Shown: piece after piece, positions 1-64,000 of the stretch
How the letters are laid out: every line of letters begins with the position of its first letter
How positions within the stretch are numbered: position 1 is the first letter of the stretch
Source: a phage
Length of the DNA stretch: 64,000 nt
Reading direction: 5' to 3' (one strand)
NCBI GenBank assembly: GCA_024682255.1
Contig: GCA_024682255.1_4716.1
Notes under the pieces: model-generated
Databases searched by the model: none
What the model saw: only the letters and a program-made list of their open reading frames with translations
What the model was told of the DNA's origin: nothing
Position numbers and translations under genes: made by a program

Positions 1-212
1 AGCGAACGCGGGTTAAACGCTGGTGCAGATCCTTATCAGCAAGTTTCCATAAGGCGCTTTCACCCTTTTGGAGAAGCGAAGCGGATGTCTCGTAGTAAGG
101 AATCGCGGTGTTGTTGATTTCGTCACGGATTGATTCAAGTGCGTCAGCAACACCGGTGCGTTTAAAAAGCGGCTTCAAACCGCGAATGAATTCTTTAAAA
201 TCGATTGCCATG
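1..212 (-). CDS. hypothetical protein, N-terminal ~70 codons only (gene continues past left window edge)
   Basis: Stop-free minus-strand frame from window edge to an ATG near 212 (MAIDFKEFIRGLKPLF...); absent from ORF track because truncated. Confidence 0.3.
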
Positions 213-250
213 AGTGAGCACCTATGCTATTTCGAAACAGGTTGCGTGTA

Positions 251-1357
251 TTAACGAATCTGTGGGACGTTTCCGGTACGGAGCGCCTGGAGGATCGTCA
301 GAAGATCGGAACCCGAGGTTGACGAACTGTTGGATTTTTCCAGTTGCTTGAAGCTTACGGTGGTCCCTTGATCCAAGCTGTGGAAATAGAAGGTCACCAT
401 CTCTTCAGCTTCGTCGATGATGATCAACTGCATTGCGAGGGCTTCAGCCATGACTTTCTGACGTGTGGTATAGTCAGATAAACGACGTCCGATCTTACGC
501 TCGATGGCTTCCTGGTTAGCCTTAGAGATGATATAGGTGGAGGCGATGGCTCCAGAAGAAGGGATCTTTGTGCTCGCTGCAGCTTTTGCGGCATTGATGC
601 GTGCAGCATTAACAGCCTTGCGGATACCCTCTTTATCCATGCGTGAGATTTGTTTGTGTTCGCGAACCAGATCGCTAAGCAGGATCATATCGCTCCAGAA
701 AGACAGCTCACCGGCCATCATGCGATGCCAACGTGCTCGCCAGGTGTTCTGTGGACCACCGATCGCTAAAATCGACGCAAGCACTTCCGCTGGTGAACTT
801 GCGATACGCATGCTGATATTCAGCGGCATTTTCATCGTTGCTTGACCATCGGTCAGCGTCACGGTTAAGAACTTGCCGGTGACCGCGTTCGCATCTTTGT
901 TCAGCAATTCGATCGCAGCGTCGCTGGCTCCAACATCGGCGATATTTTTTTGTTTCCCCTGCAGGTTGAATCCTTTGTCATCAAGGAAAACAAGGCTTTT
1001 GCTATCCGCGCTTTCCAGCGCTAATTTAACAGCCTTATCCATCAGGTTAACGTTACGGTTTGGGTTCACACGACCCAGCGTTTTATCGACACTGATATTA
1101 CCCACCTGCATGATGGTGTTCAACGCCAGTAAATAGAACCCGGTATACATGTTTTCAGCGGTGCGCATGCAGTTGCCTAACGCATTGCGTGCGTCGCTAT
1201 AATACAACTCACGTTCAAAGATCAACGGCGCGATAACGCGTGAAGGTTGTGAGAGTTCAACCAGCGAACCTGGTTGGATAAGTTTATTAACTTCGTAGAC
1301 TTTAGCGATACCGGACGCAACAACGTTAACAGCGTCGGCAATTTCTGATGCTACCAT
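251..1357 (-). CDS. hypothetical protein (368 aa), possibly virion-associated
   Basis: Long ORF with ATG start and AAGGA Shine-Dalgarno about 9 nt upstream; no recognisable motif. Confidence 0.6.
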   Translation of the reverse strand: MVASEIADAVNVVASGIAKVYEVNKLIQPGSLVELSQPSRVIAPLIFERELYYSDARNALGNCMRTAENMYTGFYLLALNTIMQVGNISVDKTLGRVNPNRNVNLMDKAVKLALESADSKSLVFLDDKGFNLQGKQKNIADVGASDAAIELLNKDANAVTGKFLTVTLTDGQATMKMPLNISMRIASSPAEVLASILAIGGPQNTWRARWHRMMAGELSFWSDMILLSDLVREHKQISRMDKEGIRKAVNAARINAAKAAASTKIPSSGAIASTYIISKANQEAIERKIGRRLSDYTTRQKVMAEALAMQLIIIDEAEEMVTFYFHSLDQGTTVSFKQLEKSNSSSTSGSDLLTILQALRTGNVPQIR

Positions 1358-1391
1358 ATTGAAATCCTTATTTACAAATAAAGGAAAGAAA

Positions 1392-2597
1392 ATGTCTAAT
1401 TACTACGACCAAGCTATTCAAACCATTCAGGAGAATAATGCGTCGTTAACACCCGAAGCTGTGGAGGCAGCGGGCAATGCGGTGTTATTCACTGATTCGG
1501 ATTGGGCAATAGCGCGGAAGAATATTCGTACCAGTGTCGGTCAAGGGACATACGAGGACAGTATCGCCAGACGGTATCGGAATGTGTCACCTATTCCAGG
1601 GAACAGCCCGATTCCGATTAACCGCGATCATGCCGGTATTACCTTCTTTACACGACCTAATTTACATCTTACCGACGCGAACTTAAAACGAGATCGACGT
1701 TTGTGGTCGTTACGCACGGATAACCCTAACAGTATTCAGGCTGTTGTCCGCGACTACTTGGACCCTGTGGGTGCCAGAAAGCGGAACCATCGAGGACGTG
1801 CCATCGTCGATGAGCGCAATCCATTCATAAGTATACTGACGGACAACCTGACGGATATCAGCGGTTTCAATGACATGGAAATGCAGGTCTATCAAGGCAA
1901 ACCGGGATTACGCCAAGAAACCGTTGTGATGGCTGACGGCTCAGTGGATATGTTTCAACCCTATAACCTGAACGCGACGTTCAAGAACATCATGGGTAAC
2001 CCCATCATGTTCCTTCATTATATTTGGTTGATTTACATCGCTGGTGTGCATAATGGCGAACTGACGCCAAGCCCTCAGGCCATCATTGATAATGAAATGG
2101 ATTACTGGACAAGATGTTATCGCATCATCCTGGATCCAACTGGGATGTATGTTCGTTATATCTTCGCACCGACCGCGATGTTTCCTGTCGGGTTACCGAT
2201 CGGTAATATGGCCAACTACAGCATCGATAAACCCTTCACGCAAGATAACGAACGTATCACTATCCCATACCAAGCGGTTGGTAACAACGCATTCGATGAA
2301 ATTCTGAAGGATGAATTCAATCGCCTTGTCCTGATGTTCTATTACGGTGAGAACGATACCCGTACGTTCCTTGAAGATGAGGAGTTGGTACCTATCTCAC
2401 CCTATGAGCGTCGAATCATGTCATATCGTGTCGATATGTATCCATTTATTCATCCGTTGACCTCAGAGCTTCTTTGGTTCGTACCCGCTGATGATTACAA
2501 CGAATTCTATCTGGATCTTGAGCCGTCGGCGTTACCACCGGATACGTTCAGTCGCGATCTTGTCCGAACCACCATTCCGCAAAATTACGAGGGATAA
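1392..2597 (+). CDS. hypothetical protein (401 aa)
   Basis: ORF track frame 1359..2597 begins at a TTG; first ATG at 1392 is preceded by AAGGAAAG; divergent from the 251..1357 gene. Confidence 0.6.
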   Translation: MSNYYDQAIQTIQENNASLTPEAVEAAGNAVLFTDSDWAIARKNIRTSVGQGTYEDSIARRYRNVSPIPGNSPIPINRDHAGITFFTRPNLHLTDANLKRDRRLWSLRTDNPNSIQAVVRDYLDPVGARKRNHRGRAIVDERNPFISILTDNLTDISGFNDMEMQVYQGKPGLRQETVVMADGSVDMFQPYNLNATFKNIMGNPIMFLHYIWLIYIAGVHNGELTPSPQAIIDNEMDYWTRCYRIILDPTGMYVRYIFAPTAMFPVGLPIGNMANYSIDKPFTQDNERITIPYQAVGNNAFDEILKDEFNRLVLMFYYGENDTRTFLEDEELVPISPYERRIMSYRVDMYPFIHPLTSELLWFVPADDYNEFYLDLEPSALPPDTFSRDLVRTTIPQNYEG

Positions 2598-2600
2598 TAA

Positions 2601-5594
2601 ATGAGCGTAACCAACAAAGATCTTGCTGAACAGCTCAATCGCTATATGCTTTCACCTATTGAAATGCAGGCTGTTGCAAGCGATATGATCCGTTTGGCCT
2701 CTGATGGCGAGTTAACCCTGGTTGACCCCAGCTGTCCGTTTGTTTATCTGCTGGAGGTTGCAACAGCAACGGCTGCGAACCAGAACGCGCGGGATGAGTC
2801 CCGTGTTCGCGAACTGTATCCGAAGCTTGCAACGAACTGGAACCAGCTCTATCGTTGGATGTATGATGAGTCGTACGTCGGACGTTTCGCAATGCCGGGT
2901 AAAACGGAAATCATTTATTCGTTAGGGTATCAGGAAATCCTCGATCGTGCGGTAGAAATTCCAAACAACGCCACCTCCGATGATTTAAGCCGTTCTTACA
3001 GCCGTAAGTTAGTGATACCACGTACGACGGCGTTTACGGTAGCCGGAATGGATTTCGGATTGCATTATCCCATCGAAATCCAGGTGCAAGCGCACGACCA
3101 GATCCGTGTCGTTTATAACACTGATAACATCAGCCCGCTGCAAACCTTGGAGAGTAACCAAGTTGAGTACGGGGTTGTTCGTGTAAAAGCGGGTAAAGTG
3201 TTGGTGATGCGTATCCCGCTGTTCCAGTTTAAAACGCTGGTAAAAGATGTACCGTTTAACAGCGTTCACGGGATGAACAGCAGCATTACCTTCGAAGATC
3301 AGTTTTACCACTGTCGTGCGTACATGTCGTCGGATAACGATACCTGGACGGAGATAGCGACAACACACAGTCAGCAGATCTACGATCCGTTAACACCAAC
3401 TATCGCGTTACAAGTAGAAGGGAACAAACTTAACTGGCGTGTTCCTGAAATTTATTTGTCTCAAGGTACGATGGATAAAAGCACCATTCGACTCGAGGTG
3501 TTGACGACGAAAGGGAAAATCAGCGTCGACCCGTCTGATTACGACGTGACCGATTGGAAAGATAACTACATCGATTTGTCACCAAAAGCCGAACAGAAAT
3601 ACAGTGCTCCACTAAGCGCGTTCAACATTAAAGGGATTTATAGCGAAGGGGCATTGTCGGGTGGACGATCTGCGTTAACGTTCGAGGAACAACGTGAACG
3701 TGTTATGGCGGGCGTGAACAAAACCAAGGTGCCGATCACAGGAACGCAGGTAGAGCTGGTGCTTCAAGATGCGGGTTATGGGATGGTGACCACCATCGAT
3801 AACGTAACCAATCGTTCGTTCCTGGCAACCCGAGATTTACCGCAATTGAGCGACAGCGTGCCGCAAGCCGGTTCGTTGATGGGGTCTTTCTATACGTCAG
3901 CTGCAGCATTGGTGAAAAGTAAGTTTGTCGCTGATAACGGCGATCGTATTACGATTAAACCGGATTGCTTGTATCGTGACAGTAACGGAAGTATCGCACT
4001 GTTGTCGGACGATGAAATTGACCGTATTAATGCAGGCAACTCCGATGCGAAGTTGAACGCGGTAAACAACGCCATGTTGTTTTACAGTCCGTTTCATTAC
4101 GTATTAGACGCAACAAGCGATTTCGACATCCATGCTTATTACCTGGATGCCCCTAAGATCGGCACACAAGCATTCCTCGACGCGAACGAGACAATCCCGT
4201 TAACCGCTATGGTGACCGGATACCGTCTGGATCGTATCGCTGAAGGATATCGTCTAAGCCTCATTGTAGAAGGTAACGACGCATGGAAGGCGCTCGACGA
4301 TAAAAACGTGCATATCCAGCTGGGGTTCAATCCGCGGGGTGAGGGTGATTATGCGACGATGTTGGCGTCACCGACAACCGATGAACAAGGTCGTCGTTTG
4401 TTCACCTTCGATATCACCACGAATTATGATTTTACGCGGATCCTGGCCGATGATTCCACGGCGTATGAACCGTATATCGCATTGACCTCTTTCTCGATGT
4501 ATGAATCGACACCGCGGGATTATTGGGCATCACTGCAGCAGTACCTGGAAATATTCCATGTGGTGACGGATTACGCACCGGAAGATGTCGACGGTATTTT
4601 ACACAGTGCTTCCGATAATTACCTGGTTAAGAAACTCACGCTTCAAAATGGGTATTGTTTCTACCGTGAACGTCTCACCGCAACCTTTGGTTATGATCTG
4701 GACGGTCTTTGGATGCGCTCTCGTACGGTGGCCTCGGAGATTACGTATAAACGTTACACCGAGAACATCCCGTGGGTGTATGATGAAGATATTCCAGCGA
4801 CGGATGAGACCGGTTCGGTTATCATCGAGCAAGGTGATGATGGTACGTTGTCGGTTAAATATCTACATCGTAAAGGTGACCCGAAATTAAACAGTGATGG
4901 AAGCCAAGCCTATCGTTATCTGAAAGGCGACATCATGAAAGATAATTACGGTAATCCGATCCCTGTCGATGAACGTGAAGTTCTGCGTAACCTGGACATG
5001 TTCTTTATTGATGCGTCGTATCTGCTCGCGAACGATACGGACGTGATTGACTATCGTAACACGATTCCTACTCAGCTTATCGAGTGGATCCAGAACGATA
5101 TCAGCACGTTCAAGAATTTCTGTTATGAGGAAACAGCGATTTCACTGTATCCTAAGCAATCGCTGGGGTATGTGGATGTTATTGTGGAAAACGGATTGGA
5201 AACAACGCTTCCTGCTGCCTTATCGTTCAACGTGACGCTTTACTTACCGGCTAAGCAATACGCAGACTTGGATCTACGTCAAGTCCTTCAAGCGATGGTA
5301 TCGAAAGTCATCAATGAATGTTTAACATCCCGTACAGTGGCTAAAGCAGAAATGATCGCGATGATTCGTGAGGAGGGTGGCGACGACATCCTGAACGTTG
5401 AAATCGATGATTTTGGACCAGGTAAGAACCTCAGTGTTTATACCGCGAAGAACGATGGTGTTCGTTGTGCGGTGAAGAAAGAGCTTTATGTTAAAGCGGA
5501 TGGTATCTTGTCCGTACGCGAAGCGATTGATGTGAATTTTGTGAAACACGCACAAAGCAACAGTTCAGCGCTAGCGGAAGGCCTTCGTGTCTAA
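2601..5594 (+). CDS. large hypothetical protein (997 aa), virion-type
   Basis: Long ORF, ATG 4 nt after the preceding stop, GAGGGA upstream; no catalytic motif recognised. Confidence 0.65.
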   Translation: MSVTNKDLAEQLNRYMLSPIEMQAVASDMIRLASDGELTLVDPSCPFVYLLEVATATAANQNARDESRVRELYPKLATNWNQLYRWMYDESYVGRFAMPGKTEIIYSLGYQEILDRAVEIPNNATSDDLSRSYSRKLVIPRTTAFTVAGMDFGLHYPIEIQVQAHDQIRVVYNTDNISPLQTLESNQVEYGVVRVKAGKVLVMRIPLFQFKTLVKDVPFNSVHGMNSSITFEDQFYHCRAYMSSDNDTWTEIATTHSQQIYDPLTPTIALQVEGNKLNWRVPEIYLSQGTMDKSTIRLEVLTTKGKISVDPSDYDVTDWKDNYIDLSPKAEQKYSAPLSAFNIKGIYSEGALSGGRSALTFEEQRERVMAGVNKTKVPITGTQVELVLQDAGYGMVTTIDNVTNRSFLATRDLPQLSDSVPQAGSLMGSFYTSAAALVKSKFVADNGDRITIKPDCLYRDSNGSIALLSDDEIDRINAGNSDAKLNAVNNAMLFYSPFHYVLDATSDFDIHAYYLDAPKIGTQAFLDANETIPLTAMVTGYRLDRIAEGYRLSLIVEGNDAWKALDDKNVHIQLGFNPRGEGDYATMLASPTTDEQGRRLFTFDITTNYDFTRILADDSTAYEPYIALTSFSMYESTPRDYWASLQQYLEIFHVVTDYAPEDVDGILHSASDNYLVKKLTLQNGYCFYRERLTATFGYDLDGLWMRSRTVASEITYKRYTENIPWVYDEDIPATDETGSVIIEQGDDGTLSVKYLHRKGDPKLNSDGSQAYRYLKGDIMKDNYGNPIPVDEREVLRNLDMFFIDASYLLANDTDVIDYRNTIPTQLIEWIQNDISTFKNFCYEETAISLYPKQSLGYVDVIVENGLETTLPAALSFNVTLYLPAKQYADLDLRQVLQAMVSKVINECLTSRTVAKAEMIAMIREEGGDDILNVEIDDFGPGKNLSVYTAKNDGVRCAVKKELYVKADGILSVREAIDVNFVKHAQSNSSALAEGLRV

Positions 5595-5615
5595 AACAAA
5601 ATAGCATGAGCATAA

Positions 5616-5647
5616 CCCTCCTCCAACCCAACAGGGAAGGAGGAGGG
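5616..5647. terminator. bidirectional hairpin terminator (CCCTCCTCC / GGAGGAGGG stem)
   Basis: Perfect 9-bp GC-rich stem with 14-nt loop containing an inner CCC/GGG mini-stem, between convergent genes ending at 5594 and 5657. Confidence 0.6.
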
Positions 5648-5656
5648 AATATGCTG

Positions 5657-8600
5657 TTATCTTACGTTATTGCTATTCTGCTGTTCGCTGAACCAACCAT
5701 ACACCTTGAGATCGGTACCGTATTTCAATGCGATATACGCATTCAGCGCAGCACAGAACAAAGACGCGAATGCCCATATCAGCGAAGGATCAACATCTTC
5801 CGTTACCACCTGGAGAGTATTATCCGGTTCCCATGATGGAGAACTGTCCATGAACGTTGCGTACCATCCCCGCCGTTGTTCTTCGGTGGTAAAGTCGCTA
5901 TGAGGTTCCAACGCTTCTTTTGCCAGACGTCGATATTCGAACATATGCGTTGCTAAAGCCGATGAGTTACCAGATTCGCCTTCATAGTTCGGATCCACCG
6001 CATAACAGAGTTCTGTTGAATCTAACAAAGCAACCGCCTGTGTGATGCTGTCGGCAGTACCTGCACCATAGAGCTCGATAGACCGCGAAAGCTTTTCACA
6101 GAACGTATTTAACGCGGCAGGATTGGACACCTGAAGGTCAAGGCCTAATGTCCACGGATAGTTACTGAACACACCCGTGAACCGCGGCATAACACCCAAC
6201 AGATGCTGACCGATTACGGCACGGTTATAAACAGCCCGGTTATAGACTTGAAACGCAGCCTCCAAGGCTTGGTTATAATGACGACGAAGTTCATCACGTG
6301 AGTTGCGGAATCTGTTTGCCGCAAGACTCGTGGCTGCGACGCTACAAACATCGTAATTGGTGGACGAAAGCACAACCTCGTTAAGATCGAACGCTTCCTG
6401 TTTCAATGTTCCGCTAACAGCCGCCGCTTCGCTGTTCGCTTTATCGACAACAGTACTCAAGGCGTTGATGTAACGTTTAGCTCGGACTTCCAGCCACTGT
6501 GCGATGCCGAGAATATCCACCGCAGCTTTAGCAAGATCGCGTGCATTCACGATTTCGTTCTTCAACGCCCCTAAACCTTTATTCTCAGGCGAAGAGGCTT
6601 GTTGGCGAATCATGCTGTTCAACATGGTAAGCAGATTATCCAACTCATGTCCACTGACCTTGTTACGCGCATCGGTAATCGGCCCTTGCAGGAATTTACG
6701 GCAACCGTCGTTGTATCGAATCAGTTTATCCACATCGATAGATTCGTTCGTGGATTCCTTGAACTGATCCTTCAATTCTTCACGGTAGTCGTGGATTTCA
6801 CTTGCGAGATTGTCGATAGTGATACCATCATGTCCAAGAAGAACTTTATCGAAGTTACCTTTCTCGAATGCCAGAGCAAGACCTTCACGAATCTTAGCGA
6901 GTTTATCTTGATCGAGTTCACGCCCGTTCGATAGCTCTTTCACTTCCGAACTGATTAGTGCCGCAACGTTACCCAGATTGTCGGTAACGCCTTTGAACGC
7001 TCCCGACCAGATCGTTCCTGCTTCAGCGTATTTCGCAATGGTCTGAATACCGACGGTGTGCAACGACGCTAAACGTTTCTTCGTGCCTTCGGTAAGCAGA
7101 GCGTCTTTAGCTCGTGTAAGCTGACTGTTATTGGCTTCCGCCTGCTGAATCGCTGCTTTCGCACTTCCATTACGCCAGCTCTTAACCAGCCAATCGACCA
7201 AACGTTTTAGAATGTTGACGGTGTATTCCATCGTCCGCCGTAACGTTTCCCACGCGCTTTCTGCGGTATAGATGCCGTACCCTTCCATCTTCAACGCTTT
7301 CAAGCTTGTTTGACGTGCCAACCATTCTACCGTTGCAGAACAAACGTTTACTAATGCTTCTAGGTAGTTGTAATAGACGTCTGTTGCAGCCGTTTCGTTG
7401 AGCTTTGAATGCAGATAAAACTGATCGTAAAGTTCGTCGTCATCGCCGAAGGCATCGTAGTTCCACAGCTCAGTATCGCAGCCTGTGCCGCAGAAGACGT
7501 CTGCTGTTGTAAACTCTTTAAGCGCTTTAGCCGCATCATTCGTCAGGAATTTACCTGTTTCAACTACATCATCGACGTTAAGCTTGGGGAGTTCATCGGT
7601 AACTGGCTCTTGCAACATTAACGTGTTGAAGAATGCGCTGTACTTGTATCCGAGCCATTTTGGATAACTGCTTTCAGGTATCGTAGACAACGGCTTGATT
7701 TTCTTGGCTTCAGCCAGCGTGTCTTTTGCAACCTGATATTGGTTTTCCCCAGCCTTGATGCGTCGTAACGCTTTTTCTTCCAACTGCTGGAGTTTGGCAT
7801 GCCGTGCTTGTGCTGGAGCTTCAACGAGTTTTTGTACCGACTGCATTGCTGAAATCGCTTCTTTTAATACGATCATCGGCATACGAACTTTGCCGTCGTC
7901 AAAACTAAGAGCACGAGCGACACGCTTACTTACGACAGGTTTGTCGTGGATATTTCGTTCCACCCACGATTTGTTTGCGTAAGTTTGAGCGATTTGCTGT
8001 TGGATATTTTCAAGGTATTTCCAGCTTTTGGATGCCTTGCTATCCAAAAGCGGATTCGGTCCCTTCTTATCGAAAAGTTTCAGAATCGGATCAAAGAAAC
8101 CTTCCTGTACAAGATCGATACGTGTATATCCGTCAGCCGCTTCGATTTCTTCTTGGGTTTTATCCCAAAGCTCTTCGCTACGGATAGCAGTAGCGGTTTC
8201 AGATACCGACATAACAAGCTCAGCAACAGCTTCAGCGTAAGTCAGTACGGTACGCACACATTGCACTAACATGCGCTGGTAAACGATACGTGCGTTTTGC
8301 AGACGTGCGATAACCGCTAAATATCCGATGTTGTCAAGATTTTCATCGGCTTGAGCGGATTCAACGCGTTCTAACAGTTGTTTAACTAGCGCCGCTGTTT
8401 CTGGGTAATCGTTCACGACGTCACGCATGATTCGTGATGCGAAAACCGCGGTACCTAAAACGGTGAGAAGTGTTTTACCGTCCCATTCTTTCGGTGCTGC
8501 TACCGATTCAGTAGGGATGAGATTTCCCGCTTGGTCGAAGTACGGCATAAGGACATTGATATCAGTCGACGGAACAGCAGTAACTGCGTTGTACTCTTCA

Positions 8601-9262
8601 TCCGCGCCATCGTTGCCAGACGGCTGTAAAGCAAGTGCTTGCTCAAGGATTTTGCGGTCAACGGCATAAAGCGCCGACAGAGCTTGCGTTACCGCAACCA
8701 GATCAACAATCGGTGACCAGAGCTGTGCGAGCTTACCTTCGTATTTCTGTACAGCGATAGCAAGGTCTTCTTTTACGTCTGGATGATCGATCAAACCACC
8801 CAACGTTTCATGGATGGCAGAAAAACGTTCAGAATGTGCCTGAGTCAATGCGGTAAAATCGTCAACGTAAGACGCATTTTCTTCAAGGCGTGTAAGTTCC
8901 TGCTCCAGAAGATCTTTTACCTGCGTGGTAGAGGCGTTTCTCAACTGTTCCCCGATAATCGCGATGGCTTTATCGACAACACGGCAGGCTTCATTGAAAC
9001 CGGTTGTTGAAGGTAACTCGGTCCATAATGCCAGCGGCTTACCTTCCATTGCGTCAGGAAGGGAATATGACAGCATTGTTAGTTGTTGACGTGATACCTG
9101 TTTGTCACGATGCAATGTTTCTTTCAACGCCAGAAGCTCATCAAGACCCACACTGCTAGGGATCGTGGGATGTGATACAGCGTTGATATTTTCTGTCAAT
9201 GACTCAAGAACCAATAAACCATTTTCAGCGGAAGATAACCCTGCTTTAAGGTATTTGTTCAT
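5657..9262 (-). CDS. giant alpha-helical hypothetical protein (1201 aa), likely virion internal/structural
   Basis: Long ORF, ATG start with GGAG 6 nt upstream; A/L/E/K-rich composition suggesting extended helices. Confidence 0.65.
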   Translation of the reverse strand: MNKYLKAGLSSAENGLLVLESLTENINAVSHPTIPSSVGLDELLALKETLHRDKQVSRQQLTMLSYSLPDAMEGKPLALWTELPSTTGFNEACRVVDKAIAIIGEQLRNASTTQVKDLLEQELTRLEENASYVDDFTALTQAHSERFSAIHETLGGLIDHPDVKEDLAIAVQKYEGKLAQLWSPIVDLVAVTQALSALYAVDRKILEQALALQPSGNDGADEEYNAVTAVPSTDINVLMPYFDQAGNLIPTESVAAPKEWDGKTLLTVLGTAVFASRIMRDVVNDYPETAALVKQLLERVESAQADENLDNIGYLAVIARLQNARIVYQRMLVQCVRTVLTYAEAVAELVMSVSETATAIRSEELWDKTQEEIEAADGYTRIDLVQEGFFDPILKLFDKKGPNPLLDSKASKSWKYLENIQQQIAQTYANKSWVERNIHDKPVVSKRVARALSFDDGKVRMPMIVLKEAISAMQSVQKLVEAPAQARHAKLQQLEEKALRRIKAGENQYQVAKDTLAEAKKIKPLSTIPESSYPKWLGYKYSAFFNTLMLQEPVTDELPKLNVDDVVETGKFLTNDAAKALKEFTTADVFCGTGCDTELWNYDAFGDDDELYDQFYLHSKLNETAATDVYYNYLEALVNVCSATVEWLARQTSLKALKMEGYGIYTAESAWETLRRTMEYTVNILKRLVDWLVKSWRNGSAKAAIQQAEANNSQLTRAKDALLTEGTKKRLASLHTVGIQTIAKYAEAGTIWSGAFKGVTDNLGNVAALISSEVKELSNGRELDQDKLAKIREGLALAFEKGNFDKVLLGHDGITIDNLASEIHDYREELKDQFKESTNESIDVDKLIRYNDGCRKFLQGPITDARNKVSGHELDNLLTMLNSMIRQQASSPENKGLGALKNEIVNARDLAKAAVDILGIAQWLEVRAKRYINALSTVVDKANSEAAAVSGTLKQEAFDLNEVVLSSTNYDVCSVAATSLAANRFRNSRDELRRHYNQALEAAFQVYNRAVYNRAVIGQHLLGVMPRFTGVFSNYPWTLGLDLQVSNPAALNTFCEKLSRSIELYGAGTADSITQAVALLDSTELCYAVDPNYEGESGNSSALATHMFEYRRLAKEALEPHSDFTTEEQRRGWYATFMDSSPSWEPDNTLQVVTEDVDPSLIWAFASLFCAALNAYIALKYGTDLKVYGWFSEQQNSNNVR

Positions 9263-9277
9263 AAAACACTCCGTTGA

Positions 9278-9308
9278 CCTAGGTGGAGGTTATTGGCCTC
9301 CACCTAGG
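9278..9308 (-). promoter_or_regulatory. perfect 12-bp stem hairpin immediately upstream of the 1201-aa gene
   Basis: CCTAGGTGGAGG ... CCTCCACCTAGG with 7-nt loop, ending about 15 nt before the start codon at 9262; possible terminator/attenuator or processing site between two co-oriented giant genes. Confidence 0.5.
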
Positions 9309-9343
9309 GTTGAACAACGCGTACGGTTATACGGTACGCACGA

Positions 9344-12139
9344 TTACGCTAATTTACCGAAACCGGCTTTCTGTAGTTTCTCGTTGATCAGTTTTGCTTC
9401 CGCGAAAACATAATCACGATACGCAGTCACTAACCCGTCCACCCGTGAGCGCAAGGCTTCTTCGAAGCTATACCACGCAGCGATTTCACGAATCTGTGCG
9501 TTGATATAATCAACGGTTGAGCGAAGCTCGGTTGCGTTTTCTTGCGGGATGGCTTTCACCTGGCGAGCAACGTCATTTAAACGACGGAACTGTGTTTCGA
9601 TTTCTTTAAACTTACTGTCCGCAAGTTTGCTGAATTCGTCACCGGAACGGGTGAATAACAGATAGCTGTTGCCGTCAAGTGCGGTTGCTAACTGCTGAAG
9701 TACGTTGGTGTCCGGATACACAGGAGTACCGCTTTGCAGTACTTTCTCACCGAATTCCGCGAAGTCCTTCGGTGGTAAGTGTGCAGACGTTGTCAACTCG
9801 TTGAAACGGAAAGTCAGCGAATTATCATACAGCATCCGGTACGCTTCCATACCCTGTTTCATGGTACCGGCCAGGTTAGCCAGACGCGGAGCAATCTCGC
9901 CTTCTTTAGCGCGTTTCTGGTCTTCTAACGCCCCTTCGAGTTCTTTACACTGGTCGTTCAGATACACGATACGATCGGGACGCAGACGACGCATCTCACG
10001 AAGAATAGTATCCAGCTTACCTTCCTGGAAATAACCTAACGTTAAAGACGTACACGCTTGCTGAAGACGATCGAACACCGGTAAGGTCACCATCTCCTTA
10101 CGGATACCATCAACAATCGCAGAAACAGCCGAAAGTTTCTGTTCTGTCGTTAATGGAACATCAGAGACCGACTTGCTGGGCGCACCAACAACGTTACGCA
10201 TTGCGTCGGTATCCTCGGTTTTATCAACCTCTTTACGAACATGCTCATCAGGAACATAAACGTTCGCGTTACGTTTCGCCTGCTTGATGGCGTCGTTGGC
10301 CGCTTTTTCGGTGGCCGCTACGCTATCGGCACGTTTCTTCAAGAGTTCAATAATCCAGAGCAACAGACGACGAATCGCTGTATAGGCGGTCGTGATGATG
10401 ACACCGATAACAGCCATCTTCATGATACCGAACGATTCCATGGTCGGCTCTAACGCCTGGTCCGGCATATACCGTTCACGCAGCTCCAGATAGATCTGCT
10501 CATCTGGTTTGCTGACCTCACCACGATGTGAAGTCCGATAGATGGCTTCGTCAATCTCAACAAGATCTTTGCGTGCCTGGCGATCGGATTCTGTTAAGTA
10601 AGCACAACCGGATACGTCGTCTTCGAAGCTTAAGAATTTGAAAAAGTCGCTGACATCGACGTTGACCTTCTTCGCTTCATTGTCAACGTTAATGAAATCC
10701 GTTTTACGAGACTGCTGTTGAATCTTAATATCCTTTATCGGTTTAAGCGCTTTGTCTTTTAATGCCTGCATGATCTGTTTCCAGCTGGCATCGCGTTCAA
10801 GAACAAGGAAATAGTTCTTGAGTTCGAATGCGCGATAGCGGGCAACAAGTTGTTCTACCTGAACATGAGCGAGTTGTACGTCCATCAGCCAACGCGACAT
10901 TGCCGAGATCAAACGGCTATAAGCAAGCAGCGTCTGATACGTCAGCTTCATGTGTTTCTCGTACAGCTCAATATCGCCGTCTTGAATATCAGCCGTTGGG
11001 TTCATTTCCTTCGTTGCTTTGAAGATTTGTTCGGCTTCATTTAACGTTTGTTCGAATTTGACTTCATTAAACGTGTCAAACGGTTCGGCCAACTCTACCA
11101 TTCGATCGTGAAGTTCACGAACCCAGGCTTCTTTATTGTTGCGAATAGCTGCGTCATCGTGAAGTTCAGTTTGATGTTTCTGTACCCATTCTTCGACGAT
11201 ATCAGCGGCGGCAACAATTCCTGTACCATCGGAAACTAACGGAACAACTCCAGCAAGTACGCCTACACATGCTGGGGTTTTCCAATAATCGTTCAAAGCG
11301 TTTCTGAATTCAACGATGGATTGTACGTTTGGTACTGTGTCCAAAAACGTACTGCCGTTACGGCTCATTGTCGTTACGATATCAGCGAATTCCTTCTGCT
11401 TAGCGGTAACAAAAGGAACCAGGACCATAAGCCATTCAGCAACCGATTTCGCTTTTTCTTTCAGGTTCTTGTCAGCGATTTCTTTAAGGTTTATCGCACC
11501 ACCGTAACCTGCAAGCTCTTTATATACGTCGCTAAGGGTCATCTGTTTATCCAACATTTCTTTGAAACGTGGATAATCAGCACCTAACGCATCGATAATA
11601 TCGTTGATTACGTCATCGGTTGTTGCAATAAACTTCTTCGTATCAACGTTTGAATATTTCCAGACGTACCGTACGGCTTTCTTGATTCCCGCAAAGATAA
11701 ACGCCCAAATACGCTTGATGAGTTCCCAGACTTTCTTCGCACCGTCGACAAACAGTTTAGAGACCTTGGCAACGAATCCTTCCTGTACCAACTCAACGCC
11801 GTTCCGTGATGGGATTTCGGTGAAGAAAGCATCTGGCAGTTGTTTCGGGAATGCGTCACCAAGACGCATACGCAGTTCCGGTACATCAGCACGAGAAATG
11901 CCGCGTGTTACTAACTGTTCGTGAAGACGAACGTTTTCTTCGCCAGAGGTCACGAATTCGTCAACATCGAAGGAGACCATTGCTTCCTGATCTTCGGTGG
12001 TAACGACGCTTGAACCGTCGCTGGTTTGGATGTCCTCGTCAGGGAACGCCATGAGCATACCGTGACGCATTTCAACCACTCCGTAATCGGTTGCTAAACC
12101 GAATTCGTTGTGATCGGGGGTAATAACCGGGATACTCAT
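9344..12139 (-). CDS. large hypothetical protein (931 aa) with one internal hydrophobic segment
   Basis: Long ORF; ATG overlaps the TGA of the upstream gene (ATGA); hydrophobic stretch MKMAVIGVIITTAYTAIRRLLLWII. Confidence 0.65.
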   Translation of the reverse strand: MSIPVITPDHNEFGLATDYGVVEMRHGMLMAFPDEDIQTSDGSSVVTTEDQEAMVSFDVDEFVTSGEENVRLHEQLVTRGISRADVPELRMRLGDAFPKQLPDAFFTEIPSRNGVELVQEGFVAKVSKLFVDGAKKVWELIKRIWAFIFAGIKKAVRYVWKYSNVDTKKFIATTDDVINDIIDALGADYPRFKEMLDKQMTLSDVYKELAGYGGAINLKEIADKNLKEKAKSVAEWLMVLVPFVTAKQKEFADIVTTMSRNGSTFLDTVPNVQSIVEFRNALNDYWKTPACVGVLAGVVPLVSDGTGIVAAADIVEEWVQKHQTELHDDAAIRNNKEAWVRELHDRMVELAEPFDTFNEVKFEQTLNEAEQIFKATKEMNPTADIQDGDIELYEKHMKLTYQTLLAYSRLISAMSRWLMDVQLAHVQVEQLVARYRAFELKNYFLVLERDASWKQIMQALKDKALKPIKDIKIQQQSRKTDFINVDNEAKKVNVDVSDFFKFLSFEDDVSGCAYLTESDRQARKDLVEIDEAIYRTSHRGEVSKPDEQIYLELRERYMPDQALEPTMESFGIMKMAVIGVIITTAYTAIRRLLLWIIELLKKRADSVAATEKAANDAIKQAKRNANVYVPDEHVRKEVDKTEDTDAMRNVVGAPSKSVSDVPLTTEQKLSAVSAIVDGIRKEMVTLPVFDRLQQACTSLTLGYFQEGKLDTILREMRRLRPDRIVYLNDQCKELEGALEDQKRAKEGEIAPRLANLAGTMKQGMEAYRMLYDNSLTFRFNELTTSAHLPPKDFAEFGEKVLQSGTPVYPDTNVLQQLATALDGNSYLLFTRSGDEFSKLADSKFKEIETQFRRLNDVARQVKAIPQENATELRSTVDYINAQIREIAAWYSFEEALRSRVDGLVTAYRDYVFAEAKLINEKLQKAGFGKLA

Positions 12140-12576
12140 GCATTCTCTCCTTGCAGTGCGTTAGCGAAAGCTGTTGCAAGTTGTGCGACCAGTTTCGGGT
12201 CAACGCCTTCGATAACGTCAGGCAGCCCTGCGGTTTCTTGGTCACGAACAGCGGAGGCTAATAACAGCATGGTTTCAGGTGCAGTTGGCTCATGCACCAT
12301 GCGGTAACGCAGGCACCAGAAGTAGCGAGCAACGTCTAACGCATCAGCTAACCCGATAACCAGTACCTTGTTCAGCTTATCCAGCCCTTCACGGATTTTA
12401 GGGAGATGTTCGCGAACGAAAATGCTATCTGCGGTCAGATCTTCTTTTTCAGCGAATACGGGCATGCTGTAACCAGCAATGTAACCAGCGGCAATACTTA
12501 ACGCACGGGTCTGTTGTTCGGCCGGGAAATCACGAACCAGGTCTTTCAGCTGAACGGCGAAATCAGAAATATTCAT
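12136..12576 (-). CDS. hypothetical protein (146 aa)
   Basis: ORF with ATG and AAGGA upstream; stop overlaps start of next gene. Confidence 0.55.
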   Translation of the reverse strand: MNISDFAVQLKDLVRDFPAEQQTRALSIAAGYIAGYSMPVFAEKEDLTADSIFVREHLPKIREGLDKLNKVLVIGLADALDVARYFWCLRYRMVHEPTAPETMLLLASAVRDQETAGLPDVIEGVDPKLVAQLATAFANALQGENA

Positions 12577-12608
12577 GTTAAATTCCTTTATAGTAAAAAT
12601 AGAAGAGA

Positions 12609-13919
12609 TTAGGCGATAATGGAATCAAGAGTCGCTGCGGTTTTGAACAGATCGCTGTTCATTGTAGAAGAAAGGGCTTGCTGAATTTCTTCCTGTTTAA
12701 CCGCCTTACGAACCCCAGGACGAAGGGCGATAGTCACCATTTGCATGAACGTACGGTTGTTGTTCATTTCTTTCAGTGTATCATCGATTGTTTTAATCGT
12801 GTCTAGCGTAGTTGAACGGATATCGTTAGGGAGATCGCGATCTTTCAGGCGTATAATCAGATCCTGTTTGATCTTACGGAATCGTTCCATATCGTTATCG
12901 TAAATGTTGTATGTTGGATCTAACCAAACTGCAAGCGCCATAGCGGCAACAAATATTGCCATACCGAGAATATTAACCGAGGTGAAGCTGATTGCAATCA
13001 GAATAGCCACGGCGGCATCTTTAATGAAGGAGAGCCAGAACATCGTTTTGGACTTCATGGAGTCTTTGCTATAATACCGATACATTTTAGCAAGCCCGCT
13101 AACGAGATACTCCCCACCACCATGACGTGTAGCGAACTGATCAGCCATGAATTCGGAAGCAACGTCGGTATATCGTCCAGCGTTGTTTACATTTCGTAAT
13201 TGCATCGCTTTGTTAGATACGTAAACCGTGTACCAGACACTACCATCGTCTGAATCACTGATTTTGTCTACGTCGACGTTGGTATCCAGCGTTTTGTTTA
13301 ACGCTTTCGCCAGTTCGATACGTTTTACCTTATCGGTTGTCCCCAACAGTTCACGCTGCACGGTCATGATTGAGGCTTCGACACGAACCGTTTCCGACAA
13401 TGTTTCGAGGAAAGTAAACGCATGACCGATTTCATGCAGCATTATGGCCGCTTTTTCTTCCGGAAGAAAGGGTTCTGTCGCTGCTAGCAGTTCATACGTG
13501 ATGGCAGAACGAATCTTCAACTCCTCAAAGATACCGTAAACACGACCTTTTTCTAAATCGACGTAACCGACAGGCGTATCTTTAATCTTCTTAAGGAGCG
13601 TAACACCATCAGCACCACGCATCCATAACCGATGATAGTCTGCCAAGATCGTGTTGTTTGTCGAAATATCCGGCGGGTACACGTAGGCATTCATCTGGCC
13701 CATTTTCACGTCGACCGAGAATTCGATGTTCAACCCCGTATAGCGTTTAACCATCTCGGTTAAACGACCGTCCTTGAAAACGTTTAAAACATCTTTTTTA
13801 TCCAGTCCCTGTTTGCTTCTGAAGAACTCGGTCATTTCCTTGAACAAGGAACCATCCTGAAACTTGATGGCTTCCATCGTTAATTCGTCATGACCATACA
13901 CGCGTTGTAGTAATGACAT
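12609..13919 (-). CDS. putative zinc metallopeptidase-like membrane protein (436 aa, HEIGH motif)
   Basis: HExxH motif (IMLHEIGHAFTFLE) with downstream Glu, followed by a long C-terminal hydrophobic segment (FWLSFIKDAAVAILIAISFTSVNILGMAIFVAAMALAVWL). Confidence 0.55.
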   Translation of the reverse strand: MSLLQRVYGHDELTMEAIKFQDGSLFKEMTEFFRSKQGLDKKDVLNVFKDGRLTEMVKRYTGLNIEFSVDVKMGQMNAYVYPPDISTNNTILADYHRLWMRGADGVTLLKKIKDTPVGYVDLEKGRVYGIFEELKIRSAITYELLAATEPFLPEEKAAIMLHEIGHAFTFLETLSETVRVEASIMTVQRELLGTTDKVKRIELAKALNKTLDTNVDVDKISDSDDGSVWYTVYVSNKAMQLRNVNNAGRYTDVASEFMADQFATRHGGGEYLVSGLAKMYRYYSKDSMKSKTMFWLSFIKDAAVAILIAISFTSVNILGMAIFVAAMALAVWLDPTYNIYDNDMERFRKIKQDLIIRLKDRDLPNDIRSTTLDTIKTIDDTLKEMNNNRTFMQMVTIALRPGVRKAVKQEEIQQALSSTMNSDLFKTAATLDSIIA

Positions 13920-13931
13920 TGTACACTCTCT

Positions 13932-13947
13932 AAATTTACGTAAATTT
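13932..13947. promoter_or_regulatory. perfect 16-bp palindrome AAATTTACGTAAATTT in divergent intergenic region
   Basis: Self-complementary 16-mer about 13 nt upstream of the start of the HExxH gene, in the 220-bp divergent region between 13919 and 14141. Confidence 0.4.
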
Positions 13948-14140
13948 AAGGGCTAATGGATCGGCTGGCCGCACCAATCACAATGTGTCCGCTGCTATGC
14001 AACGGCATTCATAGAAATACCTTTTGACGGTAACATCACCCATCACACCCCAAGCAATAAGAGTGGTCGGTTAAAAACAACAGAACGTGGGGATGATATA
14101 GAAAATCACCTTTTAACACTTATTACGAGTTTATCAAGCC

Positions 14141-15640
14141 ATGAGCGAACAAGAACGAAAACCTAAGAAGAAACTGCTCGGTATTCAATGTCGACACATC
14201 AGCTATAACGAAGCGAACGATGGCAGCAAGAACGACCTCATGATCGCAAAAGAGATCATGTTCTTTGATGATAATACGCAAGCGACGAACCTTCGCTTCT
14301 TCGAGAATTACAAACGTCCGTTTTGGGTGACGGTAGAGAGTAAACGTAAGAACAAATATAAAAAGGAAAGCGAGAAGCTCTCGCACGTACGTCGCTATGA
14401 TGTCCGTCAAAGTGAACTGGTTGAAAAGATCAGTTCGGTGCTTTATAAAAGACGTGCTGATGATAACACCCGTTTACAGCAGCTTGCACGGAGTCCATAC
14501 CTCTATGGAACGGACGTTAGCGCTAGCTGTTATTTAAAAACCCAATACAATACAAAATGGCCGGAATACGTCGATAAATTACCCGCTTCCATCGCCTGTT
14601 TCGATATCGAAACCGACGTTGTCCATGGACACGGTAAGATCGTCTGTATGTCTATTACAATGGGATACAATGCGATCCTTTGCTATACCAAGGACTTCGT
14701 TGGTCATATTCCGAATGCGATTGAGAAAACCCATGAGAAGATTCGATATTACCTGGCCGAACGTCTAAACACCAAAGAAGATCCGCACGCATTTGAAAAA
14801 TATCAGTACGATGTGCGAATCGTAGAAAGTCCGGCACAAGCGGTCATCCAATGCATGCAGAAGGTTCACGAATGGCAGCCGGATTATCTCCTTGGCTGGA
14901 ATATCGCGTTCGATATTCCGCGCATGCTCCAGGCACTGAACGAAGAAGGGTATCGTCCCGAGGATGTTTTCTCCGATCCCCGTGTACCACCTAAGTATCG
15001 TATTGCTCGCTGGGTACCACCGAAGACCGACAAGGTATCTGCTTCAGGGCGTAAAACCAACCTTACCCTTGAGCAAACCTGGCCGATGTTTTATACGATG
15101 GCTACGTATCAGGTTATGGATGCGATGTGTGGTTATAAGTTCGTTCGTTTAGGAAGACCGGATGAGGGACGTTATTCACTCGATGCGGTATTAGAGCGAA
15201 ATAAATGCCATACGAAATTAAAAGCAATTCCTGGTACAGAAGGGTTCACAGAGCTTGCGTGGCACGAAGAGATGCAAACGAACCATCAAATCGACTACGG
15301 TGTATATAACCTTTGGGATAACCAAGGCATCGAGGCGTTGGACCAGAAAACAAAAGACTATTCGATGACCATCCCTATCCGTTTAGCGGCGTCGGATTTG
15401 AAAGATTTCAGTTCTAACCCTAAACGTATCTGCGATAAACTTTTCTTCGTTTATCTTAACCGTGGGGAAGTCATGGGCTGCACTGCCGACGACATGACCC
15501 AGGAAGAAGATAAGTGGGTTATCTCACGAACCGGACATATCGTCACATTGCCGTGCGATCTCATGGCGGACAACGGCATCCATCTCTTCTGGGATATGCC
15601 GAACCTGAGAAGTTATATTAGATTATTTGTTGCGGATTAA
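14141..15640 (+). CDS. DnaQ-like (DEDDy) 3'-5' exonuclease (499 aa)
   Basis: Exo I (CFDIETD), Exo II (WNIAFDIP) and Exo III (YNLWD) motifs in canonical order; no obvious SD before the ATG. Confidence 0.65.
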   Translation: MSEQERKPKKKLLGIQCRHISYNEANDGSKNDLMIAKEIMFFDDNTQATNLRFFENYKRPFWVTVESKRKNKYKKESEKLSHVRRYDVRQSELVEKISSVLYKRRADDNTRLQQLARSPYLYGTDVSASCYLKTQYNTKWPEYVDKLPASIACFDIETDVVHGHGKIVCMSITMGYNAILCYTKDFVGHIPNAIEKTHEKIRYYLAERLNTKEDPHAFEKYQYDVRIVESPAQAVIQCMQKVHEWQPDYLLGWNIAFDIPRMLQALNEEGYRPEDVFSDPRVPPKYRIARWVPPKTDKVSASGRKTNLTLEQTWPMFYTMATYQVMDAMCGYKFVRLGRPDEGRYSLDAVLERNKCHTKLKAIPGTEGFTELAWHEEMQTNHQIDYGVYNLWDNQGIEALDQKTKDYSMTIPIRLAASDLKDFSSNPKRICDKLFFVYLNRGEVMGCTADDMTQEEDKWVISRTGHIVTLPCDLMADNGIHLFWDMPNLRSYIRLFVAD

Positions 15641-15707
15641 GAAATAAATCGGTTAAGTTTTACCTCCTTTCTCGATAAGTATGATACTAAGCGAGCAAGG
15701 AGTTGAT

Positions 15708-16814
15708 ATGTCGAGTAGTTATGAGTATCCAAAGATTACTGAATGTGTTGTTTCCGAAGAAGGTATCTTCGACCTCGATATGAAGCCGTTACCACTTACC
15801 GTGGAAGATGGAATATCGTACGTCAAACTTGACTGGTACCGTGGTCCCGGTCTGTATGACGCAGGTCTTGTGGTAATGCGTAAACTGCATGCTATCAACA
15901 TATACGAAGATCTGTTAGACGAAGCACATTCGTTGTATATCGATGGGAACCCAGAAAACATCAAACGTGAGAACTTGCTTTATCGTTTCAAGAACGGTAA
16001 GTTGGAACACAAGGGTTATCCGGGCTATTACTACGTCCCTTTCTTTACACACTACGTGATAAACGAGCAAGGCGAAGTGATCAGTCTTTTAACCGGGCAA
16101 AAGAAATCATGGACACGGTCGAAAGGGGATCCGAAACGAAATAAGCGTGCTGGGTACTTATATCAGCGCGTCGTTAATGATAATGGTTTCACAGCCCAAA
16201 TGTTTCAACATCGTGCGATGGGTTACGTGTTCCTGGAATACGGTGCCGACGTGATGACAAAGATCATCAACCACATAAACGGCATCAAATGGGATAATCG
16301 TCCATGCAACATTGAATGGACAACCTATTCTGAGAACAACAAGCATGCGATTGATAGCGGTCTTCGTACAGAAGGCTTACATCCTGTTAAGGTTAAGGAT
16401 TACAACACCGGTGAGGTTAGGGTATTCCCAACAATCGCTGCGTGCTGTGCTGCTTATCCATGCTTGGAACGTAAACGTGTTTGGTATTGGATGACGCGTA
16501 AAACGAAATTCATGCCAGCCTGCAATCTGTATTTCAAAGAAGTCGATGATGATACTCCGTGGCCAGATTGGCAAATCGGACAGCACCGTCGTCTTCAGGA
16601 ATACGATATGGGCCACCCTATCGCAGCTATCGATAAGCAAACCGGTAAACGTTATGTGTTTGCATCAATTGCTCACGCACAACGAGAGACGGGTGTTTCT
16701 AACGTGACTATCACGAAGTACTGTCGTAATAGACTTACAGAAGGTCGTTCTCCATTCATCTTCCGCTATTTTGAAGATGTTAGTTCGATGCCTGTAGGCC
16801 TTAACGACGCTTAA
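15708..16814 (+). CDS. HNH homing endonuclease with C-terminal HTH (NUMOD-like) region
   Basis: HNH motif region INHINGIKWDNRPCNIEWTTYSENNKHA; C-terminal IASIAHAQRETGVSNVTITKYC; ATG at 15708 with AAGGAG 5 nt upstream (track frame starts 15681). Confidence 0.75.
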   Translation: MSSSYEYPKITECVVSEEGIFDLDMKPLPLTVEDGISYVKLDWYRGPGLYDAGLVVMRKLHAINIYEDLLDEAHSLYIDGNPENIKRENLLYRFKNGKLEHKGYPGYYYVPFFTHYVINEQGEVISLLTGQKKSWTRSKGDPKRNKRAGYLYQRVVNDNGFTAQMFQHRAMGYVFLEYGADVMTKIINHINGIKWDNRPCNIEWTTYSENNKHAIDSGLRTEGLHPVKVKDYNTGEVRVFPTIAACCAAYPCLERKRVWYWMTRKTKFMPACNLYFKEVDDDTPWPDWQIGQHRRLQEYDMGHPIAAIDKQTGKRYVFASIAHAQRETGVSNVTITKYCRNRLTEGRSPFIFRYFEDVSSMPVGLNDA

Positions 16815-16827
16815 CCGATTTTAGGTC

Positions 16828-16852
16828 CCGGTGGGGATAACGCCCCCACCGG
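16828..16852 (+). terminator. hairpin after HNH gene (CCGGTGGGG / CCCCACCGG)
   Basis: Perfect 9-bp stem with 7-nt loop, 14 nt after the HNH stop. Confidence 0.5.
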
Positions 16853-16869
16853 ATTCCCGTTAATTGCTG

Positions 16870-17200
16870 GAACCCCCTAAAGCCTTTCGACCACAGCGGA
16901 TTCTGAAAAGAAAAACGCGATGGTTAGAAAACAGAAAGGATGTTCGTAAGGAAGCGATAAATGGGCAATCAGCAGCGAAGCTTCTAAGGGCGTGCGTTAG
17001 CAATAAGACCTAAGAAGAACGTTCAACGACTATCCGGTCGCGCGGAGTAAGGGACAAGCGTCCCCAAACACGGGAGGGGTGCGAAAGCATTCCATGATAT
17101 AGTCTGCTCCTAAGTGAAAGCTTAGGCGGGTGGCACACACCGGCATAAGAGTTGCGTCTTATGTGGACAATGGCTTGACATCTCCTCGTCCTACCCGAAT
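16870..17200 (+). ncRNA. putative group I intron catalytic core (R- and S-like elements, P9-like hairpin)
   Basis: GTTCAACGACTA (about 17021-17032) resembles the R element and GATATAGTC (about 17095-17103) the S element, with complementary GACTA/TAGTC for P7; followed by CCTAAG-TGAAAG-CTTAGG hairpin; sits directly after an HNH gene; boundaries uncertain. Confidence 0.35.
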
Positions 17201-17476
17201 GGGCAGATCCTGTTGAATCTATCCAGAGCATGTGTTTTTCGTGAGCTCTCACGCATTGAGGGCGTCTCTGACTATCAATTCAGGAAGTTAGGTATCAACT
17301 TTATTACCGGAGGTAAAACGAACGCTGTAGACTTCTGTAGAATCGTTTATAAAGCACCGTCGATGTTTGAACTTTTAGAACATTTCGATGCGACGCGTCC
17401 AAAAGAGGAAGCACGGACCATCGAATGAATCAAGTATGTTGATCCTCGTTTAACAAAAAAGAAAACGCATGCGAAG

Positions 17477-17508
17477 CCCCTCCCCCTGGCGGAAGCCGGA
17501 GGGAGGGG
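17477..17508 (-). terminator. hairpin terminator (CCCCTCCC / GGGAGGGG) with T-run on minus strand
   Basis: GC-rich stem followed on the minus strand by TTTTTTGTT; immediately after the gene ending at 17515. Confidence 0.55.
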
Positions 17509-17514
17509 TGGGGT

Positions 17515-18000
17515 TTATGTGTGTTCGTTGCCAACTTTCACTTTGTAATCAGCATCGGTTAAGAAAATAGACAGGAATCCATGTTCTTTGCAAATCTGAC
17601 TAAGGATGTCAGCAATGATTTCGTTGATCATCGGTTTGTTTGCAAGGGCATAGATGTACCCGGGTGTAAAAGAAAGTGCATGATTGATCATAGGCTCATG
17701 AGAAGCCAAGATAAGGATCACGTGATGCTTCCCATCGTCGGTAACGACCGCTTGCGTAGACACGAAGAAATCAGTGAAGCAGCAGCGATCACAGGCTTTA
17801 GGTATATACAAATCACCCAGAGCTTCGTCACGTGCTTTTACGTGTGTTTCAGGGGTAATGCTGCTAAGTTGATCTTCAGCGAGATCCAAGACATCCTCAA
17901 TCGTTTTAAGAATAGCGTTGCGGAAATCCTCGCGGTAGAATGGGATGATATCACGATCGTTCATGTAATCGCCGGATTCGATAGTAAAGTTGATGTTCAT
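17515..18000 (-). CDS. small hypothetical protein (161 aa)
   Basis: ATG with AGGAG 7 nt upstream; own downstream hairpin. Confidence 0.6.
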   Translation of the reverse strand: MNINFTIESGDYMNDRDIIPFYREDFRNAILKTIEDVLDLAEDQLSSITPETHVKARDEALGDLYIPKACDRCCFTDFFVSTQAVVTDDGKHHVILILASHEPMINHALSFTPGYIYALANKPMINEIIADILSQICKEHGFLSIFLTDADYKVKVGNEHT

Positions 18001-18070
18001 TGAATGCTCCTAGTGGTTATGTCGATTGATTGATGTATTGATTTATGTTTGAAGGTGTTGTTCACCTTCG

Positions 18071-18511
18071 TTAGATATCATCATCCGTGGTGCCGTAGGA
18101 CATATGCTGAATTAATTTTCTCGGCTCGATGAAAATACGACATGTGATAAACACATCGGGATCGTATTGCTCCACGCAACGTCCGAAGGCTTGTTTTGCG
18201 GCTTGACGCACCGATGTTATTTCCTGATCGTTCATCGCATTATCGAATTCGATGTTGATCGTGATTTTATCGGGAAATAAATAGATAAAGTAATCGCCAC
18301 TGATACCACCATCATCAAAGTGACGTTCATTGTAACACTGGACGAGCTTACCTTCACGTTCTTTCTGATACCATCCAAGGATACTATTAAGACCTCTGTC
18401 CACGCATTCGAATGCTTGAGTAATAACATCCTCAACGACGGAGGCTGCCGTGGGACCATTGAATAGACGATCTAAGCGCTTTTTCATCGATTTGTCGGTT
18501 TTCATGTTCAT
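18071..18511 (-). CDS. small hypothetical protein (~146 aa)
   Basis: Internal ATG (MNMK...) with AGGAAAAG upstream preferred over the track start at 18538, which would lie inside a hairpin. Confidence 0.55.
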   Translation of the reverse strand: MNMKTDKSMKKRLDRLFNGPTAASVVEDVITQAFECVDRGLNSILGWYQKEREGKLVQCYNERHFDDGGISGDYFIYLFPDKITINIEFDNAMNDQEITSVRQAAKQAFGRCVEQYDPDVFITCRIFIEPRKLIQHMSYGTTDDDI

Positions 18512-18542
18512 TGTTTCTTTTCCTGTTATAGTCAACATATAG

Positions 18543-18573
18543 CCCTTCCCCGGCCTTGACGGCTAGGGAAGGG
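18543..18573 (-). terminator. hairpin (CCCTTCCC / GGGAAGGG)
   Basis: 8-bp GC stem between genes 18589..18984 and 18071..18511; no strong T-run. Confidence 0.4.
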
Positions 18574-18588
18574 TATGTTTACGTATAT

Positions 18589-18984
18589 TTACTCTTTGAC
18601 GTCAGTTGTCGTTTCGACATGCTTCTCACTACTGACGTACCAGAGCAGGTACGCTGGGAAAAGATTGACCTCTAAGCTAAATGGGATATTGTATTTCTCT
18701 TCCATTTTACAGAGATGTTCTTTAAGTAAATTTCTCGCGTCTCTGTCACCACGAACAGAGTGCCAGTCTAGTTCTTTGTTCTCCTTTACCAGGACCTCTA
18801 CGATGATACGTTGCTCGTGAACCTCGGTTTTCACAGTGAAAAGTAAATCGCTGCTATCAAAACGGGTAAAACGAATGTATGAACCTGGTGTTTTTTCTTG
18901 TTTAATAATATCGATCATGGTAGAAATGCGCGGATGATCGATGTTGTCGTTAACAGCTTTAACGATGGATTCTACAATGCTCAT
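18589..18984 (-). CDS. small hypothetical protein (131 aa)
   Basis: ATG with AAGGA upstream. Confidence 0.6.
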   Translation of the reverse strand: MSIVESIVKAVNDNIDHPRISTMIDIIKQEKTPGSYIRFTRFDSSDLLFTVKTEVHEQRIIVEVLVKENKELDWHSVRGDRDARNLLKEHLCKMEEKYNIPFSLEVNLFPAYLLWYVSSEKHVETTTDVKE

Positions 18985-19141
18985 TTTTTATCCTTAATGT
19001 TATCGATTTAGAAATATTACTTAATTACTGTTTTATTTATCGATGGTTGTTACCCATGATGGGAAAGCCGGATGGAAACAGAGCGTGAACGTAACCTTCG
19101 TATCGTATTTAATCGCTGAACTTTATCTTTGATAGACATGA

Positions 19142-19600
19142 TTACCCCTTAGCTCCTTCTTCGTCTGGAGAGTATTCCATCGTGTAGAATTCATAACCAT
19201 CGGAAAACTTGAGTGTTAATGTAATAGGGAAATCGCACGGCATAGCTGATTTCGTAAATGCGTTATTAGCAACATCAGCCAACCGACGTATAGCATCGGT
19301 CCCGCTGACGCTGAACGGTAGTTGTATGTTGATAAGGATACGACGCTTGTAAACATAGAAAACAACGGTACTGTCGAGATAAACGCTATGGAACGGTATT
19401 GTTGGGATGCGTTCCACAATGGTAAAATACGTCCCGTCATTATCGCTATGCCCCATCGACCAAATATCGGATTTGCGTAGATTTTGTTTGAGGGATTCGA
19501 TACTTCGAGTGACGGTCTCAGCAACAGGCGTGACGTAAGTGTCTCTATGCGAGTCGAAAAGTTCGTTGACGTTAGATTCGAATGAATACATTGTTGCCAT
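19142..19600 (-). CDS. small hypothetical protein (152 aa), paralog of 19667..20161
   Basis: ATG with GAGGT upstream; C-terminus FPITLTLKFSDGYEFYTMEYSPDEE resembles MPVILTINGHDGSGLFEFHYDPDNE of the neighbouring gene. Confidence 0.6.
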   Translation of the reverse strand: MATMYSFESNVNELFDSHRDTYVTPVAETVTRSIESLKQNLRKSDIWSMGHSDNDGTYFTIVERIPTIPFHSVYLDSTVVFYVYKRRILINIQLPFSVSGTDAIRRLADVANNAFTKSAMPCDFPITLTLKFSDGYEFYTMEYSPDEEGAKG

Positions 19601-19626
19601 TTTCTACCTCAATAGTTTAACCGGCA

Positions 19627-19652
19627 CGTGTCCCCACCTAACAAGGGACACG
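19627..19652 (-). terminator. hairpin (CGTGTCCC / GGGACACG)
   Basis: Perfect 8-bp stem, 10-nt loop, between two small genes. Confidence 0.45.
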
Positions 19653-19666
19653 ATATCATCGATTAA

Positions 19667-20161
19667 TTACTCTTCTGTGTTTTCATTGTCAGGATCGTAG
19701 TGGAATTCGAACAGCCCTGAACCGTCGTGCCCGTTGATTGTTAGTATAACGGGCATATCGAATCCTCGGACGCGCGAATGAAAACACTGTGCTAATTTGA
19801 GTTTGGCGTATGCCACTATTTCATTGACGGCAATGCACGACTCACCTGTTATACTCAGTATAACGTCGATACTAACAATGTTGTCGTGCAACGCAAAACG
19901 CCAGCGATCGATACGATTATTATCTTTAGCAGGTGTCTCGTTTACGAGATAGACTTTATCGTCAACCGACAAAGCGGGACTCCAGCAACGTTCGTTTATT
20001 AAATTCGCCTGGAGTTTTAGTATCGTCTGATCAATAATATCCCAACACGCAACCAGCGTGGCGTCAGACACTGAATTGAGAAGGGTGAGTACTTTATCCT
20101 TTATTTTAAGTGCTTCCGCAGGACGCCCGCAAATACCATGCATTTCAACTTTCTTATTCAT
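19667..20161 (-). CDS. small hypothetical protein (~164 aa), paralog of 19142..19600
   Basis: Start set to the first ATG (third codon of the track frame); shared C-terminal motif with the previous gene. Confidence 0.55.
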   Translation of the reverse strand: MNKKVEMHGICGRPAEALKIKDKVLTLLNSVSDATLVACWDIIDQTILKLQANLINERCWSPALSVDDKVYLVNETPAKDNNRIDRWRFALHDNIVSIDVILSITGESCIAVNEIVAYAKLKLAQCFHSRVRGFDMPVILTINGHDGSGLFEFHYDPDNENTEE

Positions 20162-20206
20162 ATTCACTTCTTTCTTAATCTAAATGTTAGTTGGGGGATG
20201 GGATGC

Positions 20207-20809
20207 TTACATGCTTTCTAGCATATTGACGATCATGGAACCCATACCGAAACTCGGTCTCTCACCGATATACTCAGCAAGTTGACGGTGTACGTCTTTT
20301 GGATTTCCTTCTTCACCGTCAGCATCGATGTAGACCGAAAAAGAAACCGAATCGGAATCCACGCTGATAACCAGACGACGTTCATTGCGTTCCTTGAGCG
20401 TGTCGACGATAGATGCTTTCAGTACCGGGATCGCATTCATCGCGTGCAAGATATCTCCATCAGGTCTCGCCAGATCGATCTTTTCTTTCAGGTCGATATT
20501 GATGTTGGTTACAATTGGGTTGAGGTCGACCTTGACATAATCGTTGGGATACATGCGAATAATCGCACGATCGATATCTGAACCGTAAAAGTCAACACGT
20601 GGCTTTAACACCTCTTTGTTTGGATCCATGTTTTCATCCATACCCGCCTGCAAGAAACGTTCTACGTTATCCAGTTCACGATAAACTGACGCTTCGATTT
20701 CTTTCAGATAGTTGGCTGCGGTTTCATGTTCTTTACGTAGCTCGTCTTTAAGGAGCTGTACGGTGGTTTCACTGGAACGAATGCTGTTCGCGAATTGGGT
20801 AATTGACAT
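20207..20809 (-). CDS. hypothetical protein (~200 aa)
   Basis: Track frame starts at a TTG; internal ATG (MSITQF...) has AAGGA 8 nt upstream; contains VYIDADGEEG similar to VYIDCDG in the next gene. Confidence 0.55.
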   Translation of the reverse strand: MSITQFANSIRSSETTVQLLKDELRKEHETAANYLKEIEASVYRELDNVERFLQAGMDENMDPNKEVLKPRVDFYGSDIDRAIIRMYPNDYVKVDLNPIVTNINIDLKEKIDLARPDGDILHAMNAIPVLKASIVDTLKERNERRLVISVDSDSVSFSVYIDADGEEGNPKDVHRQLAEYIGERPSFGMGSMIVNMLESM

Positions 20810-20863
20810 ATCGAATTCCTTAAATTCTCTTGAGTTCAATTGATGATGAAAAGCTGTAAAAAA

Positions 20864-20881
20864 GGTGGGGCGAACCCCACC
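20864..20881 (-). terminator. rho-independent terminator (GGTGGGG-CGAA-CCCCACC)
   Basis: 7-bp stem with CGAA tetraloop followed on minus strand by TTTTTTACAGCTTTT; just after the gene ending at 20907. Confidence 0.65.
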
Positions 20882-20906
20882 AAAACGTCAGACACACGCA
20901 GGAAAA

Positions 20907-21332
20907 TTAATTCAGTGACGCATATAAGGCATAACGACTGTAGATTTCAACCGCCGGTCCGTTATGCGTTAACAGACCATCCCGGTTGTAATACTGGAAA
21001 AATGAATAACGTTTGTCGAAGTGATAAACAAAAGCAATGTCTTTGCCGTCAAAACCTGTGATGCGTGGTCTGTTTTTATCTAGCAATGCTTTAACTTTTA
21101 ACAGTGTTGCCGCACGTGCTTTAACGTTAGGGATCAAGCCATCACAATCGATATAAACAGTGTAACCTGTTTCAGATGTTGCGACGGTCGTATTGCGATT
21201 GACGCGGAAGATTTTTGTTTCGTATGTACTATCTTCAAGAATTGGGTTTTGTTTTTCGTATTTTCGTTTACGCAGAAATTCTACAACGGTGATATAGTTA
21301 GCGGTAATATGCCCGGTTATAGCTTGTAACAT
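20907..21332 (-). CDS. small hypothetical protein (141 aa)
   Basis: ATG with AAGGA upstream inside a conserved upstream element duplicated at 48937. Confidence 0.6.
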   Translation of the reverse strand: MLQAITGHITANYITVVEFLRKRKYEKQNPILEDSTYETKIFRVNRNTTVATSETGYTVYIDCDGLIPNVKARAATLLKVKALLDKNRPRITGFDGKDIAFVYHFDKRYSFFQYYNRDGLLTHNGPAVEIYSRYALYASLN

Positions 21333-21364
21333 CTCGACATCCTTTTATATTGGATTGATTGCAA
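21333..21364 (-). promoter_or_regulatory. conserved ~32-nt upstream element (copy 1)
   Basis: gacatccttttatattggattg core shared almost exactly with 48937..48968; contains TATAAAAGGA just 5' of the start codon. Confidence 0.4.
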
Positions 21365-21504
21365 TTGTCTTAAATAGATGATAAGATATTTTGCTCTTAT
21401 CACTAAGGTAACGCTTACGCGTCGCGTTCATGATGCATGGCATCATGAAGGTAATGTAGTCGTGAAATAAACTGCGTTAACACGAAATAAAAAACAGCAT
21501 AGAA

Positions 21505-21536
21505 CCCTCTCCCAACCCGTAAGGGAAGGGAGAGGG
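21505..21536 (-). terminator. two-tier hairpin terminator, exact 32-nt copy of 28673..28704
   Basis: ccctctccc-aacccgtaagggaa-gggagaggg; followed on minus strand by a T-run (TGTTTTTTATTT). Confidence 0.65.
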
Positions 21537-21549
21537 AATATTAAAATTG

Positions 21550-22005
21550 TCACTTTATATTGAACGCTTTTCGCAACGCATTAAGAACTAAATTAATTTC
21601 TTGCGCTTGTAACTTTAATCCCTGTGCTGAGCCATCAAACCCAAGCCAACGCCATACAAGGCATTTTACAGGTTTGTTGCTATCGTCGATACTATATGTG
21701 ATCTCCAGTGTACTTTGATACGCGTAGTCACCATGTGTTTTCAGTGACTGATTGAAATAAATATCAAATGCTTCTTCTATAGCCTGTTTACCGCGATCGT
21801 TACAAACAAACGCGATGTATCCGTCGGAATATCCAACTTCCTCTGGATGTCCTTGGCAGGAGAAAATACTGATGGCGTCTTGCTGAGCAAGATTGAACAC
21901 CGTGAAGAAATCACCAAATAAAGGATCGAGATTTAATGCGTTGTTATCGATAAGGTTCCTTACCGCTTTACGGTATTCTCCCAGACTATTGTTCGCTGTA
22001 AACAT
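21550..22005 (-). CDS. small hypothetical protein (151 aa)
   Basis: ATG with AAAGG upstream. Confidence 0.6.
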   Translation of the reverse strand: MFTANNSLGEYRKAVRNLIDNNALNLDPLFGDFFTVFNLAQQDAISIFSCQGHPEEVGYSDGYIAFVCNDRGKQAIEEAFDIYFNQSLKTHGDYAYQSTLEITYSIDDSNKPVKCLVWRWLGFDGSAQGLKLQAQEINLVLNALRKAFNIK

Positions 22006-22015
22006 TCTTTTACCT

Positions 22016-22417
22016 TTAAATATCGTGGATAGCGGTGCCGTTTAGCCAACAATACAACTTAATGCGACACGGATAGCGATTCGTAGCCAAGAGCAGTTCA
22101 TCGCGTAAACGCTGGTAGATTTCATCCTGGTGTTCGCGATCAATGGGGTAATCGGCCCAACATTCGATCATGACGTCACCATTCGTCAGAATCGTCGTAC
22201 GCATCCTGTCCTGGATACGGCGGTCTTTCCCGGCATTAGGGAAATACATTCCTTCGGTACGAATAAGGTCGCCGCAGGGCATGACTAACCATTCGTTCGT
22301 TTTGCCGGTATTCTTATAATCCATTACAGCTTGCATTGCGGTGTCAACGCTAAAAGAAACATAATTCCAAACGGATGTCCAACGATAGATTGCGGGTTGT
22401 TCGAGTGTTTCGTTCAT
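22016..22417 (-). CDS. small hypothetical protein (133 aa)
   Basis: ATG start; 10-nt gap to downstream gene. Confidence 0.55.
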   Translation of the reverse strand: MNETLEQPAIYRWTSVWNYVSFSVDTAMQAVMDYKNTGKTNEWLVMPCGDLIRTEGMYFPNAGKDRRIQDRMRTTILTNGDVMIECWADYPIDREHQDEIYQRLRDELLLATNRYPCRIKLYCWLNGTAIHDI

Positions 22418-22471
22418 GGAGTGCTTGTCCTATTTTTATTTTCTGCACAGGATAAATTCAACGGCATAAAG

Positions 22472-22503
22472 CCCTTCCCTGCCCTTATATGGGGCGGGAA
22501 GAG
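22472..22503 (-). terminator. imperfect hairpin (CCCTTCCCTGCCC / GGGGCGGGAAGAG)
   Basis: GC-rich bulged stem downstream of the gene ending at 22632. Confidence 0.35.
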
Positions 22504-22631
22504 TTTATGACCGCAATGAGAATCTCTCACGACAAGCTCACGACGATTATCGCATCACCCCGCGAGTGAGGGAGATCAGGATCACCTCCTACGTCGTAAC
22601 GACAGTAATCCCGTTAACGCCACCTTAGGCA

Positions 22632-23258
22632 TTATGCAAAGCGACGCATGTAACCTGCCAGATAGTTACGCGTATCGAAGTAAGCAATTTCAGGAATTGC
22701 GATGTTAAGGTCGATAGCGCGGATTTCAACTTGGCGACGGCTTTCATCATAGATCGCATCCATCAGACGCAGTACTGTCAGGAAAGCCATGCGGGTATGG
22801 TAGTCCAGCGGCATGTTGTCGATACCGCGATACAGATAACGGTTTGCGTTAAATGCCCCTTCGCTGTTATCTTTCCAGATCTTCAGAATATCAGCAAAGG
22901 CGGTGCGGAAAACCTCAGGATTATCCACATCCAGTAACGCACGGAAGGCAGACATTAAAGACCGCTGATGGCGGATCAACGACTGCGGCGTTTGCGGCAT
23001 GGTTGGACCCATTTCTTCCGCATATTTCTGGAACGGGGCAACCAGGGTTGCGGCACGAGAAGCCACGATAGAAACAGCAGGCGATTCTTTCACCGCTGGT
23101 TTCGCAGGCTTTTCTTCAACAACGGTTTCCTTCTTCTCAACAGCGACCGTTTCCGGCTGTGCTACAACATCACTAACCGGAGCATCTGCAACGGTGGTTT
23201 CTACCGCAGTAATCTCCTCGTCCATTTTTGCAGAACGTTGGTCTTTATTCTTGCTCAT
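22632..23258 (-). CDS. hypothetical protein (208 aa) with low-complexity E/K/P/V-rich N-terminus
   Basis: ATG with AAGGA 8 nt upstream. Confidence 0.6.
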   Translation of the reverse strand: MSKNKDQRSAKMDEEITAVETTVADAPVSDVVAQPETVAVEKKETVVEEKPAKPAVKESPAVSIVASRAATLVAPFQKYAEEMGPTMPQTPQSLIRHQRSLMSAFRALLDVDNPEVFRTAFADILKIWKDNSEGAFNANRYLYRGIDNMPLDYHTRMAFLTVLRLMDAIYDESRRQVEIRAIDLNIAIPEIAYFDTRNYLAGYMRRFA

Positions 23259-23283
23259 GTTTATTTCCTTTTGTTTAACAAGG

Positions 23284-24585
23284 TTAACTAATATAAAGTT
23301 CAGGATCGTAAGGCGCTAACGATACACTGGCGTTATGCATTGCTTTCATCATAGTGTTCATGAAAACGTTGTTTACACCGGTGATCTCTGCCCCGATCGC
23401 ATCTGGGGTTGGAGCCATCGCGTTACCGCAACAGGTAGCACAGTATTCCAATGGGCCTGCTTTACAACGTTGAGGATCACGTAACTTGATGGTCTGTCCT
23501 TCCAAGGAAGCGAGTAATTCAGCATCAATAAGTTTAAGCGCCGCGCCGTCGATCATGTAACGGCCGACAAGCAGCTTATCTTTGATGTGGTCGCGGTTTA
23601 CCGTGAACAGAATATGTTCGTGGGTACCACAGTCGTCCATCGTGATTTTAAGGTTCTGTGTCGCACGTTGCGATTCTTTCGCCGTCTGTCCAGCTAAAGC
23701 GGTCAACGCACCACGTGAGAACGAACCAGCACGTGCGCTGTTGTTGTACTCCGCCCAATGGTCGACACGCATCCCTTCAGCCAGGCTGTGTGTGATAACG
23801 TTACGTTTACCGGGGTCAACGAAGTCGGCTTCAACCCCCATCATGATGTGCGTTTTCTTTCGAGTATTACCGAAACTCTTGCCTGGGTTAATATAGAACC
23901 CTTCCGATTCATCGCCCTTAAAGGATTCCTTATCCATTTTGGTTAGCGTGGCTTCGAGTTTGATCAGTTCTTCAGGCGTGAACTTACCTTCCTCTTGTAA
24001 GCGTGCTAACTCTTTATCGCGATAGGCAATAATATCATCATCGACCGTTAACGCTTTATCGCTCATCGATGGGACAATTAAACGGTTGATAGCGGTTAAC
24101 GCACTGATATTGTTGGTGAATTTCTTCACTTCGCTTGCGTACAGCGGGCCAATAGGACGTTCGTTAGGATCGGGTATTCCCTCTTCGGGATCGTCAGCTA
24201 CGCGTGGCGCAATCAGTGACTCCAGTGTGCCGCTGGTCAACCGTCCTGCCTGGTATTCAATCTGAATACCGAAAGCATCATAAAGGACGTACATATTGAA
24301 CAGAGCTTCGCCGAAGGTTGTGGTGGTTGTGTTCTTAACCGACGGTAGATCGCCAGGTGCGAGCTCCAATGGCTCCCAGAAACTCAACAAGGGTTTTGTT
24401 GGCTCGGTTTCCCATTGGTGTTCTTCACCGTCGATGGTAACCGTAACGACGTTACCTTGACGACGTAATTTAGGCTGATACTTCTCAGCGCCGCCTTCCG
24501 TAAAAGCAAATGCGTCGTTAATCCATTCAAGATAACGGTAGTGCCCTTCACGCATCGCGTAAAGGAAATATTCACGAGGTGTCAT
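23284..24585 (-). CDS. hypothetical protein (433 aa) with C-terminal Cys cluster
   Basis: ATG with AAGGAG upstream; C-terminal CKAGPLEYCATCCGN may bind metal; no catalytic motif recognised. Confidence 0.6.
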   Translation of the reverse strand: MTPREYFLYAMREGHYRYLEWINDAFAFTEGGAEKYQPKLRRQGNVVTVTIDGEEHQWETEPTKPLLSFWEPLELAPGDLPSVKNTTTTTFGEALFNMYVLYDAFGIQIEYQAGRLTSGTLESLIAPRVADDPEEGIPDPNERPIGPLYASEVKKFTNNISALTAINRLIVPSMSDKALTVDDDIIAYRDKELARLQEEGKFTPEELIKLEATLTKMDKESFKGDESEGFYINPGKSFGNTRKKTHIMMGVEADFVDPGKRNVITHSLAEGMRVDHWAEYNNSARAGSFSRGALTALAGQTAKESQRATQNLKITMDDCGTHEHILFTVNRDHIKDKLLVGRYMIDGAALKLIDAELLASLEGQTIKLRDPQRCKAGPLEYCATCCGNAMAPTPDAIGAEITGVNNVFMNTMMKAMHNASVSLAPYDPELYIS

Positions 24586-24598
24586 GTAACAACTCCTT

Positions 24599-25471
24599 TT
24601 AAACCCGGGTCAGGTCACCGTGACGTGAAACGAACTCTGATAACGCTCGGGTTGCTTCTTTGGATTCTTCAGCCATCGGGAAGTTTGCGGTAATAAGTTC
24701 TCGTAAGACAGGGACGAGTTCGTTATCTTCGAGATCAGAAGCTAAAGCGAATGCAATCAGTTCTTGGGTGTATGCATACGGTTGCTGACGTAATGCAGTA
24801 AGCTGATCCCGACACTGCGACATTAGCAGGTCCAGTGGAACCGCTATCGTACCCCCTTCATCAATATACTGGCTGAACACCGGTGGGAACGCATCGCTGA
24901 TGACACGAATACGTCGACGAATATGATCCGGAATCTGGACGTTTTCTTCGTCGACGACGTTTTCGCTATCTTTCTCCAGCTTCTTGGTCAGTACCTGTTG
25001 AATGCGTGGGAGTAAGCTTGAATGTACGAAACCGATTAATGGGGTTACATTCGCAGCATCGACGCCGTAAATGTGACGCGTACATTCTGCTAACGCTTCA
25101 GCTGCGGTGTAGTCTTCATCTTCAACGATAGCAAGTAGAAAAGCGGTATCGTCGTGTGTTTCCAGGTCTAATAACGTAGACGCTAGCGCATGAAGATATT
25201 TCAGGCTATCCAGCGATAGCTGTCCTTCGTTAATTCGGATCCCGAAGGCAAGCAATTGTTGTTTATAAAGTTCGATACATCCGTTTGTTAAAATGATGTC
25301 TAATTCGTTTAAATCGTATTGTTCCCCAGCACCTGACAACATCGTACTGCAGAACGTTTCCAGTTGTTCACATTTAAAATCTTGGTATAAACGATGCGTG
25401 CAGTGCTGTAACAGCGTACGCCTTGTTTCAGGGATCTTACCTTCTAACAAAGCCAAGACGGAATCAATCAT
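24599..25471 (-). CDS. acidic Leu-rich hypothetical protein (~290 aa)
   Basis: First ATG is the third codon of the track frame, with GGAG 6 nt upstream. Confidence 0.55.
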   Translation of the reverse strand: MIDSVLALLEGKIPETRRTLLQHCTHRLYQDFKCEQLETFCSTMLSGAGEQYDLNELDIILTNGCIELYKQQLLAFGIRINEGQLSLDSLKYLHALASTLLDLETHDDTAFLLAIVEDEDYTAAEALAECTRHIYGVDAANVTPLIGFVHSSLLPRIQQVLTKKLEKDSENVVDEENVQIPDHIRRRIRVISDAFPPVFSQYIDEGGTIAVPLDLLMSQCRDQLTALRQQPYAYTQELIAFALASDLEDNELVPVLRELITANFPMAEESKEATRALSEFVSRHGDLTRV

Positions 25472-25567
25472 ATCCACTCCGATGCGGTAAATGTCTACTA
25501 GCTCTCATAATCTATTGAAGAAACTACCAGCTTACGCCAACTTAGATTAATCAGGAGTAACCATCCC

Positions 25568-26041
25568 ATGCCAGTTTCATCCAAACCAAGAAAAAAATCC
25601 GTAGGAAACCCTAAAGCTCAGGAAACAACAGCAATTCGTTGGGACGAGTTACGTGAACCTATCGAAAACTGCGAATTGTTATTAGGTACCCTGGGTGCGG
25701 CTATTTACCAAGCGACGCAGCCCTGTCGTTTACGATTAACCCAAAACAAACGTGATGAGTTCGTTGCGTTATCAACAAGCACGAATAAAGATCTGACCGA
25801 ACTTCAAACCGAATTGACGACGATCAAGAACTCCATTACGCCGATGTACGGTAAAGAAGTTGATGAACAAAGTATTCTGTTACAGTACAACTACGGGATG
25901 TCGTTAATGAACATCCTGGAACGCGCATCCGATATTCTGCGTCCTGACGTTGCACGCCTGAGCCAACTGCGTGTTGAAGGGATGGAGAACCAGATCCGAT
26001 TCGCTAACAGCGTTAAATCTCAAGGAGCCACCGAAGCATGA
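25568..26041 (+). CDS. hypothetical protein (157 aa)
   Basis: ATG with AGGAG upstream; stop overlaps next start (ATGA). Confidence 0.6.
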   Translation: MPVSSKPRKKSVGNPKAQETTAIRWDELREPIENCELLLGTLGAAIYQATQPCRLRLTQNKRDEFVALSTSTNKDLTELQTELTTIKNSITPMYGKEVDEQSILLQYNYGMSLMNILERASDILRPDVARLSQLRVEGMENQIRFANSVKSQGATEA

Positions 26042-27723
26042 GCGAACAAGAAAAAGAAGTCGTGACGAATCAGGAAGCCGTTGAGCGTTCAGAGTCGTCT
26101 GTTGAAACAACGATTCCGGCAAGTTCCGAGCCTGTTGGTTCCGTACAGCAGGAAAGTAAAGACGAAGTCAACACTACTAAAGAAGATGTAGTGGCTCCAG
26201 AAGCAACCCGTGAAGAAGAACCGTCACATCCACCGCTAATCGATTTCTCGAAGGCGACGATACGTTTCCAATGCGAAGACATTCGTCCTAAGAGTCCGAA
26301 GAAAACAAAACGTCAGCCGTTGGTGTTACCGTTATATTCTCCGCGTGTGCAGACAACGTATTACCGGGAATACATCAACGAAGCAATGGATACCGTGCAA
26401 GCCATTGTCGCTCAACGCGGTAAACCGACAGACGAACAGTTTGATAAATTCAGTAAAGCGGTGGTGCAATCGGTTGCTGATGGACAATATCATCCGCGTG
26501 GTCCAGCTCACGATCGCGCGTTGGAACGTAAAGGCAGTCAGTGGACTAACGTACCCGTAGACTCATCGGGTGTTGGTCGCGTTATTCCTGGCATTCCGCA
26601 ACCGAACCATATTCCTGATGATGTCGAAGCGCCGCTGACAGGAACCGATGCGATCTATTTTGCTATCCGTAATACGAAATCAGGCGCACCTGCGGTAATG
26701 CCGTTATGGCATAGCGGTATTAAGCTGCAGTTCAATCCGCCGTCAAATGAACGTGTTGCAATTATGCACGAACGTATTGCACGCGATAAAATCCTGGGTG
26801 GTCGTGATAGCACCGGTTTCCTGTTTTCGGCAACCTCGATTATCACCATGAAGCACGCAATCGAATTAGCGTTAGAATGCTGTTACATGGCCAACGTACC
26901 GAACCTGGATATCCAGCGTTTGAAAGACATTATTCCGGTTACCGATGTTCCGGCGTTGTTGTTGAACGTGCTGGTAACCATGTATCCGTACGGGTATCCT
27001 TACGTACAGACCTGCTATCAGAATCCAGAAACCTGCGACTATCGTGTCGAAGATACCGTAAGCTTTGCGAAGCTCTATCAAGTTGACAACAGCGCAATTA
27101 CCAAACGTATGCGACAGATCATGACCGAAGGTCCGGTCATGACAGATGAACTTTTGCGTGAGTATGCGAACGAGCTGGGTGAAACGAACTCCCGTACGCT
27201 GGATCTGTCCGACAACGGTTCTGTTATCATTGAACTCGAAGTACCGAAGATCTCACGACAAATCGCCATGGGTGAACGTTGGTTAAGCGATACGCTGGAA
27301 GATCTGCGTGATATTCTATCGCGTCCGTCGATGACCGAAGAAGAGCGTGATCGTGTTATTCGTGAACGTCAGTTCTATAGCTGGATGCGTCAGTATGATG
27401 CGTGGATCAAATCGATGCATGTGTCGGTAAACGGTACCATGCGTCGTGTAAGCGATGCAGATACGGCAACGGTATTAGCACAGCTGTCTCGTGACAGCGA
27501 CCTTCGTGAACGCTATATCGATGGGCTGATGCAATTCATCGGTGATTCGACGATTGCGCTCGCAGCGATGCCTGCCTGGAAATGTCCGAAATGTAATGCC
27601 GATATTGCTGACAATCTGCGTGACCAGAAATACTACGATCTGATTGCTTTGGATGTACCCCAGCTTTTTTTTACCCTAAACTCCGTCCAATCTCTTCAGG
27701 AGGGGATGGACGCGGTATTCTAA
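26038..27723 (+). CDS. hypothetical protein (561 aa)
   Basis: Long ORF coupled to the upstream gene; C-terminal WKCPKCNA may be a zinc-ribbon-like element. Confidence 0.6.
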   Translation: MSEQEKEVVTNQEAVERSESSVETTIPASSEPVGSVQQESKDEVNTTKEDVVAPEATREEEPSHPPLIDFSKATIRFQCEDIRPKSPKKTKRQPLVLPLYSPRVQTTYYREYINEAMDTVQAIVAQRGKPTDEQFDKFSKAVVQSVADGQYHPRGPAHDRALERKGSQWTNVPVDSSGVGRVIPGIPQPNHIPDDVEAPLTGTDAIYFAIRNTKSGAPAVMPLWHSGIKLQFNPPSNERVAIMHERIARDKILGGRDSTGFLFSATSIITMKHAIELALECCYMANVPNLDIQRLKDIIPVTDVPALLLNVLVTMYPYGYPYVQTCYQNPETCDYRVEDTVSFAKLYQVDNSAITKRMRQIMTEGPVMTDELLREYANELGETNSRTLDLSDNGSVIIELEVPKISRQIAMGERWLSDTLEDLRDILSRPSMTEEERDRVIRERQFYSWMRQYDAWIKSMHVSVNGTMRRVSDADTATVLAQLSRDSDLRERYIDGLMQFIGDSTIALAAMPAWKCPKCNADIADNLRDQKYYDLIALDVPQLFFTLNSVQSLQEGMDAVF

Positions 27724-27815
27724 TCGATCCGCGATACGGGTTACATGACGGACAACTTGTTCGTAATGATGAAAAAATCTGGGAATTGCTGTTAGCGCGT
27801 AAAGGCGATGGTGGC

Positions 27816-28145
27816 ATGAAACTGAACATCGAAATGGGTATAGCGTACGATACCATGTTTGGTTTGTACGACCGCGTTAACGAATGGACACCGTTGAAAT
27901 GGGTGGCTCAGCATCCCGCTGAAGATCCCTGGGACAGATTAGGGATTAAACCCTTAATCGAGGATTATGTTCGATTCGGTATTAAAGAGTTCATGACGCT
28001 GGATGCGTTTTTAAAAGCACCGTATCCTTACGCGCAAACGGTACTCAAAATCGCACAAGACGAACTGCGGAAACGTAGTGCGGTACTGGACGACGATGAG
28101 GACAAGTTACGACGAGAAGAAGAACGTTTACGAAACGGAAAATAA
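27816..28145 (+). CDS. small hypothetical protein (~109 aa)
   Basis: Track frame starts at a TTG at 27786; first ATG at 27816; start uncertain. Confidence 0.45.
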   Translation: MKLNIEMGIAYDTMFGLYDRVNEWTPLKWVAQHPAEDPWDRLGIKPLIEDYVRFGIKEFMTLDAFLKAPYPYAQTVLKIAQDELRKRSAVLDDDEDKLRREEERLRNGK

Positions 28146-28146
28146 A

Positions 28147-28656
28147 ATGGCGAGATTTACCAGTTTGATTGGGTTGGATATTTGGGAAACACCGGCTGAC
28201 GTTCGGGTTATTCCTGTTAACACCGTCGGTGTGATGGGACGTGGTCTTGCTAAGCAGGCAGCCGATCGTGTGCCCGGTCTTCTTGAAGCGTACCGTAAGC
28301 AATGTCAAGATGGGTTTAAGGTGGGAGAAGTCGTGTCATATCAACACGGTGATAACGATCAACTCACTTACGTGCTGTTTCCATCAAAATCGGATTGGCG
28401 TGAAAGAACACGACGCGAGTATATCGTTAACGGTTTACTGGCGTTAAAAGCGTGGTTATTGGAGCTTCAGTTCGAAAGAGACGGCTTCTCATATCGGCGT
28501 CCGGCTGAACCGCTGATCGTTGCAATTCCTCCGGTTGGTTCTGGCTGCGGTAATATCGGCTACGGACAATCCGAAACAATCCAGCCTCAATGGGTACGCG
28601 CACAAATCAAACAGTATCTTGCCACCGTGCCAAACGTTCATTTCTACTTGTTCTAA
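28147..28656 (+). CDS. macro-domain-like (ADP-ribose-binding fold) protein, putative ADP-ribosyl hydrolase
   Basis: Two glycine-rich loops in macro-domain order and spacing: VIPVNTVGVMGRGLA and IVAIPPVGSGCGNIG; ATG one nt after the preceding TAA. Confidence 0.5.
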   Translation: MARFTSLIGLDIWETPADVRVIPVNTVGVMGRGLAKQAADRVPGLLEAYRKQCQDGFKVGEVVSYQHGDNDQLTYVLFPSKSDWRERTRREYIVNGLLALKAWLLELQFERDGFSYRRPAEPLIVAIPPVGSGCGNIGYGQSETIQPQWVRAQIKQYLATVPNVHFYLF

Positions 28657-28672
28657 TGTAAAGGTAACATAA

Positions 28673-28704
28673 CCCTCTCCCAACCCGTAAGGGAAGGGAG
28701 AGGG
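28673..28704. terminator. bidirectional two-tier hairpin, exact copy of 21505..21536
   Basis: Identical 32-nt ccctctcccaacccgtaagggaagggagaggg between convergent genes ending at 28656 and 28722. Confidence 0.6.
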
Positions 28705-28721
28705 CTTATGCTGTTATGCTG

Positions 28722-29096
28722 TTAATCTTCGTTCCAGATGGCATCTTCCGGTGGAACAATAGGATCTTTCTTCGGCATTGATGGCACTTCATGACGATGC
28801 TTACGGAACTGCCTATCAATAACCTCACGAAGCCGGTACGCATCAACCCATGTTGATTTATTGAACAGCTCCAACGTCACAGTTAGCCGTGTTCTCGACA
28901 TTGAATAGCTTTTCTTTGCAATCAAATTGGGATAATTCAGTTGAGCGAACCACGCACGTATTTGTGCTTCGGTAAAAGCGATGCTGTAATAACTAAGTTT
29001 ACCGTCATTAAAATCGTGCGCGTGGGTGTAGCGTCCAGCGTAACGCCAGACAAGATGCACATTCAGATCGATCCATGGTGGGGTGGTATCAGCCAT
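28722..29096 (-). CDS. hypothetical protein (124 aa)
   Basis: ATG with GAGGG upstream. Confidence 0.55.
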   Translation of the reverse strand: MADTTPPWIDLNVHLVWRYAGRYTHAHDFNDGKLSYYSIAFTEAQIRAWFAQLNYPNLIAKKSYSMSRTRLTVTLELFNKSTWVDAYRLREVIDRQFRKHRHEVPSMPKKDPIVPPEDAIWNED

Positions 29097-29105
29097 GTGT
29101 TACCC

Positions 29106-29675
29106 TCAACGATTCTTCATCACTTTACCTAGGCTTTCGATATTATCCCAAAAGCGATTTTTACTTGGCGCATCACCGACGATAACCGACATCAAATCAC
29201 GACGTTCACGACTGATGATGCCTTGTGATTTCCAGATCACCATCGTCCAGCAAGCTGCCAGAACGAACAGATGGTTAATGCTTGGTTTGGTTTGCGCAAT
29301 GAACGCAAGCCATGCCCAGATACCGGTGTATACTATCGTCACTAAAAAGAGCGAGATTGTTGCAACGACAACAACGAAGTTTTGGACAGCGGGTTGATTC
29401 GCGTTATCATGAATAGCGGTAAGATCAGGAAGGTTACCTTCAACTGAACTCGTTTCATCGATTTCCAATTCTTCGATTTCTTTTCGTGTGTCAGGAGCTA
29501 ATCCAGCATCATCGAGATGCTTTTTTAACCGCTGTATGCTTAATCGTTGACCGACAGGAATGTTGATGTTGTCGTAACTATTAAGCGCATCGACCAGGGA
29601 GCGTCCGTCAACGAGAACCAAGCTCGCGGTACCCATCGTTTGCGGTTTTATTTTGTAAAGGTCTTTTACTTTCAT
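29106..29675 (-). CDS. membrane protein (189 aa, multiple TM segments)
   Basis: ATG with GGAGGT upstream; hydrophobic segments VVVVATISLFLVTIVYTGIWAWLAFI and LFVLAACWTMVIW. Confidence 0.55.
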   Translation of the reverse strand: MKVKDLYKIKPQTMGTASLVLVDGRSLVDALNSYDNINIPVGQRLSIQRLKKHLDDAGLAPDTRKEIEELEIDETSSVEGNLPDLTAIHDNANQPAVQNFVVVVATISLFLVTIVYTGIWAWLAFIAQTKPSINHLFVLAACWTMVIWKSQGIISRERRDLMSVIVGDAPSKNRFWDNIESLGKVMKNR

Positions 29676-29696
29676 GTAGACACCACCTCCAACGTG

Positions 29697-32309
29697 TTAA
29701 GCGTCCGGCGTAAAATCAAAAGGAATGTCCGTACGAATGATATCATAACGTTTTCCGAGGAAATAGAACTCTTCGGGAACCTGGCCTGGAATGATGCTAT
29801 CACCGATGAACTGCGGATACGCCCAGATGTACTGGGTGAGTCCTTCGAACATATCCAGGTTATTTGCGTGGTTGCCCATGATACGTTTCCAGAGTTCGCG
29901 TTTATACGGCGTTTTAACATCGAACCCATAAAGCGGTGCGAGGTCTTCACCAGGAACAAATCCCAGGTAATAGTGGATCTGACTAACTGGGAAACCAAGG
30001 GTATCTCGCGGAATGGTGATCGCTTGCTCAGCCTTGGTGACATGCGTCTCAATAATCCAGTCATAGCACTCTGAATAGAACCGATCGAATTTCTCTGGAT
30101 TATACCACGCTTTGGGAAGATTGAGTTTCTCCGTGAACGCGTTCGACATGATCGTCGGCAAGAACGGAAGAACGCCGGTTTTGATCTGCGTGTATTTCGA
30201 TTTTACCCGGTTAACGAGATTCCAGCAACTGTATCCTAACTGTTCGTTACAAAACTCAACATAGAGATCGTAGTCACCACCGGATAACGGGTTGTTAATA
30301 TCACCGATGTCTGCGGCGTATTTGTTGGGATATCGGTTATTGAAAGCCAGTTTGGTTTGGTAGTCGTAGATACACGGTTTGTTGTTCGCTGTATTGATCC
30401 ACCACCAGGGTTCACCTACTTGTACACAAATGTCCTGGACATGAGGGTAAATGATATCAGCAAACGCGGTTAACACATCCCCTAACCACGTCATCGCCTG
30501 TTGGTTACATGGAGACAACAACCAAGACGGTGGCGTATATCCGGTTGCTGCGATGTTTCCTTCCCAATCCTGCTGCGCCCACTCGAACGGGCATGCGGTA
30601 CTCATCAATTCGTAACTTAAACTGATGGTGACGGAGAAATGGTGTTTTGCAGCATATGCGGCGAAAGCTTCATGCCACGCGATACAGGCCGGATTTAATA
30701 CATCCGTGGTGTTCACCAGTAACTTACCCGCACTTGGCGTCCAGACAGTATCGTAGAAATGCGACATCCCAACATAATGCACTAATTCATCTTGATACCC
30801 CGCATAAACCAGGTTCTCAAATACGCGCTCCGGCGTGATGTTGTAATGGTCATCATAAGCGGTTATCGCACGAAGTTCGTGTGGCGTACAGTGGTGGCGA
30901 CTAACCGTCATTTCCTGATACACCCCATCGATAGGAAGAATCTCGATGGTTAAACCGAGGTCGATTGGCGTTTCCAGATAGGTCGTTTCAGTCGCATCTT
31001 CCTTATAATGTCGAGAACTCATGCTGAACATCAACGACGTTACCGATTCGAGTTCGATGGGTTCGTCAGCATAGAACCCCGCCATTGCGTCATTGAAATC
31101 GATCGTCACGATTGCGCTTCTACCGTCTTCAGAGACATCGGTCGCATATCGGGTTAATGAGATATACTGACGGCTATCGTCTTTGTGTACGACGGTTAAA
31201 ACCGGCGGGTGTTCGGTATCTGCAAAGTTACGCTGATCGCCAGTAAACGTGACCTTCGCTTTAAAGATCAAACCGAGTAACGATGTCATGGGATCATACG
31301 CAATACATCCGTGATCCAGCGTATCCGTTGTCCGCCATTCTATCCCGACCAACCCGTTAGCGGTATGACATCGCATATACGCATTAAGTGTCATGTCCTC
31401 ACTGACAACCGCGAAGTTCTCTGTTGACTGACCGTTGATAATCCAATACATCGGTTGCCAGAGGTTACGCGTACCTTTTGCGTAGCGGTAGGTTGGTGCG
31501 CCTTTGGGGTTGCCATTATTAAGATGGAATACGGCAGTACCTTGATAATGGTCGTTCGTATTAATCGGAACACTGTAAGCATCGCCGAGGTCCGTACGTT
31601 CCACCTTCGTGACTGTCGCGTTTTCAAATAACCCACGTAGCGCGGGTAAACCGATATCTTCCGGCGCGTTTTCTCGACGAATCGCATCCGCGATGCGGTG
31701 GGCTAAGGCGGGGTAAATGACCTCACCCTGTTGTAGGTTTGCAAGACCTACAAAGCGATCGGGAGCGATACCAGCAATCAATAACTCGACATCACCCTTC
31801 GTTCTATCGTCGTTAAGATATTTCAGTCCGGTAAGGTCAAGATGCTGAATAAGCGACAACAGGTTGTATTTACGGTTTTCAACAGTTAGTACAAGATCGC
31901 CCGCCCAAACCAAACTTCCCTCATCCGCTGTTACTTTAACGGATTGTCGGCCCGTGGTAGACGTTGTTGTCGTTTTATTTAATTGTCCTTGTAGGAAGTC
32001 GGTTGCGAGGTCAAAGGCGATACCGTAACGGTCAGCGACCGCTTGCATGATTTCACGTAACTGGGTATCTTCTTCAATGATAATCTTGACAGGTATTCCC
32101 AAGAACGCTTTAGCGAGGTCTCGTTTAACCAACGAGACGAATACGGATTTGTAGTATCGGCTTCCATCTTTCCCTTTAAAAAGAATGGAGGTTGTTTCGG
32201 GTGCCGATAGAACACGTGCAAATACAACATCGTCGGAAGTAAGAGAAAGTCCGTTTTTCTCGTTGACCAATCTTAGTATTTCATTTTGCGCGGTTTCATG
32301 TAACTTCAT
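29697..32309 (-). CDS. tailspike / tail-fibre-like protein (870 aa) with N-terminal anchor domain
   Basis: N-terminal region (RDLAKAFLGIPVKIIIEE ... DRYGIAFDLATDF) is paralogous to the short proteins at 38096..38623 and 42439..43269; long Trp/Tyr-rich C-terminal domain. Confidence 0.55.
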   Translation of the reverse strand: MKLHETAQNEILRLVNEKNGLSLTSDDVVFARVLSAPETTSILFKGKDGSRYYKSVFVSLVKRDLAKAFLGIPVKIIIEEDTQLREIMQAVADRYGIAFDLATDFLQGQLNKTTTTSTTGRQSVKVTADEGSLVWAGDLVLTVENRKYNLLSLIQHLDLTGLKYLNDDRTKGDVELLIAGIAPDRFVGLANLQQGEVIYPALAHRIADAIRRENAPEDIGLPALRGLFENATVTKVERTDLGDAYSVPINTNDHYQGTAVFHLNNGNPKGAPTYRYAKGTRNLWQPMYWIINGQSTENFAVVSEDMTLNAYMRCHTANGLVGIEWRTTDTLDHGCIAYDPMTSLLGLIFKAKVTFTGDQRNFADTEHPPVLTVVHKDDSRQYISLTRYATDVSEDGRSAIVTIDFNDAMAGFYADEPIELESVTSLMFSMSSRHYKEDATETTYLETPIDLGLTIEILPIDGVYQEMTVSRHHCTPHELRAITAYDDHYNITPERVFENLVYAGYQDELVHYVGMSHFYDTVWTPSAGKLLVNTTDVLNPACIAWHEAFAAYAAKHHFSVTISLSYELMSTACPFEWAQQDWEGNIAATGYTPPSWLLSPCNQQAMTWLGDVLTAFADIIYPHVQDICVQVGEPWWWINTANNKPCIYDYQTKLAFNNRYPNKYAADIGDINNPLSGGDYDLYVEFCNEQLGYSCWNLVNRVKSKYTQIKTGVLPFLPTIMSNAFTEKLNLPKAWYNPEKFDRFYSECYDWIIETHVTKAEQAITIPRDTLGFPVSQIHYYLGFVPGEDLAPLYGFDVKTPYKRELWKRIMGNHANNLDMFEGLTQYIWAYPQFIGDSIIPGQVPEEFYFLGKRYDIIRTDIPFDFTPDA

Positions 32310-32331
32310 TAAAAACCTCAGCCCTTTAGAA

Positions 32332-32973
32332 TTAGATGTACTGCTTACCGCCCACGAAGGAAGTTAACCAGTTCCCGCTGACGAGTTGTGATACCCAGCC
32401 TGGAACGGCTCTACCATTCTGGCTCATGATGTTACCACACCAACCAGGGAATCCGGGACGGATGTAATAGAAAGTTAAATTGTAGAGATGACAGTTCCAT
32501 ACCGCAACGTTATGTTTACCAGAAACCGCTTTAAAGACAAACGCGACAGGTAACGGAGACGATAACAATTCGGTCACAGGGACAGCTGACCAGTTCGCAT
32601 TCGCGTTCCATGGTTGCCAGGTATGACTACGCGAGTCGCAATATACGTTACCGTTGCTACCGCGTCCGCCCGCGTTCCACCATAGCGACGGACTCATGTT
32701 TTTAAGTGAGGTAAATTGCTGTGGTGGTATATTCGGAATGATAACAGGGTTGGTACCTTGTCCGTGTTTCTTTTCTTTTGTGTTCACATAGCCGTTTATC
32801 GATTCGAGGTATTTCGTACCAGGATAATTGTTCTGGACTTGTGTCGCAATATCACGAACGTCGAACGTCCAGCAGATCATGGTGTTATAGTAAGCGTCGG
32901 TGTTATCGTGCCATGAGTTACCATCTTGTAAACGTGCGCCGCTATTCGGTGTTTTATCTGTACTTATAGCCAT
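32332..32973 (-). CDS. Trp-rich hypothetical protein (213 aa), receptor-binding module
   Basis: ATG with AGGA upstream; located between the lipoprotein gene and the 870-aa tailspike-like gene. Confidence 0.55.
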   Translation of the reverse strand: MAISTDKTPNSGARLQDGNSWHDNTDAYYNTMICWTFDVRDIATQVQNNYPGTKYLESINGYVNTKEKKHGQGTNPVIIPNIPPQQFTSLKNMSPSLWWNAGGRGSNGNVYCDSRSHTWQPWNANANWSAVPVTELLSSPLPVAFVFKAVSGKHNVAVWNCHLYNLTFYYIRPGFPGWCGNIMSQNGRAVPGWVSQLVSGNWLTSFVGGKQYI

Positions 32974-33112
32974 GGTCTTGTCCTATACGTTGGTGGTTGA
33001 AGTGGCGGATATCGGATGCATGCTGGACGTGAACCCTATAGTTCGCGCTATCGCCATTTTCTACCTCGTTTCTATTCTCAAAAAGGAAATTTCATACGAT
33101 GACGCCATAGCA

Positions 33113-33142
33113 GCTCCTCCTTCCCTGACGGGTTGGAGGAGC
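33113..33142 (-). terminator. two-tier hairpin of the same family in opposite orientation
   Basis: GCTCCTCC-ttccctgacgggtt-GGAGGAGC; loop is the reverse complement form of the aaccc-N4-gggaa loop seen at 5616, 21505 and 28673. Confidence 0.5.
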
Positions 33143-33150
33143 ATACTTAA

Positions 33151-33657
33151 TTACTTACTGATAACCTCAACGGAGTTGGGATCAGCGATCAATGCACGGT
33201 CGGTAGAACAATTGAAGAAGACCATCCCAACACCATCGCCGTTCGAGTTCAGGGTCGAACTTGCGTAAGACAATGTTGGTTTGTTCATGCGGTAGAAGCG
33301 TTCGCTGGTTGCGGTATTGAACCCCAGGTCAACGTAGTCTTTCACCGTGGTATACAACTGGGTGGACTCGAAAACGGTTACCGGAGAGTCAACGGTAAAC
33401 TGACTGCCTTCATCCACAACCAGAACTTTATCGTTCCAGATTTCAGTGGTTGAGAACTTCGGTTTCCAATGTTCGAATTCCTGGGTTGCACCCCAGCAAG
33501 AATACACAGCGAGATTGCTGTTCTTCTCAACAGGTTTTAACCCCACCAGTTGCGTCAGGTCTTTATCCAGGTTCGGTAAACCTTCCAGCGTAGCACACCC
33601 ACCCAGAGAAAGCACCATCAACATACCAAGAACGATCGCGCAAAGTTTCTTTGTCAT
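33151..33657 (-). CDS. lipoprotein (168 aa), candidate receptor-masking / superinfection-exclusion factor
   Basis: Signal peptide with lipobox (MTKKLCAIVLGMLMVLSLGGC); GAGGA upstream; directly downstream of the fibre and Tfa genes. Confidence 0.6.
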   Translation of the reverse strand: MTKKLCAIVLGMLMVLSLGGCATLEGLPNLDKDLTQLVGLKPVEKNSNLAVYSCWGATQEFEHWKPKFSTTEIWNDKVLVVDEGSQFTVDSPVTVFESTQLYTTVKDYVDLGFNTATSERFYRMNKPTLSYASSTLNSNGDGVGMVFFNCSTDRALIADPNSVEVISK

Positions 33658-33698
33658 CGGATTTCCTCATGTGTTAACGGGAGTGATTTCCATAGTAA

Positions 33699-34115
33699 TT
33701 ACACAGTTGTAGGAAATTCCGGCCAATCGATATTTGGTGCAGCATCGGTATCGACAGCAGTCACCGCATCAGTGTAATCCAAAACAGCATTAAGTCGGGT
33801 CGTTTCTTCCGGAGTCAGTTTTCGCCCAGCCCGTAATTTTAACTGAATAAGATCGATGGAAGCCAGCGCAGAATCAATCAAAGATTGTTTTATCTGTTCT
33901 GCTTCGGCGACGAGATCTTCGTGTTGCCGCTCGGGTTCCGGAGGTGCGGTAAACTCACCATTTGAGTATGACCAACCTATTCCAGGTGACACAGCCTCCT
34001 TATCGTCGATATGAACCAACTGCTGATTGTCGAATATATCGAGCTCTGCTTCACCATCGTAAACAATCGTGTTTACTACCACTCCATTTTCAATAACAGC
34101 GTATAATGTACTCAT
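33699..34115 (-). CDS. tfa: tail fibre assembly protein (Tfa-like chaperone)
   Basis: C-terminal LNAVLDYTDAVTAVDTDAAPNIDWPEFP matches the Tfa signature (...VDTSxAPxIxWP); ATG overlaps TAA of the fibre gene (TAATG). Confidence 0.7.
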   Translation of the reverse strand: MSTLYAVIENGVVVNTIVYDGEAELDIFDNQQLVHIDDKEAVSPGIGWSYSNGEFTAPPEPERQHEDLVAEAEQIKQSLIDSALASIDLIQLKLRAGRKLTPEETTRLNAVLDYTDAVTAVDTDAAPNIDWPEFPTTV

Positions 34116-37100
34116 TACATAAACTCCTCGATGATGCAAATCCCATTAGCACCGCGCCCACCAGGCTTAGCGGTTCCTGAGTAAGAGTTATCGTAAGCAG
34201 CACCACCACCCGAACCAGGCGCGAGGCCGTTATGGGCGGTGCCGACACCAGCACGGCCGCCACCGCCCCAATATGACGCACCCCCACATCCACCGGCGGC
34301 AAGAGTACCGGCTTGTCCATCGCTACCGTCTCCGCCCGGAATGCGTATATCCCCGGTAGTAGGTACGCCCCCATAGCCACCGCCAGTGTTTGTGACAGTT
34401 GTTTTTCCTGCGCCTTGCCCGCCGGGAGCAGTTAGCAGGGATGCAAATTTACTATCTCCACCCCCGTTCCCATTCGTCGCCCCAGAGCCACCGGAACCAC
34501 CAGAACCAATTATAACAGAATAACTAGCAGCTGCTACCGTTATAACCGAAATTACTGTTCCGCCAGCTCCTCCTCCAGCGCCAAAAAACGTTTCGCTGTT
34601 GGAATAAGCCTGACAACCGCCACCGCCACCGCCACCACCGGTTATCGTTACTCTAATCCGTTTTGTTCCTTGTGTTGGGGTGTACGTCCCTGACGATGTG
34701 AAAACACGCATATTCAGTAAACGCCCGACATATCCACTAGAATCGGCTAAACCAAGATCTTTAGCTGCTAACGTGATATTAGCCGTACCGTCGAAAGGTT
34801 TACCGTTAATCGTGCGCGCAGTTTGCAGCTTCGTCGCCGTTGCTGCGTTCCCTGATGTATTCTGGTTCCCCGCGGCGTTAACACCTGGTAGATTGATGTT
34901 CGCACTACCGTCGAACGCGACACCACCGATCGTCCTTGCTGTTTGCAGTTTTGTCGCCGTGGCGGCATTACCGGTCGTGTCTTGGTTACCGGTGGTGTTT
35001 ACCCCAGGCAGGTTGATATTTGCCGTTCCGTTAAATGAGACACCACCAATCGTCCTTGCCGTTTGCAACCTCGTTGCGGATGCCGCATTCCCCGTGGTGT
35101 TTTGGTTACCTGTTGCATTCACACCTGGGATACTATCCTTAGATGTGTAGATCTGTGCCCATTCCGACCAGTTCGCATCGGTTGAATCACGACGTGAACG
35201 TAAATAAGCTGGAGCGTGTGCACCTGAGGTACCTGACCACCCAATGAGGATTTCGCCTTCGCCGACCGATGAAGCACCTTTAAGATGAACAATGTTGCCG
35301 TAGGCTGTAGGGTATCCGTTATTGTACGCTTCATACATCTGGATACCCGTGTTGCTGCCCTGGGTCGCATTAGCTAAAGCGGTGACCCGTCCTTTGGAAG
35401 CGAGCACGTTAATGCTAAAGCTAATATCGGTTGTACCGTCAAAGGCGACCCCGTTAATCTTCCGTGCTGTTTGGAGTTTCGTGGCAGTAGCCGCATTACC
35501 AGAGGTACTCTGATTACCTGCTTTGTTCACACCCGGTAAATCAATGTTGGCTGTTCCATCAAAGGACACGCCCCCTATGGTTCTCGCTGTCTGGAGTTTT
35601 GTTGCTGAACCAGCGTTTCCGGAAGTGCTTTGATTACCTGCCGCGTTGACACCTGGTAGGTTAATGCTAGCAGAGCCATCAAAAGAAACTCCGCCGATCG
35701 TGATCGGTGTTTTCAATTTCGTGGCTGTCGCGGCGTTACCCGTCGTATTCTGATTGCCAGCCGCATTAACGCCTGGTAATGCGATATCGGTCGTACCATC
35801 GAACGCAACACCACCGATTTTACGGGCGGTCTGTAGCTTGGTCGCTGTAGCCGCGTTGCCGCTGGTATTTTGCGTGCCCGCTTCATTTACGCCTGGTAAA
35901 TCAATGTTCGCAGTACCATCAAAAGAAACACCCCCGATGGTTCTCGCGGTCTGCAACTTCGTTGCACTTCCTGCGTTTCCGCTGGTGCTTTGATTTCCCG
36001 CTGCATTAACACCTGGTAGACTGATGCTGGCTGAACCATCGAAACTCACACCACCGATCGTAACAGCGGTTTTCAATTTCGTGGCGGTTGCTGCGTTACC
36101 GGTTGTATTTTGGTTGCCTGTCGCATTCACGCCAGGTAATGCAATATCCGCTGTTCCGTCAAAGGCAACGCCACCGATTTTACGTGCAGTTTGTAGCTTG
36201 GTTGCACTAGCAGCGTTACCGCTGGTATTCTGGGTGCCTGCTTTGTTAACACCGGGGAGATCGATGTTAGCAGAACCATCGAAGCTGACGCCACCTATCG
36301 TTCTTGCGGTAGCGAGTTTAGCTGCTGTGGCTGCATTATTACCCACTTTCAGCCAATCATCCCATGGACCATCCTGGCCGTTCCATGATGCCGTTAAACT
36401 ACGTACGTAAATATTGCCGGTACGTACAGTGTAACGTTGCGTTCCACCGAATTGCCCGGTTGGGAGCACTTCAATGTAACCTGCGGCGTTTGCTTCAGGG
36501 AAATTGTGGGCGATGTCCGCGTTCGTTGTTACTGGTTTAGACCAAATACCAACAGACGCTTCGACTGGGCCGAAGGTATTCAGATTTGCGTCTATCGCCA
36601 TAGCGCCATTAAATTTCAGGTATGTCTCTGGCGATAATCCGATCGTTTTAGCAAACGCAGCTTTATCTACGATATCACTACCGTTATTCCCTGCTTGCAA
36701 CGCCGTCTTAGCTGCCTTTATGGTTTCGGTCAATCCAAGATATTGTAAGATCGCATCAACGCTTCCTTTGTTTAGCAGATTCAGACCTGTTGACGTTACG
36801 TTAGTTAGTCCGATTTGGTTCCGTCCAGTAAAATAAGGGAGTTTATTCGCTTCTGTTGTTAGGTTAGACCACGCAGTCAACAACGCGTTCAAAGGCTGTT
36901 TACCCGCCAACGCATTGGTTACTGTCGTTGCGAAATTAGGATCGTTCCCTAAAGCTTGAGCCAGCTCATTAAGCGTATTTAGCGCTTCTGGAGACGAGTC
37001 GATCAGCGATGCGATAGCGCGCATCACAAATTCCGTGTTGGCAATCTGTCGACTGCTATCGTTCTCTGCAGCCGTAGGCGCTGCCGGGATACCGGTGAAC

Positions 37101-38089
37101 ACGGGGCTATTAAGATCTGCCTTGAGCGCGATGAGACGTTTAAGTGCGTCGACATCGACTTTCAGGTTTTCCCACCCGATGAGAGAACCACCACTGCTGG
37201 CATGATAACGGTTATACCAGAAGTCACCGTTAATGCCTAAAAAGAATATTCCCTTCTCTTCGTTTTGTGGGCCAGAACTGTTCCGTGACGAGCTGATGTA
37301 ATTGATTTCAATAAGACCGGTAAACGTCACTCCTGGAATTATTTTATTGTCTCCAGCTGACTGTGATACCTGGTAAATCCCCGGGGTTGCGGCTTTAACC
37401 CATGTTAAGAATTCTGTTACTCCAGCGGTGCCGCTAAAATTCTTAACGTCGGTAAGTATTGCCCCATAACCGAACATACCGGGTAGAGCCACTCGTCCGC
37501 TGGTACGGTCACGAATATCTGTTACAACAACGGGCAATTGTTTACGAACGGCATTAACCGCTTTAGGCGTGGCCGATTTTGTCTCGTCGTCGCTATCGGT
37601 TGCATTACTTAGAATAGTTAAACCGCGTGTAGCAGTAGTTGCATCAGGAAGAAATGCGTTATCCAACACCTTAAGCTGTACTGCACTCGTATTACTAACA
37701 ACGACATGCACTTGACAGTTAAGAACGCTGGTTGCGCCTTCGGCAGGCGTAGGCTTATATCTTTCTGGTGCACTGCAGACGGCAATCAGAACACCTTGAT
37801 CATCATACAGACCGATCTCACGTACCCAGAACCCACCTTGACCAGCAGGAATAATACCCTCAACGATAATCCTGGTTGTGCTATCACCATCCGCATGGAT
37901 ATTAGAAACTTCCCCACGATAAACTTCGTGGACAAGCGCTGTTTGGCTGGCGGACGGGGTTGGGATCGAGCCGTTACCATCACCAACGGCAAAGTGTGTG
38001 ATTTTTAGTTTCTCACCGTCGGGAAGTAACGCAGCGGTGATACGTTCTGCTCCTTTATCGGTAACTACCGTTATATATGCTGTACTCAT
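34115..38089 (-). CDS. long tail fibre protein (1324 aa): Stf-like N-terminus, 40-aa tandem repeats, Gly-rich C-terminus
   Basis: N-terminus (AVGDGNG, LVHEVYRGE, GGFWVREIGLYDDQG, APERYKP) resembles lambda-type side tail fibres; about 11 tandem 40-aa repeats (TIGGVSFDGSANIDLPGVN...GNAATATKLQTAR); C-terminal poly-Gly region. Confidence 0.8.
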   Translation of the reverse strand: MSTAYITVVTDKGAERITAALLPDGEKLKITHFAVGDGNGSIPTPSASQTALVHEVYRGEVSNIHADGDSTTRIIVEGIIPAGQGGFWVREIGLYDDQGVLIAVCSAPERYKPTPAEGATSVLNCQVHVVVSNTSAVQLKVLDNAFLPDATTATRGLTILSNATDSDDETKSATPKAVNAVRKQLPVVVTDIRDRTSGRVALPGMFGYGAILTDVKNFSGTAGVTEFLTWVKAATPGIYQVSQSAGDNKIIPGVTFTGLIEINYISSSRNSSGPQNEEKGIFFLGINGDFWYNRYHASSGGSLIGWENLKVDVDALKRLIALKADLNSPVFTGIPAAPTAAENDSSRQIANTEFVMRAIASLIDSSPEALNTLNELAQALGNDPNFATTVTNALAGKQPLNALLTAWSNLTTEANKLPYFTGRNQIGLTNVTSTGLNLLNKGSVDAILQYLGLTETIKAAKTALQAGNNGSDIVDKAAFAKTIGLSPETYLKFNGAMAIDANLNTFGPVEASVGIWSKPVTTNADIAHNFPEANAAGYIEVLPTGQFGGTQRYTVRTGNIYVRSLTASWNGQDGPWDDWLKVGNNAATAAKLATARTIGGVSFDGSANIDLPGVNKAGTQNTSGNAASATKLQTARKIGGVAFDGTADIALPGVNATGNQNTTGNAATATKLKTAVTIGGVSFDGSASISLPGVNAAGNQSTSGNAGSATKLQTARTIGGVSFDGTANIDLPGVNEAGTQNTSGNAATATKLQTARKIGGVAFDGTTDIALPGVNAAGNQNTTGNAATATKLKTPITIGGVSFDGSASINLPGVNAAGNQSTSGNAGSATKLQTARTIGGVSFDGTANIDLPGVNKAGNQSTSGNAATATKLQTARKINGVAFDGTTDISFSINVLASKGRVTALANATQGSNTGIQMYEAYNNGYPTAYGNIVHLKGASSVGEGEILIGWSGTSGAHAPAYLRSRRDSTDANWSEWAQIYTSKDSIPGVNATGNQNTTGNAASATRLQTARTIGGVSFNGTANINLPGVNTTGNQDTTGNAATATKLQTARTIGGVAFDGSANINLPGVNAAGNQNTSGNAATATKLQTARTINGKPFDGTANITLAAKDLGLADSSGYVGRLLNMRVFTSSGTYTPTQGTKRIRVTITGGGGGGGGCQAYSNSETFFGAGGGAGGTVISVITVAAASYSVIIGSGGSGGSGATNGNGGGDSKFASLLTAPGGQGAGKTTVTNTGGGYGGVPTTGDIRIPGGDGSDGQAGTLAAGGCGGASYWGGGGRAGVGTAHNGLAPGSGGGAAYDNSYSGTAKPGGRGANGICIIEEFM
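34777..36334 (-). repeat. tandem ~120-bp coding repeats inside the tail fibre gene (two blocks)
   Basis: Protein residues ~586-895 and ~985-1105 are 40-aa repeats with alternating 80-aa super-period; antisense ORFs on the track (34680..35150, 35754..35993, 36024..36410) mirror the repeat. Confidence 0.7.
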
Positions 38090-38095
38090 GGTGTT

Positions 38096-38623
38096 TTATC
38101 CTGGATAAATAGTGATGATATCACCAATGACGGTTGTGGCACCGGCGTAAAGATGAGCCGGAGATACATCGTGTTGGTTTGTCACAGTAAGATCCAATCG
38201 ACCACGCCAAACCATGGAGGTATTCGCGATGGGGATAGAAATCTTTTTGGATATATCGTCACGAAAATCAATAACAGTGGCAAGGGTAACCGCATCAAAA
38301 TCAACGTCGGGGTCAAAGACGAACCCGTATCGATCTGAAATAGCTCGAATAATCGCATGTATAGTTGTTGTCTCAACAGACTCTAAAACGATTTTTACCG
38401 GTATGCCTAAAAATGCCTTCGCGATATCGCGTCGGGCGTAAACGATAAAGCATTCACCGCACCACTTTGTTCCTTCATTTGCTGTGACGATCACTTTTGC
38501 CCTGTTAGCACCAGAACTCCCATCCAAGGTTAATGTAAGATCGGAGCTGCTGAACACGCTACCGTTACGTTGGTTTATCAACGTAATCAGTTCGTCTTTC
38601 CATGGCGGGTAAAGTGAACGCAT
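38096..38623 (-). CDS. fibre anchor-domain protein (~175 aa), paralog of the 870-aa protein N-terminus
   Basis: RRDIAKAFLGIPVKIVLES ... DRYGFVFDPDVDFD; internal ATG with GGAGG upstream chosen (track start is TTG). Confidence 0.55.
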   Translation of the reverse strand: MRSLYPPWKDELITLINQRNGSVFSSSDLTLTLDGSSGANRAKVIVTANEGTKWCGECFIVYARRDIAKAFLGIPVKIVLESVETTTIHAIIRAISDRYGFVFDPDVDFDAVTLATVIDFRDDISKKISIPIANTSMVWRGRLDLTVTNQHDVSPAHLYAGATTVIGDIITIYPG

Positions 38624-38736
38624 AAGCGCACCCTCCTCCAACAATCAAATTAAAATATATAACTCCTCGAAACCAGAGTGCGATTCGAGGTAAGCGTAAA
38701 CAGTCCAGACGACCGCATAAAATTCCGCGCATATTG

Positions 38737-38768
38737 CCCCTCTATCTCGACAAAGCGAGATAGAGGGG
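38737..38768 (-). terminator. perfect 13-bp stem hairpin after the 1198-aa gene
   Basis: CCCCTCTATCTCG-acaaag-CGAGATAGAGGGG between 38829 and 38623. Confidence 0.5.
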
Positions 38769-38828
38769 AGGATAATACGATTATGCTGCCGCACTCCAAA
38801 GTTCATGGGGCGGTAACCGCCCCATCGG

Positions 38829-41800
38829 TTAAATGGTTGGTTTTACATCACGTAATAAGGCAATATAATAGCCTAATCCTCGGAGGATCTCCCCACTCCA
38901 GAAACCAAAATACATTCCGTCTCTGCCGAGATTAGCGCTATCTGGTGCAGGACTCCACCCACCATTCATTACGTCGTCAACAGTGTAATGGTTGATGTAG
39001 TTCTCAACGATTTCGTTATAAGCATTAACCGCAACAGAATAGCCTTTATCGTTGGGATGTCCGTACAACATTGCTAACGACGCACCCGCCAACCATAATC
39101 CCGCCATGTGACCAGTAAAGTCATTAGGGATAAAAGCAGGGGGTTTATCCATCGGAAAATCCGTAGGGGATTGATAAGCGTTTTCCTGTTGATACGTAAA
39201 CAAGAAATCGATCCAATGACTGATGTAAGTGGTTAATTTCTCAGGGACAGCCAAACCATGATCAAGCAGCCCAGCATAAAGCCTCACCGCTGAGAAGAAA
39301 GCCCTCGGCTGATAACCGGACCATGCCGTCTGATCGCCGAAGTGGTACATCGTAAAATCGTTAACTTTTGATCCGCTTGGCGCATCCCAACGATCCCACA
39401 CGTACGCACTTGCCCCTGGCCCTAAAACCCCGAATTTCTGATAATACCACTGTTGTGAGTCATACCAGAAATTCACAACGTTCTGAATCATGAGGTCACG
39501 TCGTTCAGTCGGTACTTCCATATCCAGGAAGACCCATGGATGTTGGTAGCCGGGATAAGGCTGACCACGCCAACTGTCGAACGTCGGTGCGTTAGGGATA
39601 TAGTTGTTCGAGAACGGAATAATACCCGGAGTATAAGGCAACGGATCGAGACGTTGGTTAACGATCGTGCAATCACCAACACGTAATGTTCCCTCTGCCT
39701 CAAAGGTTGCTTTTAACGTAAACAACATGGTATATCCGTCATCCGTGGTGTATGTTGACGGTGGATTGTTGATGGCGTAAAGCTTAAATACCCCTTCAGC
39801 GATATCGCTGTCGTCAGGCAAGAACAGAATTTCAGTTGAGCCATCGCCCCACACAGGTGCAGAAGGTCTAGGGTCAGTATCAGTGTGGTTCGGTTGATAC
39901 CCTGAGAGCGTCCATCCGTTCGTCGAAAGCGTCAGCGTATTTCTTGCTGTGGTAGCCGGTAGCATCTGCCACCATCGCCAACCATTTGCATCTTCTACAC
40001 GAACGTTGTAGTCAATCGACGCGAAATAACTGACCTGCCTTACGATCTGTTTTGCGGTTGGATTGAATTCAAATTGCCCGCCTGCTGCAGTAAGCTGTGC
40101 TTTTAGGAACAACCCATCCCAGGAATCTTCCACTGCTTCGCTGAATTCTGTTGTGATGGCGACATCATCTTTCCAGCCGACTTTATCAGCCGATACCAAC
40201 ACAGAACCTGTAACAGCATCACCGGTTGGTGTTGATGCTTCATCAACCGCATCAGCAGGAATCAACGAGCCTATTTTGAAATCCCATCCTTTCGGTTCAG
40301 CGCTGGAAGGTAATACCAGTTTGTACGTTTTGGCGTTCGCTTCGGTTTTGTCCAAAGAAAGCGATAATGAGATCTCAACCGGAATTGCGACACCGGCTGT
40401 ATCTTTACCTCCGCAGGTTACACGAAGAATTGAATCCCGATTTACGCGGAACGGAATGGCCTGCTGCTCAAGGTAAATTTGTGCTGAAGATGCTTGAATC
40501 ACGATCCAGCCATCGGTATCACGCGTGATTGTAAATGGTGCTTTCGATGGGTATGTATACGTGTAAGCGATACCGTCGGTGTCGTAACGATCGGTTCCTT
40601 TTACCTGACGGAAGAACTTATCGTTGGCGTCGATACGGGTATATTCTTCAATCGTAAACAACGATGCCTTGTACGCTTTCTGATAGCGCTCCTGCTGCGT
40701 TAAACGATATAAGGTGTAGGCTGCTTCACAAAACCACTGTTCGGCGTCTGATGCGTTTCCCATGTAGTCTCTGGTGACCGGCACCTGGATCGGTCGGTTA
40801 TGCTGACATTCGTTTGTTTTGATGAGGTATCCACCATATTCAACAGGAACGCGGGGTGCCCATGCAACCAAGTAAGAACCGCTGACGGATTTATCTTTGA
40901 GTACGATGGTACCTACTTCATCGTCGGTACACGCTTCAAGATCGTCTCCGTCAGCACTTACGTAACGTTTTGTGCGTAACGCAACTTTCTCGATAGGGAA
41001 CACCGTACCCTTTGTATCCCAGTCAATTGTCCCATCATCATTGGTTTTGAACACATCCGCGTTCAAATTCTGCCAGCCGAGTTTACCCTCATAGACCTGA
41101 ACAACAAGATCCATGTATTCCCCGAACGTGGGCGCGCCATGTGTTATTTTTCCGATACCGTTGGTGAATGTAACCGCTGTGTCATGGAAACCGCCATGTG
41201 TTGGGTAATCGTCTTTTGCAAGAGGATAATGGGCCAACACAGGTTGTTTACCATTAACAATCCAGTTAGCGATCCAGCGTGCTGGTGTATCCGGTGGTTC
41301 AAGGCCTGCATAGAACGCATTTATATACGCATCGAACGATGCCTCCGCTAATGTGAGATAATGCGCTTTAAGCTTGGTATCATCCGTTGTATGACTGAAT
41401 ATACCCGCACCCAGAATTAACAACGACTGTCCTTCTGTTGTTGCGTCACCGTCCGGTTGTGCTTCTTGTCGTGTTGCTGCAATGAAATGACGGTTGTTTA
41501 CCATGACTCCGCTTTCATTTAACACGTAATGATCGGTTTCTGGATCGGTAAACGTTCCTGTGTTTCGGGTTAAGAATCTTGCATGACCATAACCAACGAA
41601 ATTAACCGGCGACGCCGTAAGCACCCATTTACCGATAAGTTGAGCGACGTCATTATAACGCTCCGATGCGGTGATTTGTTTCACGTACCAATCTTTACGG
41701 TTAAATGTCCAGAGCAAGAAGTAATAGGTCGTATTGATTTCCATTACCGGAAACGTTGGTGTTAACGGCTCCAGCGTTAAGTAGTTGCTCCAATCAATCT

Positions 41801-42425
41801 GTCCACCAACAACCGATGAGGTAATCTCTAATAACTGACACCATTCATAACGGTTCGGTACACTACTGGACGTTGTTGGTAAAGGTAACTTGTATACGCC
41901 AGTACGATTCAGATCGAACGCTTTTCTAGCCGATCCTAAATCAACATAAATACTCGATGATGCGCTTGCATCAGATGCCTCCAAAGCACCTAGCGTTGAC
42001 CGATACATTGAGATGAACAACGTATCTTTCCAGTAAGGGTTATCCTCGGTTGGTTCTAAAGCGATTTGTGCGGAGATGCTGTTCCATGTCCCTAACTGGT
42101 ATGCTGCATTTAAAGATTCTTCCGTGAAATAACTTTCCGCAATCGCCAGATGGAACTGTTCATTCAATAACGCGAGTGCACTGCGACCGGTAACATCCTC
42201 ATTACCGGTTTCTTTTTTCATGATCGCGCCGAACGGAAACAGTGTCGCGAATGACCGTTTTGGTTTATTAACCGTAATCGTCCCCGTGTAGTTTCCAACA
42301 CCGTCAAGTTTTTGACTATCGCCAACAGCAGTGACTGCGATACCATCAGCCGGGATATCTGTTTTATTTAGTACATTGAGTTGGTCAACCAGATCCTGCT
42401 TATCGTCGGGTAAGAATGTCGCCAT
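38829..42425 (-). CDS. giant tailspike-like protein (1198 aa), possible polysaccharide-degrading domain
   Basis: ATG with AAGGTGGAG upstream; aromatic-rich C-terminal region; any enzymatic assignment is inference only. Confidence 0.55.
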   Translation of the reverse strand: MATFLPDDKQDLVDQLNVLNKTDIPADGIAVTAVGDSQKLDGVGNYTGTITVNKPKRSFATLFPFGAIMKKETGNEDVTGRSALALLNEQFHLAIAESYFTEESLNAAYQLGTWNSISAQIALEPTEDNPYWKDTLFISMYRSTLGALEASDASASSSIYVDLGSARKAFDLNRTGVYKLPLPTTSSSVPNRYEWCQLLEITSSVVGGQIDWSNYLTLEPLTPTFPVMEINTTYYFLLWTFNRKDWYVKQITASERYNDVAQLIGKWVLTASPVNFVGYGHARFLTRNTGTFTDPETDHYVLNESGVMVNNRHFIAATRQEAQPDGDATTEGQSLLILGAGIFSHTTDDTKLKAHYLTLAEASFDAYINAFYAGLEPPDTPARWIANWIVNGKQPVLAHYPLAKDDYPTHGGFHDTAVTFTNGIGKITHGAPTFGEYMDLVVQVYEGKLGWQNLNADVFKTNDDGTIDWDTKGTVFPIEKVALRTKRYVSADGDDLEACTDDEVGTIVLKDKSVSGSYLVAWAPRVPVEYGGYLIKTNECQHNRPIQVPVTRDYMGNASDAEQWFCEAAYTLYRLTQQERYQKAYKASLFTIEEYTRIDANDKFFRQVKGTDRYDTDGIAYTYTYPSKAPFTITRDTDGWIVIQASSAQIYLEQQAIPFRVNRDSILRVTCGGKDTAGVAIPVEISLSLSLDKTEANAKTYKLVLPSSAEPKGWDFKIGSLIPADAVDEASTPTGDAVTGSVLVSADKVGWKDDVAITTEFSEAVEDSWDGLFLKAQLTAAGGQFEFNPTAKQIVRQVSYFASIDYNVRVEDANGWRWWQMLPATTARNTLTLSTNGWTLSGYQPNHTDTDPRPSAPVWGDGSTEILFLPDDSDIAEGVFKLYAINNPPSTYTTDDGYTMLFTLKATFEAEGTLRVGDCTIVNQRLDPLPYTPGIIPFSNNYIPNAPTFDSWRGQPYPGYQHPWVFLDMEVPTERRDLMIQNVVNFWYDSQQWYYQKFGVLGPGASAYVWDRWDAPSGSKVNDFTMYHFGDQTAWSGYQPRAFFSAVRLYAGLLDHGLAVPEKLTTYISHWIDFLFTYQQENAYQSPTDFPMDKPPAFIPNDFTGHMAGLWLAGASLAMLYGHPNDKGYSVAVNAYNEIVENYINHYTVDDVMNGGWSPAPDSANLGRDGMYFGFWSGEILRGLGYYIALLRDVKPTI

Positions 42426-42438
42426 TATTTACTCCACC

Positions 42439-43269
42439 TTAATCGTAACTAAAATAAAGTTTGCTGCTGACGCCGCTATCGGAATGAGGTTTTAATACCA
42501 GAACAGAACTTCCGAACGACGGAAGTATTGGAACATTTAAATCGTTTGCGTCGGCAACTTTTCCATTATAAACGACACTGGCTGTTGTGATGAGTTCCCA
42601 AGCCGAGGCATAACTCATTGAAATCAGCGATGAGGCTAAACGGAATGCGTTGTATCCTTCTGGAGTATCTCCAACTGACATCGAACGTATCGCATCTTGC
42701 GGCGGTAAATTTAGCTTGATGCCGTAGGTACTGAATGTGTGGAAATCCCCTTGTTTACTATCTTCTGGATAGTACGAGGTTAGTGGTTCTCGCACCGTAA
42801 ACAGTTCGCTAATATCGGTACTTACCGCTTTTCGTGCGAGGAATTGAAACGTACCGTACCACGATGCTGATGCATCAGAACGAACGGGAACAGATATGGT
42901 TTTCTCGCCGCTTTCAAATTTAACCTGTGATGCTAACGCTGAAGAATCAAAGATCGTTAAATCGATCTTCAGCCCATACTTCTTAAACAGCTGCGTTAAG
43001 CAATCTGCTATCGTCGTCTTATCAGCAACGACAATAAAAGGTTGGTGTTTGATAAAGAGCTTATTAATGTCACGACGTTGAAGATAAACCTGTACGGGGT
43101 CTTCGATATAGTAAGTCGATTGTGGTGTGGGGACTATAGAAAGGCGTAACCGACCTGATGCACCATACCAGGCTGGCGTTAACGTAATGTCTGACAGGGA
43201 TAACGGATGCTGGAGATAGGTGTTTATTTTAGATAACACTTCCTCCTGCCATGATGCTTCAGGATACAT
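42439..43269 (-). CDS. fibre anchor-domain protein (276 aa), paralog of the 870-aa protein N-terminus
   Basis: RRDINKLFIKHQPFIVVADKTTIADCLTQLFKKYGLKIDLTIFD aligns with the anchor region of the other two paralogs; ATG with GAGGT upstream. Confidence 0.55.
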   Translation of the reverse strand: MYPEASWQEEVLSKINTYLQHPLSLSDITLTPAWYGASGRLRLSIVPTPQSTYYIEDPVQVYLQRRDINKLFIKHQPFIVVADKTTIADCLTQLFKKYGLKIDLTIFDSSALASQVKFESGEKTISVPVRSDASASWYGTFQFLARKAVSTDISELFTVREPLTSYYPEDSKQGDFHTFSTYGIKLNLPPQDAIRSMSVGDTPEGYNAFRLASSLISMSYASAWELITTASVVYNGKVADANDLNVPILPSFGSSVLVLKPHSDSGVSSKLYFSYD

Positions 43270-43353
43270 GCTGACCTCATAGATGATCGTTGATAGGAAA
43301 GAGACCTAATTCATACCATGGGAACCTTAAAAAAAAAAAGAAAAATAGGAAAA

Positions 43354-43383
43354 CGGTGTTCATCCCTAAAAGGATGAACACCG
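43354..43383 (-). terminator. rho-independent terminator (12-bp perfect stem + T-run)
   Basis: CGGTGTTCATCC-ctaaaa-GGATGAACACCG followed on minus strand by a long T-run (plus strand shows aaaaaaaaaagaaaaa). Confidence 0.75.
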
Positions 43384-43403
43384 CGTACCGTTATATCGAA
43401 CGA

Positions 43404-43979
43404 TTAGTAAGGAATCAGATCGTTAAGCTTTTCTTCTTCAATGACAAAGAAGTTGTTCTGGTCGTCTAAATCTGTTAACAGGACTTGCCCAACAGTAAAG
43501 CAAGTGCCGCCTTTCTTAGGCACCCATACAGGCTCGTTCGTTACCTTATCGGGATACCATTTGAAACGATTGGTATCTAAGAAGAACGCTGCTTTGTTCG
43601 CTTTATCAGTTGAACGATAGCTAACTAGCGCAGGCCACTCAATCCAGGTGTTTGTGCACGGCACATGTAAAGGATACCATGCGCGCCAGCGTTTGCCTGG
43701 CCTGTTAGGATCAACCCAATACTCGGCAGTCAATACAGCATCTTTATAATGTTTCTGCATTAACATTTCGAGCACAAGCTCATTGCCTTTTGATGCGTCT
43801 AACGTCACTTCCGTCATATAAAGCGATTTAGGTAATTCAGACTGTTTTGCGGGTGTTACAACACCGGTAACCAACGGTCTGCTCGGTTTACGTTTCTGTT
43901 CTTTCCGACGTGTGTAAAAGAATAGTCCGACAGATACGGCAACAAGTATAATAAACAACACTACCTTAATCCAATTCAT
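43404..43979 (-). CDS. membrane-anchored protein (191 aa, N-terminal TM)
   Basis: MNWIKVVLFIILVAVSVGLFFYTRRK; ATG overlaps upstream stop (ATGA). Confidence 0.55.
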   Translation of the reverse strand: MNWIKVVLFIILVAVSVGLFFYTRRKEQKRKPSRPLVTGVVTPAKQSELPKSLYMTEVTLDASKGNELVLEMLMQKHYKDAVLTAEYWVDPNRPGKRWRAWYPLHVPCTNTWIEWPALVSYRSTDKANKAAFFLDTNRFKWYPDKVTNEPVWVPKKGGTCFTVGQVLLTDLDDQNNFFVIEEEKLNDLIPY

Positions 43980-44725
43980 TCGTCAATATCTCCTTCTACA
44001 AACAGAGTCAATTTGATTTCAGGGTCATAGAACATAGTAATCACATCATCCTGCTCTACTGAACGCTGTGCTGTCCATATTAACTGTTCATCCCGAATAT
44101 CAAATTTATGTCGTTCGTCACTCACCACAGCTTCCGCATCAACGTAATGGTAAACCTCACCGAGAGGATTCTCAATCCAACCGCGTACCATCAAACGTTC
44201 TTTTTGTTTACGTGTAAAGAAGCGATAAGGATCTTCGCACGTGCGCCACACGTCCCCGTTCTCGTTAACCAGCTCATCATAAACTTTAGAGAGTTCGTCA
44301 GGTACCGGAATCAAAATGTTATCTTGATAGTTAGACCAGAAACGACGTACGTCTTGGATCAACTCATCGTCTGGGAGTTTAGTCGCTATGTTACTATAAT
44401 CGATTTCAACAGTATCGATATCAGGACGGGTAAACGGAAGAGCGTCTAGATTTCCCACCATGACCTCGATACTATCATGATGAACACGAATCCATCCATC
44501 GAACCATCTATACCCATCAGCTTGATATAACGTTGTATGATAAGTGACGACGTTAATGTCTTCGAACGATTCTAATAAGGCTTTAGCGGCTAAAAGCGGC
44601 GAAAAGTTCTTTGATTGTCCTGGTTTACGTATTTCTTCTTTGATGAACAATTTACCAAGCGCCGGGTGTTCGATAACAAAACCACAGGAGAGCATGATGC
44701 TTCCTTGATAACGTGCTTCTTGCAT
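43976..44725 (-). CDS. hypothetical protein (~249 aa)
   Basis: Internal ATG (MQEARYQ...) has AAGGA 8 nt upstream; track start at 44764 is also an ATG but lacks an SD. Confidence 0.5.
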   Translation of the reverse strand: MQEARYQGSIMLSCGFVIEHPALGKLFIKEEIRKPGQSKNFSPLLAAKALLESFEDINVVTYHTTLYQADGYRWFDGWIRVHHDSIEVMVGNLDALPFTRPDIDTVEIDYSNIATKLPDDELIQDVRRFWSNYQDNILIPVPDELSKVYDELVNENGDVWRTCEDPYRFFTRKQKERLMVRGWIENPLGEVYHYVDAEAVVSDERHKFDIRDEQLIWTAQRSVEQDDVITMFYDPEIKLTLFVEGDIDE

Positions 44726-44801
44726 TTTCCATTCCTTAAACAAAGTGTGTCTTTTACGCGACATGATTACAAGTACACAGGTTACTGAATTTCTGTAAAA
44801 G

Positions 44802-45302
44802 TTAATGTTTGTTCTTTACGAACTCTATCGCCTCCAGAATACCAGCGTTTAATCGTTGACCGCGTTCCTCCATTGTCCCACCATCGCGATGTTTGAAATT
44901 AACCGAGTGGATATCCCAAGCCCAGTAATGTGTCTCCGGCGTGTCGTCTTCTTTGGTGGGATCGCTCAATCTGTTAACCCCAATTCGCCAAATATAATCA
45001 GCGGGTTGTCGTCGTAAGCATTCACCTATAGCGTCTATATAAGACAACCCTTCGGTCGTCACAGCGACGACAACGTGTGGGTGTTTTTTGACTTCTTTGG
45101 TTGTTTGTTTGCCGTCCAATGTCACGCTGATCTTTTGAATTTCGTGTCCTTCGCACGACCATATCGGTGCAATACCTGGCGCATCTAACAACGCCTGGCA
45201 TGCGGGTAATATACCAGGTTCAATGACTCCTTCCTTGATAGCCATCCATGCACGTTCTTTGAATTTCGCTAATTGTTCTTCGGTGACAACAAAAGAAAAC
45301 AT
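44802..45302 (-). CDS. hypothetical protein (~166 aa)
   Basis: ATG (MFSFVV...) with AAGGAG 6 nt upstream; track start at 45332 is a GTG. Confidence 0.55.
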   Translation of the reverse strand: MFSFVVTEEQLAKFKERAWMAIKEGVIEPGILPACQALLDAPGIAPIWSCEGHEIQKISVTLDGKQTTKEVKKHPHVVVAVTTEGLSYIDAIGECLRRQPADYIWRIGVNRLSDPTKEDDTPETHYWAWDIHSVNFKHRDGGTMEERGQRLNAGILEAIEFVKNKH

Positions 45303-45374
45303 GATTACTCCTTTCTGGTTCTTCCCCTCCACAGCCTCAGGAAGAGAAGAACCGTTTGCTAAGTTGCTAAGTAA

Positions 45375-45632
45375 TTAAAATGCGTTGATTGGGTTGTTCA
45401 GCGCTTTATCGCGGATTTGAATCGCCGCCAGCATTGCTTTCTGGTACGAATCGTAAGCATCAACAGAAACCGTCATATCAACCAATTTCTCTAATACGGA
45501 TTCAGCCGCTTTTACGCGGATGCGGAACTTGGTGATGGCGTTATCTTTGTTACGATAAACCGTGATGTGGTGCAACGGTTGAACGTTAGTTTTATTCGTT
45601 TTAACGGATTTAGTTGCTTTGATCGTTTTCAT
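45375..45632 (-). CDS. small basic protein (85 aa)
   Basis: ATG with GAAGGAAA upstream; Lys-rich N-terminus. Confidence 0.5.
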   Translation of the reverse strand: MKTIKATKSVKTNKTNVQPLHHITVYRNKDNAITKFRIRVKAAESVLEKLVDMTVSVDAYDSYQKAMLAAIQIRDKALNNPINAF

Positions 45633-45686
45633 GGTGATTTCCTTCTTTATTAGGATGATTACATTTAGTCAGTTTAACAGCATAAA

Positions 45687-45711
45687 CCCTTCCTGCCTTA
45701 CGCAGGAAGGG
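45687..45711 (-). terminator. hairpin after the endolysin gene (CCCTTCCTGC / GCAGGAAGGG)
   Basis: Perfect 10-bp stem, 5-nt loop, 15 nt downstream of the gene ending at 45726. Confidence 0.55.
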
Positions 45712-45725
45712 CATACGGATTTGTT

Positions 45726-46223
45726 TTACGTGTGTCGTCGTTTACCAAAGAAAATGTGACTGTCTACCACGGTGATATTGGTAGCATGTTTTCTGAAATG
45801 TTTAGGGCGAAGATGTTTCGCGTTAAAGAATACGGCTCCTCGTGTTGGGTCGGCTTTATGGTAAGCCGCAATGTCAATATAACGTAATGTTGCGACCTCT
45901 CGCGCTATTGCTCTTGCTCGCTCAAAAGCAGCATGATCGCGTATGACAATACGCCTTTGTTTTGTCCAGGGGAATTGACCTCTTTGCAGTACGACGTCTT
46001 TGACGTTCGTAGGGAATCGGTAGTCCATAGATCGATTATGTATTAAAAACGCCACGGAGTATTGCCCTTTTACAGATTCGCCTCTGGCTTCCATATACAC
46101 AGCACATGCGACGATCTCTTTCCGGCAATCGATTCTAGGTCCTGCGTTCACTGATGCTTGACTGAACGGTGTGATAAGCAACATAACAAGCCCTAAAATC
46201 AACGTGTGTAAAATACCTTGCAT
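45726..46223 (-). CDS. SleB/CwlJ-type cell wall hydrolase with N-terminal signal or SAR sequence (endolysin candidate)
   Basis: CAVYMEARGES ... LQRGQFPWTK resemble the Hydrolase_2 family; hydrophobic N-terminus MQGILHTLILGLVMLLITPFSQA. Confidence 0.65.
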   Translation of the reverse strand: MQGILHTLILGLVMLLITPFSQASVNAGPRIDCRKEIVACAVYMEARGESVKGQYSVAFLIHNRSMDYRFPTNVKDVVLQRGQFPWTKQRRIVIRDHAAFERARAIAREVATLRYIDIAAYHKADPTRGAVFFNAKHLRPKHFRKHATNITVVDSHIFFGKRRHT

Positions 46224-46475
46224 CTTAATAACCTCACGATAAGGTGCTGTCCACTGGCGTCTTGATAACGCATCCCATCATCGGGTTGTTCTATTCAGCG
46301 GGCAGCAGGTTAGCGTCAGATGTTTGCCCGACATCCACGACAGAAATAAGCGGTACTGAAATTACGGTCTCCTCTGGTTTGGCAATAAACATAACGTTGG
46401 ATAACAGAACCCATTTCCCGCATCCAACGCGGTAAAGGTGTACATCGTTTGAATTCATATAGTTTCTCAAAGATG

Positions 46476-46787
46476 TTAACCTCTACCGTCAAGCCATAGG
46501 TTGTATTTATCCCGAACATACGGATCGCGATAAATACGTCGATAGACTTGATGTGGTATAAACTTGCAATGTACGAGTTCATCGCTTAATTTATGCCGTC
46601 GTTCCACACCGTTGTGAATACGACGTATCTCCCGGATATTAAAGGTTGTTTTATTCAAGAGAATAGACATAATGGCGGATCGATGATCCAGATTAAAGAT
46701 CGCCATCACGCTTCGTATCTCACGTAAAACAACTTCTCTATCGACAAGGATGCGATTAGTTAACTTAAGATTCTCCGTGATACCCAT
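46476..46787 (-). CDS. basic hypothetical protein (~103 aa); start uncertain
   Basis: Track frame 46476..46844 begins at a GTG; internal ATG with GAGGA upstream; overlaps another track ORF (46316..46582), so gene model is uncertain. Confidence 0.35.
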   Translation of the reverse strand: MGITENLKLTNRILVDREVVLREIRSVMAIFNLDHRSAIMSILLNKTTFNIREIRRIHNGVERRHKLSDELVHCKFIPHQVYRRIYRDPYVRDKYNLWLDGRG

Positions 46788-47136
46788 AACCTTCATCCTC
46801 GACACGTCGACACATCGGTAAAAATAAACACCAGCTTGTTGCACTGAGGATCGCCGTTGCGATGATATTTGCGATATCGCTCAGTCGGGCATCGACCTGC
46901 CACATAACAAGCATAAAAAGAACGTATGCGAACCCATACACGACAAACCGTCTGATGTTACGCGTCGACCACGTACAAATATACAAAAGGGGAAGCTGCC
47001 CTATAACACAAACGATGGTTCGGATAACGTAATAAACGCGTTCCGTCGTTGTTTCAAAATCGATATTCGTTGCAGAAATCCCGATCATTATAAAAGTGAA
47101 AATGAAATAGATTTTTGCGTATGTCTTTAAACTCAT
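46765..47136 (-). CDS. polytopic membrane protein (123 aa, about 4 TM)
   Basis: Hydrophobic segments IYFIFTFIMIGI, VIGQLPLLYICTW, VVYGFAYVLFMLVMW, ATAILSATSWCLFL; part of the lysis-type cluster. Confidence 0.5.
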   Translation of the reverse strand: MSLKTYAKIYFIFTFIMIGISATNIDFETTTERVYYVIRTIVCVIGQLPLLYICTWSTRNIRRFVVYGFAYVLFMLVMWQVDARLSDIANIIATAILSATSWCLFLPMCRRVEDEGYGYHGES

Positions 47137-47152
47137 GGCTTTTCCCGATCGT

Positions 47153-47347
47153 TTATTTGTGTTTTCCTACATTCCTCAACAAGGTAACGATAACGAATAC
47201 CGCTATCATCAAGAAGACGAACCATAACCCTACGTTAATTCGGGCGGCTGGTACATCCACCATGAAGAACATCGTCCCACAAAACCCAATGACTATCCAT
47301 GCTAGAACCATCCCTGTTAATCCCCGCAGCAACTTAAGCCAGATCAT
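47153..47347 (-). CDS. small two-TM membrane protein (64 aa), holin-like
   Basis: ATG (MIWLKLL...) with AAGGAG 7 nt upstream; two hydrophobic helices and charged C-terminus (RNVGKHK). Confidence 0.5.
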   Translation of the reverse strand: MIWLKLLRGLTGMVLAWIVIGFCGTMFFMVDVPAARINVGLWFVFLMIAVFVIVTLLRNVGKHK

Positions 47348-47520
47348 AAACTTCTCCTTACTTTTTCTGATAAAGCGATGATTCAAATTTTAGAAACATC
47401 CCTAATGCGAATGCGAGTAATAACGCACGTATCCACATACCTCCTTGACAACTGTTGTACAACATAAAGACCAGAGCGATGCCGCCCATATGCAGGCGGC
47501 ACTTATCGAACAGTGTTGGT

Positions 47521-47730
47521 TTATACATAAGAGATCAATCGTTGAATGATTTTTACTTTGCCTTTACCTGGGCCTTTCTTGCGGCGATTCAACAGACGGA
47601 TACTGTTTCCAGTTACGGTGTCGCCATCATAATCAGCCCGGAACTGTGATAAAAAAGCAGGTTGTATCTGATCGACACCAGGATTGCTGTAGAAAGGATT
47701 GAGACTTAAAAGAGGGTTAGCTGGAATCAT
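47521..47730 (-). CDS. small hypothetical protein (~69 aa)
   Basis: ATG with AAGGA 8 nt upstream; track start is a TTG. Confidence 0.4.
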   Translation of the reverse strand: MIPANPLLSLNPFYSNPGVDQIQPAFLSQFRADYDGDTVTGNSIRLLNRRKKGPGKGKVKIIQRLISYV

Positions 47731-47748
47731 CGTATCGTCCTTACTCAA

Positions 47749-48099
47749 TTATTTACCCAGATAGAGGTATTCACCACCCTGAACAACACCGGTTGCTGGA
47801 TCAACAAGTATACGAACCCGCGCGTAGGTCTTGAAAGAGGGGTTGAAGACTTCGAAGTCTGCCACTTTCAATTTCACGCTGGGGTTGGTAGGGTTCTTAA
47901 CTCCGGGAAGTTCTTTCGGGGTACCGAAATCAACACCACATTCTTCAAGGTCTGCTGGCGTCATGCTCTCCATGGCCATGTAGATTGCTTTTGCTTTATC
48001 GTAAACTTCCGGGCTATCCAGCAACCCAGCCTGTGCTGAACCGACAACACTACCGAACAGAATAGCAACAGCAACAAACAATTTAGTTAACGTTTTCAT
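47749..48099 (-). CDS. secreted protein (116 aa, cleavable signal peptide)
   Basis: MKTLTKLFVAVAILFGSVVGSAQA signal peptide; GAGGAAAA upstream. Confidence 0.6.
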   Translation of the reverse strand: MKTLTKLFVAVAILFGSVVGSAQAGLLDSPEVYDKAKAIYMAMESMTPADLEECGVDFGTPKELPGVKNPTNPSVKLKVADFEVFNPSFKTYARVRILVDPATGVVQGGEYLYLGK

Positions 48100-48135
48100 G
48101 ATATTTTCCTCGAAAGTAAAATGTTACAATACCTA

Positions 48136-48558
48136 TTAACGTACGGCCGCTACGCTGTTAGCGCATGCCTGAATATCATCGGTATTTACGATGATGGTTT
48201 CGTTAAACGCACGAATACGCGCACGACGTGCTTCTTTAAGGCTGGCGATTGCGCTAGCAGCTTGATCTGTATTCGCAAGGCTAATAACCGGGATCAAACG
48301 CATATCGGGACTGCAGATATTCAATGCTTGGTATACACGTCCATTGATTCCTACGGTATCAGACATCGGATAGTGCGCACGGCATTGAAATTGACCCATG
48401 ACAACAAGCGAACGATCGGAGATACCAATCTGATAACGACCGTCTTCGCTGTAGGCGTAACAGTTATTCCCACGAGCCATCCAGTTAGCCTGTGCTTGCG
48501 TGCTAACAAAAGCCAGAGTGGTGACGATAGCGAATGCGATATTTTTGAACAGTTTCAT
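48136..48558 (-). CDS. secreted protein (140 aa, cleavable signal peptide)
   Basis: MKLFKNIAFAIVTTLAFVSTQAQA signal peptide; GAGGA upstream. Confidence 0.6.
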   Translation of the reverse strand: MKLFKNIAFAIVTTLAFVSTQAQANWMARGNNCYAYSEDGRYQIGISDRSLVVMGQFQCRAHYPMSDTVGINGRVYQALNICSPDMRLIPVISLANTDQAASAIASLKEARRARIRAFNETIIVNTDDIQACANSVAAVR

Positions 48559-48595
48559 GATAAAGATCCTCGTTGAAATAAAATCGGTATAAAGG

Positions 48596-48613
48596 CCCCC
48601 CCATTTAGGGGGA
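48596..48613 (-). terminator. short hairpin (CCCCC-attta-GGGGG)
   Basis: G/C runs flanking ATTTA between genes 48619..48936 and 48136..48558. Confidence 0.35.
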
Positions 48614-48618
48614 CCTGA

Positions 48619-48936
48619 TTAGTTTGCACGTAAGAAATGACCCAGAACCGTTACGATTGGAAACAGCCCTGTAACAGTATCATCGCCCGAAAACATCATC
48701 ATTGTTCCGTTAACGGTGATGAAACGGATGTCGGTTGCGGACCCATCGATAGCGACAAAACGCATCGAGTTCGGTGGAAGGTCCTCAACAACTTCCACGA
48801 GATACTCGCGATTATCAAAGGCTTCTTTAACACGACGCATGAAACGAATCAATGTTCCTTCCGCGTCGGCTTCCAAATGACCTAAGATATCGCGATTATT
48901 ACGAATAGCGAATACAGCCATTTTAAACATACTCAT
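48619..48936 (-). CDS. hypothetical protein (105 aa)
   Basis: ATG with AAGGA upstream inside the conserved upstream element (copy 2). Confidence 0.55.
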   Translation of the reverse strand: MSMFKMAVFAIRNNRDILGHLEADAEGTLIRFMRRVKEAFDNREYLVEVVEDLPPNSMRFVAIDGSATDIRFITVNGTMMMFSGDDTVTGLFPIVTVLGHFLRAN

Positions 48937-48968
48937 CTTGACATCCTTTTATATTGGATTGGTTGCTA
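48937..48968 (-). promoter_or_regulatory. conserved ~32-nt upstream element (copy 2)
   Basis: gacatccttttatattggattg core nearly identical to 21333..21364. Confidence 0.4.
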
Positions 48969-48977
48969 ATAATTCAA

Positions 48978-49006
48978 GGTGAAGCTGATTACTGCATTGC
49001 TTCACC
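48978..49006 (-). terminator. hairpin (GGTGAAGC / GCTTCACC)
   Basis: Perfect 8-bp stem, 13-nt loop, downstream of the gene ending at 49045. Confidence 0.45.
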
Positions 49007-49044
49007 TAAGTAATATAGCCGTGAAAATTAATGTATTAACCTAT

Positions 49045-50001
49045 TCACGCTTTTGCTAAGTAGGGTTGGATCTCATTAATCCGTTTAACCACAACCTCAG
49101 GGAAAAGTTTGAGTATTTTATCAGGTGGTATTGAACCTTCCGTCCAACGATAGCGTTCAACCATCTCAATGCGTGGACTCCCTCCGACGTCAGCGATACG
49201 AAAGATACAGGCGATGCCTAAATCGAAGCATACGCTGTAAATATCTTCCGTACCTCCTTTATCAGCAAGTATTTTCGCAAAATGCTCGTTATCGGGAAGA
49301 ATGGCTAAATTACGGATACACCAAACATTATTCCCCATTTCTTCAAGTTTTGGGTAGGTTAAAGTGTGCCCGTATTGCGTTAACCATCGATGATTTTCGA
49401 GGTAGAAGTCCTTATCCCCTGGCCGATAACCCAGTATCACTCCCGTGTAGAAGAGATTGGGCATATCAAGCAGTTCTTGCACTGTCGGGCCGGTATGCTC
49501 CCAAAGACAGATTTGTTTACGGTCTATATCGTAATCTGTGACGTTACTCACCTCCCAACTTATCGTAAGTTCATCGGCAACGTGCCAACCTAAAGCGTGT
49601 TCGCCGCCAAGCAGATTAACAATGGTTGACACTTCATACTTGTCAAATACGCCTAAATTACGCGGTGGTTGCATCGTACGTAATGGCTCCCACAGCACAC
49701 TGTAATCATAGAGCAAATGGCGACATAAACTTTTTGTTAGGGGCGTCTGTTCAGTGAACAGGGGAAGAATCACCGTATCCAATAACGGGCGTAACGGATG
49801 ACCATCCGCTGGTAACGGGGCAGCCAGCCGACCTCCTTCTTTGGGGTAATCGAGACCAAACCCGTAACGCTCCGAAATGAGCGCAATCAACACTTTTGCT
49901 ACGCGGTTACGTAGCATGCGATGGATATCATCACTGTAACTGAATTTCGGTTTATTACCGCAAACGAAGGTGAAGTATCTGGGCGTTAGCACAGCCATCA
50001 T
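49045..50001 (-). CDS. hypothetical protein (318 aa)
   Basis: ATG with GAGGGAAAG upstream. Confidence 0.6.
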   Translation of the reverse strand: MMAVLTPRYFTFVCGNKPKFSYSDDIHRMLRNRVAKVLIALISERYGFGLDYPKEGGRLAAPLPADGHPLRPLLDTVILPLFTEQTPLTKSLCRHLLYDYSVLWEPLRTMQPPRNLGVFDKYEVSTIVNLLGGEHALGWHVADELTISWEVSNVTDYDIDRKQICLWEHTGPTVQELLDMPNLFYTGVILGYRPGDKDFYLENHRWLTQYGHTLTYPKLEEMGNNVWCIRNLAILPDNEHFAKILADKGGTEDIYSVCFDLGIACIFRIADVGGSPRIEMVERYRWTEGSIPPDKILKLFPEVVVKRINEIQPYLAKA

Positions 50002-50008
50002 CTTTCCC

Positions 50009-50455
50009 TCAATCTAAATAGTACGTGATGGATAGGTCTTTTCCATCGAATACAATATCCGTGCAGTCGTGAATGGTCGGTAATACCATTTTTGCTGCTA
50101 TTGGGACGTATGCCTGCAGTTCCATGTAGTTATTCATACGGAACGCACGACGCACCATCAACGGCGTTAATGTAAACGTTACGCTGACGTTACCGCTTGG
50201 GAGTAGGTGCATTATCGCATGCCCGTGATCACACCAGCAATGGTTTTCGATCCATCCGGTGTAAATCAGAATGTCTTTATTCTCGTCGTAATAAGCAATG
50301 CCTGACTGCTTTAAGTGGCTGGTAAACCGAGAGGCTTGCTCGTAGCCTGCGCGCAACATTCGAGCAACCAGTCGAGTATTGTTAGCGATTCGATTCTGTT
50401 CGTTGGTTTTTGTGGTTTTGAAAATTTCGATACGTTCTGCTTTTGTAATTTGCAT
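50009..50455 (-). CDS. hypothetical protein (148 aa) with His/Cys cluster
   Basis: ATG with AGGA upstream; NHCWCDHGHAIMH may bind metal. Confidence 0.55.
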   Translation of the reverse strand: MQITKAERIEIFKTTKTNEQNRIANNTRLVARMLRAGYEQASRFTSHLKQSGIAYYDENKDILIYTGWIENHCWCDHGHAIMHLLPSGNVSVTFTLTPLMVRRAFRMNNYMELQAYVPIAAKMVLPTIHDCTDIVFDGKDLSITYYLD

Positions 50456-50532
50456 GGTTACTGTCCTATTGCATTGTGTTTAGATAAGGAGGATTTACCC
50501 GGTATTAAAAAGTTATTTGGTGTGTAATGTTT

Positions 50533-51132
50533 TTACTTAGGTTCCAGTATTGGTCCGAACAACCAGAATGTCAGGCGCTGGTAAACCTGTTCGATGACTG
50601 CGGCTTCTGTTTGTTCTTCTAGTGCTTTCCCTTTCTTATGTTGTATTTCTGGCGGGATGTCGCCGTTGTAAACATACCCTGTTGAGAAGTCCCACGCCAA
50701 CCGTTTACCGAAAGTGGGTAAGAACACCTCTTCGAATCGGAACGCTTTCGAATTCCAATGAAGCAGCTGATCGGATTCAACATGTAAAGCTTTATTACGT
50801 TTGCTTGGCATGTTTCCGAAGTACTGAACGATAGCTGATTTCATAACCTGATCTGCGAAGTCTTTAGCTTCGGCCTCATCGAGGGGAGGCAGACGATGTG
50901 ATAGATTCAGCTTGCGTTGTTCAACATCAATCTTACGCATCGCTTTAATCAAATCACCAGGAACGATTTTACCCTTATGGCCTTCCTGTCGGTGTACGAA
51001 ACACCCCTGGAATAACACGCAAAGTTCTTGAGGCGCGCTGCTTTCCATTCGTCCGTAAGCAACGATCACCGATCGACGACGATCGATAACTTCGCGGATA
51101 AACCGCGGCTCAGTAATACTCACCACTGTCAT
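50533..51132 (-). CDS. hypothetical protein (199 aa)
   Basis: ATG with AGAGGG upstream. Confidence 0.55.
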   Translation of the reverse strand: MTVVSITEPRFIREVIDRRRSVIVAYGRMESSAPQELCVLFQGCFVHRQEGHKGKIVPGDLIKAMRKIDVEQRKLNLSHRLPPLDEAEAKDFADQVMKSAIVQYFGNMPSKRNKALHVESDQLLHWNSKAFRFEEVFLPTFGKRLAWDFSTGYVYNGDIPPEIQHKKGKALEEQTEAAVIEQVYQRLTFWLFGPILEPK

Positions 51133-51176
51133 TTAAAGCCCTCTTTATCTTTTTCCATTTCTCTTTACATAACCAC

Positions 51177-51863
51177 TTAAGACGTTGCCATCTTATCTTC
51201 CAGAGACTTCTTCGGTAAACCATGGATAACTCCTTCCGGGGTTAAGAACACACAGTCTGGATTCTGCGTTCGTGAACGGTCGTCTGGACTGTTCAACGAA
51301 AACAGCAATGCAGAAATACCTTTTGTCCGATTTAACGTTGCGACGATCACGTCAAGCTGCCGTAGCGCATCCGATACGGTTCGATGAGGAACGATTCGTG
51401 ACTGTTTGAAGCTGGCTAACCGCCAAGTCTCGAACAAACAACGCAGTTTAAACACGTCGGACGGAATAGCTGTAGATCCCTGTTCAATAACCTCAACCCG
51501 ATCCGCTTCAGGATAACCTACAGCAACCGCACTAAAGTGTCTTACCCCATTATGAAAATCATCGATAGACGCTTCAGCGTATTTACATACCGTGCCAGAA
51601 ACGACCATCACTTTTGCTAAACCGCGATAATTGATCGTTAACGGAATACGAAATACGCGTAAAGCATGTTCCGGATTTAATGAGACGTCATTCACTTTCG
51701 CAGATACCAACGCACCTCGTTCATATCGAGCTTTGAACGGCAGCCCATTATAAACAGGATTGATCACAACGCCCCCTGGGGAGGCGTTAGCGTTAAGATG
51801 AATGTTAAGCCAATCGGATACTTCCTGTCTGCTGGTTACGATTAACATAAAACGGTCCTCCAT
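51177..51863 (-). CDS. hypothetical protein (~229 aa)
   Basis: ATG (MEDRFM...) with AAGGAAAAG upstream, just after the methyltransferase stop; earlier in-frame ATG would overlap that gene. Confidence 0.5.
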   Translation of the reverse strand: MEDRFMLIVTSRQEVSDWLNIHLNANASPGGVVINPVYNGLPFKARYERGALVSAKVNDVSLNPEHALRVFRIPLTINYRGLAKVMVVSGTVCKYAEASIDDFHNGVRHFSAVAVGYPEADRVEVIEQGSTAIPSDVFKLRCLFETWRLASFKQSRIVPHRTVSDALRQLDVIVATLNRTKGISALLFSLNSPDDRSRTQNPDCVFLTPEGVIHGLPKKSLEDKMATS

Positions 51864-51873
51864 TTCTTTTCCT

Positions 51874-52524
51874 TCATTCATGGCGCATATCTTCCAAATC
51901 ATCCTTTTGTTTTGTAAATTCTGATTGCTTGCGATAAACCTCCCATGAGTCGTATATACCGTAAAAGTTCAAATGGCGTGCATTTAAGTTCACAGTAAAT
52001 TCTTCCACAGAGGCAAAATCCGAACGAAGCATCGAATGGAAGGTGTCATCTCCAGTGCAGCCTCCGTATCCTTCACCCTGATAGACCAAAAGCTGGTGAG
52101 GTTGGATACGTGCGGCAACCAATGCGGCTTGTGGTTCGTCGTAAGGTGGCCATGACAGTAGAATAACGTCGTACTGTGAAAGATCGATGTTTGTGTAGTC
52201 GGCTTGCTGAATGTCCTCGATAAACGGGTGGGGATGTAATTCCGTATCGTAAGCGGCAATGTCCTCAACACCAAGTTTACGCAACACATAGGTCAGGTAA
52301 CCTGTCCCACAACCCAGGTCAGCAACACGTCGCCCGTAACAGATGTTCGCTAACTGGAGCGCGGTATCCATGGTTAACAACGACCATCCGACGTGTTGGG
52401 TATATTCTTCACGCACAATCCATTGTTGATGGTGCGTCATCGGTTCTAAGATAGCAGCAAGCTGCTGGTACGCCAACGGCATTTTGGTTTCGCCTTGCGT
52501 GAGTAATGCAATAACATCGTTCAT
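51874..52524 (-). CDS. class I SAM-dependent methyltransferase (~217 aa)
   Basis: Motif I VADLGCGTGYLT, acidic post-I residue (AYDTE), motif IV-like LLSWPPY; ATG (MNDVIALL...) chosen because the track N-terminus spans a terminator hairpin. Confidence 0.6.
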   Translation of the reverse strand: MNDVIALLTQGETKMPLAYQQLAAILEPMTHHQQWIVREEYTQHVGWSLLTMDTALQLANICYGRRVADLGCGTGYLTYVLRKLGVEDIAAYDTELHPHPFIEDIQQADYTNIDLSQYDVILLSWPPYDEPQAALVAARIQPHQLLVYQGEGYGGCTGDDTFHSMLRSDFASVEEFTVNLNARHLNFYGIYDSWEVYRKQSEFTKQKDDLEDMRHE

Positions 52525-52548
52525 TTTGTTTCCTTTTATCGGCATAAG

Positions 52549-52567
52549 CCCTCCCATGCCGGGAGGG
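52549..52567 (-). terminator. hairpin (CCCTCCC-atgcc-GGGAGGG)
   Basis: Perfect 7-bp stem just after the gene ending at 52573. Confidence 0.5.
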
Positions 52568-52572
52568 TACAA

Positions 52573-53001
52573 TTATTCATTTTCAATAACTTTAAGATTC
52601 GGTGTACCGAGCGTTTTCTTCACCAACGCCTCGGCAACACGTTTCTCGATGAAATCGGTCGCATTGCTTCCGTCTATCGTGCGCATGTCACCACGGAAGT
52701 TATTGAAGACCATAAACAAGTCACAACCGTCGATAGGTATCGCAAGATCATAACTGACTTGTGATGCTGTGAAATGGACACCCACGACAACGGCGGGAAC
52801 GAATTTAACCGCTGTGTTATCTCCTTCTTCTCCGGTTCCGAACGGAAGCTCAACACGATCACCGATAGAGAACTGTGAGACATCATTAATCGCGTGAGTT
52901 AGTGCGATTCGTTGCATGTCGGCGATCTTTTCCTTATTCGCGTCGCAAGGTAGGTTCAAGACTTCTTCCAACGTGAAGAATTTACGATCGAACCAGCTCA
53001 T
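52573..53001 (-). CDS. hypothetical protein (142 aa)
   Basis: ATG with AAGGAG 7 nt upstream. Confidence 0.6.
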   Translation of the reverse strand: MSWFDRKFFTLEEVLNLPCDANKEKIADMQRIALTHAINDVSQFSIGDRVELPFGTGEEGDNTAVKFVPAVVVGVHFTASQVSYDLAIPIDGCDLFMVFNNFRGDMRTIDGSNATDFIEKRVAEALVKKTLGTPNLKVIENE

Positions 53002-53002
53002 G

Positions 53003-53536
53003 TTAAGCTCCTTTCTGTTTTACGGACGATGTTAACCAGGACGATCTTACCGTGAAACCCTCAGACTCATAGAACGCCTGGGCTTCAGCGTTATCGGCAC
53101 GAACATCCAGGCCAATAGAATGCCCACCGCACTGGTAAGCGATGTTACGTGCTTCGTTCATCAAGGCGTGGCCGATACCACGTCCGCGATATTCGGGTTT
53201 TACAACAATCGATGTAACGTCATGAATGCCCATATGGCTCTCTATATTCACTTCCAAGAGGCCTACCGGCATCGAAGCGATGGCGTCGATCATAACGACC
53301 AACTTTGCAGTGTCCGGTAAACGCTTTTCTAATTCTAAGGCATCGTACTCGCGTTTTAAATCGGGGATATTCTCAAACATAAACGTGGTAGCCCAAGCCT
53401 CTGATTCTACGTCGTCGAGAATACGGTACAGCTCACGAATCTGTCGTTTATGTGGGTAAAGGTGTGGATCGGCGGCCGTTGAGGCGATAACGCAATAGAA
53501 CGGCCGTTCATTAATAACTACTGTTTTGATGCTCAT
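53003..53536 (-). CDS. GNAT-family N-acetyltransferase (177 aa)
   Basis: Acetyl-CoA-binding motif region VVKPEYRGRGIGHALMNEA; ATG overlaps upstream TGA. Confidence 0.65.
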   Translation of the reverse strand: MSIKTVVINERPFYCVIASTAADPHLYPHKRQIRELYRILDDVESEAWATTFMFENIPDLKREYDALELEKRLPDTAKLVVMIDAIASMPVGLLEVNIESHMGIHDVTSIVVKPEYRGRGIGHALMNEARNIAYQCGGHSIGLDVRADNAEAQAFYESEGFTVRSSWLTSSVKQKGA

Positions 53537-54039
53537 GCTAAAATTCCCTCATTACCTAACAGTCGATTACGATGACGTCGGTACATTTGACAAAGTGTTG
53601 TGATTTGATAATGTTTGTTGTAACGCACCTCGATACGTTTTTGCACCTCTTTCCATGGAAGTTTATCGTATTGCCGATAACGATGGATTTCATTTAACAT
53701 ACGAAGACGAGTAGGATCGGTGTTCTTTATCGTCGTGAGCTTCACGCGTTGGTATCCGCGCTGTAGTCCCGATTCGGAATACGTGACATCAAACTCATCC
53801 TGAATGATGGTAATGATCTCCCGCCACCGACGGTTCTCGCCATCACGTAAATGGACAACCCGCGATAAGATATCGTTCCGATTACGATGACTCAGTTTGA
53901 TGTTAAGCATTGAAGCAATCGCGCTAATGGCTCTCTGACTCCGTCCTAACGCTTCACCTATTTCTTTCGATGTCATGACGCCCGCGTTTCGGCGTATGAA
54001 TGCGATTTCGGTTGTTGTGTATTCTTTACCTGCTGCCAT
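53533..54039 (-). CDS. HTH-domain protein, member 6 of a tandem paralog array
   Basis: YTTTEIAFIRRNAGVMTSKEIGEALGRSQRAISAIASML helix-turn-helix-like unit plus conserved C-terminal region; 67-nt overlap with the upstream gene. Confidence 0.5.
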   Translation of the reverse strand: MAAGKEYTTTEIAFIRRNAGVMTSKEIGEALGRSQRAISAIASMLNIKLSHRNRNDILSRVVHLRDGENRRWREIITIIQDEFDVTYSESGLQRGYQRVKLTTIKNTDPTRLRMLNEIHRYRQYDKLPWKEVQKRIEVRYNKHYQITTLCQMYRRHRNRLLGNEGILA

Positions 54040-54503
54040 TTCTTACCACGTGTGTTATAATAGTAACGCTGACAAAGATGTGTGTGACGATACTCCCGTT
54101 TGAACTCGACGCTAATGATGCGAGCAACTTCTCTCCAGTTAACCCCTTCACGTCGAAGTGCTGTAATACGGTCTGAAATTTTGCACCATTCATCTGGGTC
54201 GTATCGACGTAGCTTAAGTCGTCGTATTACGGAGGCGACGCTCGCTCTCGATCGGCCAAGATGATTTGACAGCTGTTTAACCGAGTATCTGTGGATATTG
54301 TCACGAATATAGGAAATCTCGTTGTTCGTATATGCCTCATTGGTTCTCGACGAAGGGAACAGCATATACAACTTATTCTTAATCGCGCTTTCTGTGCGTT
54401 GAAATACAGCAGCCAGCTCACTAACCGGTGGTCTGGGTATCTGGTCCGCGTAATTCTCGAGGCGTGAGAGTTCCTCATCTGTCCAGCGACGGTATTTGCG
54501 CAT
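53973..54503 (-). CDS. double-HTH protein, member 5 of the array
   Basis: Start set to ATG (MRKYRRWTDEEL...) with AAGGAG upstream; two HTH-like units. Confidence 0.55.
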   Translation of the reverse strand: MRKYRRWTDEELSRLENYADQIPRPPVSELAAVFQRTESAIKNKLYMLFPSSRTNEAYTNNEISYIRDNIHRYSVKQLSNHLGRSRASVASVIRRLKLRRYDPDEWCKISDRITALRREGVNWREVARIISVEFKREYRHTHLCQRYYYNTRGKKWQQVKNTQQPKSHSYAETRAS

Positions 54504-54978
54504 AGGCAGCTCCTTTGTTTTTCGTGTAGTAACACCAACGTTGATACAACGCATGTTTATTCGTTGTAATCCCAAATTTAACAACAACGTCGTAGGTAAT
54601 AACATCCCAATTTTGGGTGACGTTAAGTCGTTCCGCGATAAACGCGATAATCGCTTCCCGTTCTTGCTTGGTGAGCGCACGACGAATTCCGTTAAGCCGT
54701 ATAAACTGACGAACCGAGTCATACGAACGGTTTAAATCGTACGCAATCTCCCGCAGCGATTTTTGTCTGATTACCGACTTGATGTATGCGCGTTCTTCTT
54801 CCGTGTACGGCCGATGCTTTTGACGTTGACGTATTCCCAAACGCCCCAGACGCGCGTCGACGCTGGCGCGTGTTCGTCCTGTCCGTTGCGCAATTTCATC
54901 AATCGTCATCGACGTGTTCAAATACAGATGCGTAACATCTTTCAGCTCGTCGTCACGCCACGGTTGAGATCGTCCCAT
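54475..54978 (-). CDS. double-HTH protein, member 4 of the array
   Basis: WRDDELKDVTHLYLNTSMTIDEIAQRTGRTRASVDARL and YTEEERAYIKSVIRQKSLREIAYDLNRSYDSVRQFI units; GAGGGA upstream. Confidence 0.6.
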   Translation of the reverse strand: MGRSQPWRDDELKDVTHLYLNTSMTIDEIAQRTGRTRASVDARLGRLGIRQRQKHRPYTEEERAYIKSVIRQKSLREIAYDLNRSYDSVRQFIRLNGIRRALTKQEREAIIAFIAERLNVTQNWDVITYDVVVKFGITTNKHALYQRWCYYTKNKGAAYAQIPSLDR

Positions 54979-55456
54979 CTTGTATCCCTCTTTTCTTTCT
55001 ATGATGCCACCAACGCTGATAGACAGCTTGCTTCGTACGTGTTATACCGAAATGCTCATTAACCCGTTCAGCAATGTAGTACCAATCCTGTGTTTCTTCC
55101 AACAATCTATCAACGAAGGCTATGAAGATCTTAGTATCAGCCTCGCTTAACCGCTTAAAACCATGACGGTGTGCAATCGTTCTAATACTGTTTGGATCCC
55201 TGTTTAAATCGCGTGCGAGTTGTTTGTAACTTTTGTGTTTGCAGTGCACTCTGATATATTCCAGCTCACCGACGCTGAAACGTTTATGGGGTTTACGACG
55301 TTCAACATTTAAGTATACCAACCTCGATTTAATTGCACCGTACGTTGTTTCCATGATTTCTGCGATTTCACGGATTTTTAATTTCGGGTGACGATAGTAC
55401 AATTCCAGCAACTGTTCATCATCCTTACGATTCCATCGTCGTACTGGAGGTTTCAC
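54953..55456 (-). CDS. double-HTH protein, member 3 of the array
   Basis: GTG start with AGGAG upstream; WNRKDDEQLLELYY...IREIAEIMETTYGAIKSRL and second unit. Confidence 0.55.
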   Translation of the reverse strand: MKPPVRRWNRKDDEQLLELYYRHPKLKIREIAEIMETTYGAIKSRLVYLNVERRKPHKRFSVGELEYIRVHCKHKSYKQLARDLNRDPNSIRTIAHRHGFKRLSEADTKIFIAFVDRLLEETQDWYYIAERVNEHFGITRTKQAVYQRWWHHRKKRGIQDGTISTVA

Positions 55457-55469
55457 AACGAGATTTCTC

Positions 55470-55937
55470 CTATTCTACGCGTTTTAATGCTTGAGTGTAG
55501 TAGAGGCTATGAACACCGCTTAACGTGTAATGGGTGTTAAATTCATTATTGATGATGTTCCGTATTCTCTCCCAGGTGTTATTCTCTTTTCTAAGGGCGT
55601 GTATTCGATAATAAATCATCTCTCGACGTTGCGCTTTGCATGCAACAATACCGTAACGGTAGCAGAGTTTAGCGATTGCGTCCACGCTACGATTGAACAT
55701 CGCTGCAGCTTCTTTTACGCTATGCGTCTTAAGATAATCAGCTAACATCACACGTTCTTCGAAACAACAATAGCGGTGACGCGACATGAGTTTCCAGCGC
55801 TTGCGATTGCGGTTAATTCGACCTTGAACAGAGCCTTCTGTTCGGTCAAGCCGTGCCGCAATCTCTTGCATCGGGATACCGTTTCGGTACAGGGTAATCA
55901 ATATCGCGTCTTCTTCGGGTGTCCAGTCCTTGACCAT
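55470..55937 (-). CDS. double-HTH protein, member 2 of the array
   Basis: WTPEEDAILITLYRNGIPMQEIAARLDRTEGSVQGRI and second unit; ATG start. Confidence 0.6.
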   Translation of the reverse strand: MVKDWTPEEDAILITLYRNGIPMQEIAARLDRTEGSVQGRINRNRKRWKLMSRHRYCCFEERVMLADYLKTHSVKEAAAMFNRSVDAIAKLCYRYGIVACKAQRREMIYYRIHALRKENNTWERIRNIINNEFNTHYTLSGVHSLYYTQALKRVE

Positions 55938-55949
55938 AGCGCCACCCCA

Positions 55950-58613
<2,664 letters not shown>

Positions 58614-58720
58614 GTTGTCGTTTCCTCCATACGAAACCAAAAAATTGTCAAAATGTACATCAGCATAACGCCCGTGCCCGCCCATGATGGGAGGGACACA
58701 GGCAATACGCTTTTATTTCG

Positions 58721-59329
58721 TCAAGACTTCACGACGCATTCGACTTCGTCGTTCATATAAGCTTCGTATAACGACAGCACTTCCTTCATTTTAATTTCAG
58801 GTAACGCGACGGAACGAATCGCTTTCAGGATATTCCGTGTTTGATGGTGTTTAACCTTCGCTTCACGTAGTTTACAGAATTGACGGATACAGGTATTAAC
58901 CTTACCCCCTTCAGCACGTTCGAGGGCGACATGCAGTTTCAGGTCAAGTAATACTTCCGTGAGTTCCTGGGTGGCAGGATCGTTACGAATAAGTCGCACT
59001 GTACGCTCATCTGGATTCAGCATCTCGAGATACTGAAGCTTGATATGTTCAGGTACGGGTTTCGTGTTCATCATGATGGCATCAAGCTGTTCCTTAACAC
59101 CCGGCTCATTAAACACGTAACGTTCGATGCTTACGACGTGTGCTTTTCCTGACTCACCATAAACCGCCATCGCGCGATAGTCATCAAACAACACAGCATA
59201 CAACAAATCCTGTTCTGGTCCGATGGTACCGTCGATGAGATTCGGCGCATGCTTCTTCAGGAAGCCGTAGCGAACAGCTTCATCAGGCATGAGTGCCCAC
59301 GCATTAACGGGTTGCTTTACGAGTTCCAT
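58721..59329 (-). CDS. hypothetical protein (~202 aa)
   Basis: ATG (MELVKQ...) with GAGGTG upstream; track frame begins with GTG at 59353. Confidence 0.55.
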   Translation of the reverse strand: MELVKQPVNAWALMPDEAVRYGFLKKHAPNLIDGTIGPEQDLLYAVLFDDYRAMAVYGESGKAHVVSIERYVFNEPGVKEQLDAIMMNTKPVPEHIKLQYLEMLNPDERTVRLIRNDPATQELTEVLLDLKLHVALERAEGGKVNTCIRQFCKLREAKVKHHQTRNILKAIRSVALPEIKMKEVLSLYEAYMNDEVECVVKS

Positions 59330-59597
59330 GTAACACCTCATCAAGATTATCACTTACACCTGGCGGTACCACGATACCGGTACGAATCACGGCAGCAACT
59401 TCCTGCATGCCTTTACCCTTCAACGCATAGGTTTCATGTACCGTATTACGTCGCGTCGTTAACCCAACAAATTTACATACAACCATGTTGTTTTCTGAAA
59501 GGTAAGCGGTGTCGAGTTCACCGTGCAACAATTCTTTCTCTTTGGTATCAATACCCAATAACGCAATTTGATAAGCTGAAAGTTTCCAATAGCGCAT
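59304..59597 (-). CDS. hypothetical protein (~97 aa)
   Basis: Internal ATG with GGGTGA upstream; 26-nt overlap with the downstream gene; start uncertain. Confidence 0.4.
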   Translation of the reverse strand: MRYWKLSAYQIALLGIDTKEKELLHGELDTAYLSENNMVVCKFVGLTTRRNTVHETYALKGKGMQEVAAVIRTGIVVPPGVSDNLDEVLHGTRKATR

Positions 59598-59613
59598 GTT
59601 ATCACCCAAACTG

Positions 59614-60030
59614 TTAAGAAGCATCCTGTTTAATGTCGATGAGTATTTCCGTTCGAACCGGATTAGTCAGCACAGCACGCATGCGTTCAAGCATCATCGG
59701 GTTATCCGTAACCACCACATCGGCGTAACACAACGGATGGCTTTCGAATACTTCGGTGTCACTTACTAACAGAACGCCCATCACATTTACGTATTGCGGT
59801 ATGCGTCCACGGATGCGTTGCCACATGTCTTGAGTAATGTCTTCGTTTTCTAATGCAACCACGACAACAGGACTGATATTTACCGGGAAACGTGGATGCA
59901 CCGTGCGGCGAAAGGTTACCCAGCTTTCGACGTGGGTTAATGCAAGTTCGAGAGAACAGCACTTTGGAGAGATCTGTATGTTTATTTGCTGAATCAATGA
60001 AAGGGGGTTTTGTACAGTCGCTTCAGCCAT
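59614..60030 (-). CDS. hypothetical protein (138 aa)
   Basis: ATG with AGGAAAAAG upstream. Confidence 0.55.
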   Translation of the reverse strand: MAEATVQNPLSLIQQINIQISPKCCSLELALTHVESWVTFRRTVHPRFPVNISPVVVVALENEDITQDMWQRIRGRIPQYVNVMGVLLVSDTEVFESHPLCYADVVVTDNPMMLERMRAVLTNPVRTEILIDIKQDAS

Positions 60031-61008
60031 TTACTTTTTCCTGAAAATTAATGTCGGTAAGCCGTTTCTTACAGCATAATACAACACTAAGAGGTTAATC
60101 TTGCCAGCGGATACAGTAAGCATTTTACGACGACGTGGTAAACCAACCGGTACGGTAGATGCCATCGTTGCGCTGTTCTTGAACGTTTGGGAATAACGTC
60201 GCAGCGACGCTTCACCTAACAATGGAAGGAACAGATCCTCGGTAAGAATATCATCGCAGATATACGTAATCGCAAGTAACGGCGGATTCCACTCGTTCAG
60301 GAACTCGAAAATCTCGTTTGCGATACCCAGCGCGTTATTGGGAAGCGGAACCTCACGAACGTATTTCTGATTGCCTTTATCCAGCAGGATTCTTGACATA
60401 CAGTAATCGTGGATTATACCCGAAATATCATCCGCTGTTTCTGCGCTCTGCATCAACGCCTGTGCTTCTTCCCAGGTCAGTTGACGTTTTGTTTCGTAGT
60501 AGGTTGGTTTCAAAACCGCGTAGAAATCATGGATTAAACGACCAACGTCGCCACGGGTTTTCTCTGCCAACGCGATCGCGTACGCTTTCTTCTCCGCATC
60601 CGTTAAGATCTGATTACGCCACAGTTCGTATTCGTCTAACAGCTCGGTGTATTTGGCTGTCCATTCAGAGGAAAGATAATAACCAATACTATCAATCAGA
60701 GCATGTGTTAAAACACCCAGACGCTCGCGTCTTGGATCGACCGACGGCTCATAGACAAAAGGTAGCTTCGGTTTTTCAAAGCCGCTGGCTACGACGGTAT
60801 CTGAAAAAGCGTTAGCGAAAACACCCATCGGTTTCCACGACGTAAGGAGATCCTGATACAGCATTGGATGAACGTTATTAATCGCTGTGAGTTTATCATC
60901 GAAAAGACTCACGCTTGGATGTTCGGCATTCGCAAGCTCAAAATAAATTCTTTCGAGCAACGCCTTTACCGCATCGCGTGTCTTATCGATTGGGCCAACA
61001 GAAGCCAT
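60031..61008 (-). CDS. hypothetical protein (325 aa)
   Basis: ATG with GAGGA upstream; abuts the next gene. Confidence 0.6.
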   Translation of the reverse strand: MASVGPIDKTRDAVKALLERIYFELANAEHPSVSLFDDKLTAINNVHPMLYQDLLTSWKPMGVFANAFSDTVVASGFEKPKLPFVYEPSVDPRRERLGVLTHALIDSIGYYLSSEWTAKYTELLDEYELWRNQILTDAEKKAYAIALAEKTRGDVGRLIHDFYAVLKPTYYETKRQLTWEEAQALMQSAETADDISGIIHDYCMSRILLDKGNQKYVREVPLPNNALGIANEIFEFLNEWNPPLLAITYICDDILTEDLFLPLLGEASLRRYSQTFKNSATMASTVPVGLPRRRKMLTVSAGKINLLVLYYAVRNGLPTLIFRKK

Positions 61009-61022
61009 GTAAATTATCCTCG

Positions 61023-61289
61023 TTAAAAAGTACCCATGATCGATAGGGCAATATGGTCTTTGTTCGCACGCGCTTGTAACGACATATCAAGACCGCTTTT
61101 CTTAATATGCCAACGTGCCACCAGTTCCGGTTGGTCAACGGAATACAACCCTTCTCGATGTTGATTCAACCATTTAGCAATTGGATGCAATTTATCAGGA
61201 TCGACCACACCCAATTCCAACCCACCGGGTGTTAATGGTTTAGAATAAAAGTCAAGTGCGTTCCGTAAAAAGTCATCCTCGATGCTCAT
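61023..61289 (-). CDS. hypothetical protein (88 aa)
   Basis: ATG overlapping the stop of an unlisted upstream small ORF (ATGA). Confidence 0.5.
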   Translation of the reverse strand: MSIEDDFLRNALDFYSKPLTPGGLELGVVDPDKLHPIAKWLNQHREGLYSVDQPELVARWHIKKSGLDMSLQARANKDHIALSIMGTF

Positions 61290-61402
61290 CGTAGCATACC
61301 TACCATGCCAATTACGGCAAACAGTACGCCGACGGCGCTATACGCAAGCAGCGCTTTAGCAACCCAAGATTTTATTTCCGTAAGCTCGTCATTATTCACC
61401 AT
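61286..61402 (-). CDS. very small membrane protein (38 aa), not on ORF track
   Basis: ATG with GAGGTGA 4 nt upstream; MVNNDELTEIKSWVAKALLAYSAVGVLFAVIGMVGMLR has one TM helix; stop overlaps next ATG. Confidence 0.4.
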   Translation of the reverse strand: MVNNDELTEIKSWVAKALLAYSAVGVLFAVIGMVGMLR

Positions 61403-61454
61403 GTTTCACCTCGTTCGGTTGTTGTCTGATCTCATACCTTTACTTAAGCGTATC

Positions 61455-61473
61455 CCCCGTCATTAAGACGGGG
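61455..61473 (-). terminator. hairpin (CCCCGTC-attaa-GACGGGG)
   Basis: Perfect 7-bp stem downstream of the gene ending at 61480. Confidence 0.45.
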
Positions 61474-61479
61474 TGCTTA

Positions 61480-61854
61480 TCACCAGAGACGATTACCTTC
61501 CTCGTCCCACCAAGCAATCGCTCGTGTCGACTCGAATGCGTTAGGGCGTAATGTCATACCCTTGCGGTCAACGATTAACCGCAACTCAGTACCGAACCAT
61601 TCAATCGAGATAAACAAACCCTTCCGAATGACTGCTTGATAACCTGATAGCCGCTCAAAGAGTCGTTGAAAGATCTCATCGTGCCCACACGACACTAATG
61701 CTTCTGAATAGCGTCGCATCGATATTGCATCGCTAGGTAAGCGTGTTTTACAGTCCCACCATAACACAGCGTACATCAATGCGGCATTACGCAATCGTAA
61801 AGATTGAACTGGCGTTAGTTGTCGTCCTTCAACATCATCGATAATAACGTACAT
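61480..61854 (-). CDS. hypothetical protein (124 aa)
   Basis: ATG start; Trp-rich. Confidence 0.55.
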   Translation of the reverse strand: MYVIIDDVEGRQLTPVQSLRLRNAALMYAVLWWDCKTRLPSDAISMRRYSEALVSCGHDEIFQRLFERLSGYQAVIRKGLFISIEWFGTELRLIVDRKGMTLRPNAFESTRAIAWWDEEGNRLW

Positions 61855-61860
61855 TGCGTC

Positions 61861-62049
61861 TTATTCCGCGCTTGTTTCCTTAACATGGACACATTCCGCA
61901 TCGATAATCACACCGGTAGAACGACTGGTCTCGTGGGTAGAATCAAATCCGCTGTTGAACAACATGGCGAACGTGTTATTATCCATACGAGCAAAGGTCT
62001 CCGCAATACGATCGGGATGAAAATCGGTGCGGTTGATGGTCGATTTCAC
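61861..62049 (-). CDS. small hypothetical protein (~62 aa); start uncertain
   Basis: GTG with AGGAG 6 nt upstream inside a frame whose track start is a TTG. Confidence 0.3.
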   Translation of the reverse strand: MKSTINRTDFHPDRIAETFARMDNNTFAMLFNSGFDSTHETSRSTGVIIDAECVHVKETSAE

Positions 62050-62088
62050 AAAAACTCCTATAAACAATTTAATTATTGGTATTAAAGA

Positions 62089-62574
62089 TTAAAGCAGGAT
62101 CTGCGGACAGCAGCATGATTCGTAACCACCTTCATGTGGTAACGTATTGCTGGTGTCAGGCCAAACGAGCTGAATACCTGCAACTTTTTTACCATATCGA
62201 GCGAAAGCCGCTATCGCATACACTTCGTTGAAGGATTCAATATCCTCGATTTCGCGTACGTCAAGACGCAAGGTTTCACCCGTACCTTTCAAAGTCAGAT
62301 TACCATCGAACGCGCCTAACGGGATGGTCTTTGCCTTCACCATGAAGTTACCCAGTTTGTTGATTGCTGAACCGAGCGCCGGACAGTAACCGGATACGAA
62401 GATTTCCGGCATTCCGTGTTCGGTTAGACCAACAGTATACATAAAGCCAGGCTCGTCGCTTCCCTCATCAGGAGCGACACTGATAATAGCCCATTGCTTT
62501 TTCTCGATATATTCTTCGATAAAATCGTCCATTTTTGAAAAATTGTTTTCATTAAGTTTAACTGTGTTACTCAT
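62089..62574 (-). CDS. hypothetical protein (161 aa)
   Basis: ATG start; stop-start overlap with upstream gene. Confidence 0.55.
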   Translation of the reverse strand: MSNTVKLNENNFSKMDDFIEEYIEKKQWAIISVAPDEGSDEPGFMYTVGLTEHGMPEIFVSGYCPALGSAINKLGNFMVKAKTIPLGAFDGNLTLKGTGETLRLDVREIEDIESFNEVYAIAAFARYGKKVAGIQLVWPDTSNTLPHEGGYESCCCPQILL

Positions 62575-62860
62575 GTTCTTTATCCTTTAAAGCGTTTTCT
62601 AACCAGCGGACATAACTTTCACGATAAAGGTGAATATGTCTTTTACCGTCGCGAAAGTTAGGGTCAATAAGATGAATCGCAGCATGGGTTGAAGTCATCG
62701 CATGCTGTAAATGTTTTCGTGTTAATCGCCCAAGTTTTACCCAGCGTTGAATATACCGCGCGTCTGCCGCTAAACAGGTACGTTCGTCGATGAAAGGTAC
62801 CAATACCTGAACGATACTACCGTAATACACCATCGAACTGTTGAACATCTGCGTCTCCAT
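62567..62860 (-). CDS. hypothetical protein (97 aa)
   Basis: ORF in operon-like series. Confidence 0.5.
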   Translation of the reverse strand: METQMFNSSMVYYGSIVQVLVPFIDERTCLAADARYIQRWVKLGRLTRKHLQHAMTSTHAAIHLIDPNFRDGKRHIHLYRESYVRWLENALKDKEHE

Positions 62861-62878
62861 GCAAATGAATGGGGTGGA

Positions 62879-63187
62879 TTAGTGAAGAATTACTGTTTGC
62901 GACCCTTTCTCGTATTCGGTAAGTAACTCGTCGTACCGACGATCGACCGCCTTGATCGCATTATCGATCTCTGTCGTGTCTGATACAACAGATCGTTTCG
63001 CTTCCAGTCGATATACTAACGCATCACGCATACCCTCGGCTGCAGCGAGTTCGCAAGTTGCTTGATGTTTATTATCCGAAAAGACGAAGAATGGTTTGTT
63101 CTCTTCATCAGCCAGGAAGTAGTCACGAATCGCAACCAACCTTTCTTCTGGAACCAGTTCACAATTGTTTTCGTTCATTTTCATCAT
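62879..63187 (-). CDS. hypothetical protein (102 aa)
   Basis: ORF in operon-like series. Confidence 0.5.
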   Translation of the reverse strand: MMKMNENNCELVPEERLVAIRDYFLADEENKPFFVFSDNKHQATCELAAAEGMRDALVYRLEAKRSVVSDTTEIDNAIKAVDRRYDELLTEYEKGSQTVILH

Positions 63188-63192
63188 CTCTC

Positions 63193-63519
63193 TTAAAGTT
63201 TTAACGTATTGACGCCGCTTATAAAGGCGTTGATTTCATTGTCGATGTCGCCAGTTTGCTCGATAATCTTCTCCACCATCAATCTTGGTTTGTTATAAGC
63301 AATGCTTACAGCATCGGGACCATTTCCATACATGCTCGCGACGTAAATTCGAAGTTCTTTTAAACGATCGAGCAACAACTGCGCGATTTCCAGAACTTCT
63401 TCTGTGGCGGTCTGTGTGTTGCATTCGCGTAACTTGTGCTCTAACAGCGAAGTCGCAGCATCGAGCATGGATGTGTATTTACGATAGTTATAAATATCAA
63501 TTATAGCTGTCTGATTCAT
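63193..63519 (-). CDS. hypothetical protein (108 aa)
   Basis: ORF in operon-like series. Confidence 0.5.
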   Translation of the reverse strand: MNQTAIIDIYNYRKYTSMLDAATSLLEHKLRECNTQTATEEVLEIAQLLLDRLKELRIYVASMYGNGPDAVSIAYNKPRLMVEKIIEQTGDIDNEINAFISGVNTLKL

Positions 63520-63530
63520 ACATACGCTAC

Positions 63531-63899
63531 TTATTTGTTAGGGTCTATTAGCGTCAGATACAACGTATACAGATCGGTAATCCCTTTTCTAATATACCGT
63601 GCTTGAAGACGTCTCATATCCCGGGTTTTATAAGGGAAATCAGGATCCATATACAAACGATAATTCGCTTTCATTAAAACCAACACATCCTCTATAAACC
63701 GAAGATATTGCTTGATAGCTGGATCTGTATCATACGCGTAATGGCGCGCCCCACCGAATCCCAATTCCCTGTTCAGCTCTCTTAGTCGTATCGATACTAA
63801 TCCGAAATCAACAAGCTCGACGAGCTGACGTAAATTACGATTAAACCAATATCGATACCAAAATGACTGTATACCCCAACCAGTTCTATTTAACTTCAT
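63531..63899 (-). CDS. hypothetical protein (122 aa)
   Basis: ATG overlapping TGA of an upstream partial gene. Confidence 0.5.
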   Translation of the reverse strand: MKLNRTGWGIQSFWYRYWFNRNLRQLVELVDFGLVSIRLRELNRELGFGGARHYAYDTDPAIKQYLRFIEDVLVLMKANYRLYMDPDFPYKTRDMRRLQARYIRKGITDLYTLYLTLIDPNK

Positions 63900-64000
63900 T
63901 GATACCTTCTATTAGTTGTACAGCAACTTCTTTTTCGGTGCTATAAAAGAACTTGCGGTGGAACTGAACAAGAAGCTTTTCGAATTTACATTGAACGATC
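63900..64000 (-). CDS. hypothetical protein, C-terminal fragment (gene starts beyond right window edge)
   Basis: Stop-free minus-strand frame from the window edge ending ...TNRRYQ with TGA overlapping the next ATG. Confidence 0.3.

Follow-up and report, generated by a model that had tools for sequence, protein, structure and literature searches.

Hairpins at gene ends of a Goslar-like jumbo phage as probable intrinsic terminators of the phiKZ class

The hairpins that stand at gene ends in a 64,000-nucleotide stretch of phage DNA (hereafter the window) are very probably intrinsic transcription terminators of a Goslar-like chimallivirus, in one class with the terminator conserved in phiKZ and 201phi2-1. 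This reading is well supported by their position, their orientation and their identity with experimentally mapped terminators of phiKZ-like phages. The window is 95% identical to the Escherichia coli jumbo phage Goslar and, as a Goslarvirus relative, belongs with the chimalliviruses that have virion and non-virion multisubunit RNA polymerases (RNAPs); a gp123 homologue is present in Goslar and in 273 phage records. At least 11 gene-end members of the family occur in the window, four two-tier copies among them, and at all 11 sites the hairpin lies 3–60 nt past a stop codon.

The four two-tier copies lie at 5616, 21505, 28673 and 33113, where a sequence-only reading had placed them. Each consists of an outer stem of 8–9 bp (C/T-rich against G/A-rich), an AA/AA internal loop, a CCC/GGG inner stem and a tetraloop. 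The core AACCC-N4-GGGAA matches at 5625–5638, 21514–21527 and 28682–28695 on the plus strand and at 33121–33134 on the minus strand, in keeping with the reversed orientation claimed for the last copy. It is found four times in the window against 0.07 expected, and four or more matches arose in 0/100 shuffles. Folding confirms the two-tier shape on either strand; with flanks, dG runs from -24 to -34 kcal/mol, and the z-scores lie between -4.2 and -6.8. As also claimed, 21505–21536 and 28673–28704 are 32-mers without any difference. Across the family, the 5′ arms are C/pyrimidine-rich and the 3′ arms G/purine-rich, for example CCCTCCTCC/GGAGGAGGG and CCCTCTCCC/GGGAGAGGG. A covariance-model search of Rfam (gathering score or E ≤1) matched the hairpins to no RNA family; the only Rfam match is a group I intron at 16801–17126.

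The copy at 5616–5647, CCCTCCTCC-AA-CCC-AACA-GGG-AA-GGAGGAGGG (dG -31 kcal/mol on the plus and -34 kcal/mol on the minus strand, with flanks), sits between the convergent genes 2601–5594 (+) and 5657–9262 (-) and is likely a bidirectional terminator. It is followed on the plus strand by a downstream TATGCTGTT element at 5650–5658, while the mirror element for minus strand transcripts is CATA at 5611–5614, read TTATGCTCAT on that strand; the flanks GCATA (5610–5614) and TATGC (5650–5654) provide a basal third stem. A scan of 1–20000 for the consensus terminator did not list this copy, the sole two-tier one in that range. A bidirectional function is likewise likely for 28673–28704, between the convergent genes 28096–28656 (+, macro domain) and 28722–29096 (-). 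Here two TATGCTGTT elements, tandem and overlapping, occupy 28707–28723 (+), and the mirror TTATGTTAC on the minus strand corresponds to CATA at 28668–28671. The Goslar orthologue of this hairpin is annotated ‘putative transcriptional terminator, -15.69’, and the Goslar GenBank record labels several family members putative terminators.

The two remaining two-tier copies serve minus strand genes. The hairpin at 21505–21536 (-) lies 13 nt past the stop of gene 21550–22005 (-) in a tandem context, so that the minus strand transcript has the UU/UUAC form; 3 nt downstream on the transcribed strand is a TATGCTGTT element (21493–21501, -), then TTTTTATTTCG. The copy at 33113–33142 (-), which reads GCTCCTCC-AA-CCC-GTCA-GGG-AA-GGAGGAGC on the minus strand, has an outer stem of 8 bp (GCTCCTCC/GGAGGAGC), lies 8 nt past the stop of 33151–33657 (-) and is followed by TGCTATGGCGT, with TATG at 33109..33106.

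The looser relatives named in the sequence-only reading proved to be real hairpins, all past minus strand genes. A second two-tier sub-family with another inner module is found at 18543–18573 (-), 15 nt past the stop of 18589–18984 (-), with outer arms CCCTTCCC/GGGAAGGG, inner part GCCGTCAAGGC, and CTATATGTTGAC coming next. The element at 45676–45711 (-), 14 nt past the stop of 45726–46223 (-), is a single 10-bp stem, CCCTTCCTGC-GTAAG-GCAGGAAGGG as read on the minus strand (hairpin 45687–45711), with TTTATGCTGTT; its loop is the reverse complement of that in the Goslar orthologue. At 52539–52567 (-; hairpin 52549–52567), 5 nt past the stop of 52573–53001 (-), the 7-bp hairpin CCCTCCC-GGCAT-GGGAGGG with CTTATGCCGA resembles phiKZ terminators in shape more than any other window copy does, but has a 5-nt loop. 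The relative placed at 58690 is an imperfect hairpin, GTCCCTCCCATCATGGGCGGGCACGGGCG, then TTATGCTGATG (58664–58697, -; hairpin ~58669–58697), past 58721–59341 (-).

Three further members had been missed. The hairpin CCCCTCCC-CCTGGC-GGAA-GCCGGA-GGGAGGGG at 17477–17508, also two-tier (dG -27.6), lies 6 nt past the stop of 17515–18000 (-); a T-rich run on its minus side faces this gene, and the plus side, tggggttTATG, carries the only TATG, downstream of a possible unannotated plus strand exon. Between 22632–23258 (-) and 22016–22417 (-) lies the hairpin CTTCCC-GCCCC-ATATAA-GGGC-A-GGGAAG at 22474–22501 (-); the bases after it, GGCTTTATGCCGT, agree exactly with the phiKZ terminator consensus over its 3′ half. 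A 13-bp hairpin, CCCCTCTATCTCG...CGAGATAGAGGGG, then CAATATGCGCGG, is located at 38737–38768 (-) downstream of 38829–42425 (-).

Also overlooked was the conserved flank downstream of the family hairpins, (T)TATGCYGT in the direction of transcription. Six copies of TATGCTGTT occur in the window against 0.38 expected, and five of the six adjoin family hairpins. TATG lies 0–7 nt past the hairpin on the transcribed side at 10 of the 11 sites, the exception being 17477, while its background probability in any 12 nt is 0.018; at convergent gene pairs, the (T)TATG motif stands on both sides of the hairpin. The same 4-mer is the most enriched in the 10 nt past hairpins in the window (10.7x), Goslar (10.8x), phiKZ (11–12x) and five other chimalliviruses, and the flank is kept in phages of Pseudomonas, E. 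coli, Erwinia, Ralstonia and Klebsiella/Serratia.

This arrangement matches the phiKZ terminator motif derived from ONT-cappable-seq 3′ ends, 5′-BCCYCCCCHWWDGGGRRGGBYTTATKYYGT-3′, which was assigned to 61 terminators, some of which work in both directions between convergent genes (Putzeys et al. 2024, PMC10914365). The 3′ half of this consensus, GGBYTTATKYYGT, has 13 matches with at most one mismatch in the window against 3.1 expected. The motif is present in 201phi2-1 as well (motif A, n=59), where a two-reporter terminator trap validated eight terminators in vivo (PMC11512511); taken alone, the phiKZ ONT 3′ ends could reflect either true termination or exonucleases trimming RNA back as far as a hairpin. 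Direct inspection of phiKZ DNA recovered family-like hairpins with TTTATGYTGT, for instance GCCCTCCC-TTCG-GGGAGGGC tttatgttgt past the major head gene and, as a second example, aacagcataaa-TCCCCTCC...

The window hairpins thus share with the phiKZ and 201phi2-1 terminators a pyrimidine-rich 5′ arm, a purine-rich 3′ arm and then (T)TTATG(C/T)(C/T)GT, an intergenic location just past genes with bidirectional copies at convergent genes, and a nucleus-forming phage with two multisubunit RNAPs of its own. They differ in shape: phiKZ hairpins have a single 7–9 bp stem and a tetraloop. The four two-tier copies (9 bp, AA/AA internal loop, 3 bp, tetraloop) are therefore a shape variant that does not fit the consensus to the letter; their stability exceeds that of the phiKZ hairpins by about 10 kcal/mol, and they are nearly identical among themselves. 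The simple stem of 7–8 bp with a 4-nt loop (HWWD) in the phiKZ consensus is roughly fitted by 45687–45711. The base following TTAT is nearly always G in Goslar-like genomes, but K (G or T) in phiKZ.

Across Goslar, hairpins whose dG is at or below -12 are found at 14/20 convergent junctions, 43/107 tandem (-) junctions and 2/24 divergent ones. The combination of hairpin and TATG occurs at 12/20 convergent junctions but at 0/24 divergent ones. Where genes are in tandem, TATG lies only downstream of the hairpin in 18 cases and only upstream in two (p=4e-4). Two-tier copies occur at 8/20 convergent against 5/115 tandem junctions (Fisher p=4.7e-5).

The outer stem covaries. Among 43 copies, 98.3% of cells are paired (slid controls 50–64%), seven of the nine outer pairs have changed on both sides (61 cells), and the outer stem contains no G-U pairs. 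When copies with matching flanks were compared across four Goslar-like genomes, per-site differences were 0.11 in the flanks and 0.04 in the outer stem, every one of the latter compensatory, while the AA-CCC/GGG-AA module did not differ at all (0). The tetraloop, at 0.32, is the most variable part of the hairpin. The variation between related genomes escaped the sequence-only reading, which had taken exact conservation of both loop and stem to suggest recognition by a protein or a terminator or processing element. The loop argument for recognition falls with it; termination is upheld by position, orientation and identity with the mapped terminators of phiKZ-like phages. The 32-mer identity is better put down to homogenisation between copies; the loop variant ATCA, for instance, occupies three non-orthologous sites within one genome. 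The invariant inner module could be a recognition feature; its asymmetric loop is biased to one genome strand (13/15 in Goslar, p=0.007), and neither the module nor this bias is explained by termination alone.

Like canonical Rho-independent terminators, these elements are GC-rich hairpins past stop codons, some of them bidirectional; unlike them, they carry a conserved TATGCYGT tract and no U-run directly past the stem. The flanks tested (AATATGCT, AATATTAA / TTCTATGC, CTTATGCT and TGCTATGG) lack a canonical run of at least five T within 8 nt starting 0–2 nt past the stem, and a U-run directly past the stem is missing in all four two-tier copies. Ordinary hairpin and T-run terminators also occur in the window, at 20864–20881 (-) and 43354–43383 (-). 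T4-type phages reportedly carry PeSL (promoter-early stem-loop) regulatory cassettes, as Arbiol and colleagues are said to have described in 2010. PeSLs are repeated intergenic stem-loop terminators beside promoter boxes, bordering variable gene cassettes. Their sequences are unrelated to the window hairpins. The picture may fit the one junction examined, where the edge of a 502-bp indel carries the 21505 hairpin and the box TTCACGACTACATTAC (21451–21466). The indel bears gene 21550–22005, which is absent from Goslar, and the equivalent Goslar site has a different, imperfect hairpin; a repeat of about 100 nt (hairpin, flank and promoter-like box) is found again at Goslar 49716.

Such features could also be read as a DNA-level repeat, a small palindromic unit (REP/MITE-like or a recombination module) that spreads and shuffles gene cassettes, with transcriptional effects secondary. 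Near-identical copies homogenised within genomes, the 21505 copy at the exact indel edge, the repeat at Goslar 49716, the inverted 45687 loop, the zero G-U pairs and the favoured genome strand all agree with this view, but it is improbable: target-site duplications and terminal repeats outside the hairpin are lacking, copies keep strictly to gene 3′ ends and hardly occur in coding sequence or at divergent junctions, TATG polarity tracks transcription, and a bidirectional RNA function explains strict pairing on both strands equally well. Scarcely more probable is RNA 3′-end protection or processing, in which the polymerase reads through and the hairpin blocks 3′–5′ exonucleases or guides an endonuclease cut in the AU-rich TTATG tract. 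The great stability of the hairpins (-22 to -34 kcal/mol), the missing U-run and the inability of 3′-end mapping in relatives to tell termination from trimming are in its favour; against this, eight such elements of 201phi2-1 act as terminators in vivo, and a flank kept across phages of differing hosts is more readily traced to the conserved phage polymerase than to host RNases, which differ.

An unlikely but somewhat stronger candidate is a combined terminator and late promoter, the post-hairpin TATG being the core of a non-virion RNAP late promoter with G as +1, so that the polymerase halts at the hairpin and transcription starts anew a few bases on, for the next gene. At tandem junctions, the hairpin-adjacent TATG does precede the next start codon by 19 to ~170 nt, and TATGC occurs 30 times in tandem upstream regions against 10.2 expected. 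Yet convergent junctions have TATG on both sides with no gene next on that strand, the extended TATGCTGTT is almost exclusively hairpin-associated, TATG alone is insufficient for promoter activity, p119L, the best-studied late promoter, has no upstream hairpin, and hairpin plus TATG is found at 0/24 divergent junctions, though these must contain promoters. Least likely of all is a promoter built on a DNA hairpin that a phage RNAP recognises, as in phage N4; it is essentially refuted by the same divergent junctions, by hairpins lying 3–60 nt past stop codons and on both sides of convergent pairs, and by the hairpin-free p119L, even though the hairpins adjoin the known TATG core and promoter determinants of jumbo-phage RNAPs are incompletely understood.

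Under the terminator reading, a phage-encoded multisubunit RNAP (virion or non-virion) would read beyond the stop codon, and the nascent RNA would fold into a very stable hairpin, its 5′ arm rich in C/U and its 3′ arm in G/A. The transcript would be released inside the adjoining (U)UAUGCYGU tract, which may substitute for the usual U-run. The symmetric CATAA-hairpin-NNTATG of convergent pairs would stop transcription from both sides, and the extra-stable two-tier form is concentrated at such pairs. The literature searched yielded no transcript 3′-end data for Goslar or the window phage, in which 3′ ends presumably form at these hairpins. The near-identity of copies probably stems from gene conversion or repeated copying between terminators, combined with selection that keeps Watson-Crick pairing strict on both strands. 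The two-tier hairpins are a lineage-specific, partly homogenised variant within a known terminator class, real and tidy but largely ordinary.

The window comes from a close relative of Escherichia phage vB_EcoM_Goslar, a nucleus-forming jumbo phage (Goslarvirus), since positions 20000-30000 return Goslar as their sole megablast match (95.4% identity, 95% of the query). In the Goslar GenBank record, the orthologue of the hairpin at 28673-28704 is labelled 'putative transcriptional terminator, -15.69', and several more members of the hairpin family carry the same putative-terminator label.

The four-site architecture described by the sequence-only reading is borne out. The core AACCC-N4-GGGAA occurs four times in the window (5616, 21505, 28673 and 33113) against a chance expectation of 0.07, and the 32-mers at 21505 and 28673 are identical. 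All four sites share one two-tier hairpin, which forms on either strand: a pyrimidine/purine outer stem (9 bp in three copies, 8 bp in one) encloses a CCC/GGG stem capped by a tetraloop, the two stems being separated by a 2x2 internal loop of AA/AA (or UU/UU). Including flanks, the four copies have dG values of -24 to -34 kcal/mol, with z-scores of -4.2 to -6.8. The proposed looser relatives at 18543, 45687, 52549 and 58690 are genuine hairpins as well. A second two-tier sub-family (window 18543-18573; Goslar 11186, 84366 and 200229) conserves the inner module TAGCCGTCAAGGCCGG inside differing C/G-rich outer stems. Another strong intergenic hairpin, at 9278-9308 (CCTAGGTGGAGG..., -24.6 kcal/mol), lacks TATG as well as a T-run, and its stem differs from that of Goslar by compensatory changes. 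Canonical hairpin-plus-T-run terminators are found on the minus strand at 20864-20881 and 43354-43383.

The hairpins are accompanied by a conserved polar flank, which the earlier reading missed. The window holds six copies of TATGCTGTT against a chance expectation of 0.38, five of them adjoining family hairpins. When each site is oriented by its neighbouring genes, 11 gene-end hairpins (5616, 17477, 18543, 21505, 22474, 28673, 33113, 38737, 45687, 52549 and ~58669) all lie 3-60 nt past a stop codon, and at 10 of them (T)TATG(C)(Y)G(T) follows within 0-7 nt in the direction of transcription. The exception, 17477, carries TATG on the plus side only, while a T-run faces the annotated minus-strand gene. 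At the convergent pairs 5616 and 28673 the motif flanks both sides (CATAA-hairpin-NNTATG), and the GCATA/TATGC flanks are able to form a third, basal stem. Of all 4-mers in the 10 nt that follow strong hairpins, TATG is also the most enriched: 10.7-fold in the window, 10.8-fold in Goslar and 11-12-fold in phiKZ.

Placement was also counted across the whole Goslar genome, reassembled from six pieces with ORFs taken from rough greedy calls. Hairpins with dG <= -12 occupy 14 of 20 convergent and 43 of 107 tandem minus-strand junctions, and only 2 of 24 divergent ones; a hairpin with TATG is found at 12 of the 20 convergent junctions and at none of the 24 divergent ones. At tandem junctions TATG lies downstream only in 18 cases, upstream only in two and on both sides in five (p=4e-4), the background chance of TATG per 12 nt being 0.018. 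Goslar holds 15 real two-tier copies of the AA-CCC type, with eight at the 20 convergent versus five at the 115 tandem junctions (Fisher p=4.7e-5), an enrichment suggesting that the extra-stable form is preferred as a two-way stop. Nearly all remaining convergent junctions carry a different, large two-tier C/G hairpin.

A terminator class of this kind has been described in related phages. In phiKZ, ONT-cappable-seq defined the motif 5'-BCCYCCCCHWWDGGGRRGGBYTTATKYYGT-3' at 61 predicted intrinsic terminators, with bidirectional terminators between convergent genes (PMC10914365). The same motif (n=59) occurs in 201phi2-1, where a terminator trap confirmed the activity of eight terminators (PMC11512511). 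In the window, 13 sites match the 3' half of the phiKZ consensus (3.1 expected), among them exact matches at 22461, 28702 and 45677. Inspection beyond the window, as the earlier reading had advised, shows the hairpin-plus-flank class in both Goslar and phiKZ DNA: past the phiKZ major head gene stands GCCCTCCC-TTCG-GGGAGGGC tttatgttgt, and further phiKZ hairpins read aacagcataaa-TCCCCTCC... and GGGAGCC...GGCTCCC ttttatgctgtt. On this sequence evidence, the window family belongs to the published class of chimallivirus intrinsic terminators as the two-tier form of the Goslar lineage; its members, putative terminators here, would often be bidirectional. The earlier suggestion of a processing or terminator element thus stands in its terminator form, to which gene-end position, flank polarity and the match to the phiKZ motif point. 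Conservation of the motif between Pseudomonas and E. coli phages, at only 24-30% protein identity, points to a signal that would be read by the phage polymerases themselves.

Gene-end position, while supporting termination, speaks against a promoter role. The hairpin as part of a promoter was rejected on the junction counts, and p119L, a well-studied late promoter, has no upstream hairpin. A small ORF, with the 3' arm GGAGGAGGG serving as a Shine-Dalgarno sequence before an ATG, was likewise rejected: the frames are unconserved, a stop falls within 2-6 codons in several copies, and the Shine-Dalgarno-like arm is locked in the stem. Searches for known RNAs returned only a group I intron from Rfam (gathering score; E <=1 over 5000-34000) and no tRNA from ARAGORN. 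Putative termination remains the preferred reading. Hairpins of the form CCCCCC-AA-CCC-NNNN-GGG-AA-GGGGGG occur, among the matches listed, in L002, L004, L008-L010 and many more marine IMG/VR contigs, with an A-run before and, on the opposite strand, a T-run after; they are a separate canonical terminator family of unrelated phages that converged on the two-tier shape. Most non-Goslar matches listed in the viral-contig pattern scan are such marine T-run hairpins or chance matches inside genes. Beyond the Goslar clade, the exact inner module was found among the matches listed in two contigs only (L119 and L059), whose proteins are 26-32% identical to Goslar capsid-region proteins. RSL2 (past its major head gene) and EL have a similar design, TA-CCCC-GCAA-GGGG-TA. 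The literature searched gave no transcript 3'-end data for Goslar; the Goslar cryo-EM preprint mentions only a 'tail terminator' protein.

The hairpin family is real, non-random and under selection. For the proposed covariance analysis, 43 distinct two-tier copies were aligned; they come from the window, Goslar, two Goslar-like IMG/VR genomes and, among the matches listed, a few viral contigs, two of which are distant chimallivirus relatives. Paired cells make up 98.3% of this alignment versus 50-64% in slid controls, a percentage inflated by the mutual relatedness of the copies and their choice at >=7/9 pairs. Double-sided changes affect seven of the nine outer pairs (61 cells), and the compensatory swaps CCCTCCTCC, CCCTCTCCC, CATCCTCCC, CCTTCCTCC, CACTTACCC and ACTCTACCC are no selection artefact. 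No pair changed on one side only, hence not one G-U is present, which fits a hairpin required to fold in RNA from both strands or in DNA, though with ~8 independent stem types this is suggestive only. Copies whose flanks match differ per site by 0.32 in the tetraloop, 0.11 in the flanks, 0.04 in the outer stem (all compensatory) and 0 in the AA-CCC/GGG-AA module. The claim that loop and stem are both conserved therefore holds for the outer stem, kept by compensatory change, and for the invariant inner module, but fails for the tetraloop, the most variable part.

Tetraloop variants (GTAA, AACA, ATCA, GTCA, GTGA and AGCA) all end in A. One genome carries the loop ATCA at three sites that are not orthologous, and whole stem variants are exchanged between genomes at orthologous sites. 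This looks like concerted evolution, i.e. copy-to-copy conversion, which would account for the two identical 32-mers. The asymmetric inner loop strand, AACCC..GGGAA, is on the plus strand in 13 of the 15 Goslar two-tier copies (p=0.007), whatever the local transcription direction. Termination alone does not account for this one-strand bias or for the invariance of the inner module.

The hairpins also mark sites of genome change. The 21505 hairpin borders a 502-bp segment (21514-22015), and the breakpoint lies inside the hairpin; the segment is present in the window and two IMG/VR Goslar-like genomes and missing from Goslar, which at the same site keeps the flank aaacagcatagaa beside a different, imperfect hairpin. 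The segment's gene (21550-22005, 151 aa) has no Pfam match and a single weak PHROG of unknown function, and so gives no hint of a homing or mobile function. Elsewhere in Goslar-like genomes, a ~100-nt unit (hairpin, TATGCTGT and TTCACGACTACATTAC) is repeated. The 45687 hairpin loop, CTTAC (45697-45701), exactly reverse-complements the loop GTAAG found between identical stems in the Goslar orthologue, a small hairpin-mediated loop inversion. Together, the indel edge, the repeat and the inversion suggest that the terminators also act as recombination-prone module borders; as their placement and polarity track transcription, this behaviour is taken to be a by-product. The deposited Goslar record both starts and stops within one and the same hairpin copy (positions 1-50 and 237246-237307), after which come ttatgccgtcaagc and a 17-nt A-run, so its two ends amount to a short terminal duplication at a terminator.

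Other features lie nearby. The box TTCACGRCTAYATTAC stands on the minus strand at 21451-21466 and 49010-49025, and divergent intergenic regions of Goslar contain it too (ttcacggctatattacttaagtga and similar). It probably serves this lineage as its early promoter, used by the virion RNAP. The group I intron (16801-17126, plus strand; RF00028, 68.7 bits) directly follows an HNH/NUMOD1-type ORF (15681-16814), itself preceded by a DNA_pol_B_exo-like gene (14141-15640). The stretch 15681-17126 is without annotation in the Goslar record, and a candidate downstream exon spans ~17130-17410.

TATG is also the late-promoter core of the phiKZ non-virion RNA polymerase (nvRNAP), with G as +1. The beta-like subunit gp123 binds it on the non-template strand through a pocket made up of F151, K158, H185, K190, H331, Y399 and Y406. 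An elongating phage polymerase might re-read non-template TATG as a pause/release signal replacing the U-tract, a reading that we consider unlikely. Such a terminator code would be specific to the polymerase and might be coupled to re-initiation. Some observations hint at it. The pairing of hairpin and TATG ranks first among the signals in Goslar, phiKZ and five or six other chimalliviruses. Strong TATG next to hairpins is seen in Goslar, phiKZ, phiLBG22, KpHz_2, KpZh_LPS_45, PhiEaH1 and RSL2, the weakest of these, where TTTT slightly exceeds TATG. It is weak in an EL-like phage and pTD1. SPN3US-like gene-end hairpins (Salmonella phage SPLA3 and SPN3US, L134 and L129) are followed by TTATT or T-runs, never TATG, and the SPN3US-like gp123 homologue, differing at three of the seven pocket positions, alone among ten aligned lacks K158 and an H/Y at 185. 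Goslar gp39, the homologue there, retains F, K, Y(H), K, H and an aromatic at 406. With alignments at 16-30% identity and ten genomes sampled, where gp123 homologues are known in 273 chimallivirus genomes, this is a lead, not a finding. Hairpins of the outgroup AR9 precede T-runs and are uninformative on the promoter-core idea.

The overlap of terminator flank and nvRNAP promoter core is an inexpensive mechanistic lead; otherwise the result is an ordinary one of modest interest, a published element class confirmed in a new relative. The hairpin elements are compact candidate bidirectional terminators for phage RNAPs. For nucleus-forming phages Goslar is the model in E. coli, and recognising its terminator grammar, a hairpin followed by TATGCYGT and two-sided where genes converge, would allow operons to be drawn from sequence alone.

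Follow-up and report, generated by a model that had tools for sequence, protein, structure and literature searches.

A head-internal, predicted M48-like zinc metallopeptidase of phiKZ-like jumbo phages and the allelic divergence of its gene in the Goslar group

The gene under study encodes a predicted M48-like zinc metallopeptidase that, in the best overall explanation of the available data, would be stored in the virion, ejected together with the DNA and act at a membrane. This complete reading is proposed tentatively, at a little short of an even chance, and its components deserve different degrees of confidence. The open reading frame (ORF), detected on the minus strand of the window (the whole stretch of phage DNA that was analysed, 64,000 nucleotides), is real and starts with ATG, and its product is almost certainly the Goslar-group ortholog of phiKZ gp84, SPN3US gp45 and Goslar gp67. 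This family is a core head-internal protein of the phiKZ-like jumbo phages (Chimalliviridae, "group 1"). In addition, recombination or divergence is concentrated in the segment of the gene coding for the enzyme and for a hydrophobic hairpin, a hot spot that is described here for the first time. The features of the locus are listed in Table 1.

Table 1. Features of the peptidase gene and its surroundings, in window coordinates
Feature	Position	Strand	Basis
Gene for the 436-aa predicted M48-like zinc metallopeptidase, head-internal	12609..13919	-	ATG-started ORF; ortholog of Goslar gp67
N-terminal propeptide (capsid-targeting-type), codons 1-16, predicted cut after T-M-E16 by the prohead protease	13872..13919	-	
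Zincin catalytic domain, residues ~17-285	13065..13871	-	Five-stranded sheet, active-site helix 153-193, ligand helix 252-282
HEIGH (H162, E163, G165, H166), two predicted zinc ligands and general-base Glu	13422..13436	-	Read from sequence; invariant in alignments
EFMAD (E256...D260), predicted third zinc ligand Glu and supporting Asp, M48-type ExxAD motif	13140..13154	-	ZMPSTE24 alignment
Marginally hydrophobic helical hairpin, residues 292-333 (helices 291-313 and 317-332)	12921..13046	-	Hydropathy and AF2
Conserved helical C-terminal domain, residues 334-436	12612..12920	-	Alignments; five helices in model
Mosaic / divergence hot spot, codons ~35-350	12870..13816	-	blastn against L008
First downstream gene of the operon (146 aa), orthologous to Goslar gp66 / phiKZ gp85; capsid vertex-binding complex	12136..12576	-	Published cryo-EM of Goslar and phiKZ
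Second downstream gene of the operon (931 aa), orthologous to Goslar gp65 / phiKZ gp86; capsid vertex-binding complex	9344..12139	-	
ORF of 1201 aa, mosaic homolog exceeding Goslar gp64 in length; gp64 is a virion protein (~110 copies)	5657..9262	-	
GAGAG, probable Shine-Dalgarno element 6 nt upstream of the start codon	13926..13930	-	Read from sequence
Perfect 18-bp palindrome TAAATTTACGTAAATTTA	13931..13948	.	-12..-29 from the ATG

Family, gene neighbourhood and presence in the virion

The window protein shares 95% amino acid identity with Goslar gp67 (Goslar_00067) and 25-29% with the other orthologs, SPN3US gp45 matching it at E 9e-26. Its family corresponds to phrog_2767 (E 2.7e-81 over residues 12-432) and comprises 3,670 clusters at 50% identity; matches to the protein were found in 245 phage records, and full-length structural matches were retrieved from BFVD with TM values of 0.6-0.79. 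No paralog of the peptidase was found within the 64-kb window. The family had already been catalogued as a zincin before the present analysis, since in Iyer et al. 2021 the SEGD1 protein AMR59696.1, whose sequence matches SPN3US gp45 at 100% identity, figures as a conserved zincin-like metallopeptidase, as yet uncharacterized, of the group 1 jumbo phages. Homologs are annotated as "M48 family lipoprotein protease" in Moabite and "Zincin protease" in AR9, and many further records simply read "virion structural protein".

Goslar, PhiEaH1, phiKZ, PCH45 and SPN3US have a common gene order, in which the peptidase gene diverges from that of a DNA-polymerase subunit and is followed by the gp85-like and gp86-like vertex-complex genes. 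The co-orientation with the 931-aa and 1201-aa ORFs indicated in the original prediction is borne out by the ORF map, which adds the 146-aa ORF to the same downstream series. The peptidase gene is the first of an operon with capsid vertex-binding-complex proteins, in which the stop of the 146-aa ORF overlaps the start of the 931-aa gene. Goslar gp66 and gp65 are part of the capsid vertex-binding complex, and gp64 is a virion protein with about 110 copies per particle.

Association with the virion, as had been suggested, is supported by published data on the orthologs: Goslar gp67 was detected by virion mass spectrometry and phiKZ gp84 is annotated as "structural head protein". In the LC-MS/MS study of Goslar virions, gp67 was represented by 19 peptides (47% coverage) and by ~32-76 copies per particle, the estimated copy number (~48) being near the 55 per virion of gp66/gp65. 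Orthologs lose an N-terminal peptide of 16-20 residues at an S/A/G/T-x-E site, an event that locates the protein within the prohead during maturation. SPN3US gp45, listed among the processed head proteins, carries a 20-residue propeptide ending at E20, which aligns with E16 of the window protein. This glutamate is near-invariant, and among 194 homologs position P3 holds S/A/G in 72% and T in 16%. A semi-tryptic Goslar peptide, AIKFQDGSLFKEMTEFFR, begins at A17 (a single spectrum, in our own reading of the published MS table), and AF2 assigned pLDDT values below 50 to residues 1-16. We are accordingly highly confident that the window protein is packaged and N-terminally processed. The enzyme responsible for this trimming is most likely the serine prohead protease (gp175 in phiKZ, gp245 in SPN3US), which is not a relative of the window protein and whose S/A/G-x-E specificity is followed by the head-protein cleavages mapped in both phages. 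No evidence emerged for the proposal that the window protein itself processes the giant proteins encoded nearby, as the known head-protein processing, that of its own N-terminus included, fits the serine protease.

The zincin domain and the hydrophobic hairpin

An HExxH motif alone is weak evidence for a peptidase. The sequence reported to contain it, LHEIGHAFTFLE, was found at residues 161-172, and its HEIGH is the only HExxH among the 16,658 residues of window ORFs of at least 150 aa. It becomes meaningful because HExGH is kept in all 194 homologs of normal length and because, in every one of these (n=194), an E..D motif follows 83-99 residues downstream. Invariant residues of the family alignments include H162, E163, G165, H166, E256, D260, R265 and G267. 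ZMPSTE24 is the best PDB match of the family profile (E 0.012), with both motifs in register: H162 and H166 correspond to H335 and H339 (HELGH 335-339), and E256 of EFMAD to E415 of E415-FQAD. It is on account of this alignment that the third zinc ligand is assigned to E256, in place of the E172 put forward originally. The predicted catalytic set is complete, with H162, H166 and E256 as putative zinc ligands and E163 as candidate general base. In the AF2 model the HEIGH (162-166) falls within the predicted active-site helix 153-193, and E256-FMAD within the predicted helix 252-282.

Profile searches gave matches of variable strength. Pfam Peptidase_M48 (PF01435) matches 20 of 31 family members at E<=1, although the gathering score of 20.3 bits is surpassed by a single member, P0047 (24.6 bits, profile positions 38-171); weak HtpX matches were obtained in NCBIfam, and a single weak MPTase-PolyVal match among the 31 members. 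In single-sequence searches the window protein gave no M48 match in Pfam at E<=1 and no match to PDB sequences. Fold similarity to solved M48 structures was judged to be present; Foldseek against the PDB returned no significant match. Altogether, residues ~17-285 very probably adopt a divergent M48-like zincin fold, the call of a predicted peptidase is sound on sequence grounds, and the protein is probably catalytically active.

The hydrophobic segment described as C-terminal does exist, at residues ~292-333, but it is internal, being followed by about 100 conserved residues. In the window protein this hairpin is only marginally hydrophobic, with a Kyte-Doolittle 19-residue maximum of 2.31, an uncharged run of 32 residues and, on a summed Hessa-type scale, one borderline transmembrane (TM) window at 315-333 (-0.66). 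Across 196 homologs, TM-grade windows numbered none in 96, one in 95 and two in 5, and the hydrophobic segment ranged in length from 19 to 57 residues, the phiKZ type having ~19. What is conserved in the hairpin is its hydrophobicity and not its sequence, as the two alleles described below are 9-11% identical in this part. The domain that follows has as invariant or near-invariant positions Y340, R346, K359, L424 and F425, and searches of families and folds returned nothing that matched residues 334-436 specifically.

An allelic mosaic and the region upstream of the start

When the window was compared by blastn with L008, a Goslar-like relative, positions 18058..13817 aligned at 95.7% and positions 12869..6594 at 88.7%, and the stretch between them gave no alignment. 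At the amino acid level the peptidases of the two phages are 49.4% identical, against 99.6% for gp68, 99.3% for gp66 and 92.2% for gp65. Two alleles, that of the window (436 aa) and a second one of 439 aa, circulate in near-identical Goslar-like phages, and they share only 31-52% identity in the catalytic domain while both retaining all catalytic residues. A host-linked explanation of the two types was considered and abandoned: both occur in assemblies labelled Salmonella, so there is no simple host correlation. The exchange of such a cassette between near-identical phages fits, as a hint, a part that faces the host.

The original prediction also drew attention to a 16-bp palindrome about 13 nt upstream of the start codon as a plausible operator. 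The sequence AAATTTACGTAAATTT lies exactly at 13932..13947, but the palindrome extends over 18 bp, and the distance from the end of the 16-mer to the ATG is 12 nt. That this 16/18-bp element is the operator for a dimeric regulator of the late operon, or of the divergent DNA-polymerase gene, is improbable. It is perfect, it occupies positions 12-29 nt before the ATG, and it belongs to a 31-nt block fully conserved in L007, the remaining intergenic region showing substitutions and indels. However, the block includes the ribosome-binding site (the GAGAG of Table 1), and the relatives sharing it are too close to inform, the palindrome being identical in Goslar, L007 and L008, where the whole intergenic region is nearly identical. 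Upstream of the homologs in PhiEaH1, phiKZ, PCH45 and SPN3US the palindrome is absent. Chance suffices in a window of 64 kb: three perfect palindromes of at least 16 bp were observed vs 1.24 expected, and 73% of Markov-shuffled windows hold at least one. The element occurs as one exact copy only, a mismatch search added no support, and its half-site AAATTTAC is not enriched (7 occurrences vs 4.0 expected). A sigma-70 scan of its vicinity returned 0 sites, and the corresponding RNA hairpin is not significant (-2 kcal/mol, z = -0.85). Being within chance, single-copy, absent from distant relatives and devoid of a partner regulator, the palindrome does not sustain the role of operator.

Candidate roles of the enzyme and related systems

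In phiKZ, the gp84 gene received 0 transposon insertions in 1242 bp vs one per 42 bp genome-wide. As orf85-86 can be deleted while orf84 takes no insertions, the role of gp84 is independent of gp85/gp86. A literature search yielded no functional data on phiKZ gp84 (PHIKZ084), which goes without mention in the ASO knock-down paper, the SEC-MS interactome, the phiKZ structural atlas, the capsid paper and the core-genome paper. A possible sensor link with Avs5/JADA was checked in the paper describing that system and was dropped. The family is kept across the sampled phiKZ-like relatives. Among the virion components of nucleus-forming jumbo phages, it belongs to the few that seem essential and for which an enzymatic function is clearly predicted.

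In the explanation proposed here, the enzyme would be stored in the capsid and would exit with the DNA and other ejected proteins. Its hairpin would then partition into the inner-membrane-derived membrane surrounding the injected genome (the EPI vesicle), where the enzyme could cleave host envelope or membrane proteins, or phage proteins injected along with it. In nucleus-forming jumbo phages the injected genome enters a membrane vesicle, and a candidate player at that stage would be a metalloprotease that is packaged in the virion and carries a membrane-seeking hairpin. Taken by itself, the claim that the window protein is ejected and membrane-acting is a possible one, held with less than even confidence. 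Against ejection, phiKZ gp84 was missing when virion proteins were recovered alongside injected gp93; the head proteins gp89 and gp162 stay in the capsid. Against membrane action stand the marginal character of the hairpin and the 96 of 196 homologs without a TM-grade window. It is a speculative and rather unlikely extension that a virion-delivered, membrane-inserting M48 protease helps to form, permeabilise or later open the EPI vesicle, the allelic variation being the mark of an arms race against envelope or defence factors of the host. If true, it would be the first case of a membrane protease injected by a phage and would provide a handle on the vesicle stage.

The main competing view, to which a minor though appreciable probability is given, takes the protein as a capsid-resident accessory peptidase that would act inside the prohead, whether as a further enzyme of maturation, the second, or as an oligopeptidase clearing up the propeptides released by the serine prohead protease. 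This view takes in the earlier idea of a processing protease for the large proteins encoded nearby. A role inside the prohead was suggested for the zincin family by Iyer et al. 2021. The conserved gp84-gp85-gp86 operon, the presence of a protein with a trimmed N-terminus in the prohead at maturation, and the extensive proteolysis of phiKZ head proteins, whose propeptides are cleared, all favour it. So do the ~48 copies, near the 55 of the capsid-bound partners gp66 and gp65, and the unassigned density adjoining gp65 in Goslar, which fit capsid residence and by the same token weigh against ejection. On the other hand, the mapped phiKZ/SPN3US head cleavages are of the S/A/G-x-E type and no orphan cleavage specificity has been reported, orf85-86 are dispensable in a phage in which orf84 tolerates no insertions, and it is hard to see what a conserved hydrophobic hairpin would do in a capsid. 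A housekeeping enzyme would also not be expected as the sole hypervariable gene between neighbours that are 99% identical. If the enzyme does work in the capsid, it would represent a second protease in giant-phage head maturation.

Two other readings are given much lower probabilities. The capsids of phiKZ-like phages are reported to assemble at the inner membrane, and a hairpin-bearing protein that is incorporated into the prohead and associated with vertex genes could conceivably tether itself and the nascent procapsid vertices to that membrane until proteolysis frees the capsid. This is very improbable, as half of the family shows marginal hydrophobicity or none, evidence of self-cleavage is lacking, and mature virions retain the protein, the surroundings of the hairpin being included in the 47% peptide coverage. 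Hardly any credit is given to a non-catalytic structural head protein that retains a zincin scaffold, a notion compatible with the many "virion structural protein" records, with the predicted nature of the family's peptidase activity, and with the weak M48 matches of the window protein itself. Pseudoenzymes normally lose their catalytic residues, and here all of them are invariant in 194 highly divergent homologs (mean column identity of about 30%) and preserved in both alleles despite the 31-52% domain identity. For the favoured reading, that of an ejected, membrane-acting peptidase, and for its competitors, the defined residues (H162, E163, H166, E256), the processing site and the exchangeable alleles form a basis for mutant and allele-swap designs.

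With respect to known systems, the window protein is a member of the phiKZ gp84 / SPN3US gp45 / Goslar gp67 family, with which it shares full-length homology, equal length, gene order, the condition of head protein and N-terminal trimming at an aligned Glu, and from which it differs in nothing essential. With the prohead maturation protease (phiKZ gp175 / SPN3US gp245, MEROPS S80; T4 gp21-like) it has in common being a protease found in the heads of the same phages and linked to head proteolysis; the latter is, however, a serine protease of S/A/G-x-E specificity and unrelated fold. The ejection proteins, such as SPN3US gp47 with its predicted TM helix, are likewise head-internal, bear hydrophobic segments, are soluble in the capsid and are thought to enter host membranes. 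T7 gp14-16 and P22 gp7/16/20 are membrane-active ejection proteins of tailed phages. None of the membrane-active ejection proteins is a peptidase, and membrane insertion is for the window protein putative.

The ArdC-like and polyvalent-protein MPTases and the C1 domain of the phage N4 virion RNA polymerase are HExxH domains that a capsid or a conjugation apparatus delivers to the recipient cell, and they were proposed to cut host or co-delivered proteins. They belong, nevertheless, to other zincin subfamilies and are usually parts of giant multidomain proteins devoid of a hydrophobic hairpin, and delivery is only putative for the window protein. The M48 enzymes Ste24, HtpX, Oma1, BepA and LoiP (PF01435, with ZMPSTE24) resemble the phage protein in having an HExxH helix, a later helix whose ExxAD motif supplies the Glu of the third ligand, and a hydrophobic segment associated with the enzyme. 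Ste24, HtpX, Oma1 and BepA work at or on membranes. The phage protein is, in contrast, very divergent, to the point of lying below Pfam detection, and has neither the multi-spanning membrane chamber of Ste24 nor the TM pairs that flank the motifs in HtpX. Instead, it presents one short hairpin after a complete catalytic domain, followed by a family-specific helical C-terminal domain, and its family carries its own conserved Glu at H+6 (E172) and is packaged in a virus particle.

The peptidase and its family

The window protein is predicted to be a divergent M48-like zinc peptidase. Its 436-aa ORF is real, starts with ATG and is, as the original prediction had it, co-oriented with the large ORFs, being the first of four same-strand genes (the others encoding 146, 931 and 1201 aa). 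The expected HExxH is present (LHEIGHAFTFLE, residues 161-172) and is the only one in the 16,658 residues of window ORFs of at least 150 aa. In 33 diverse aligned members, with a mean column identity of 30%, residues G129, A158, H162, E163, G165, H166, E256, D260, R265, G267 and R346 are invariant, and both HExGH and a Glu...Asp motif 83-99 residues downstream occur in all 194 homologs of normal length. When the family profile was compared with all PDB sequences, the top match was human ZMPSTE24 (E 0.012), in a register that sets HEIGH opposite HELGH 335-339 and E256-FMAD opposite E415-FQAD, which holds the third zinc ligand. E256 is therefore the register-matched ligand and displaces E172, the Glu originally proposed, which is conserved in 187 of the 194 homologs. 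In the AlphaFold2 model (pLDDT 76.3, pTM 0.77), HEIGH lies within a long helix spanning residues 153-193 and E256 within one spanning 252-282, both preceded by a five-stranded sheet. Of 31 members, 20 match Pfam Peptidase_M48 at E<=1, and one of these scores above the curated threshold (24.6 vs 20.3 bits) over a span from before HExxH to past ExxAD; NCBIfam gives weak HtpX matches; the window protein by itself had no Pfam match, and Foldseek of the model against the PDB returned nothing significant. Taken together, the alignments show a predicted active site that is complete, strictly conserved and of the M48 type.

The window phage is closely related to Goslar, a nucleus-forming jumbo phage of Escherichia (Chimalliviridae) whose gp67 (Goslar_00067) is 95% identical to the window protein. 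Homologs were found by tblastn in 245 phage records, among Pseudomonas phiKZ-likes and phages of Erwinia, Ralstonia, Serratia, Salmonella, Vibrio and Klebsiella, with phiKZ gp84 (413 aa) and SPN3US gp45 (E 9e-26) being orthologs by position and similarity. Gene order around the peptidase gene is identical in Goslar, PhiEaH1, phiKZ, PCH45 and SPN3US, with a divergent DNA-polymerase subunit gene on one side and, downstream, gp85-like and gp86-like genes followed by a convergent structural gene of ~970 aa. The window protein matches phrog_2767 ('unknown function', E 2.7e-81), and the family profile, searched against 1.84 billion representative proteins, recovered 3,670 clusters at E<=1e-3, of which 1,793 reach E<=1e-30; nearly all of the best 150 listed are 410-460 aa long and matched end to end.

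The hydrophobic segment, originally described as C-terminal, is instead internal (residues ~292-333), with ~100 conserved residues after it. It lies at the same place in 33/33 aligned members (Kyte-Doolittle 19-residue maximum 1.5-2.9) as 19 to 57 uncharged residues of non-conserved sequence, and is modelled as a helix-turn-helix (291-313 and 317-332). By a simple sum of Hessa-type insertion energies, a single borderline window (315-333, -0.66) is seen in the window protein; of 196 homologs, 96 show no TM-grade window, 95 show one and five show two. Since gaining or losing a full span would move the conserved C-terminal domain to the opposite side of the membrane, a classical bitopic anchor seems less likely to us than a monotopic or re-entrant hairpin or a buried protein-protein element.

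Virion packaging and N-terminal trimming

Orthologs of the peptidase are packaged in the head, tens of copies being estimated in Goslar, which supports the suspected virion association: phiKZ gp84 is annotated 'structural head protein', and Goslar gp67 is listed in the virion LC-MS/MS table of a 2026 study, where 19 peptides cover 46.8% of it and its copy number per virion is put at 32/48/76 (bioRxiv 10.64898/2026.04.21.720040). The same study estimates ~110 copies of gp64, to which the 1201-aa ORF is homologous, and ~0.3 copies of the DNA-polymerase subunit gp68, a useful negative control; neither gp67 nor gp64 is part of its atomic model.

Orthologs are also trimmed N-terminally at a prohead-protease-type site. 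The Goslar table lists the gp67 peptide AIKFQDGSLFKEMTEFFR (bioRxiv 10.64898/2026.04.21.720040), which is semi-tryptic because its N-terminal A17 follows Glu16 and not Lys or Arg; the trimming evidence in Goslar consists of this one spectrum and our own reading of the table. The N-termini of gp67 and the window protein are identical. SPN3US gp45 reportedly loses a 20-residue propeptide (PMC5694885), and its ...A-S-E20|SIGFQD aligns to T-M-E16|AIKFQD of the window protein. E16 is near-invariant; two residues before it, 72% of homologs have S/A/G and 16% have T, so that the site fits the S/A/G-x-E specificity of the phiKZ-type prohead serine protease. As residues 1-16 are also disordered in the model, we infer a short propeptide of the capsid-targeting type that is removed in the prohead.

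In phiKZ transposon sequencing, for which polar effects are a caveat, no insertion fell in the 1242 bp of PHIKZ084 that remain after trimming, whereas the genome as a whole carries one every 42 bp; orf85-86 are nonetheless deletable (PMC12676376). The peptidase is thus likely essential.

Allelic divergence and the upstream region

The enzyme part of the gene is a divergence hot spot, which is a new observation here. Against L008, a metagenomic Goslar-like contig, blastn found no similarity over ~950 bp (codons ~35-350) between two well-matched flanks (see the table). Protein identities to L008 are 99.6% for gp68, 99.3% for gp66, 92.2% for gp65 and 49.4% for the peptidase; in L007, another Goslar-like contig, they are 97.4%, 98.6%, 93.6% and 76.8%, respectively. 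Near-identical flanks around a divergent peptidase imply at least two alleles on one genomic backbone, a 436-aa type (alignment members P0001-6) and a 439-aa type (P0007-28), and the L007 peptidase represents a third, intermediate one (77%). Compared with the L008-type allele (P0007, P0015 and P0023 in alignment A2), identity is 94-97% over residues 1-34, 30-31% over 35-150, 51-53% over 151-290, 9-11% in the hairpin and 65-67% over 351-436, with all catalytic residues retained. This pattern suggests that the catalytic-plus-hairpin module is under recombinational exchange or diversifying selection; the conserved ends presumably contact phage partners.

Coordinates of features in and around the peptidase operon
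Position	Strand	Feature
5657..9262	-	1201-aa ORF, mosaic and longer than its counterpart Goslar gp64 (930 aa)
about 9262..8964 and 7292..5657		Only parts of the 1201-aa ORF aligning to Goslar DNA
12136..12139	-	ATGA, gp66-like gene stop overlapping gp65-like gene (931 aa) start
12609..13919	-	436-aa peptidase gene
18058 down to 13817		95.7% DNA identity to L008
13816 to 12870		No blastn similarity to L008
12869 down to 6594		88.7% DNA identity to L008
12832..13948		Span within peptidase gene and leader with palindromes at 12832, 12988, 13454 and 13931
13454		16-mer palindrome TTTCTTCCGGAAGAAA, within coding region
13931..13948		Perfect 18-mer palindrome, extended from AAATTTACGTAAATTT
13995..14025	-	Intergenic block AAGGTATTTCTATGAATGCCGTTGCA, minus-strand sense
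15681..16814		377-aa HNH/NUMOD1 endonuclease gene
17515..20167	-	Five small ORFs in tandem (131-166 aa)
19142..19600 and 19667..20167	-	Weakly paralogous pair within the run (blastp E 1e-6)

Other variable or unusual loci lie nearby. The ~1.7-kb middle of the 1201-aa ORF is unrelated to Goslar DNA, and its counterparts measure 1205 aa in L007 and 1198 aa in L008. The homing-endonuclease-like gene adjoining the DNA-polymerase exonuclease-subunit gene is 37% identical to the same-position Goslar gene and 96% to those of L007 and L008, indicating that a conserved insertion site is occupied by a different endonuclease allele. The ATGA overlap suggests translational coupling of both vertex-complex proteins, and the five tandem ORFs, of which at least the listed pair are weakly paralogous and the others give marginal matches, look like a diverged small-gene family.

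The palindrome upstream of the peptidase gene was found exactly where predicted and does adjoin the start, 12 nt before the ATG rather than ~13. Its proposed role as an operator was not supported: the window has three perfect palindromes of at least 16 bp vs 1.24 expected, 73% of shuffled windows hold at least one, the 18-bp sequence is present as a single exact copy without half-site enrichment, and no comparable palindrome precedes the orthologs in PhiEaH1, phiKZ, PCH45 and SPN3US. Goslar, L007 and L008 all carry it unchanged; their intergenic regions hardly differ anywhere, and the ribosome-binding site lies in the same conserved block. No sigma-70-like promoter near it and no significant RNA structure at it were detected. 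The peptidase gene with its leader contains four of the 19 perfect palindromes of at least 12 bp in the window, about 0.4 being expected in this post-hoc count; they might conceivably be connected with recombination breakpoints. Late promoters of phiKZ centre on TATG, which is contained in AAGGTATTTCTATGAATGCCGTTGCA, a block kept in L007 despite an adjoining 37-nt deletion, and in stretches upstream of the orthologs in phiKZ, PCH45 and SPN3US. The block may be a late promoter, in which case the palindrome would fall in the 5' UTR.

Site of action and relation to known systems

M48 enzymes characteristically work at membranes. Because of this, of the conserved hairpin character and of the host-interface-like variability of the module, we tentatively favour a peptidase that would be ejected together with the DNA and act at the vesicle, derived from the inner membrane, that encloses the injected genome, although literature data did not recover phiKZ gp84 alongside the injected gp93. 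The main rival, an enzyme that stays in the capsid close to the vertex complex, would account for the operon shared with vertex-complex genes, for a stoichiometry near 55 and for a density beside gp65 in the Goslar map that is not attributed to any protein; we hold it to be somewhat less likely, as it is weakened by the facts that the mapped head-protein cleavages fit the serine protease, that gp85-86 are dispensable in phiKZ and that the peptidase gene is hypervariable.

As a family, these proteins are known but uncharacterised, having been noted before both in publications and in some database annotations. Our literature search found no paper on the function of phiKZ gp84; the interest remaining lies in that function, the likely essentiality and the allelic cassette behaviour seen here. 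Two paralogs of Bacillus phage AR9 (425 and 323 aa), labelled 'Zincin protease' in UniProt, are structural matches in BFVD. AR9 is a phiKZ-related jumbo phage that is not known to form a chimallin nucleus, and the family may therefore be older than the nucleus-forming lineage. Homologs in Serratia phages Moabite and Yaphecito carry the GenBank label 'M48 family lipoprotein protease', and Iyer et al. (2021) flagged the family of AMR59696.1, which is SEGD1 gp047 and was checked to be 100% identical to SPN3US gp45, as a conserved zincin. As a reading of this known family, the original prediction is correct and useful.

Follow-up and report, generated by a model that had tools for sequence, protein, structure and literature searches.

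Group I introns that carry HNH nicking endonucleases have been described in the DNA polymerase genes of the Bacillus phages SPO1, SP82 and phi-e (I-HmuI and I-HmuII) and of Bastille (I-BasI), according to later accounts (PMC12908238, PMC11620839) that cite the original reports (Goodrich-Blair & Shub 1994, 1996; Landthaler & Shub 2003). Among nucleus-forming phages, the gp210 intron of PhiPA3 lies in the virion RNA polymerase gene and encodes an HNH endonuclease; interference and competition were demonstrated for this intron, and its endonuclease was shown to be a weapon between the co-infecting phages PhiPA3 and phiKZ (Birkholz et al. 2024, PMC11620839).

In this study, we analysed a 64-kb window, meaning the whole stretch of DNA under analysis, from a Goslar-like phage, that is, a giant (jumbo), nucleus-forming phage of E. 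coli. Positions 15638..17173 on its plus strand very probably represent, as judged from sequence comparisons, a group I intron that is mobile, resembles subgroup IA and interrupts a family B DNA polymerase gene, namely the one encoding the N-terminal/exonuclease half of the enzyme. The element is of a well-known kind, a textbook homing intron, but it leads to a corrected gene model and brings with it a natural trio of rival alleles.

Results

An earlier, sequence-only reading of the window had proposed, at the 3' end of an exonuclease gene, a group I intron encoding an HNH endonuclease, to be checked by a covariance-model search. The proposal was borne out by the Rfam search, in which RF00028 was matched over the full model (1-253) with a score of 68.7 bits (gathering score 50; E 2.5e-15), a result far beyond chance and the sole match above the gathering threshold in the window. 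The ribozyme does occupy the non-coding sequence 3' of the HNH gene, as had been suggested, but that sequence is 359 nt long (16815..17173) and not about 450 nt. All sequence elements named in the reading were present, none more than 1 nt from where it had put them: both P7-bearing elements were correctly recognized, with R and the P9 hairpin found as described and S lying at 17096..17104 rather than 17095-17103. The predicted P3-P9 group I core, whose foldability had been another proposed check, is present, and its P3 and P7 helices are supported by covariation in alignment-free complementarity tests across 22 distinct related introns. The variable pair of P7 is U-A in 18 of these and C-G in four, with no mismatches, and the P3 strands are complementary in all 22 despite many different P3 sequences. 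MAFFT applied to seven cores aligned the conserved blocks and not the variable hairpins. Extra P7.1 and P7.2 hairpins define subgroup IA in the classification of Michel and Westhof, and because these two hairpins sit between P7 and the 3' strand of P3 (a 34-nt insertion in the Rfam alignment), they point to a subgroup IA assignment. An exact copy of the 29-nt P7/P7.1 motif also occurs in 24 viral contigs.

Table 1. Predicted features of the interrupted polymerase gene and its intron (positions in the window)
Feature	Position	Strand	Details
Exon 1, family B DNA polymerase N-terminal/exonuclease half	14141..15637	+	499 codons, ends ...FVAD; PHROG 3011 positions 5-494
P1 5' strand GGAU|U	15634..15638	+	5' splice site after U15637; duplex prediction
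Group I intron	15638..17173	+	1536 nt; starts UAA, last base omega-G at 17173
P1 extension 5' strand (AAAUCGGUUAAGU)	15646..15658	+	13 bp with 16809..16821
Hairpin burying the Shine-Dalgarno sequence of the HNH gene	15660..15706	+	MFE -15.7 kcal/mol, z -2.3
HNH homing endonuclease gene, intron-encoded	15708..16814	+	368 aa; HNH_3 and NUMOD1; in extended P1 loop
P1 extension 3' strand (GCUUAACCGAUUU)	16809..16821	+	Overlaps last codon and stop codon of HNH gene
Internal guide sequence GGUCC, P1 3' strand	16824..16828	+	Duplex prediction; AG-GUCC 5' of P2 conserved
P2 hairpin (CGGUGGGG / CCCCACCG)	16829..16851	+	
P3 5' strand UUCCCGU	16854..16860	+	Pairs with 17070..17076; Rfam alignment
J3/4, P4, P5 with long extension, P6/P6a/P6b	16862..17020	+	Rfam alignment, MFE fold
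P4 strands	16865..16870 / 16969..16974	+	Rfam alignment
R element GUUCAACGACUA (GTTCAACGACTA)	17021..17032	+	Holds P7 5' strand GACUA, 17028..17032
P7.1 hairpin UCCG-GUCGCG-CGGA	17033..17046	+	Rfam alignment, fold
P7.2 hairpin GGGAC-AAGC-GUCCC	17051..17064	+	Rfam alignment, fold
P3 3' strand ACGGGAG	17070..17076	+	Rfam alignment, fold, complementarity test
P8 hairpin, GAAA tetraloop	17077..17092	+	Rfam alignment, fold
S element GAUAUAGUC (GATATAGTC)	17096..17104	+	Holds P7 3' strand UAGUC, 17100..17104
P9 hairpin CCTAAG-TGAAAG-CTTAGG, GAAA loop	17109..17126	+	
P9, P9.1 and P9.2 block	17109..17163	+	P9.2 = 17144..17163; Rfam alignment, fold
Exon 2	17174..17428	+	84 codons and stop, LDISSSYPNGQ...; PHROG 3011 positions 495-571

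The guide sequence is placed 3' of the HNH gene, and because GGAU|U pairs with it beyond that gene, the gene is predicted to lie in the P1 loop, closed by the 13-bp extension. The exon share of P1 is only 4 bp, with a U.G wobble (U15637.G16825) at the 5' splice site; G17173 directly precedes exon 2, whose opening CU can pair with AG 16823..16824 in a minimal, 2-bp P10. The duplex of P1 and its extension was calculated at -18.6 kcal/mol versus -7.3 +/- 2.2 for shuffled sequences, none of 500 being as good. The diverged intron of Goslar has the same GGAU|U / GUCC pairing and, in the same place, an 8-bp P1 extension of unrelated sequence that is fully compensated, and cross-combinations of the window and Goslar strands lose the extension pairing. 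Immediately 5' of P2, AG-GUCC is kept in introns of both the window type and the Goslar type, and PhiPA3 has UUAGUCC.

This long-range P1 is a manual reassignment, as the Rfam alignment puts a poor local 'P1' at 16805..16830; its P1/P2 placement (16805..16843) was rejected as it includes several non-canonical pairs and disregards the 5' exon 1.2 kb upstream. A guide located downstream of the 5' splice site but ahead of the HNH gene was also rejected: the only candidate there, AAGUUU(U)AC (15655..15663, a block conserved in Goslar), would pair as U.G, A-U, G.U and G.U, far more weakly than GUCC. Near that candidate, ACCUCCUU (in Goslar ACUUCAUGU) partly forms the hairpin masking the Shine-Dalgarno sequence. 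The true P1 was missing from the sequence-only reading, its 5' strand and guide being separated by the HNH gene.

The 368-aa ORF, which had been recognized earlier as an HNH gene, is a predicted homing endonuclease of the HNH and NUMOD type based on Pfam matches to HNH_3 (33.5 bits, cut-off 24.8, 3.2e-08) and NUMOD1 (24.9 bits, cut-off 22.8, 2.3e-05) and a match to PHROG 59 'HNH endonuclease' (2.2e-22). A PDB sequence search with the protein returned only noise, with no solved HNH homing enzyme, including I-HmuI, among the matches. The protein is 97.6% identical to its copy in the related contig L021 and 41% identical to Goslar gp069. Its Shine-Dalgarno sequence AAGGAG (15697..15702) lies inside the hairpin at 15660..15706, and in Goslar a differently sequenced hairpin buries the HNH gene's own Shine-Dalgarno sequence (z -5.0). 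An alternative start at 15681 was considered; 15708 is preferred, having AAGGAG 5 nt upstream, and similarity to Goslar gp069 begins later still.

Sequence comparison set the limits of the intron: identity to Goslar ends at 15640 and restarts at 17173. The TAA stop of the 499-aa ORF (15638..15640) is formed by the first three intron bases and, with an intron length of 3 x 512, the start-less frame at 17126..17428 shares its genomic frame with 14141..15640. That frame had been suggested as a second exon, and it is indeed in frame and colinear with the first, although exon 2 starts from 17174, 48 nt after 17126. The joined exons are predicted to read ...FVAD|LDISSSYPN... in a protein of 583 aa, and PHROG 3011 is cut precisely between the two frames (Table 1). 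Alignment of homologues had been proposed to find where colinearity breaks; they continue past residue 499, straight through AD|LD, and the four that are intron-less are colinear over the junction, reading ...AD|LDIxSxYPN.... Removal of the predicted intron restores a reading frame colinear with these uninterrupted homologues. In addition, a relative's 237-kb contig, L034 (P0001), has an uninterrupted 583-aa gene, colinear with the joined exons at 96.3% DNA identity, whose protein is identical to the predicted spliced product; this upholds the earlier suspicion that the true product differs from the one given by the ORF track.

The host gene had been described as an exonuclease gene; it is not a plain exonuclease but the N-terminal/exonuclease half of a polymerase of family B. 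The AF2 model of this polymerase half (pLDDT 88) is of low confidence at residues 496-512, and the best Foldseek matches for its confident part were RB69/T4 gp43, Pol epsilon and Pol II (E 7e-13, probability 1.00); Pfam DNA_pol_B_exo1 gave a weak match. On the modelled structure, the gene encodes the predicted N-terminal and 3'-5' exonuclease domains of a family B fold, and D155/E157 in the exonuclease half are invariant in the homologue alignment. The polymerase's second half was not found among the large ORFs of the 64-kb window. The splice site falls between D499 and D501. Both residues, like Y506 and P507, are the same in all of 95 homologues, and D501-I-S-S-S-Y506-P507-N fits the pattern of palm motif A (DxxSLYPS), so that the insertion site apparently lies in this motif. 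A Pfam DNA_pol_B scan over the exon junction gave no match, and PDB searches, run with the spliced polymerase as well as with a profile of five sequences, yielded nothing above noise and did not reach the insertion-site region.

Three states of the site were found among close relatives: empty (L034), the window-type intron (the window and L021, in which it is conserved) and the Goslar-type intron (Goslar and L010). The Goslar intron, at the same site, is unannotated in its record and has a core of 44.7 bits, under the Rfam gathering score; the record annotates only a 499-aa part of the polymerase gene, and exon 2 of the window has 100% amino-acid identity to Goslar DNA that is without annotation. 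The exons are ~97% identical to those of Goslar, while the HNH proteins have diverged as described above. Between alleles the exons differ by 65-78 nucleotides and 0-2 amino acids, nearly all differences being synonymous. The synonymous differences cluster around the insertion site (15-20 per 60 nt versus ~2 elsewhere) and include TCN/AGY serine swaps. Because genomes that are 89-97% identical carry the three different states, recent turnover of the site is indicated. In other jumbo phages, related introns occur ~20 nt downstream, as well as 6 nt downstream.

The only empty allele found, that of L034, came to light through a protein database; around the insertion point its sequence is strongly recoded. 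Among close relatives, none was found to combine an empty site with the GCGGAT|CTTGAC flank, and a search of IMG/VR for intron-less close relatives gave interrupted copies only. These results, and the lack of detectable similarity between the endonuclease and characterised PDB enzymes, would suit an intron that splices but is now an immobile passenger, with an HNH protein that is inactive or has no cleavable target and an allele pattern left by old events only. We consider this unlikely in view of the full-length ORF with intact HNH_3 and NUMOD1 and its strong conservation in L021, the retention of the Shine-Dalgarno sequence and of a regulatory hairpin conserved in kind, and the turnover that the three site states argue for.

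Homing endonuclease genes are known to split genes, and a free-standing HNH gene might, with no splicing, have split the polymerase into parts that are translated apart and reassemble, as in some T4-like split genes. In this phage group, family B polymerases already come in separate parts, with the 583-aa protein covering the N-terminal half only, and the 499-aa part is all that the Goslar record shows. Such an arrangement is nevertheless highly improbable, since exon 2, its codons read directly, has no in-frame ATG, GTG or TTG in 17126-17213 and no ribosome-binding site, so that D501, Y506 and P507 could not be translated as a separate part; furthermore, the two parts are separated exactly by a complete ribozyme core that scores over the Rfam threshold, the boundaries carry the U / omega-G signature, and the guide sequence matches the exon. 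Least credible is a decaying pseudogene broken by an intron remnant that lost splicing, for which the sub-threshold score of the Goslar-type core and the shortness of P1 and P10 could be cited, given that the allele exons differ almost only synonymously, the catalytic-motif residues are intact, the window-type core is well over the Rfam threshold with compensatory changes in its helices, and Goslar, which is grown in the laboratory, is viable with the same interruption.

Discussion

For the mobile intron favoured by our analyses, we propose that the last exon bases of the pre-mRNA, GGAU, would pair with the guide GGUCC 1.2 kb downstream, the 13-bp P1 extension drawing the exon end and the guide together with the HNH gene looped out. 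The P3-P9 core would then catalyse two guanosine-initiated transesterifications, joining ...GCG GAU to CUU GAC... and yielding the 583-aa protein, in which the peptide ...FVADLDISSSYPNGQ... would span the junction and the invariant D499-L-D501...Y506-P507, apparently motif A, would be regained. The looped-out gene is expected to encode the HNH/NUMOD1 endonuclease, with a hairpin that probably masks its ribosome-binding site. By analogy with I-HmuI, I-BasI and PhiPA3 gp210, this enzyme may introduce nicks into the polymerase gene of relatives present in the same infection, leading to the intron being copied in (homing).

At this site, genomes that are nearly identical have either one of two diverged intron/endonuclease lineages or an empty allele recoded at synonymous positions. 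A tentative explanation, which we regard as possible rather than probable, is that the motif-A site is an active battleground at which HNH enzymes serve, like PhiPA3 gp210, to damage the polymerase gene of relatives infecting the same cell, and that the silent changes were selected for immunity to cleavage and do not reflect co-conversion only. If true, this would provide an E. coli model of intron-mediated interference between nucleus-forming phages. The allele trio, together with the introns located further downstream, makes two questions testable in E. coli: whether chimalliviruses that infect the same cell use the endonucleases as weapons against each other, and how target sites escape via silent recoding.

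The corrected gene model matters as Goslar is a model nucleus-forming E. coli phage whose record gives a 499-aa polymerase subunit without the invariant D501/Y506/P507, whereas the real product is predicted to have 583 aa. Expression, knock-down, modelling or transcript mapping of the polymerase subunit needs the spliced form. Searches of open-access papers and preprints yielded no account of a polymerase intron in either Goslar or PhiPA3.

As in the SPO1 and Bastille systems, a group I intron encoding an HNH-family endonuclease splits a phage polymerase gene where a conserved catalytic region is encoded and, again as in those systems, close relatives have similar introns at one site with highly divergent ORFs (41% identity between the window and Goslar HNH proteins). 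The phage polymerases of the SPO1/Bastille type belong to family A, whereas the gene interrupted here, in a jumbo phage of Gram-negative bacteria, encodes half of a family B polymerase; the predicted position of the ORF in the P1 loop and the lack of a sequence-level PDB match to I-HmuI are further differences. With the T4 introns in td, nrdB and nrdD (sunY) the window intron shares a subgroup IA-type core, P7.1/P7.2, extra P9 hairpins and a looped-out endonuclease gene. A hairpin covering the ribosome-binding site reportedly limits translation of I-TevI, and a hairpin is similarly placed in the window's endonuclease gene. The T4 intron enzymes are, however, GIY-YIG or HNH-like, of other architectures, and are encoded in P6 or P9 loops, unlike the ORF in the P1 loop here.

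The PhiPA3 gp210 intron resembles that of the window in combining a group I intron and an HNH endonuclease at the catalytic residues of an essential polymerase, in a nucleus-forming chimallivirus with intron-less relatives, and in blastn the window's ribozyme core resembles RNA polymerase gene regions in PhiPA3 and in phiKZ-like phages. The differences are that the window intron interrupts a DNA and not an RNA polymerase gene, that its host is E. coli, and that competition and interference, demonstrated for gp210, are conjectural for the window intron. We also found an ORF-less group I intron in the PhiPA3 DNA polymerase gene 085 (HQ630627, L033 4157..4500, Rfam 71.7 bits). It lies 6 nt (two codons) downstream, at ADLD|I and not AD|LD, and in place of a P1 loop holding an ORF it has a simple P1 hairpin with a 3-nt loop (GGAU|UAA...UUAGUCC), but it has in common with the window intron the polymerase family, the motif, a related core, the GGAU|UAA 5' end, the GUCC guide and the P7.1/P7.2 hairpins.

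Boundaries of the predicted intron

Our scan of the entire 64-kb window against Rfam at the gathering threshold (50 for RF00028) returned one match only, a group I intron (RF00028) at 16801..17126 (+) that covered the full model with 68.7 bits and an E value of 2.5e-15. The sequence-only reading had proposed such an intron from an HNH ORF at 15708..16814, the P7-strand-bearing R element GTTCAACGACTA (17021..17032) and S element GATATAGTC, and a hairpin CCTAAG-TGAAAG-CTTAGG. All four are present in the sequence, the S element at 17096..17104 (at most 1 nt from the position first proposed) and the hairpin at 17109..17126; the observation is confirmed and far exceeds what chance would give. An open frame lacking a start is likewise present, running from 17126 to its stop codon at 17428 and sharing the frame of the 499-aa ORF at 14141..15640; its interpretation as a second exon stood, although exon 2 begins at 17174 rather than at 17126.

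The boundaries of the intron (see Table) follow from two comparisons. The 499-aa ORF matched positions 5-494 of PHROG 3011 ("DNA polymerase", 576 positions) and the start-less downstream frame matched positions 495-571, so that colinearity is lost precisely where the ORF ends and is regained downstream. In addition, four intron-less homologues, those of Ralstonia phage RSF1, Pseudomonas phages 201phi2-1 (gp144) and PA7, and Vibrio phage pVp-JHP1101, are uninterrupted across ...xxAD|LDIxSxYPN... in the alignment. Joining of the exons (...GUUGCGGAU joined to CUUGACAUC...; GCGGAT|CTTGACATCTCCTCG in DNA with the intron deleted) would yield 583 aa with the junction-spanning peptide FVADLDISSSYPNGQ, and the corresponding predicted junction of phage Goslar is ...GCGGAU joined to CUCGAUAUA... 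What we consider the strongest confirmation of this predicted product is P0001, a 583-aa protein from a large protein database that has 100% identity to it and is encoded by an uninterrupted gene (L034 4001..5752) on a 237,273-nt Goslar-like contig (ENA ERZ27286049), with 96.3% DNA identity to the joined exons of the window. The stretch 17126-17213 has no in-frame ATG, GTG or TTG, so separate translation of exon 2 could begin only 3' of its invariant residues; exon 2 cannot be expressed by itself. Beyond exon 2, a G+C-rich inverted repeat at 17465..17512 (CCCCTCCCCC...GGAGGGAGGGG) sits between that convergent exon and a minus-strand ORF (17515..18000), and looks like a bidirectional terminator.

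Table. Predicted exon boundaries and intron helices in the window.
Feature	Position	Strand	Basis
Exon 1 last codon	GAT, 15635..15637	+	homologue alignment
First three intron bases	TAA, 15638..15640, stop codon of the 499-aa ORF	+	
Intron	15638..17173, 1536 nt	+	
Exon 2 start	CTT GAC, 17174, right behind G17173	+	
P1	G15634-G-A-U|U15638 with G16824-G-U-C-C16828	+	duplex prediction
P1 extension	15646..15658 with 16809..16821, 13 bp	+	duplex prediction
P2	16829..16851	+	
P3	16854..16860 with 17070..17076	+	
P4	16865..16870 with 16969..16974	+	
P5	within 16875..16965 (approximate), extension ~85 nt	+	
P6/6a/6b	16975..17020 (approximate)	+	
P7	GACUA 17028..17032 with UAGUC 17100..17104	+	
P7.1	17033..17046	+	
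P7.2	17051..17064	+	
P8	17077..17092, GAAA loop	+	
P9	17109..17126, GAAA loop	+	
P9.1	between P9 and P9.2	+	
P9.2	17144..17163	+	

Ribozyme core and long-range P1

A foldable P3-P9 core, the absence of which would have counted against the sequence-only reading, was recovered; helices P2 to P9.2 were placed from the Rfam alignment together with a fold run without constraints. P7.1 and P7.2 are located between P7 and the P3 3' strand, an arrangement that we take to mark subgroup IA. We identified the 29-nt P7/P7.1 motif, as an exact match, in 24 IMG/VR contigs (L006-L029), every one of which also has J3/4-P4 and S elements at fitting distances. Among the 22 distinct sequences in this set, the variable pair of P7 occurs 18 times as U-A and four times as C-G, with no mismatch, and P3 is complementary in all 22 despite its widely differing sequence, the mean helix being 7.05 bp for a member's own strands versus 5.47 bp for the 5' strand on other members' 3' regions. 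Most of the 24 contigs are from unrelated phages, so the intron family is widespread. Two of the contigs, L016 (242 kb) and L027 (237 kb), are Goslar-sized and have the intron in a region without similarity to the window. Blastn similarity to the window core was also detected in PA7 (NC_042060 256860..257011) and PhiPA3 (HQ630627 55374..55450), where the annotation gives RNA polymerase beta subunit genes, and suggests related introns in such genes of phiKZ-like phages.

Rfam's local "P1" at 16805..16830 is poor and was ruled out, the 5' exon end being 1.2 kb upstream. The predicted P1 pairs that exon end, with a splice-site wobble (U15637.G16825), to a guide sequence directly 5' of P2, and its extension closes a loop containing the HNH gene, whose stop codon is within the extension's 3' strand. 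The duplex of P1 and extension has a predicted energy of -18.6 kcal/mol versus -7.3 +/- 2.2 in shuffled sequences, none of the 500 being as stable. The Goslar intron has the identical GGAU|U / GGUCC pairing and, in the equivalent place, an 8-bp extension of unrelated sequence (UCGUUCU.. / ..AGAACGA; -14.8 kcal/mol), and the extension is lost when strands are swapped between the window and Goslar (-5.1 and -7.4). In the ORF-less polymerase intron of PhiPA3, P1 is a simple hairpin, GGAU|UAA-AUA-UUAGUCC. These two independent comparisons, with Goslar and PhiPA3, argue that the long-range P1 is a real arrangement. P10 is minimal (exon 2 CU with AG at 16823..16824).

Predicted intron-encoded endonuclease

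The HNH ORF encodes 368 aa, has a Shine-Dalgarno sequence (AAGGAG) 5 nt before its start, and its product matches Pfam HNH_3 and NUMOD1, both above cut-offs, and PHROG 59. Its closest relatives are Goslar gp069 (41%), an HNH protein of Pseudomonas phage HPP-Temi (31%) and phiKZ gp179 (28%); a PDB sequence search with the protein gave no match. It is presumably an active endonuclease that supports homing. Its translation may be restrained or regulated, because the Shine-Dalgarno sequence is buried by a hairpin in both the window and Goslar introns: in the window at 15660..15706 (-15.7 kcal/mol, z -2.3), and in Goslar by a stronger leader hairpin of different sequence (L001 4517..4586) that buries that intron's own GAGG (-26.2 kcal/mol, z -5.0). 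Restrained translation has been reported for I-TevI of T4.

Identity of the interrupted protein

The host gene had been read as a plain exonuclease, an identification that the structural comparison replaced. An AlphaFold model of P0001 (input of 95 homologues; mean pLDDT 88, pTM 0.82) had as its best PDB matches by Foldseek RB69 and T4 gp43, Pol epsilon and E. coli Pol II, the top match having an E value of 7e-13 and a probability of 1.00. Since the matches extend over ~450 aligned columns of targets of ~900 residues, we identify the modeled protein as half of a family B polymerase, the N-terminal/exonuclease part, reaching the start of the palm. All 95 homologues share D155 and E157 (exonuclease motif) as well as D499, D501, Y506 and P507, which are thus invariant. 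D501-I-S-S-S-Y-P-N would be motif A by its fit to the family B pattern, which we take to be DxxSLYPS. This assignment is tentative because Pfam and PDB profile searches with the host protein did not reach the region, the P0001 model has low confidence at 496-512, and none of the window ORFs of at least 280 aa matched the remainder of the polymerase (fingers, palm and thumb). The intron lies between D499 and L500, two codons ahead of the presumed catalytic aspartate, and the 583-aa product comprises that polymerase half only, ending at the apparent motif A.

Alleles among Goslar-like phages

The window is from a relative of Goslar. DNA identity is 88-92% in the genes on either side and reaches 96.9% in exon 1; it ends at 15640 and returns at 17173. 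At exactly the same site Goslar has its own intron of 1762 nt, with a longer P5 region and an Rfam score below the gathering score (44.7 bits, E 1.5e-9). In the RefSeq record of Goslar, annotation at this locus is limited to the 499-aa ORF (gp068) and a "NUMOD1 domain protein" (gp069); the rest of the intron and the 84-codon exon 2 are unannotated (L001 4498..6514 = NC_048170.1 81187..83203). Three allelic states coexist among close relatives, since we found the window-type intron (the window and L021, 94.5% identical straight through the intron and 97.6% in the HNH protein), the Goslar-type intron (L010 and Goslar itself, L001/L019) and an empty site (L034, junction GCAGAC|CTTGACATTAGCAGT).

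Between alleles the protein has 0-2 substitutions per 583 aa, none close to the junction. Silent differences cluster within ~45 nt either side of the insertion (window 15590..15637 and 17174..17220, versus L001, L021 and L034). The peak 60-nt window has 15 differences between the window and L034, 20 between Goslar and L034, 10 between the window and L021, and 11 between the window and Goslar, relative to a background of about 2 per 60 nt elsewhere. Among the silent changes are serine codon swaps (TCN/AGY), and the 18 nt 5' of the splice site (...GATTATTTGTTGCGGAT), P1 bases included, are common to all intron-containing alleles. Co-conversion of flanks in the course of homing from diverged donors, selection for P1 pairing, or selection for resistance to cleavage would each yield this pattern.

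Insertion site in the wider family

Across the wider family the insertion site is a hot spot. In PhiPA3, gene 085 is interrupted by an ORF-less group I intron of 344 nt (Rfam 71.7 bits) whose insertion point (ADLD|IVSTYPN) is 6 nt downstream of that in the window, and exon 2 of this gene is unannotated (region L033 4157..4736 of HQ630627.1). In a polymerase homologue with 41% identity (L035, Logan SRR29149956_154), an ORF-less group I core follows ...ADLDVKSA and scored 37.9 bits, below the gathering score. At that locus (5471..7296), exon 2 is at 5838..6032 and a second exon-2 coding copy at 7114..7296, and between the two is a free-standing HNH_3 gene on the opposite strand (6081..7043). The protein database also has about 20 other homologues, each truncated to 479-499 aa.

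Comparison with known systems

In open-access papers and preprints, our searches turned up no account of an intron in the polymerase gene of either Goslar or PhiPA3. Our results correct the gene model of a model phage and provide a natural trio of alleles. Judged by its sequence, the window element appears to be a textbook homing group I intron that would splice, encode an active endonuclease and home. Like it, the introns of SPO1, SP82 and Bastille are in DNA polymerase genes and have HNH nicking enzymes, nicking being an activity that we would expect here also, and the "similar introns, highly divergent ORFs" of those sister phages are paralleled here (PMC11620839, PMC12908238). These introns are one of the two closest parallels; the other is the gp210 intron of PhiPA3, a chimallivirus in which it interrupts the gene for the virion RNA polymerase (PMC11620839, PMC12908238).

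Follow-up and report, generated by a model that had tools for sequence, protein, structure and literature searches.

Gene content and genomic setting of the locus

The window analysed here, a 64,000-nucleotide stretch of phage DNA (GenBank assembly GCA_024682255.1), shares about 92–95% DNA identity with its close relative Escherichia phage Goslar, a chimallivirus, i.e., a nucleus-forming jumbo phage of E. coli. Nine open reading frames of 131–200 aa (g1 to g9, by ascending coordinate) lie on its minus strand, at the positions that an earlier sequence-only reading had given. They are real genes, because orthologues of all nine are under purifying selection, with dN/dS of 0.09–0.39 and dS of up to 0.9; an RNA-polymerase subunit has a dN/dS of 0.02 in the same comparison. 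The setting between replication-type and morphogenesis-type regions that had been proposed was borne out as well, since the genes lie between two conserved, convergent flanks. The left flank is the second exon of a family B DNA-polymerase gene (17174..17428, plus strand), the last exon of that gene, which starts with LDISSSYPNG, converges with the island and aligns with Eowyn gp111 over residues 503-572, picking up exactly where Goslar gp68 ends. The right flank, g10 (22632..23258, minus strand), is the orthologue of Goslar gp77 (94.8% identity to the gp77 locus), a capsid decoration protein according to a Goslar virion study (bioRxiv 10.64898/2026.04.21.720040). DNA identity to Goslar is 95% in the flanks and 87–89% in the island. 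The island is absent from the syntenic position in the nearest other genus, and in Klebsiella phage Eowyn homologues of both flanking genes are only 41 bp apart with no gene between them.

Seven of the nine genes have Goslar orthologues, gp70 to gp76, and these make up the entire Goslar island. At the polymerase end, g1 (17515-18000, 161 aa, pI 4.7; gp70) encodes a soluble orphan found in seven loci (dN/dS 0.12), with no sequence link to other island genes. It is followed by three members of one paralog family, termed family A here: g2 (18071-18511, 146 aa; gp71), whose start, MNMKTDK, was inferred from homologues such as P0021, g4 (19142-19600, 152 aa; gp72), the fastest-evolving orthologue group of the island (dN/dS 0.39), and g5 (19667-20161, 164 aa; gp73). 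Between g2 and g4 lies g3 (18589-18984, 131 aa), which forms orphan family B together with the c36 type, is distant kin of family A, and is missing from Goslar, where 18592-19155 of the window has no counterpart. The remaining orphans are the very acidic g6 (20207-20809, 200 aa, pI 4.7; gp74), the basic g7 (20907-21332, 141 aa, pI 9.4; gp75) and g9 (22016-22417, 133 aa; gp76), which is present in every related locus. The accessory gene g8 (21550-22005, 151 aa) is missing from Goslar and carried by six of the 11 loci extending this far; its homologues form only four clusters among 5.8 billion proteins, with weak matches to Serratia phage KpGz_1 and phrog_21654 (E 8.5e-5), and its structure model is poor (pLDDT 62). 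The island encodes small soluble proteins, acidic in eight of the nine cases. Searches of Pfam, PHROGs, NCBIfam and PADLOC gave no match above threshold for any of them; these family searches identified no structural or replication function, and no homology or motif connected any of the nine with a host target or a defence system.

Terminators, the units they bound and a promoter-like element

Six hairpins had been reported in the sequence-only reading, one between each gene pair, each gene being individually terminated. Each of the six is present, with a dG of −14 to −28 kcal/mol, and folds more stably than its shuffled counterparts (z about −2.3 to −5.3). However, apart from one at each island end, hairpins occur at just four of eight internal junctions (g8|g7, g7|g6, g5|g4 and g3|g2), while g9|g8, g6|g5, g4|g3 and g2|g1 have none. 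Individual termination is thus not what we found: the nine genes fall into five terminator-bounded units, namely g9-g8, g7, g6-g5, g4-(remnant)-g3 and g2-g1.

The hairpins, all assigned to the minus strand, are of more than one kind. Three match the phiKZ terminator consensus BCCYCCCC..GGGRRGG-YTTATKYYGT (Putzeys et al. 2024, PMC10914365) exactly or nearly. These are the terminator at the g10/g9 junction (22470..22503; dG −24.4, z −4.1), in which an imperfect stem is followed by the strict tail CTTTATGCCGT, the two-tier terminator after g8 (21505..21536; dG −25.9, z −5.3), with the close tail TTCTATGCTGT and an identical 32-nt copy at 28673-28704, and the terminator at the g3/g2 junction (18543..18573; dG −24.1, z −4.6), which reads CCCTTCCC..GGGAAGGG and then CTATATG, has the close tail CTATATGTTG and is conserved in position. 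The C-tract/G-tract stem of the consensus also occurs in the hairpin that closes the island convergently with DNA-polymerase exon 2 (17477..17508; dG −27.7, z −3.2), whose stem, CCCCTCCC/GGGGAGGGG, has a T-rich tail, GTTTTCTTTTTT, beginning 11 nt past it; this hairpin is conserved in relatives. Other stems are found after g7, where a classical intrinsic terminator (20864..20881; GGTGGGG-TTCG-CCCCACC plus T6) is annotated as such in the Goslar record and conserved in all loci, and at the g5/g4 junction (19627..19652; dG −16.1, z −2.25), where the hairpin is the weakest of the six, lacks a TTATG tail, occurs only in some relatives and is equalled in folding by 6 of 200 shuffles. The YTTATKYYGT tail is missing at 17477, 19627 and 20864.

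Conserved intrinsic terminator motifs have been reported for phiKZ (PMC10914365) and 201phi2-1 (PMC11512511). The elements with this motif described here resemble them in having a C-tract/G-tract stem-loop with TTAT(G/T)YYGT, exact or near, directly behind it, and in their intergenic position, some being bidirectional where genes converge; they differ from those of phiKZ in their longer loops, often with a second small inner stem, and in having TCTATG (at 21505) or TATATG (at 18543) where TTATG is expected. Exact or near matches to the motif also lie outside the island at 5616, 28673, 45687 and 52549. Because three island hairpins fit this genome-wide motif, the hairpins are no peculiarity of the cassette, and judging by their sequence they are ordinary transcription terminators of the phage family.

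Upstream of g7 lies an early-promoter-like element (21451..21467, minus strand; TTTCACGACTACATTAC(CTTCATGA)) with two mismatches to the consensus TTTCACGGCTATATTAC, which was derived from nine Goslar sites, one of them preceding chmA. The window holds two matches to this consensus, one within the island, against 0.23 expected by chance, and the element is conserved in all aligned relatives. At least g7 may thus be expressed early, from a promoter of the type used by the virion RNA polymerase. A recognisable promoter was found at only one of the five island units, and g7, with this element upstream and the classical terminator downstream, is the only single-gene unit.

An orphan family of diverging paralogs

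The paralogy of g4 and g5 that had been suspected was confirmed by a full-length alignment (21% identity, E 3e-6 in a 10-sequence database). Their shared C-terminal motif is real, although its spacing had been given slightly wrongly and is in fact DG-x7-Y-x-PD-x-E. Both genes are tied to g2 by jackhmmer and hmmsearch, and jackhmmer joins the three with seven further paralog types. In a comparison of profiles, family A matched orphan family B over 81 columns (hhalign probability 90.4%, E 1.4e-6), the kinship being confined to the C-terminal half of g3. By these comparisons g2, g4 and g5 form a single orphan family, with g3 joined at the profile level; relatives add at least ten further paralog types. 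The defining traits, all found in g2, g4 and g5, are a length of about 150 aa, the order helix-helix, four strands, helix, two strands, the near-invariant residues L41, W47 and D123 (g4 numbering) and a frequent C-terminal Y-x-P-D/S. An N-terminal segment, S-[IFM]-K-x-x-[VL]-x-x-[LI], is conserved while the remainder diverges.

The AlphaFold2 model of g4 (pLDDT 85.7, pTM 0.77, topology HH-EEEE-H-EE) superimposes on the BFVD model of Goslar gp73, the g5 orthologue, with a TM score of 0.75 (E 1.2e-11). The family A fold is predicted, at high confidence, to be a well-packed alpha/beta domain; no close structural match to the model was found. The family matches nothing in Pfam or PHROGs, and an exhaustive HMM search of 1.84 billion protein representatives yielded no credible member outside Goslar-like phages. 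The search returned 22 matches: the small full-length ones are family A, and four long ones (323–2157 aa) match over short stretches only, one that was inspected being a tandem repeat. All hits to the family stem from metagenomes or from assemblies of E. coli, Salmonella or Shigella. Both in Goslar and in the window, family A is present at the island locus only.

For g6 and g7, which had also been paired as paralogs, the heptapeptide VYID(A/C)DG is indeed present in both, but their relationship is not statistically significant (blastp E 0.008 in a 10-sequence database, hhalign probability 3.7%). No sequence relation to family A or to one another was detectable for g1, g6, g7, g8 and g9, so that the island is not one homogeneous system.

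Turnover of the island

Comparison with the syntenic region confirmed the expected hypervariability, with ten related genomes having ten different gene contents. Complete islands among these loci hold 7–14 genes, Goslar having the smallest version with seven (gp70-76); no complete island lacks g6, g7 or g9, and g4 is retained wherever a locus reaches that far. Strict conservation of the block together with identifiable functions, the outcome that the sequence-only reading had set against its own proposal, was looked for and not found. The nine-gene region is a lineage-specific hyperplastic accessory island of Goslar-like chimalliviruses.

Traces of turnover are preserved within the island. Between g4 and g3 lies a pseudogene (19033..19139, minus strand), the deletion remnant of a c28-type, two-domain family A paralog of 250–255 aa. 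What is left of that gene are the 10 codons at its start, MSIKDKVQRL, and, out of frame with these, the 25 at its end, YDTKVTFTLCFHPAFPSWVTTIDK; they match P0097/P0100 and L005 14937-15701, and ~650 bp have been lost. Internal deletions also occur in P0227 and P0214, and hybrids combine a g5 N-terminus with a c43 C-terminus, joined at a common NNRI (P0206), or a c30 N-terminus with a c47 C-terminus (P0210). Family A has grown by tandem duplication, including two-domain fusion, and has shrunk by deletions between or within adjacent paralogs, which leaves every related genome with a different set. The g8 indel fits precisely between the stop codon of g9 and the tail of the terminator, and it includes a hairpin of its own. 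Indel endpoints thus coincide with the hairpin motif for g8, but not for the c28 deletion or the paralog hybrids.

Discussion

Taken together, the description of the island and its evolutionary history are, in our judgment, very probably correct. The island is genuine yet ordinary in kind; what is new is its protein family, which is uncharacterised and has no recognisable structural relatives. The closest parallel is provided by the hyperplastic regions of T4-type phages with their promoter-early stem-loop (PeSL) cassettes (Arbiol et al. 2010, PMC2839356; Comeau et al. 2014, PMC4122927). As there, blocks of small ORFans between core genes differ among phages of ~95% identity, stem-loop motifs mark gene borders, and an indel, that of g8, ends exactly at the hairpin motif and brings its own copy. 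Unlike in T4, the repeated motif is a terminator without a composite early promoter; a composite promoter and stem-loop flanking each variable ORF, as in PeSL cassettes, was not found in the island, which has one promoter-like site. Moreover, the hairpins bound one- or two-gene units rather than every gene, and most turnover (g3, c28, c43, c30, c47) occurs within units by paralog duplication and deletion, not by cassette exchange.

Phage morons, autonomous promoter-gene-terminator modules, are resembled by g7 with its promoter-like element, single gene and classical terminator. Unlike morons, g7 is present in all complete related islands rather than sporadically acquired, and the other eight genes are not single-gene modules. 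Polymorphic internal-protein loci of T-even phages were reportedly described by Repoila and colleagues in 1994, and IPI* of these phages is an anti-restriction protein. Like such loci, the island contains tandem, small, fast-diverging paralogs beside head genes that vary among close relatives; no sequence or structural relation to the internal proteins was found.

From its context, an anti-defence or host-takeover role of the island is plausible. Its products would be dispensable, stay out of the virion and bind factors of the host or of a competitor in the service of takeover or counter-defence, and the diversification of family A would reflect an arms race. We consider this functional part possible but short of probable, whereas the explanation as a whole, description and function combined, is somewhat more likely to be right than wrong. 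High rates of turnover and decay are also what weakly selected genes would show. In the extreme, the island could be a recombination-prone yard of nearly neutral, decaying ORFan DNA, kept because it is harmless, as the loci often hold deletion remnants, frameshifted copies or truncated hybrids, every genome has a gene content of its own, and the family A groups have the highest dN/dS of the neighbourhood (up to 0.39). However, dN/dS stays well under 1 in every orthologue group at the divergence given above, g9, g7 and g6 persist in every complete island and g4 wherever the locus extends, terminators and promoter-like element are conserved, and the family A model is well packed at high predicted confidence, so that we regard neutrality as unlikely.

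We give still less credence to packaged, injected proteins like those of T-even phages, capsid-targeted, delivered with the DNA and acting earliest in infection. The island does lie directly downstream of the capsid decoration gene on the same strand, a conserved N-terminal segment precedes diverging sequence in family A, and many proteins of Goslar virions are unassigned in the main text of the structure and proteomics study (bioRxiv 10.64898/2026.04.21.720040). [quoted passage not shown] Equally improbable is a role in phage-phage competition or a carrier state, i.e., modulation of superinfection or of the persistent non-lysogenic association of Goslar-like phages with Enterobacteriaceae isolates, rather than action against classical defence systems: 59 of 60 known Goslar-like genomes derive from bacterial assemblies, as persistent infections (bioRxiv 10.1101/2024.12.31.630880), the sources of the family A matches agree with this and the island is confined to the Goslar-like lineage, but the link is correlative only, no sequence feature indicates such a role, and plaque-forming Goslar, with the smallest island, still has seven genes.

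Nucleus-forming phages are shielded from DNA-targeting defences, so that the remaining conflicts with the host are probably cytoplasmic and fought by small proteins of the kind found here. A more specific version, which we put forward as rather doubtful, sees family A as structurally new, lineage-restricted, diversifying binders, an interchangeable arsenal of Goslar-like phages against cytoplasmic immunity or for their unusual persistent infections. If true, its targets would be protein- or RNA-sensing host systems beyond the reach of exclusion by the phage nucleus, and new specificities would arise from tandem duplication and recombination of adjacent paralogs. The phiKZ terminator motif and the chmA-type promoter-like motif both recur in this E. 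coli chimallivirus. The island is the place of greatest difference between the model phage Goslar (gp70-76) and its relatives in clinical Enterobacteriaceae assemblies, and it offers a short list of candidates, together with naturally occurring variants, for screens of counter-defence, takeover or persistence functions.

Gene content and variability of the island

Comparison with related phages shows that the region is a hyperplastic island of accessory genes, in which a lineage-restricted multigene family undergoing birth and death predominates. All nine minus-strand ORFs of 131-200 aa described in the sequence-only reading are present (g1-g9, 17515-22417). Among 50,697 phage records, the 5.2-kb region matched only Escherichia phage vB_EcoM_Goslar, a jumbo phage of the Chimalliviridae that forms a nucleus, with identities of ~95% in the flanks and 87-89% in the island. 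Seven of the nine genes (g1, g2, g4, g5, g6, g7, and g9) have Goslar orthologues (gp70-gp76, respectively), all of which are annotated as "hypothetical protein" in a record that marks one terminator there. A literature search on gp70-76 found no study, and no relative was found in the complete E. coli genomes or in the plasmid collection. The island proteins are devoid of hydrophobic segments and eight of the nine are acidic (pI 4.7-5.6), g7 being basic; RNA families were not detected inside the island using Rfam. A 140-aa ORF antisense to g1 (17581-18003, +) is also open in the related locus L002, but due to the low dN/dS of g1 (0.12) we consider g1 to be the coding frame and the antisense ORF to be probably spurious.

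Ten Goslar-like loci were retrieved by anchoring on the adjacent RNA-polymerase subunit, while a scan of genome contigs with this subunit recovered only bacterial rpoB of Campylobacterota. When the syntenic region was checked for hypervariability, every one of the ten loci displayed a distinct gene content, with seven genes in Goslar, nine in the window, and 14 in the largest count noted (L008). Genes g9, g7, and g6 occur in all complete islands, g4 in every locus that reaches that far, and g2 and g1 in most, whereas the presence of g8, g3, and the additional paralog types of relatives (c-types) varies among loci. In the nearest other genus, represented by Klebsiella phage Eowyn (polymerase subunit 34% identical), 41 bp separate the homologues of the two flanking genes, and no island is present there.

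On one short metagenomic contig (L011, 2097-4560), three ORFs of 246-298 aa, forming an unrelated array, take the place of the genes that follow g9. These ORFs have no Pfam match; two of them share the motifs HLPEHIKANL and IHP(L/M)G(Y/F) by eye.

A paralog family restricted to the Goslar lineage

The paralogy of g4 and g5, proposed earlier from a common C-terminal motif, is borne out by an end-to-end alignment. Iterative searches further join g2, g4, and g5 (family A) with seven paralog types of relatives (c28, c30, c43, c47, c56, c77, and c79). A second group, consisting of g3 and c36 (family B), is linked to family A via its C-terminal half (hhalign probability 90.4%, E 1.4e-6). The second proposed pair, g6 and g7 with their shared VYIDxDG motif, did not hold up (E 0.008 in a 10-sequence database, hhalign probability 3.7%), and neither sequence nor profile comparison detected a relation of g1, g6, g7, g8, or g9 to any island gene. 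A single superfamily comprising all nine genes was also considered, and sequence support for it is confined to g2-g5.

Family A has no match in Pfam, PHROG, NCBIfam, or PADLOC. Against 5.8 billion proteins, two profile searches recovered 134 and 94 clusters; those with a given size or source fit a phage contig of ~237-260 kb, the source being a metagenome or an assembly of E. coli, Salmonella, or Shigella, and many sit on short contigs. When 1.84 billion representatives were searched exhaustively with HMMER, 22 hits were obtained, of which the full-length small ones belong to family A, while four long hits (323-2157 aa) matched over short stretches only, the one examined being a tandem repeat. 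In both the Goslar genome and the window, family A is confined to the island locus.

Based on a 49-sequence alignment, the AlphaFold2 model of g4 is confident (pLDDT 85.7, pTM 0.77); it begins with a pair of helices, followed by a sheet of four strands, a long helix, and two final strands. As modeled, this fold appears to have no convincing structural relative in the PDB or BFVD: Foldseek searches of the PDB gave nothing at E <=1e-3 (TM <=0.40), and the sole match in BFVD was Goslar gp73, the orthologue of g5.

The structure model of g8 (21550-22005, -) was poor (pLDDT 62). This gene has a weak phrog_21654 match, aligns weakly over part of its length (61 aa, 36% identity, E 6e-6) to a sequence in the 269-kb unannotated jumbo Serratia phage KpGz_1 (L121, 4001-4174), and is the sole island gene with any trace beyond the Goslar lineage.

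Mechanisms of gene turnover

Gene g8 and its hairpin form an insertion located exactly between the g9 stop codon and a conserved TTCTATG tail, replacing a different hairpin; the inserted hairpin (21505) is identical over 32 nt to the copy at 28673. Between g4 and g3, a two-domain paralog of 250-255 aa survives as its 10 initial and 25 final codons, ~650 bp having been deleted. In public assemblies, one homologous protein (P0206) is a hybrid of the g5 N-terminus and the c43 C-terminus joined at a shared NNRI, a second (P0210) combines c30 and c47, and three further copies are internally deleted or frameshifted (P0227, P0214, and P0224). As the paralogs share only 20-30% identity, it is improbable that such hybrids and decayed copies arose during assembly.

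Hairpins and putative transcription units

All six GC-rich hairpins reported from the sequence alone exist; as RNA, they fold with dG between -14 and -28 kcal/mol, at z-scores between -2.3 and -5.3 relative to dinucleotide shuffles, 19627 being the weakest. However, the notion that each gene has its own hairpin was not sustained, as only four of the eight internal junctions carry one (g8|g7, g7|g6, g5|g4, and g3|g2), the other two hairpins being located upstream of g9 and downstream of g1; g9|g8, g6|g5, g4|g3, and g2|g1 have none. The island is therefore divided into five units bounded by putative terminators, i.e., g9-g8, g7, g6-g5, g4-g3, and g2-g1. Hairpin positions are kept in relatives, in the case of 19627 in some relatives only.

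The hairpins at 22472, 21505, and 18543 (all -) are assigned to the phiKZ class of terminators, the tail matching strictly at 22472 and closely at the other two, while 17477 (-) has a phiKZ-type stem with a differing tail, 20864 (-) a classical stem followed by T6, and 19627 (-) is generic. The consensus in phiKZ, 5'-BCCYCCCCHWWDGGGRRGGBYTTATKYYGT-3', occurs at 61 terminators (PMC10914365). Throughout the 64-kb window, hairpins of C- and G-tracts with TTATG within a few bases are found in the island and at 5616, 28673, 33113, 38737, 45687, and 52549, and TATG lies within 9 nt of eight of 24 strong minus-strand hairpins vs. a 2% background. To judge from this distribution, the island hairpins are ordinary punctuation of the phage family and not a cassette-specific device. 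Four hairpins (5616-5647, 21505-21536, 28673-28704, and 33113-33142) form a two-tier sub-family, in which a small internal loop separates an outer C/G-tract stem of 8-9 bp from an inner stem of CCC/GGG.

TATG is also the phiKZ late promoter (PMC12809450), and we considered the tail as an nvRNAP late promoter within a terminator-promoter module. This was dropped as the primary reading since the tail is part of the phiKZ terminator consensus (PMC10914365); moreover, the 28673 hairpin lies between convergent genes and carries the tail on both strands, with nothing to promote. Due to the overlap of TTATG with the late-promoter consensus, a dual terminator-promoter role of the tailed hairpins is nevertheless conceivable. 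The listed g2 start codon (ATG, 18538) falls within a terminator tail, CTATATG, and g2 homologues begin at MNMKTDK (18511); the additional stretch of the longer ORF call (18538-18512, -) is therefore probably spurious.

Candidate promoters and flanking genes

The sequence preceding chmA in Goslar yielded a candidate promoter consensus, TTTCACGGCTATATTAC..GTGA (full form TTTCACGGCTATATTAC(YT..GTGA)), within which lies the phiKZ early core TATATTAC. Nine matches to it, including the one in front of chmA, occur on the minus strand of Goslar and none on the other strand (2560, 15060, 49725, 86698, 113790, 142793, 160784, 166062, and 172971), and two in the window (21451-21467 and 49010-49026, both -) vs. 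0.23 expected by chance; the early core TATATTAC alone is not enriched there. The site at 21451-21467 is located upstream of g7 and conserved in all relatives, which suggests that g7 is probably an early gene. Promoters of the other island units were not recognised in the window. Sigma-70 sites were fewer than in shuffled sequence, which fits a phage that does without the RNA polymerase of its host. In Goslar, RNA-seq detected 175 of 249 genes at 5 min (bioRxiv 10.1101/2023.09.20.558163).

The right flank, g10 (22632-23258, -), is orthologous to Goslar gp77, the capsid decoration protein according to a virion cryo-EM study, in the main text of which gp70-76 are not named among the modeled or abundant unmodeled proteins (bioRxiv 10.64898/2026.04.21.720040). 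That the island proteins are themselves packaged seems improbable.

Toward the other side (15641-17173, +), the gene of a family B DNA polymerase, orthologous to Goslar gp68, is interrupted just before LDISSSYPNG by a group I intron (16801-17126; Rfam RF00028, 68.7 bits, E 2.7e-16) with an HNH/NUMOD1 endonuclease ORF (15681-16814), and alignment to Eowyn gp111 resumes at residue 503 in exon 2 (17174-17428). The Goslar record annotates neither the intron nor this exon at the site; window and Goslar share almost none of the intron and endonuclease sequence, while their exons are ~95% identical.

Possible functions of the island

The anti-defence or host-takeover function advanced in the sequence-only reading is possible, and we retain it tentatively on the basis of context: the proteins are small, soluble, accessory, and probably not part of the virion, all but one of the nine are acidic, one or more units are probably early, and gene turnover is very high. 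We regard it as unlikely that the genes are near-neutral, decaying ORFans; dN/dS is 0.09-0.39 across all orthologue groups, with the maximum in those of family A, vs. 0.02 in the polymerase subunit. Functions in persistence or phage competition are doubtful, and we give them little weight.

The island is similar in kind to the hyperplastic regions of T4-type phages (PMC2839356, PMC4122927), but differs from them in that its repeated border element is a terminator and its turnover proceeds mostly by paralog duplication and deletion. Although this region is unstudied and its protein family undescribed, such islands are a familiar phenomenon in large virulent phages.
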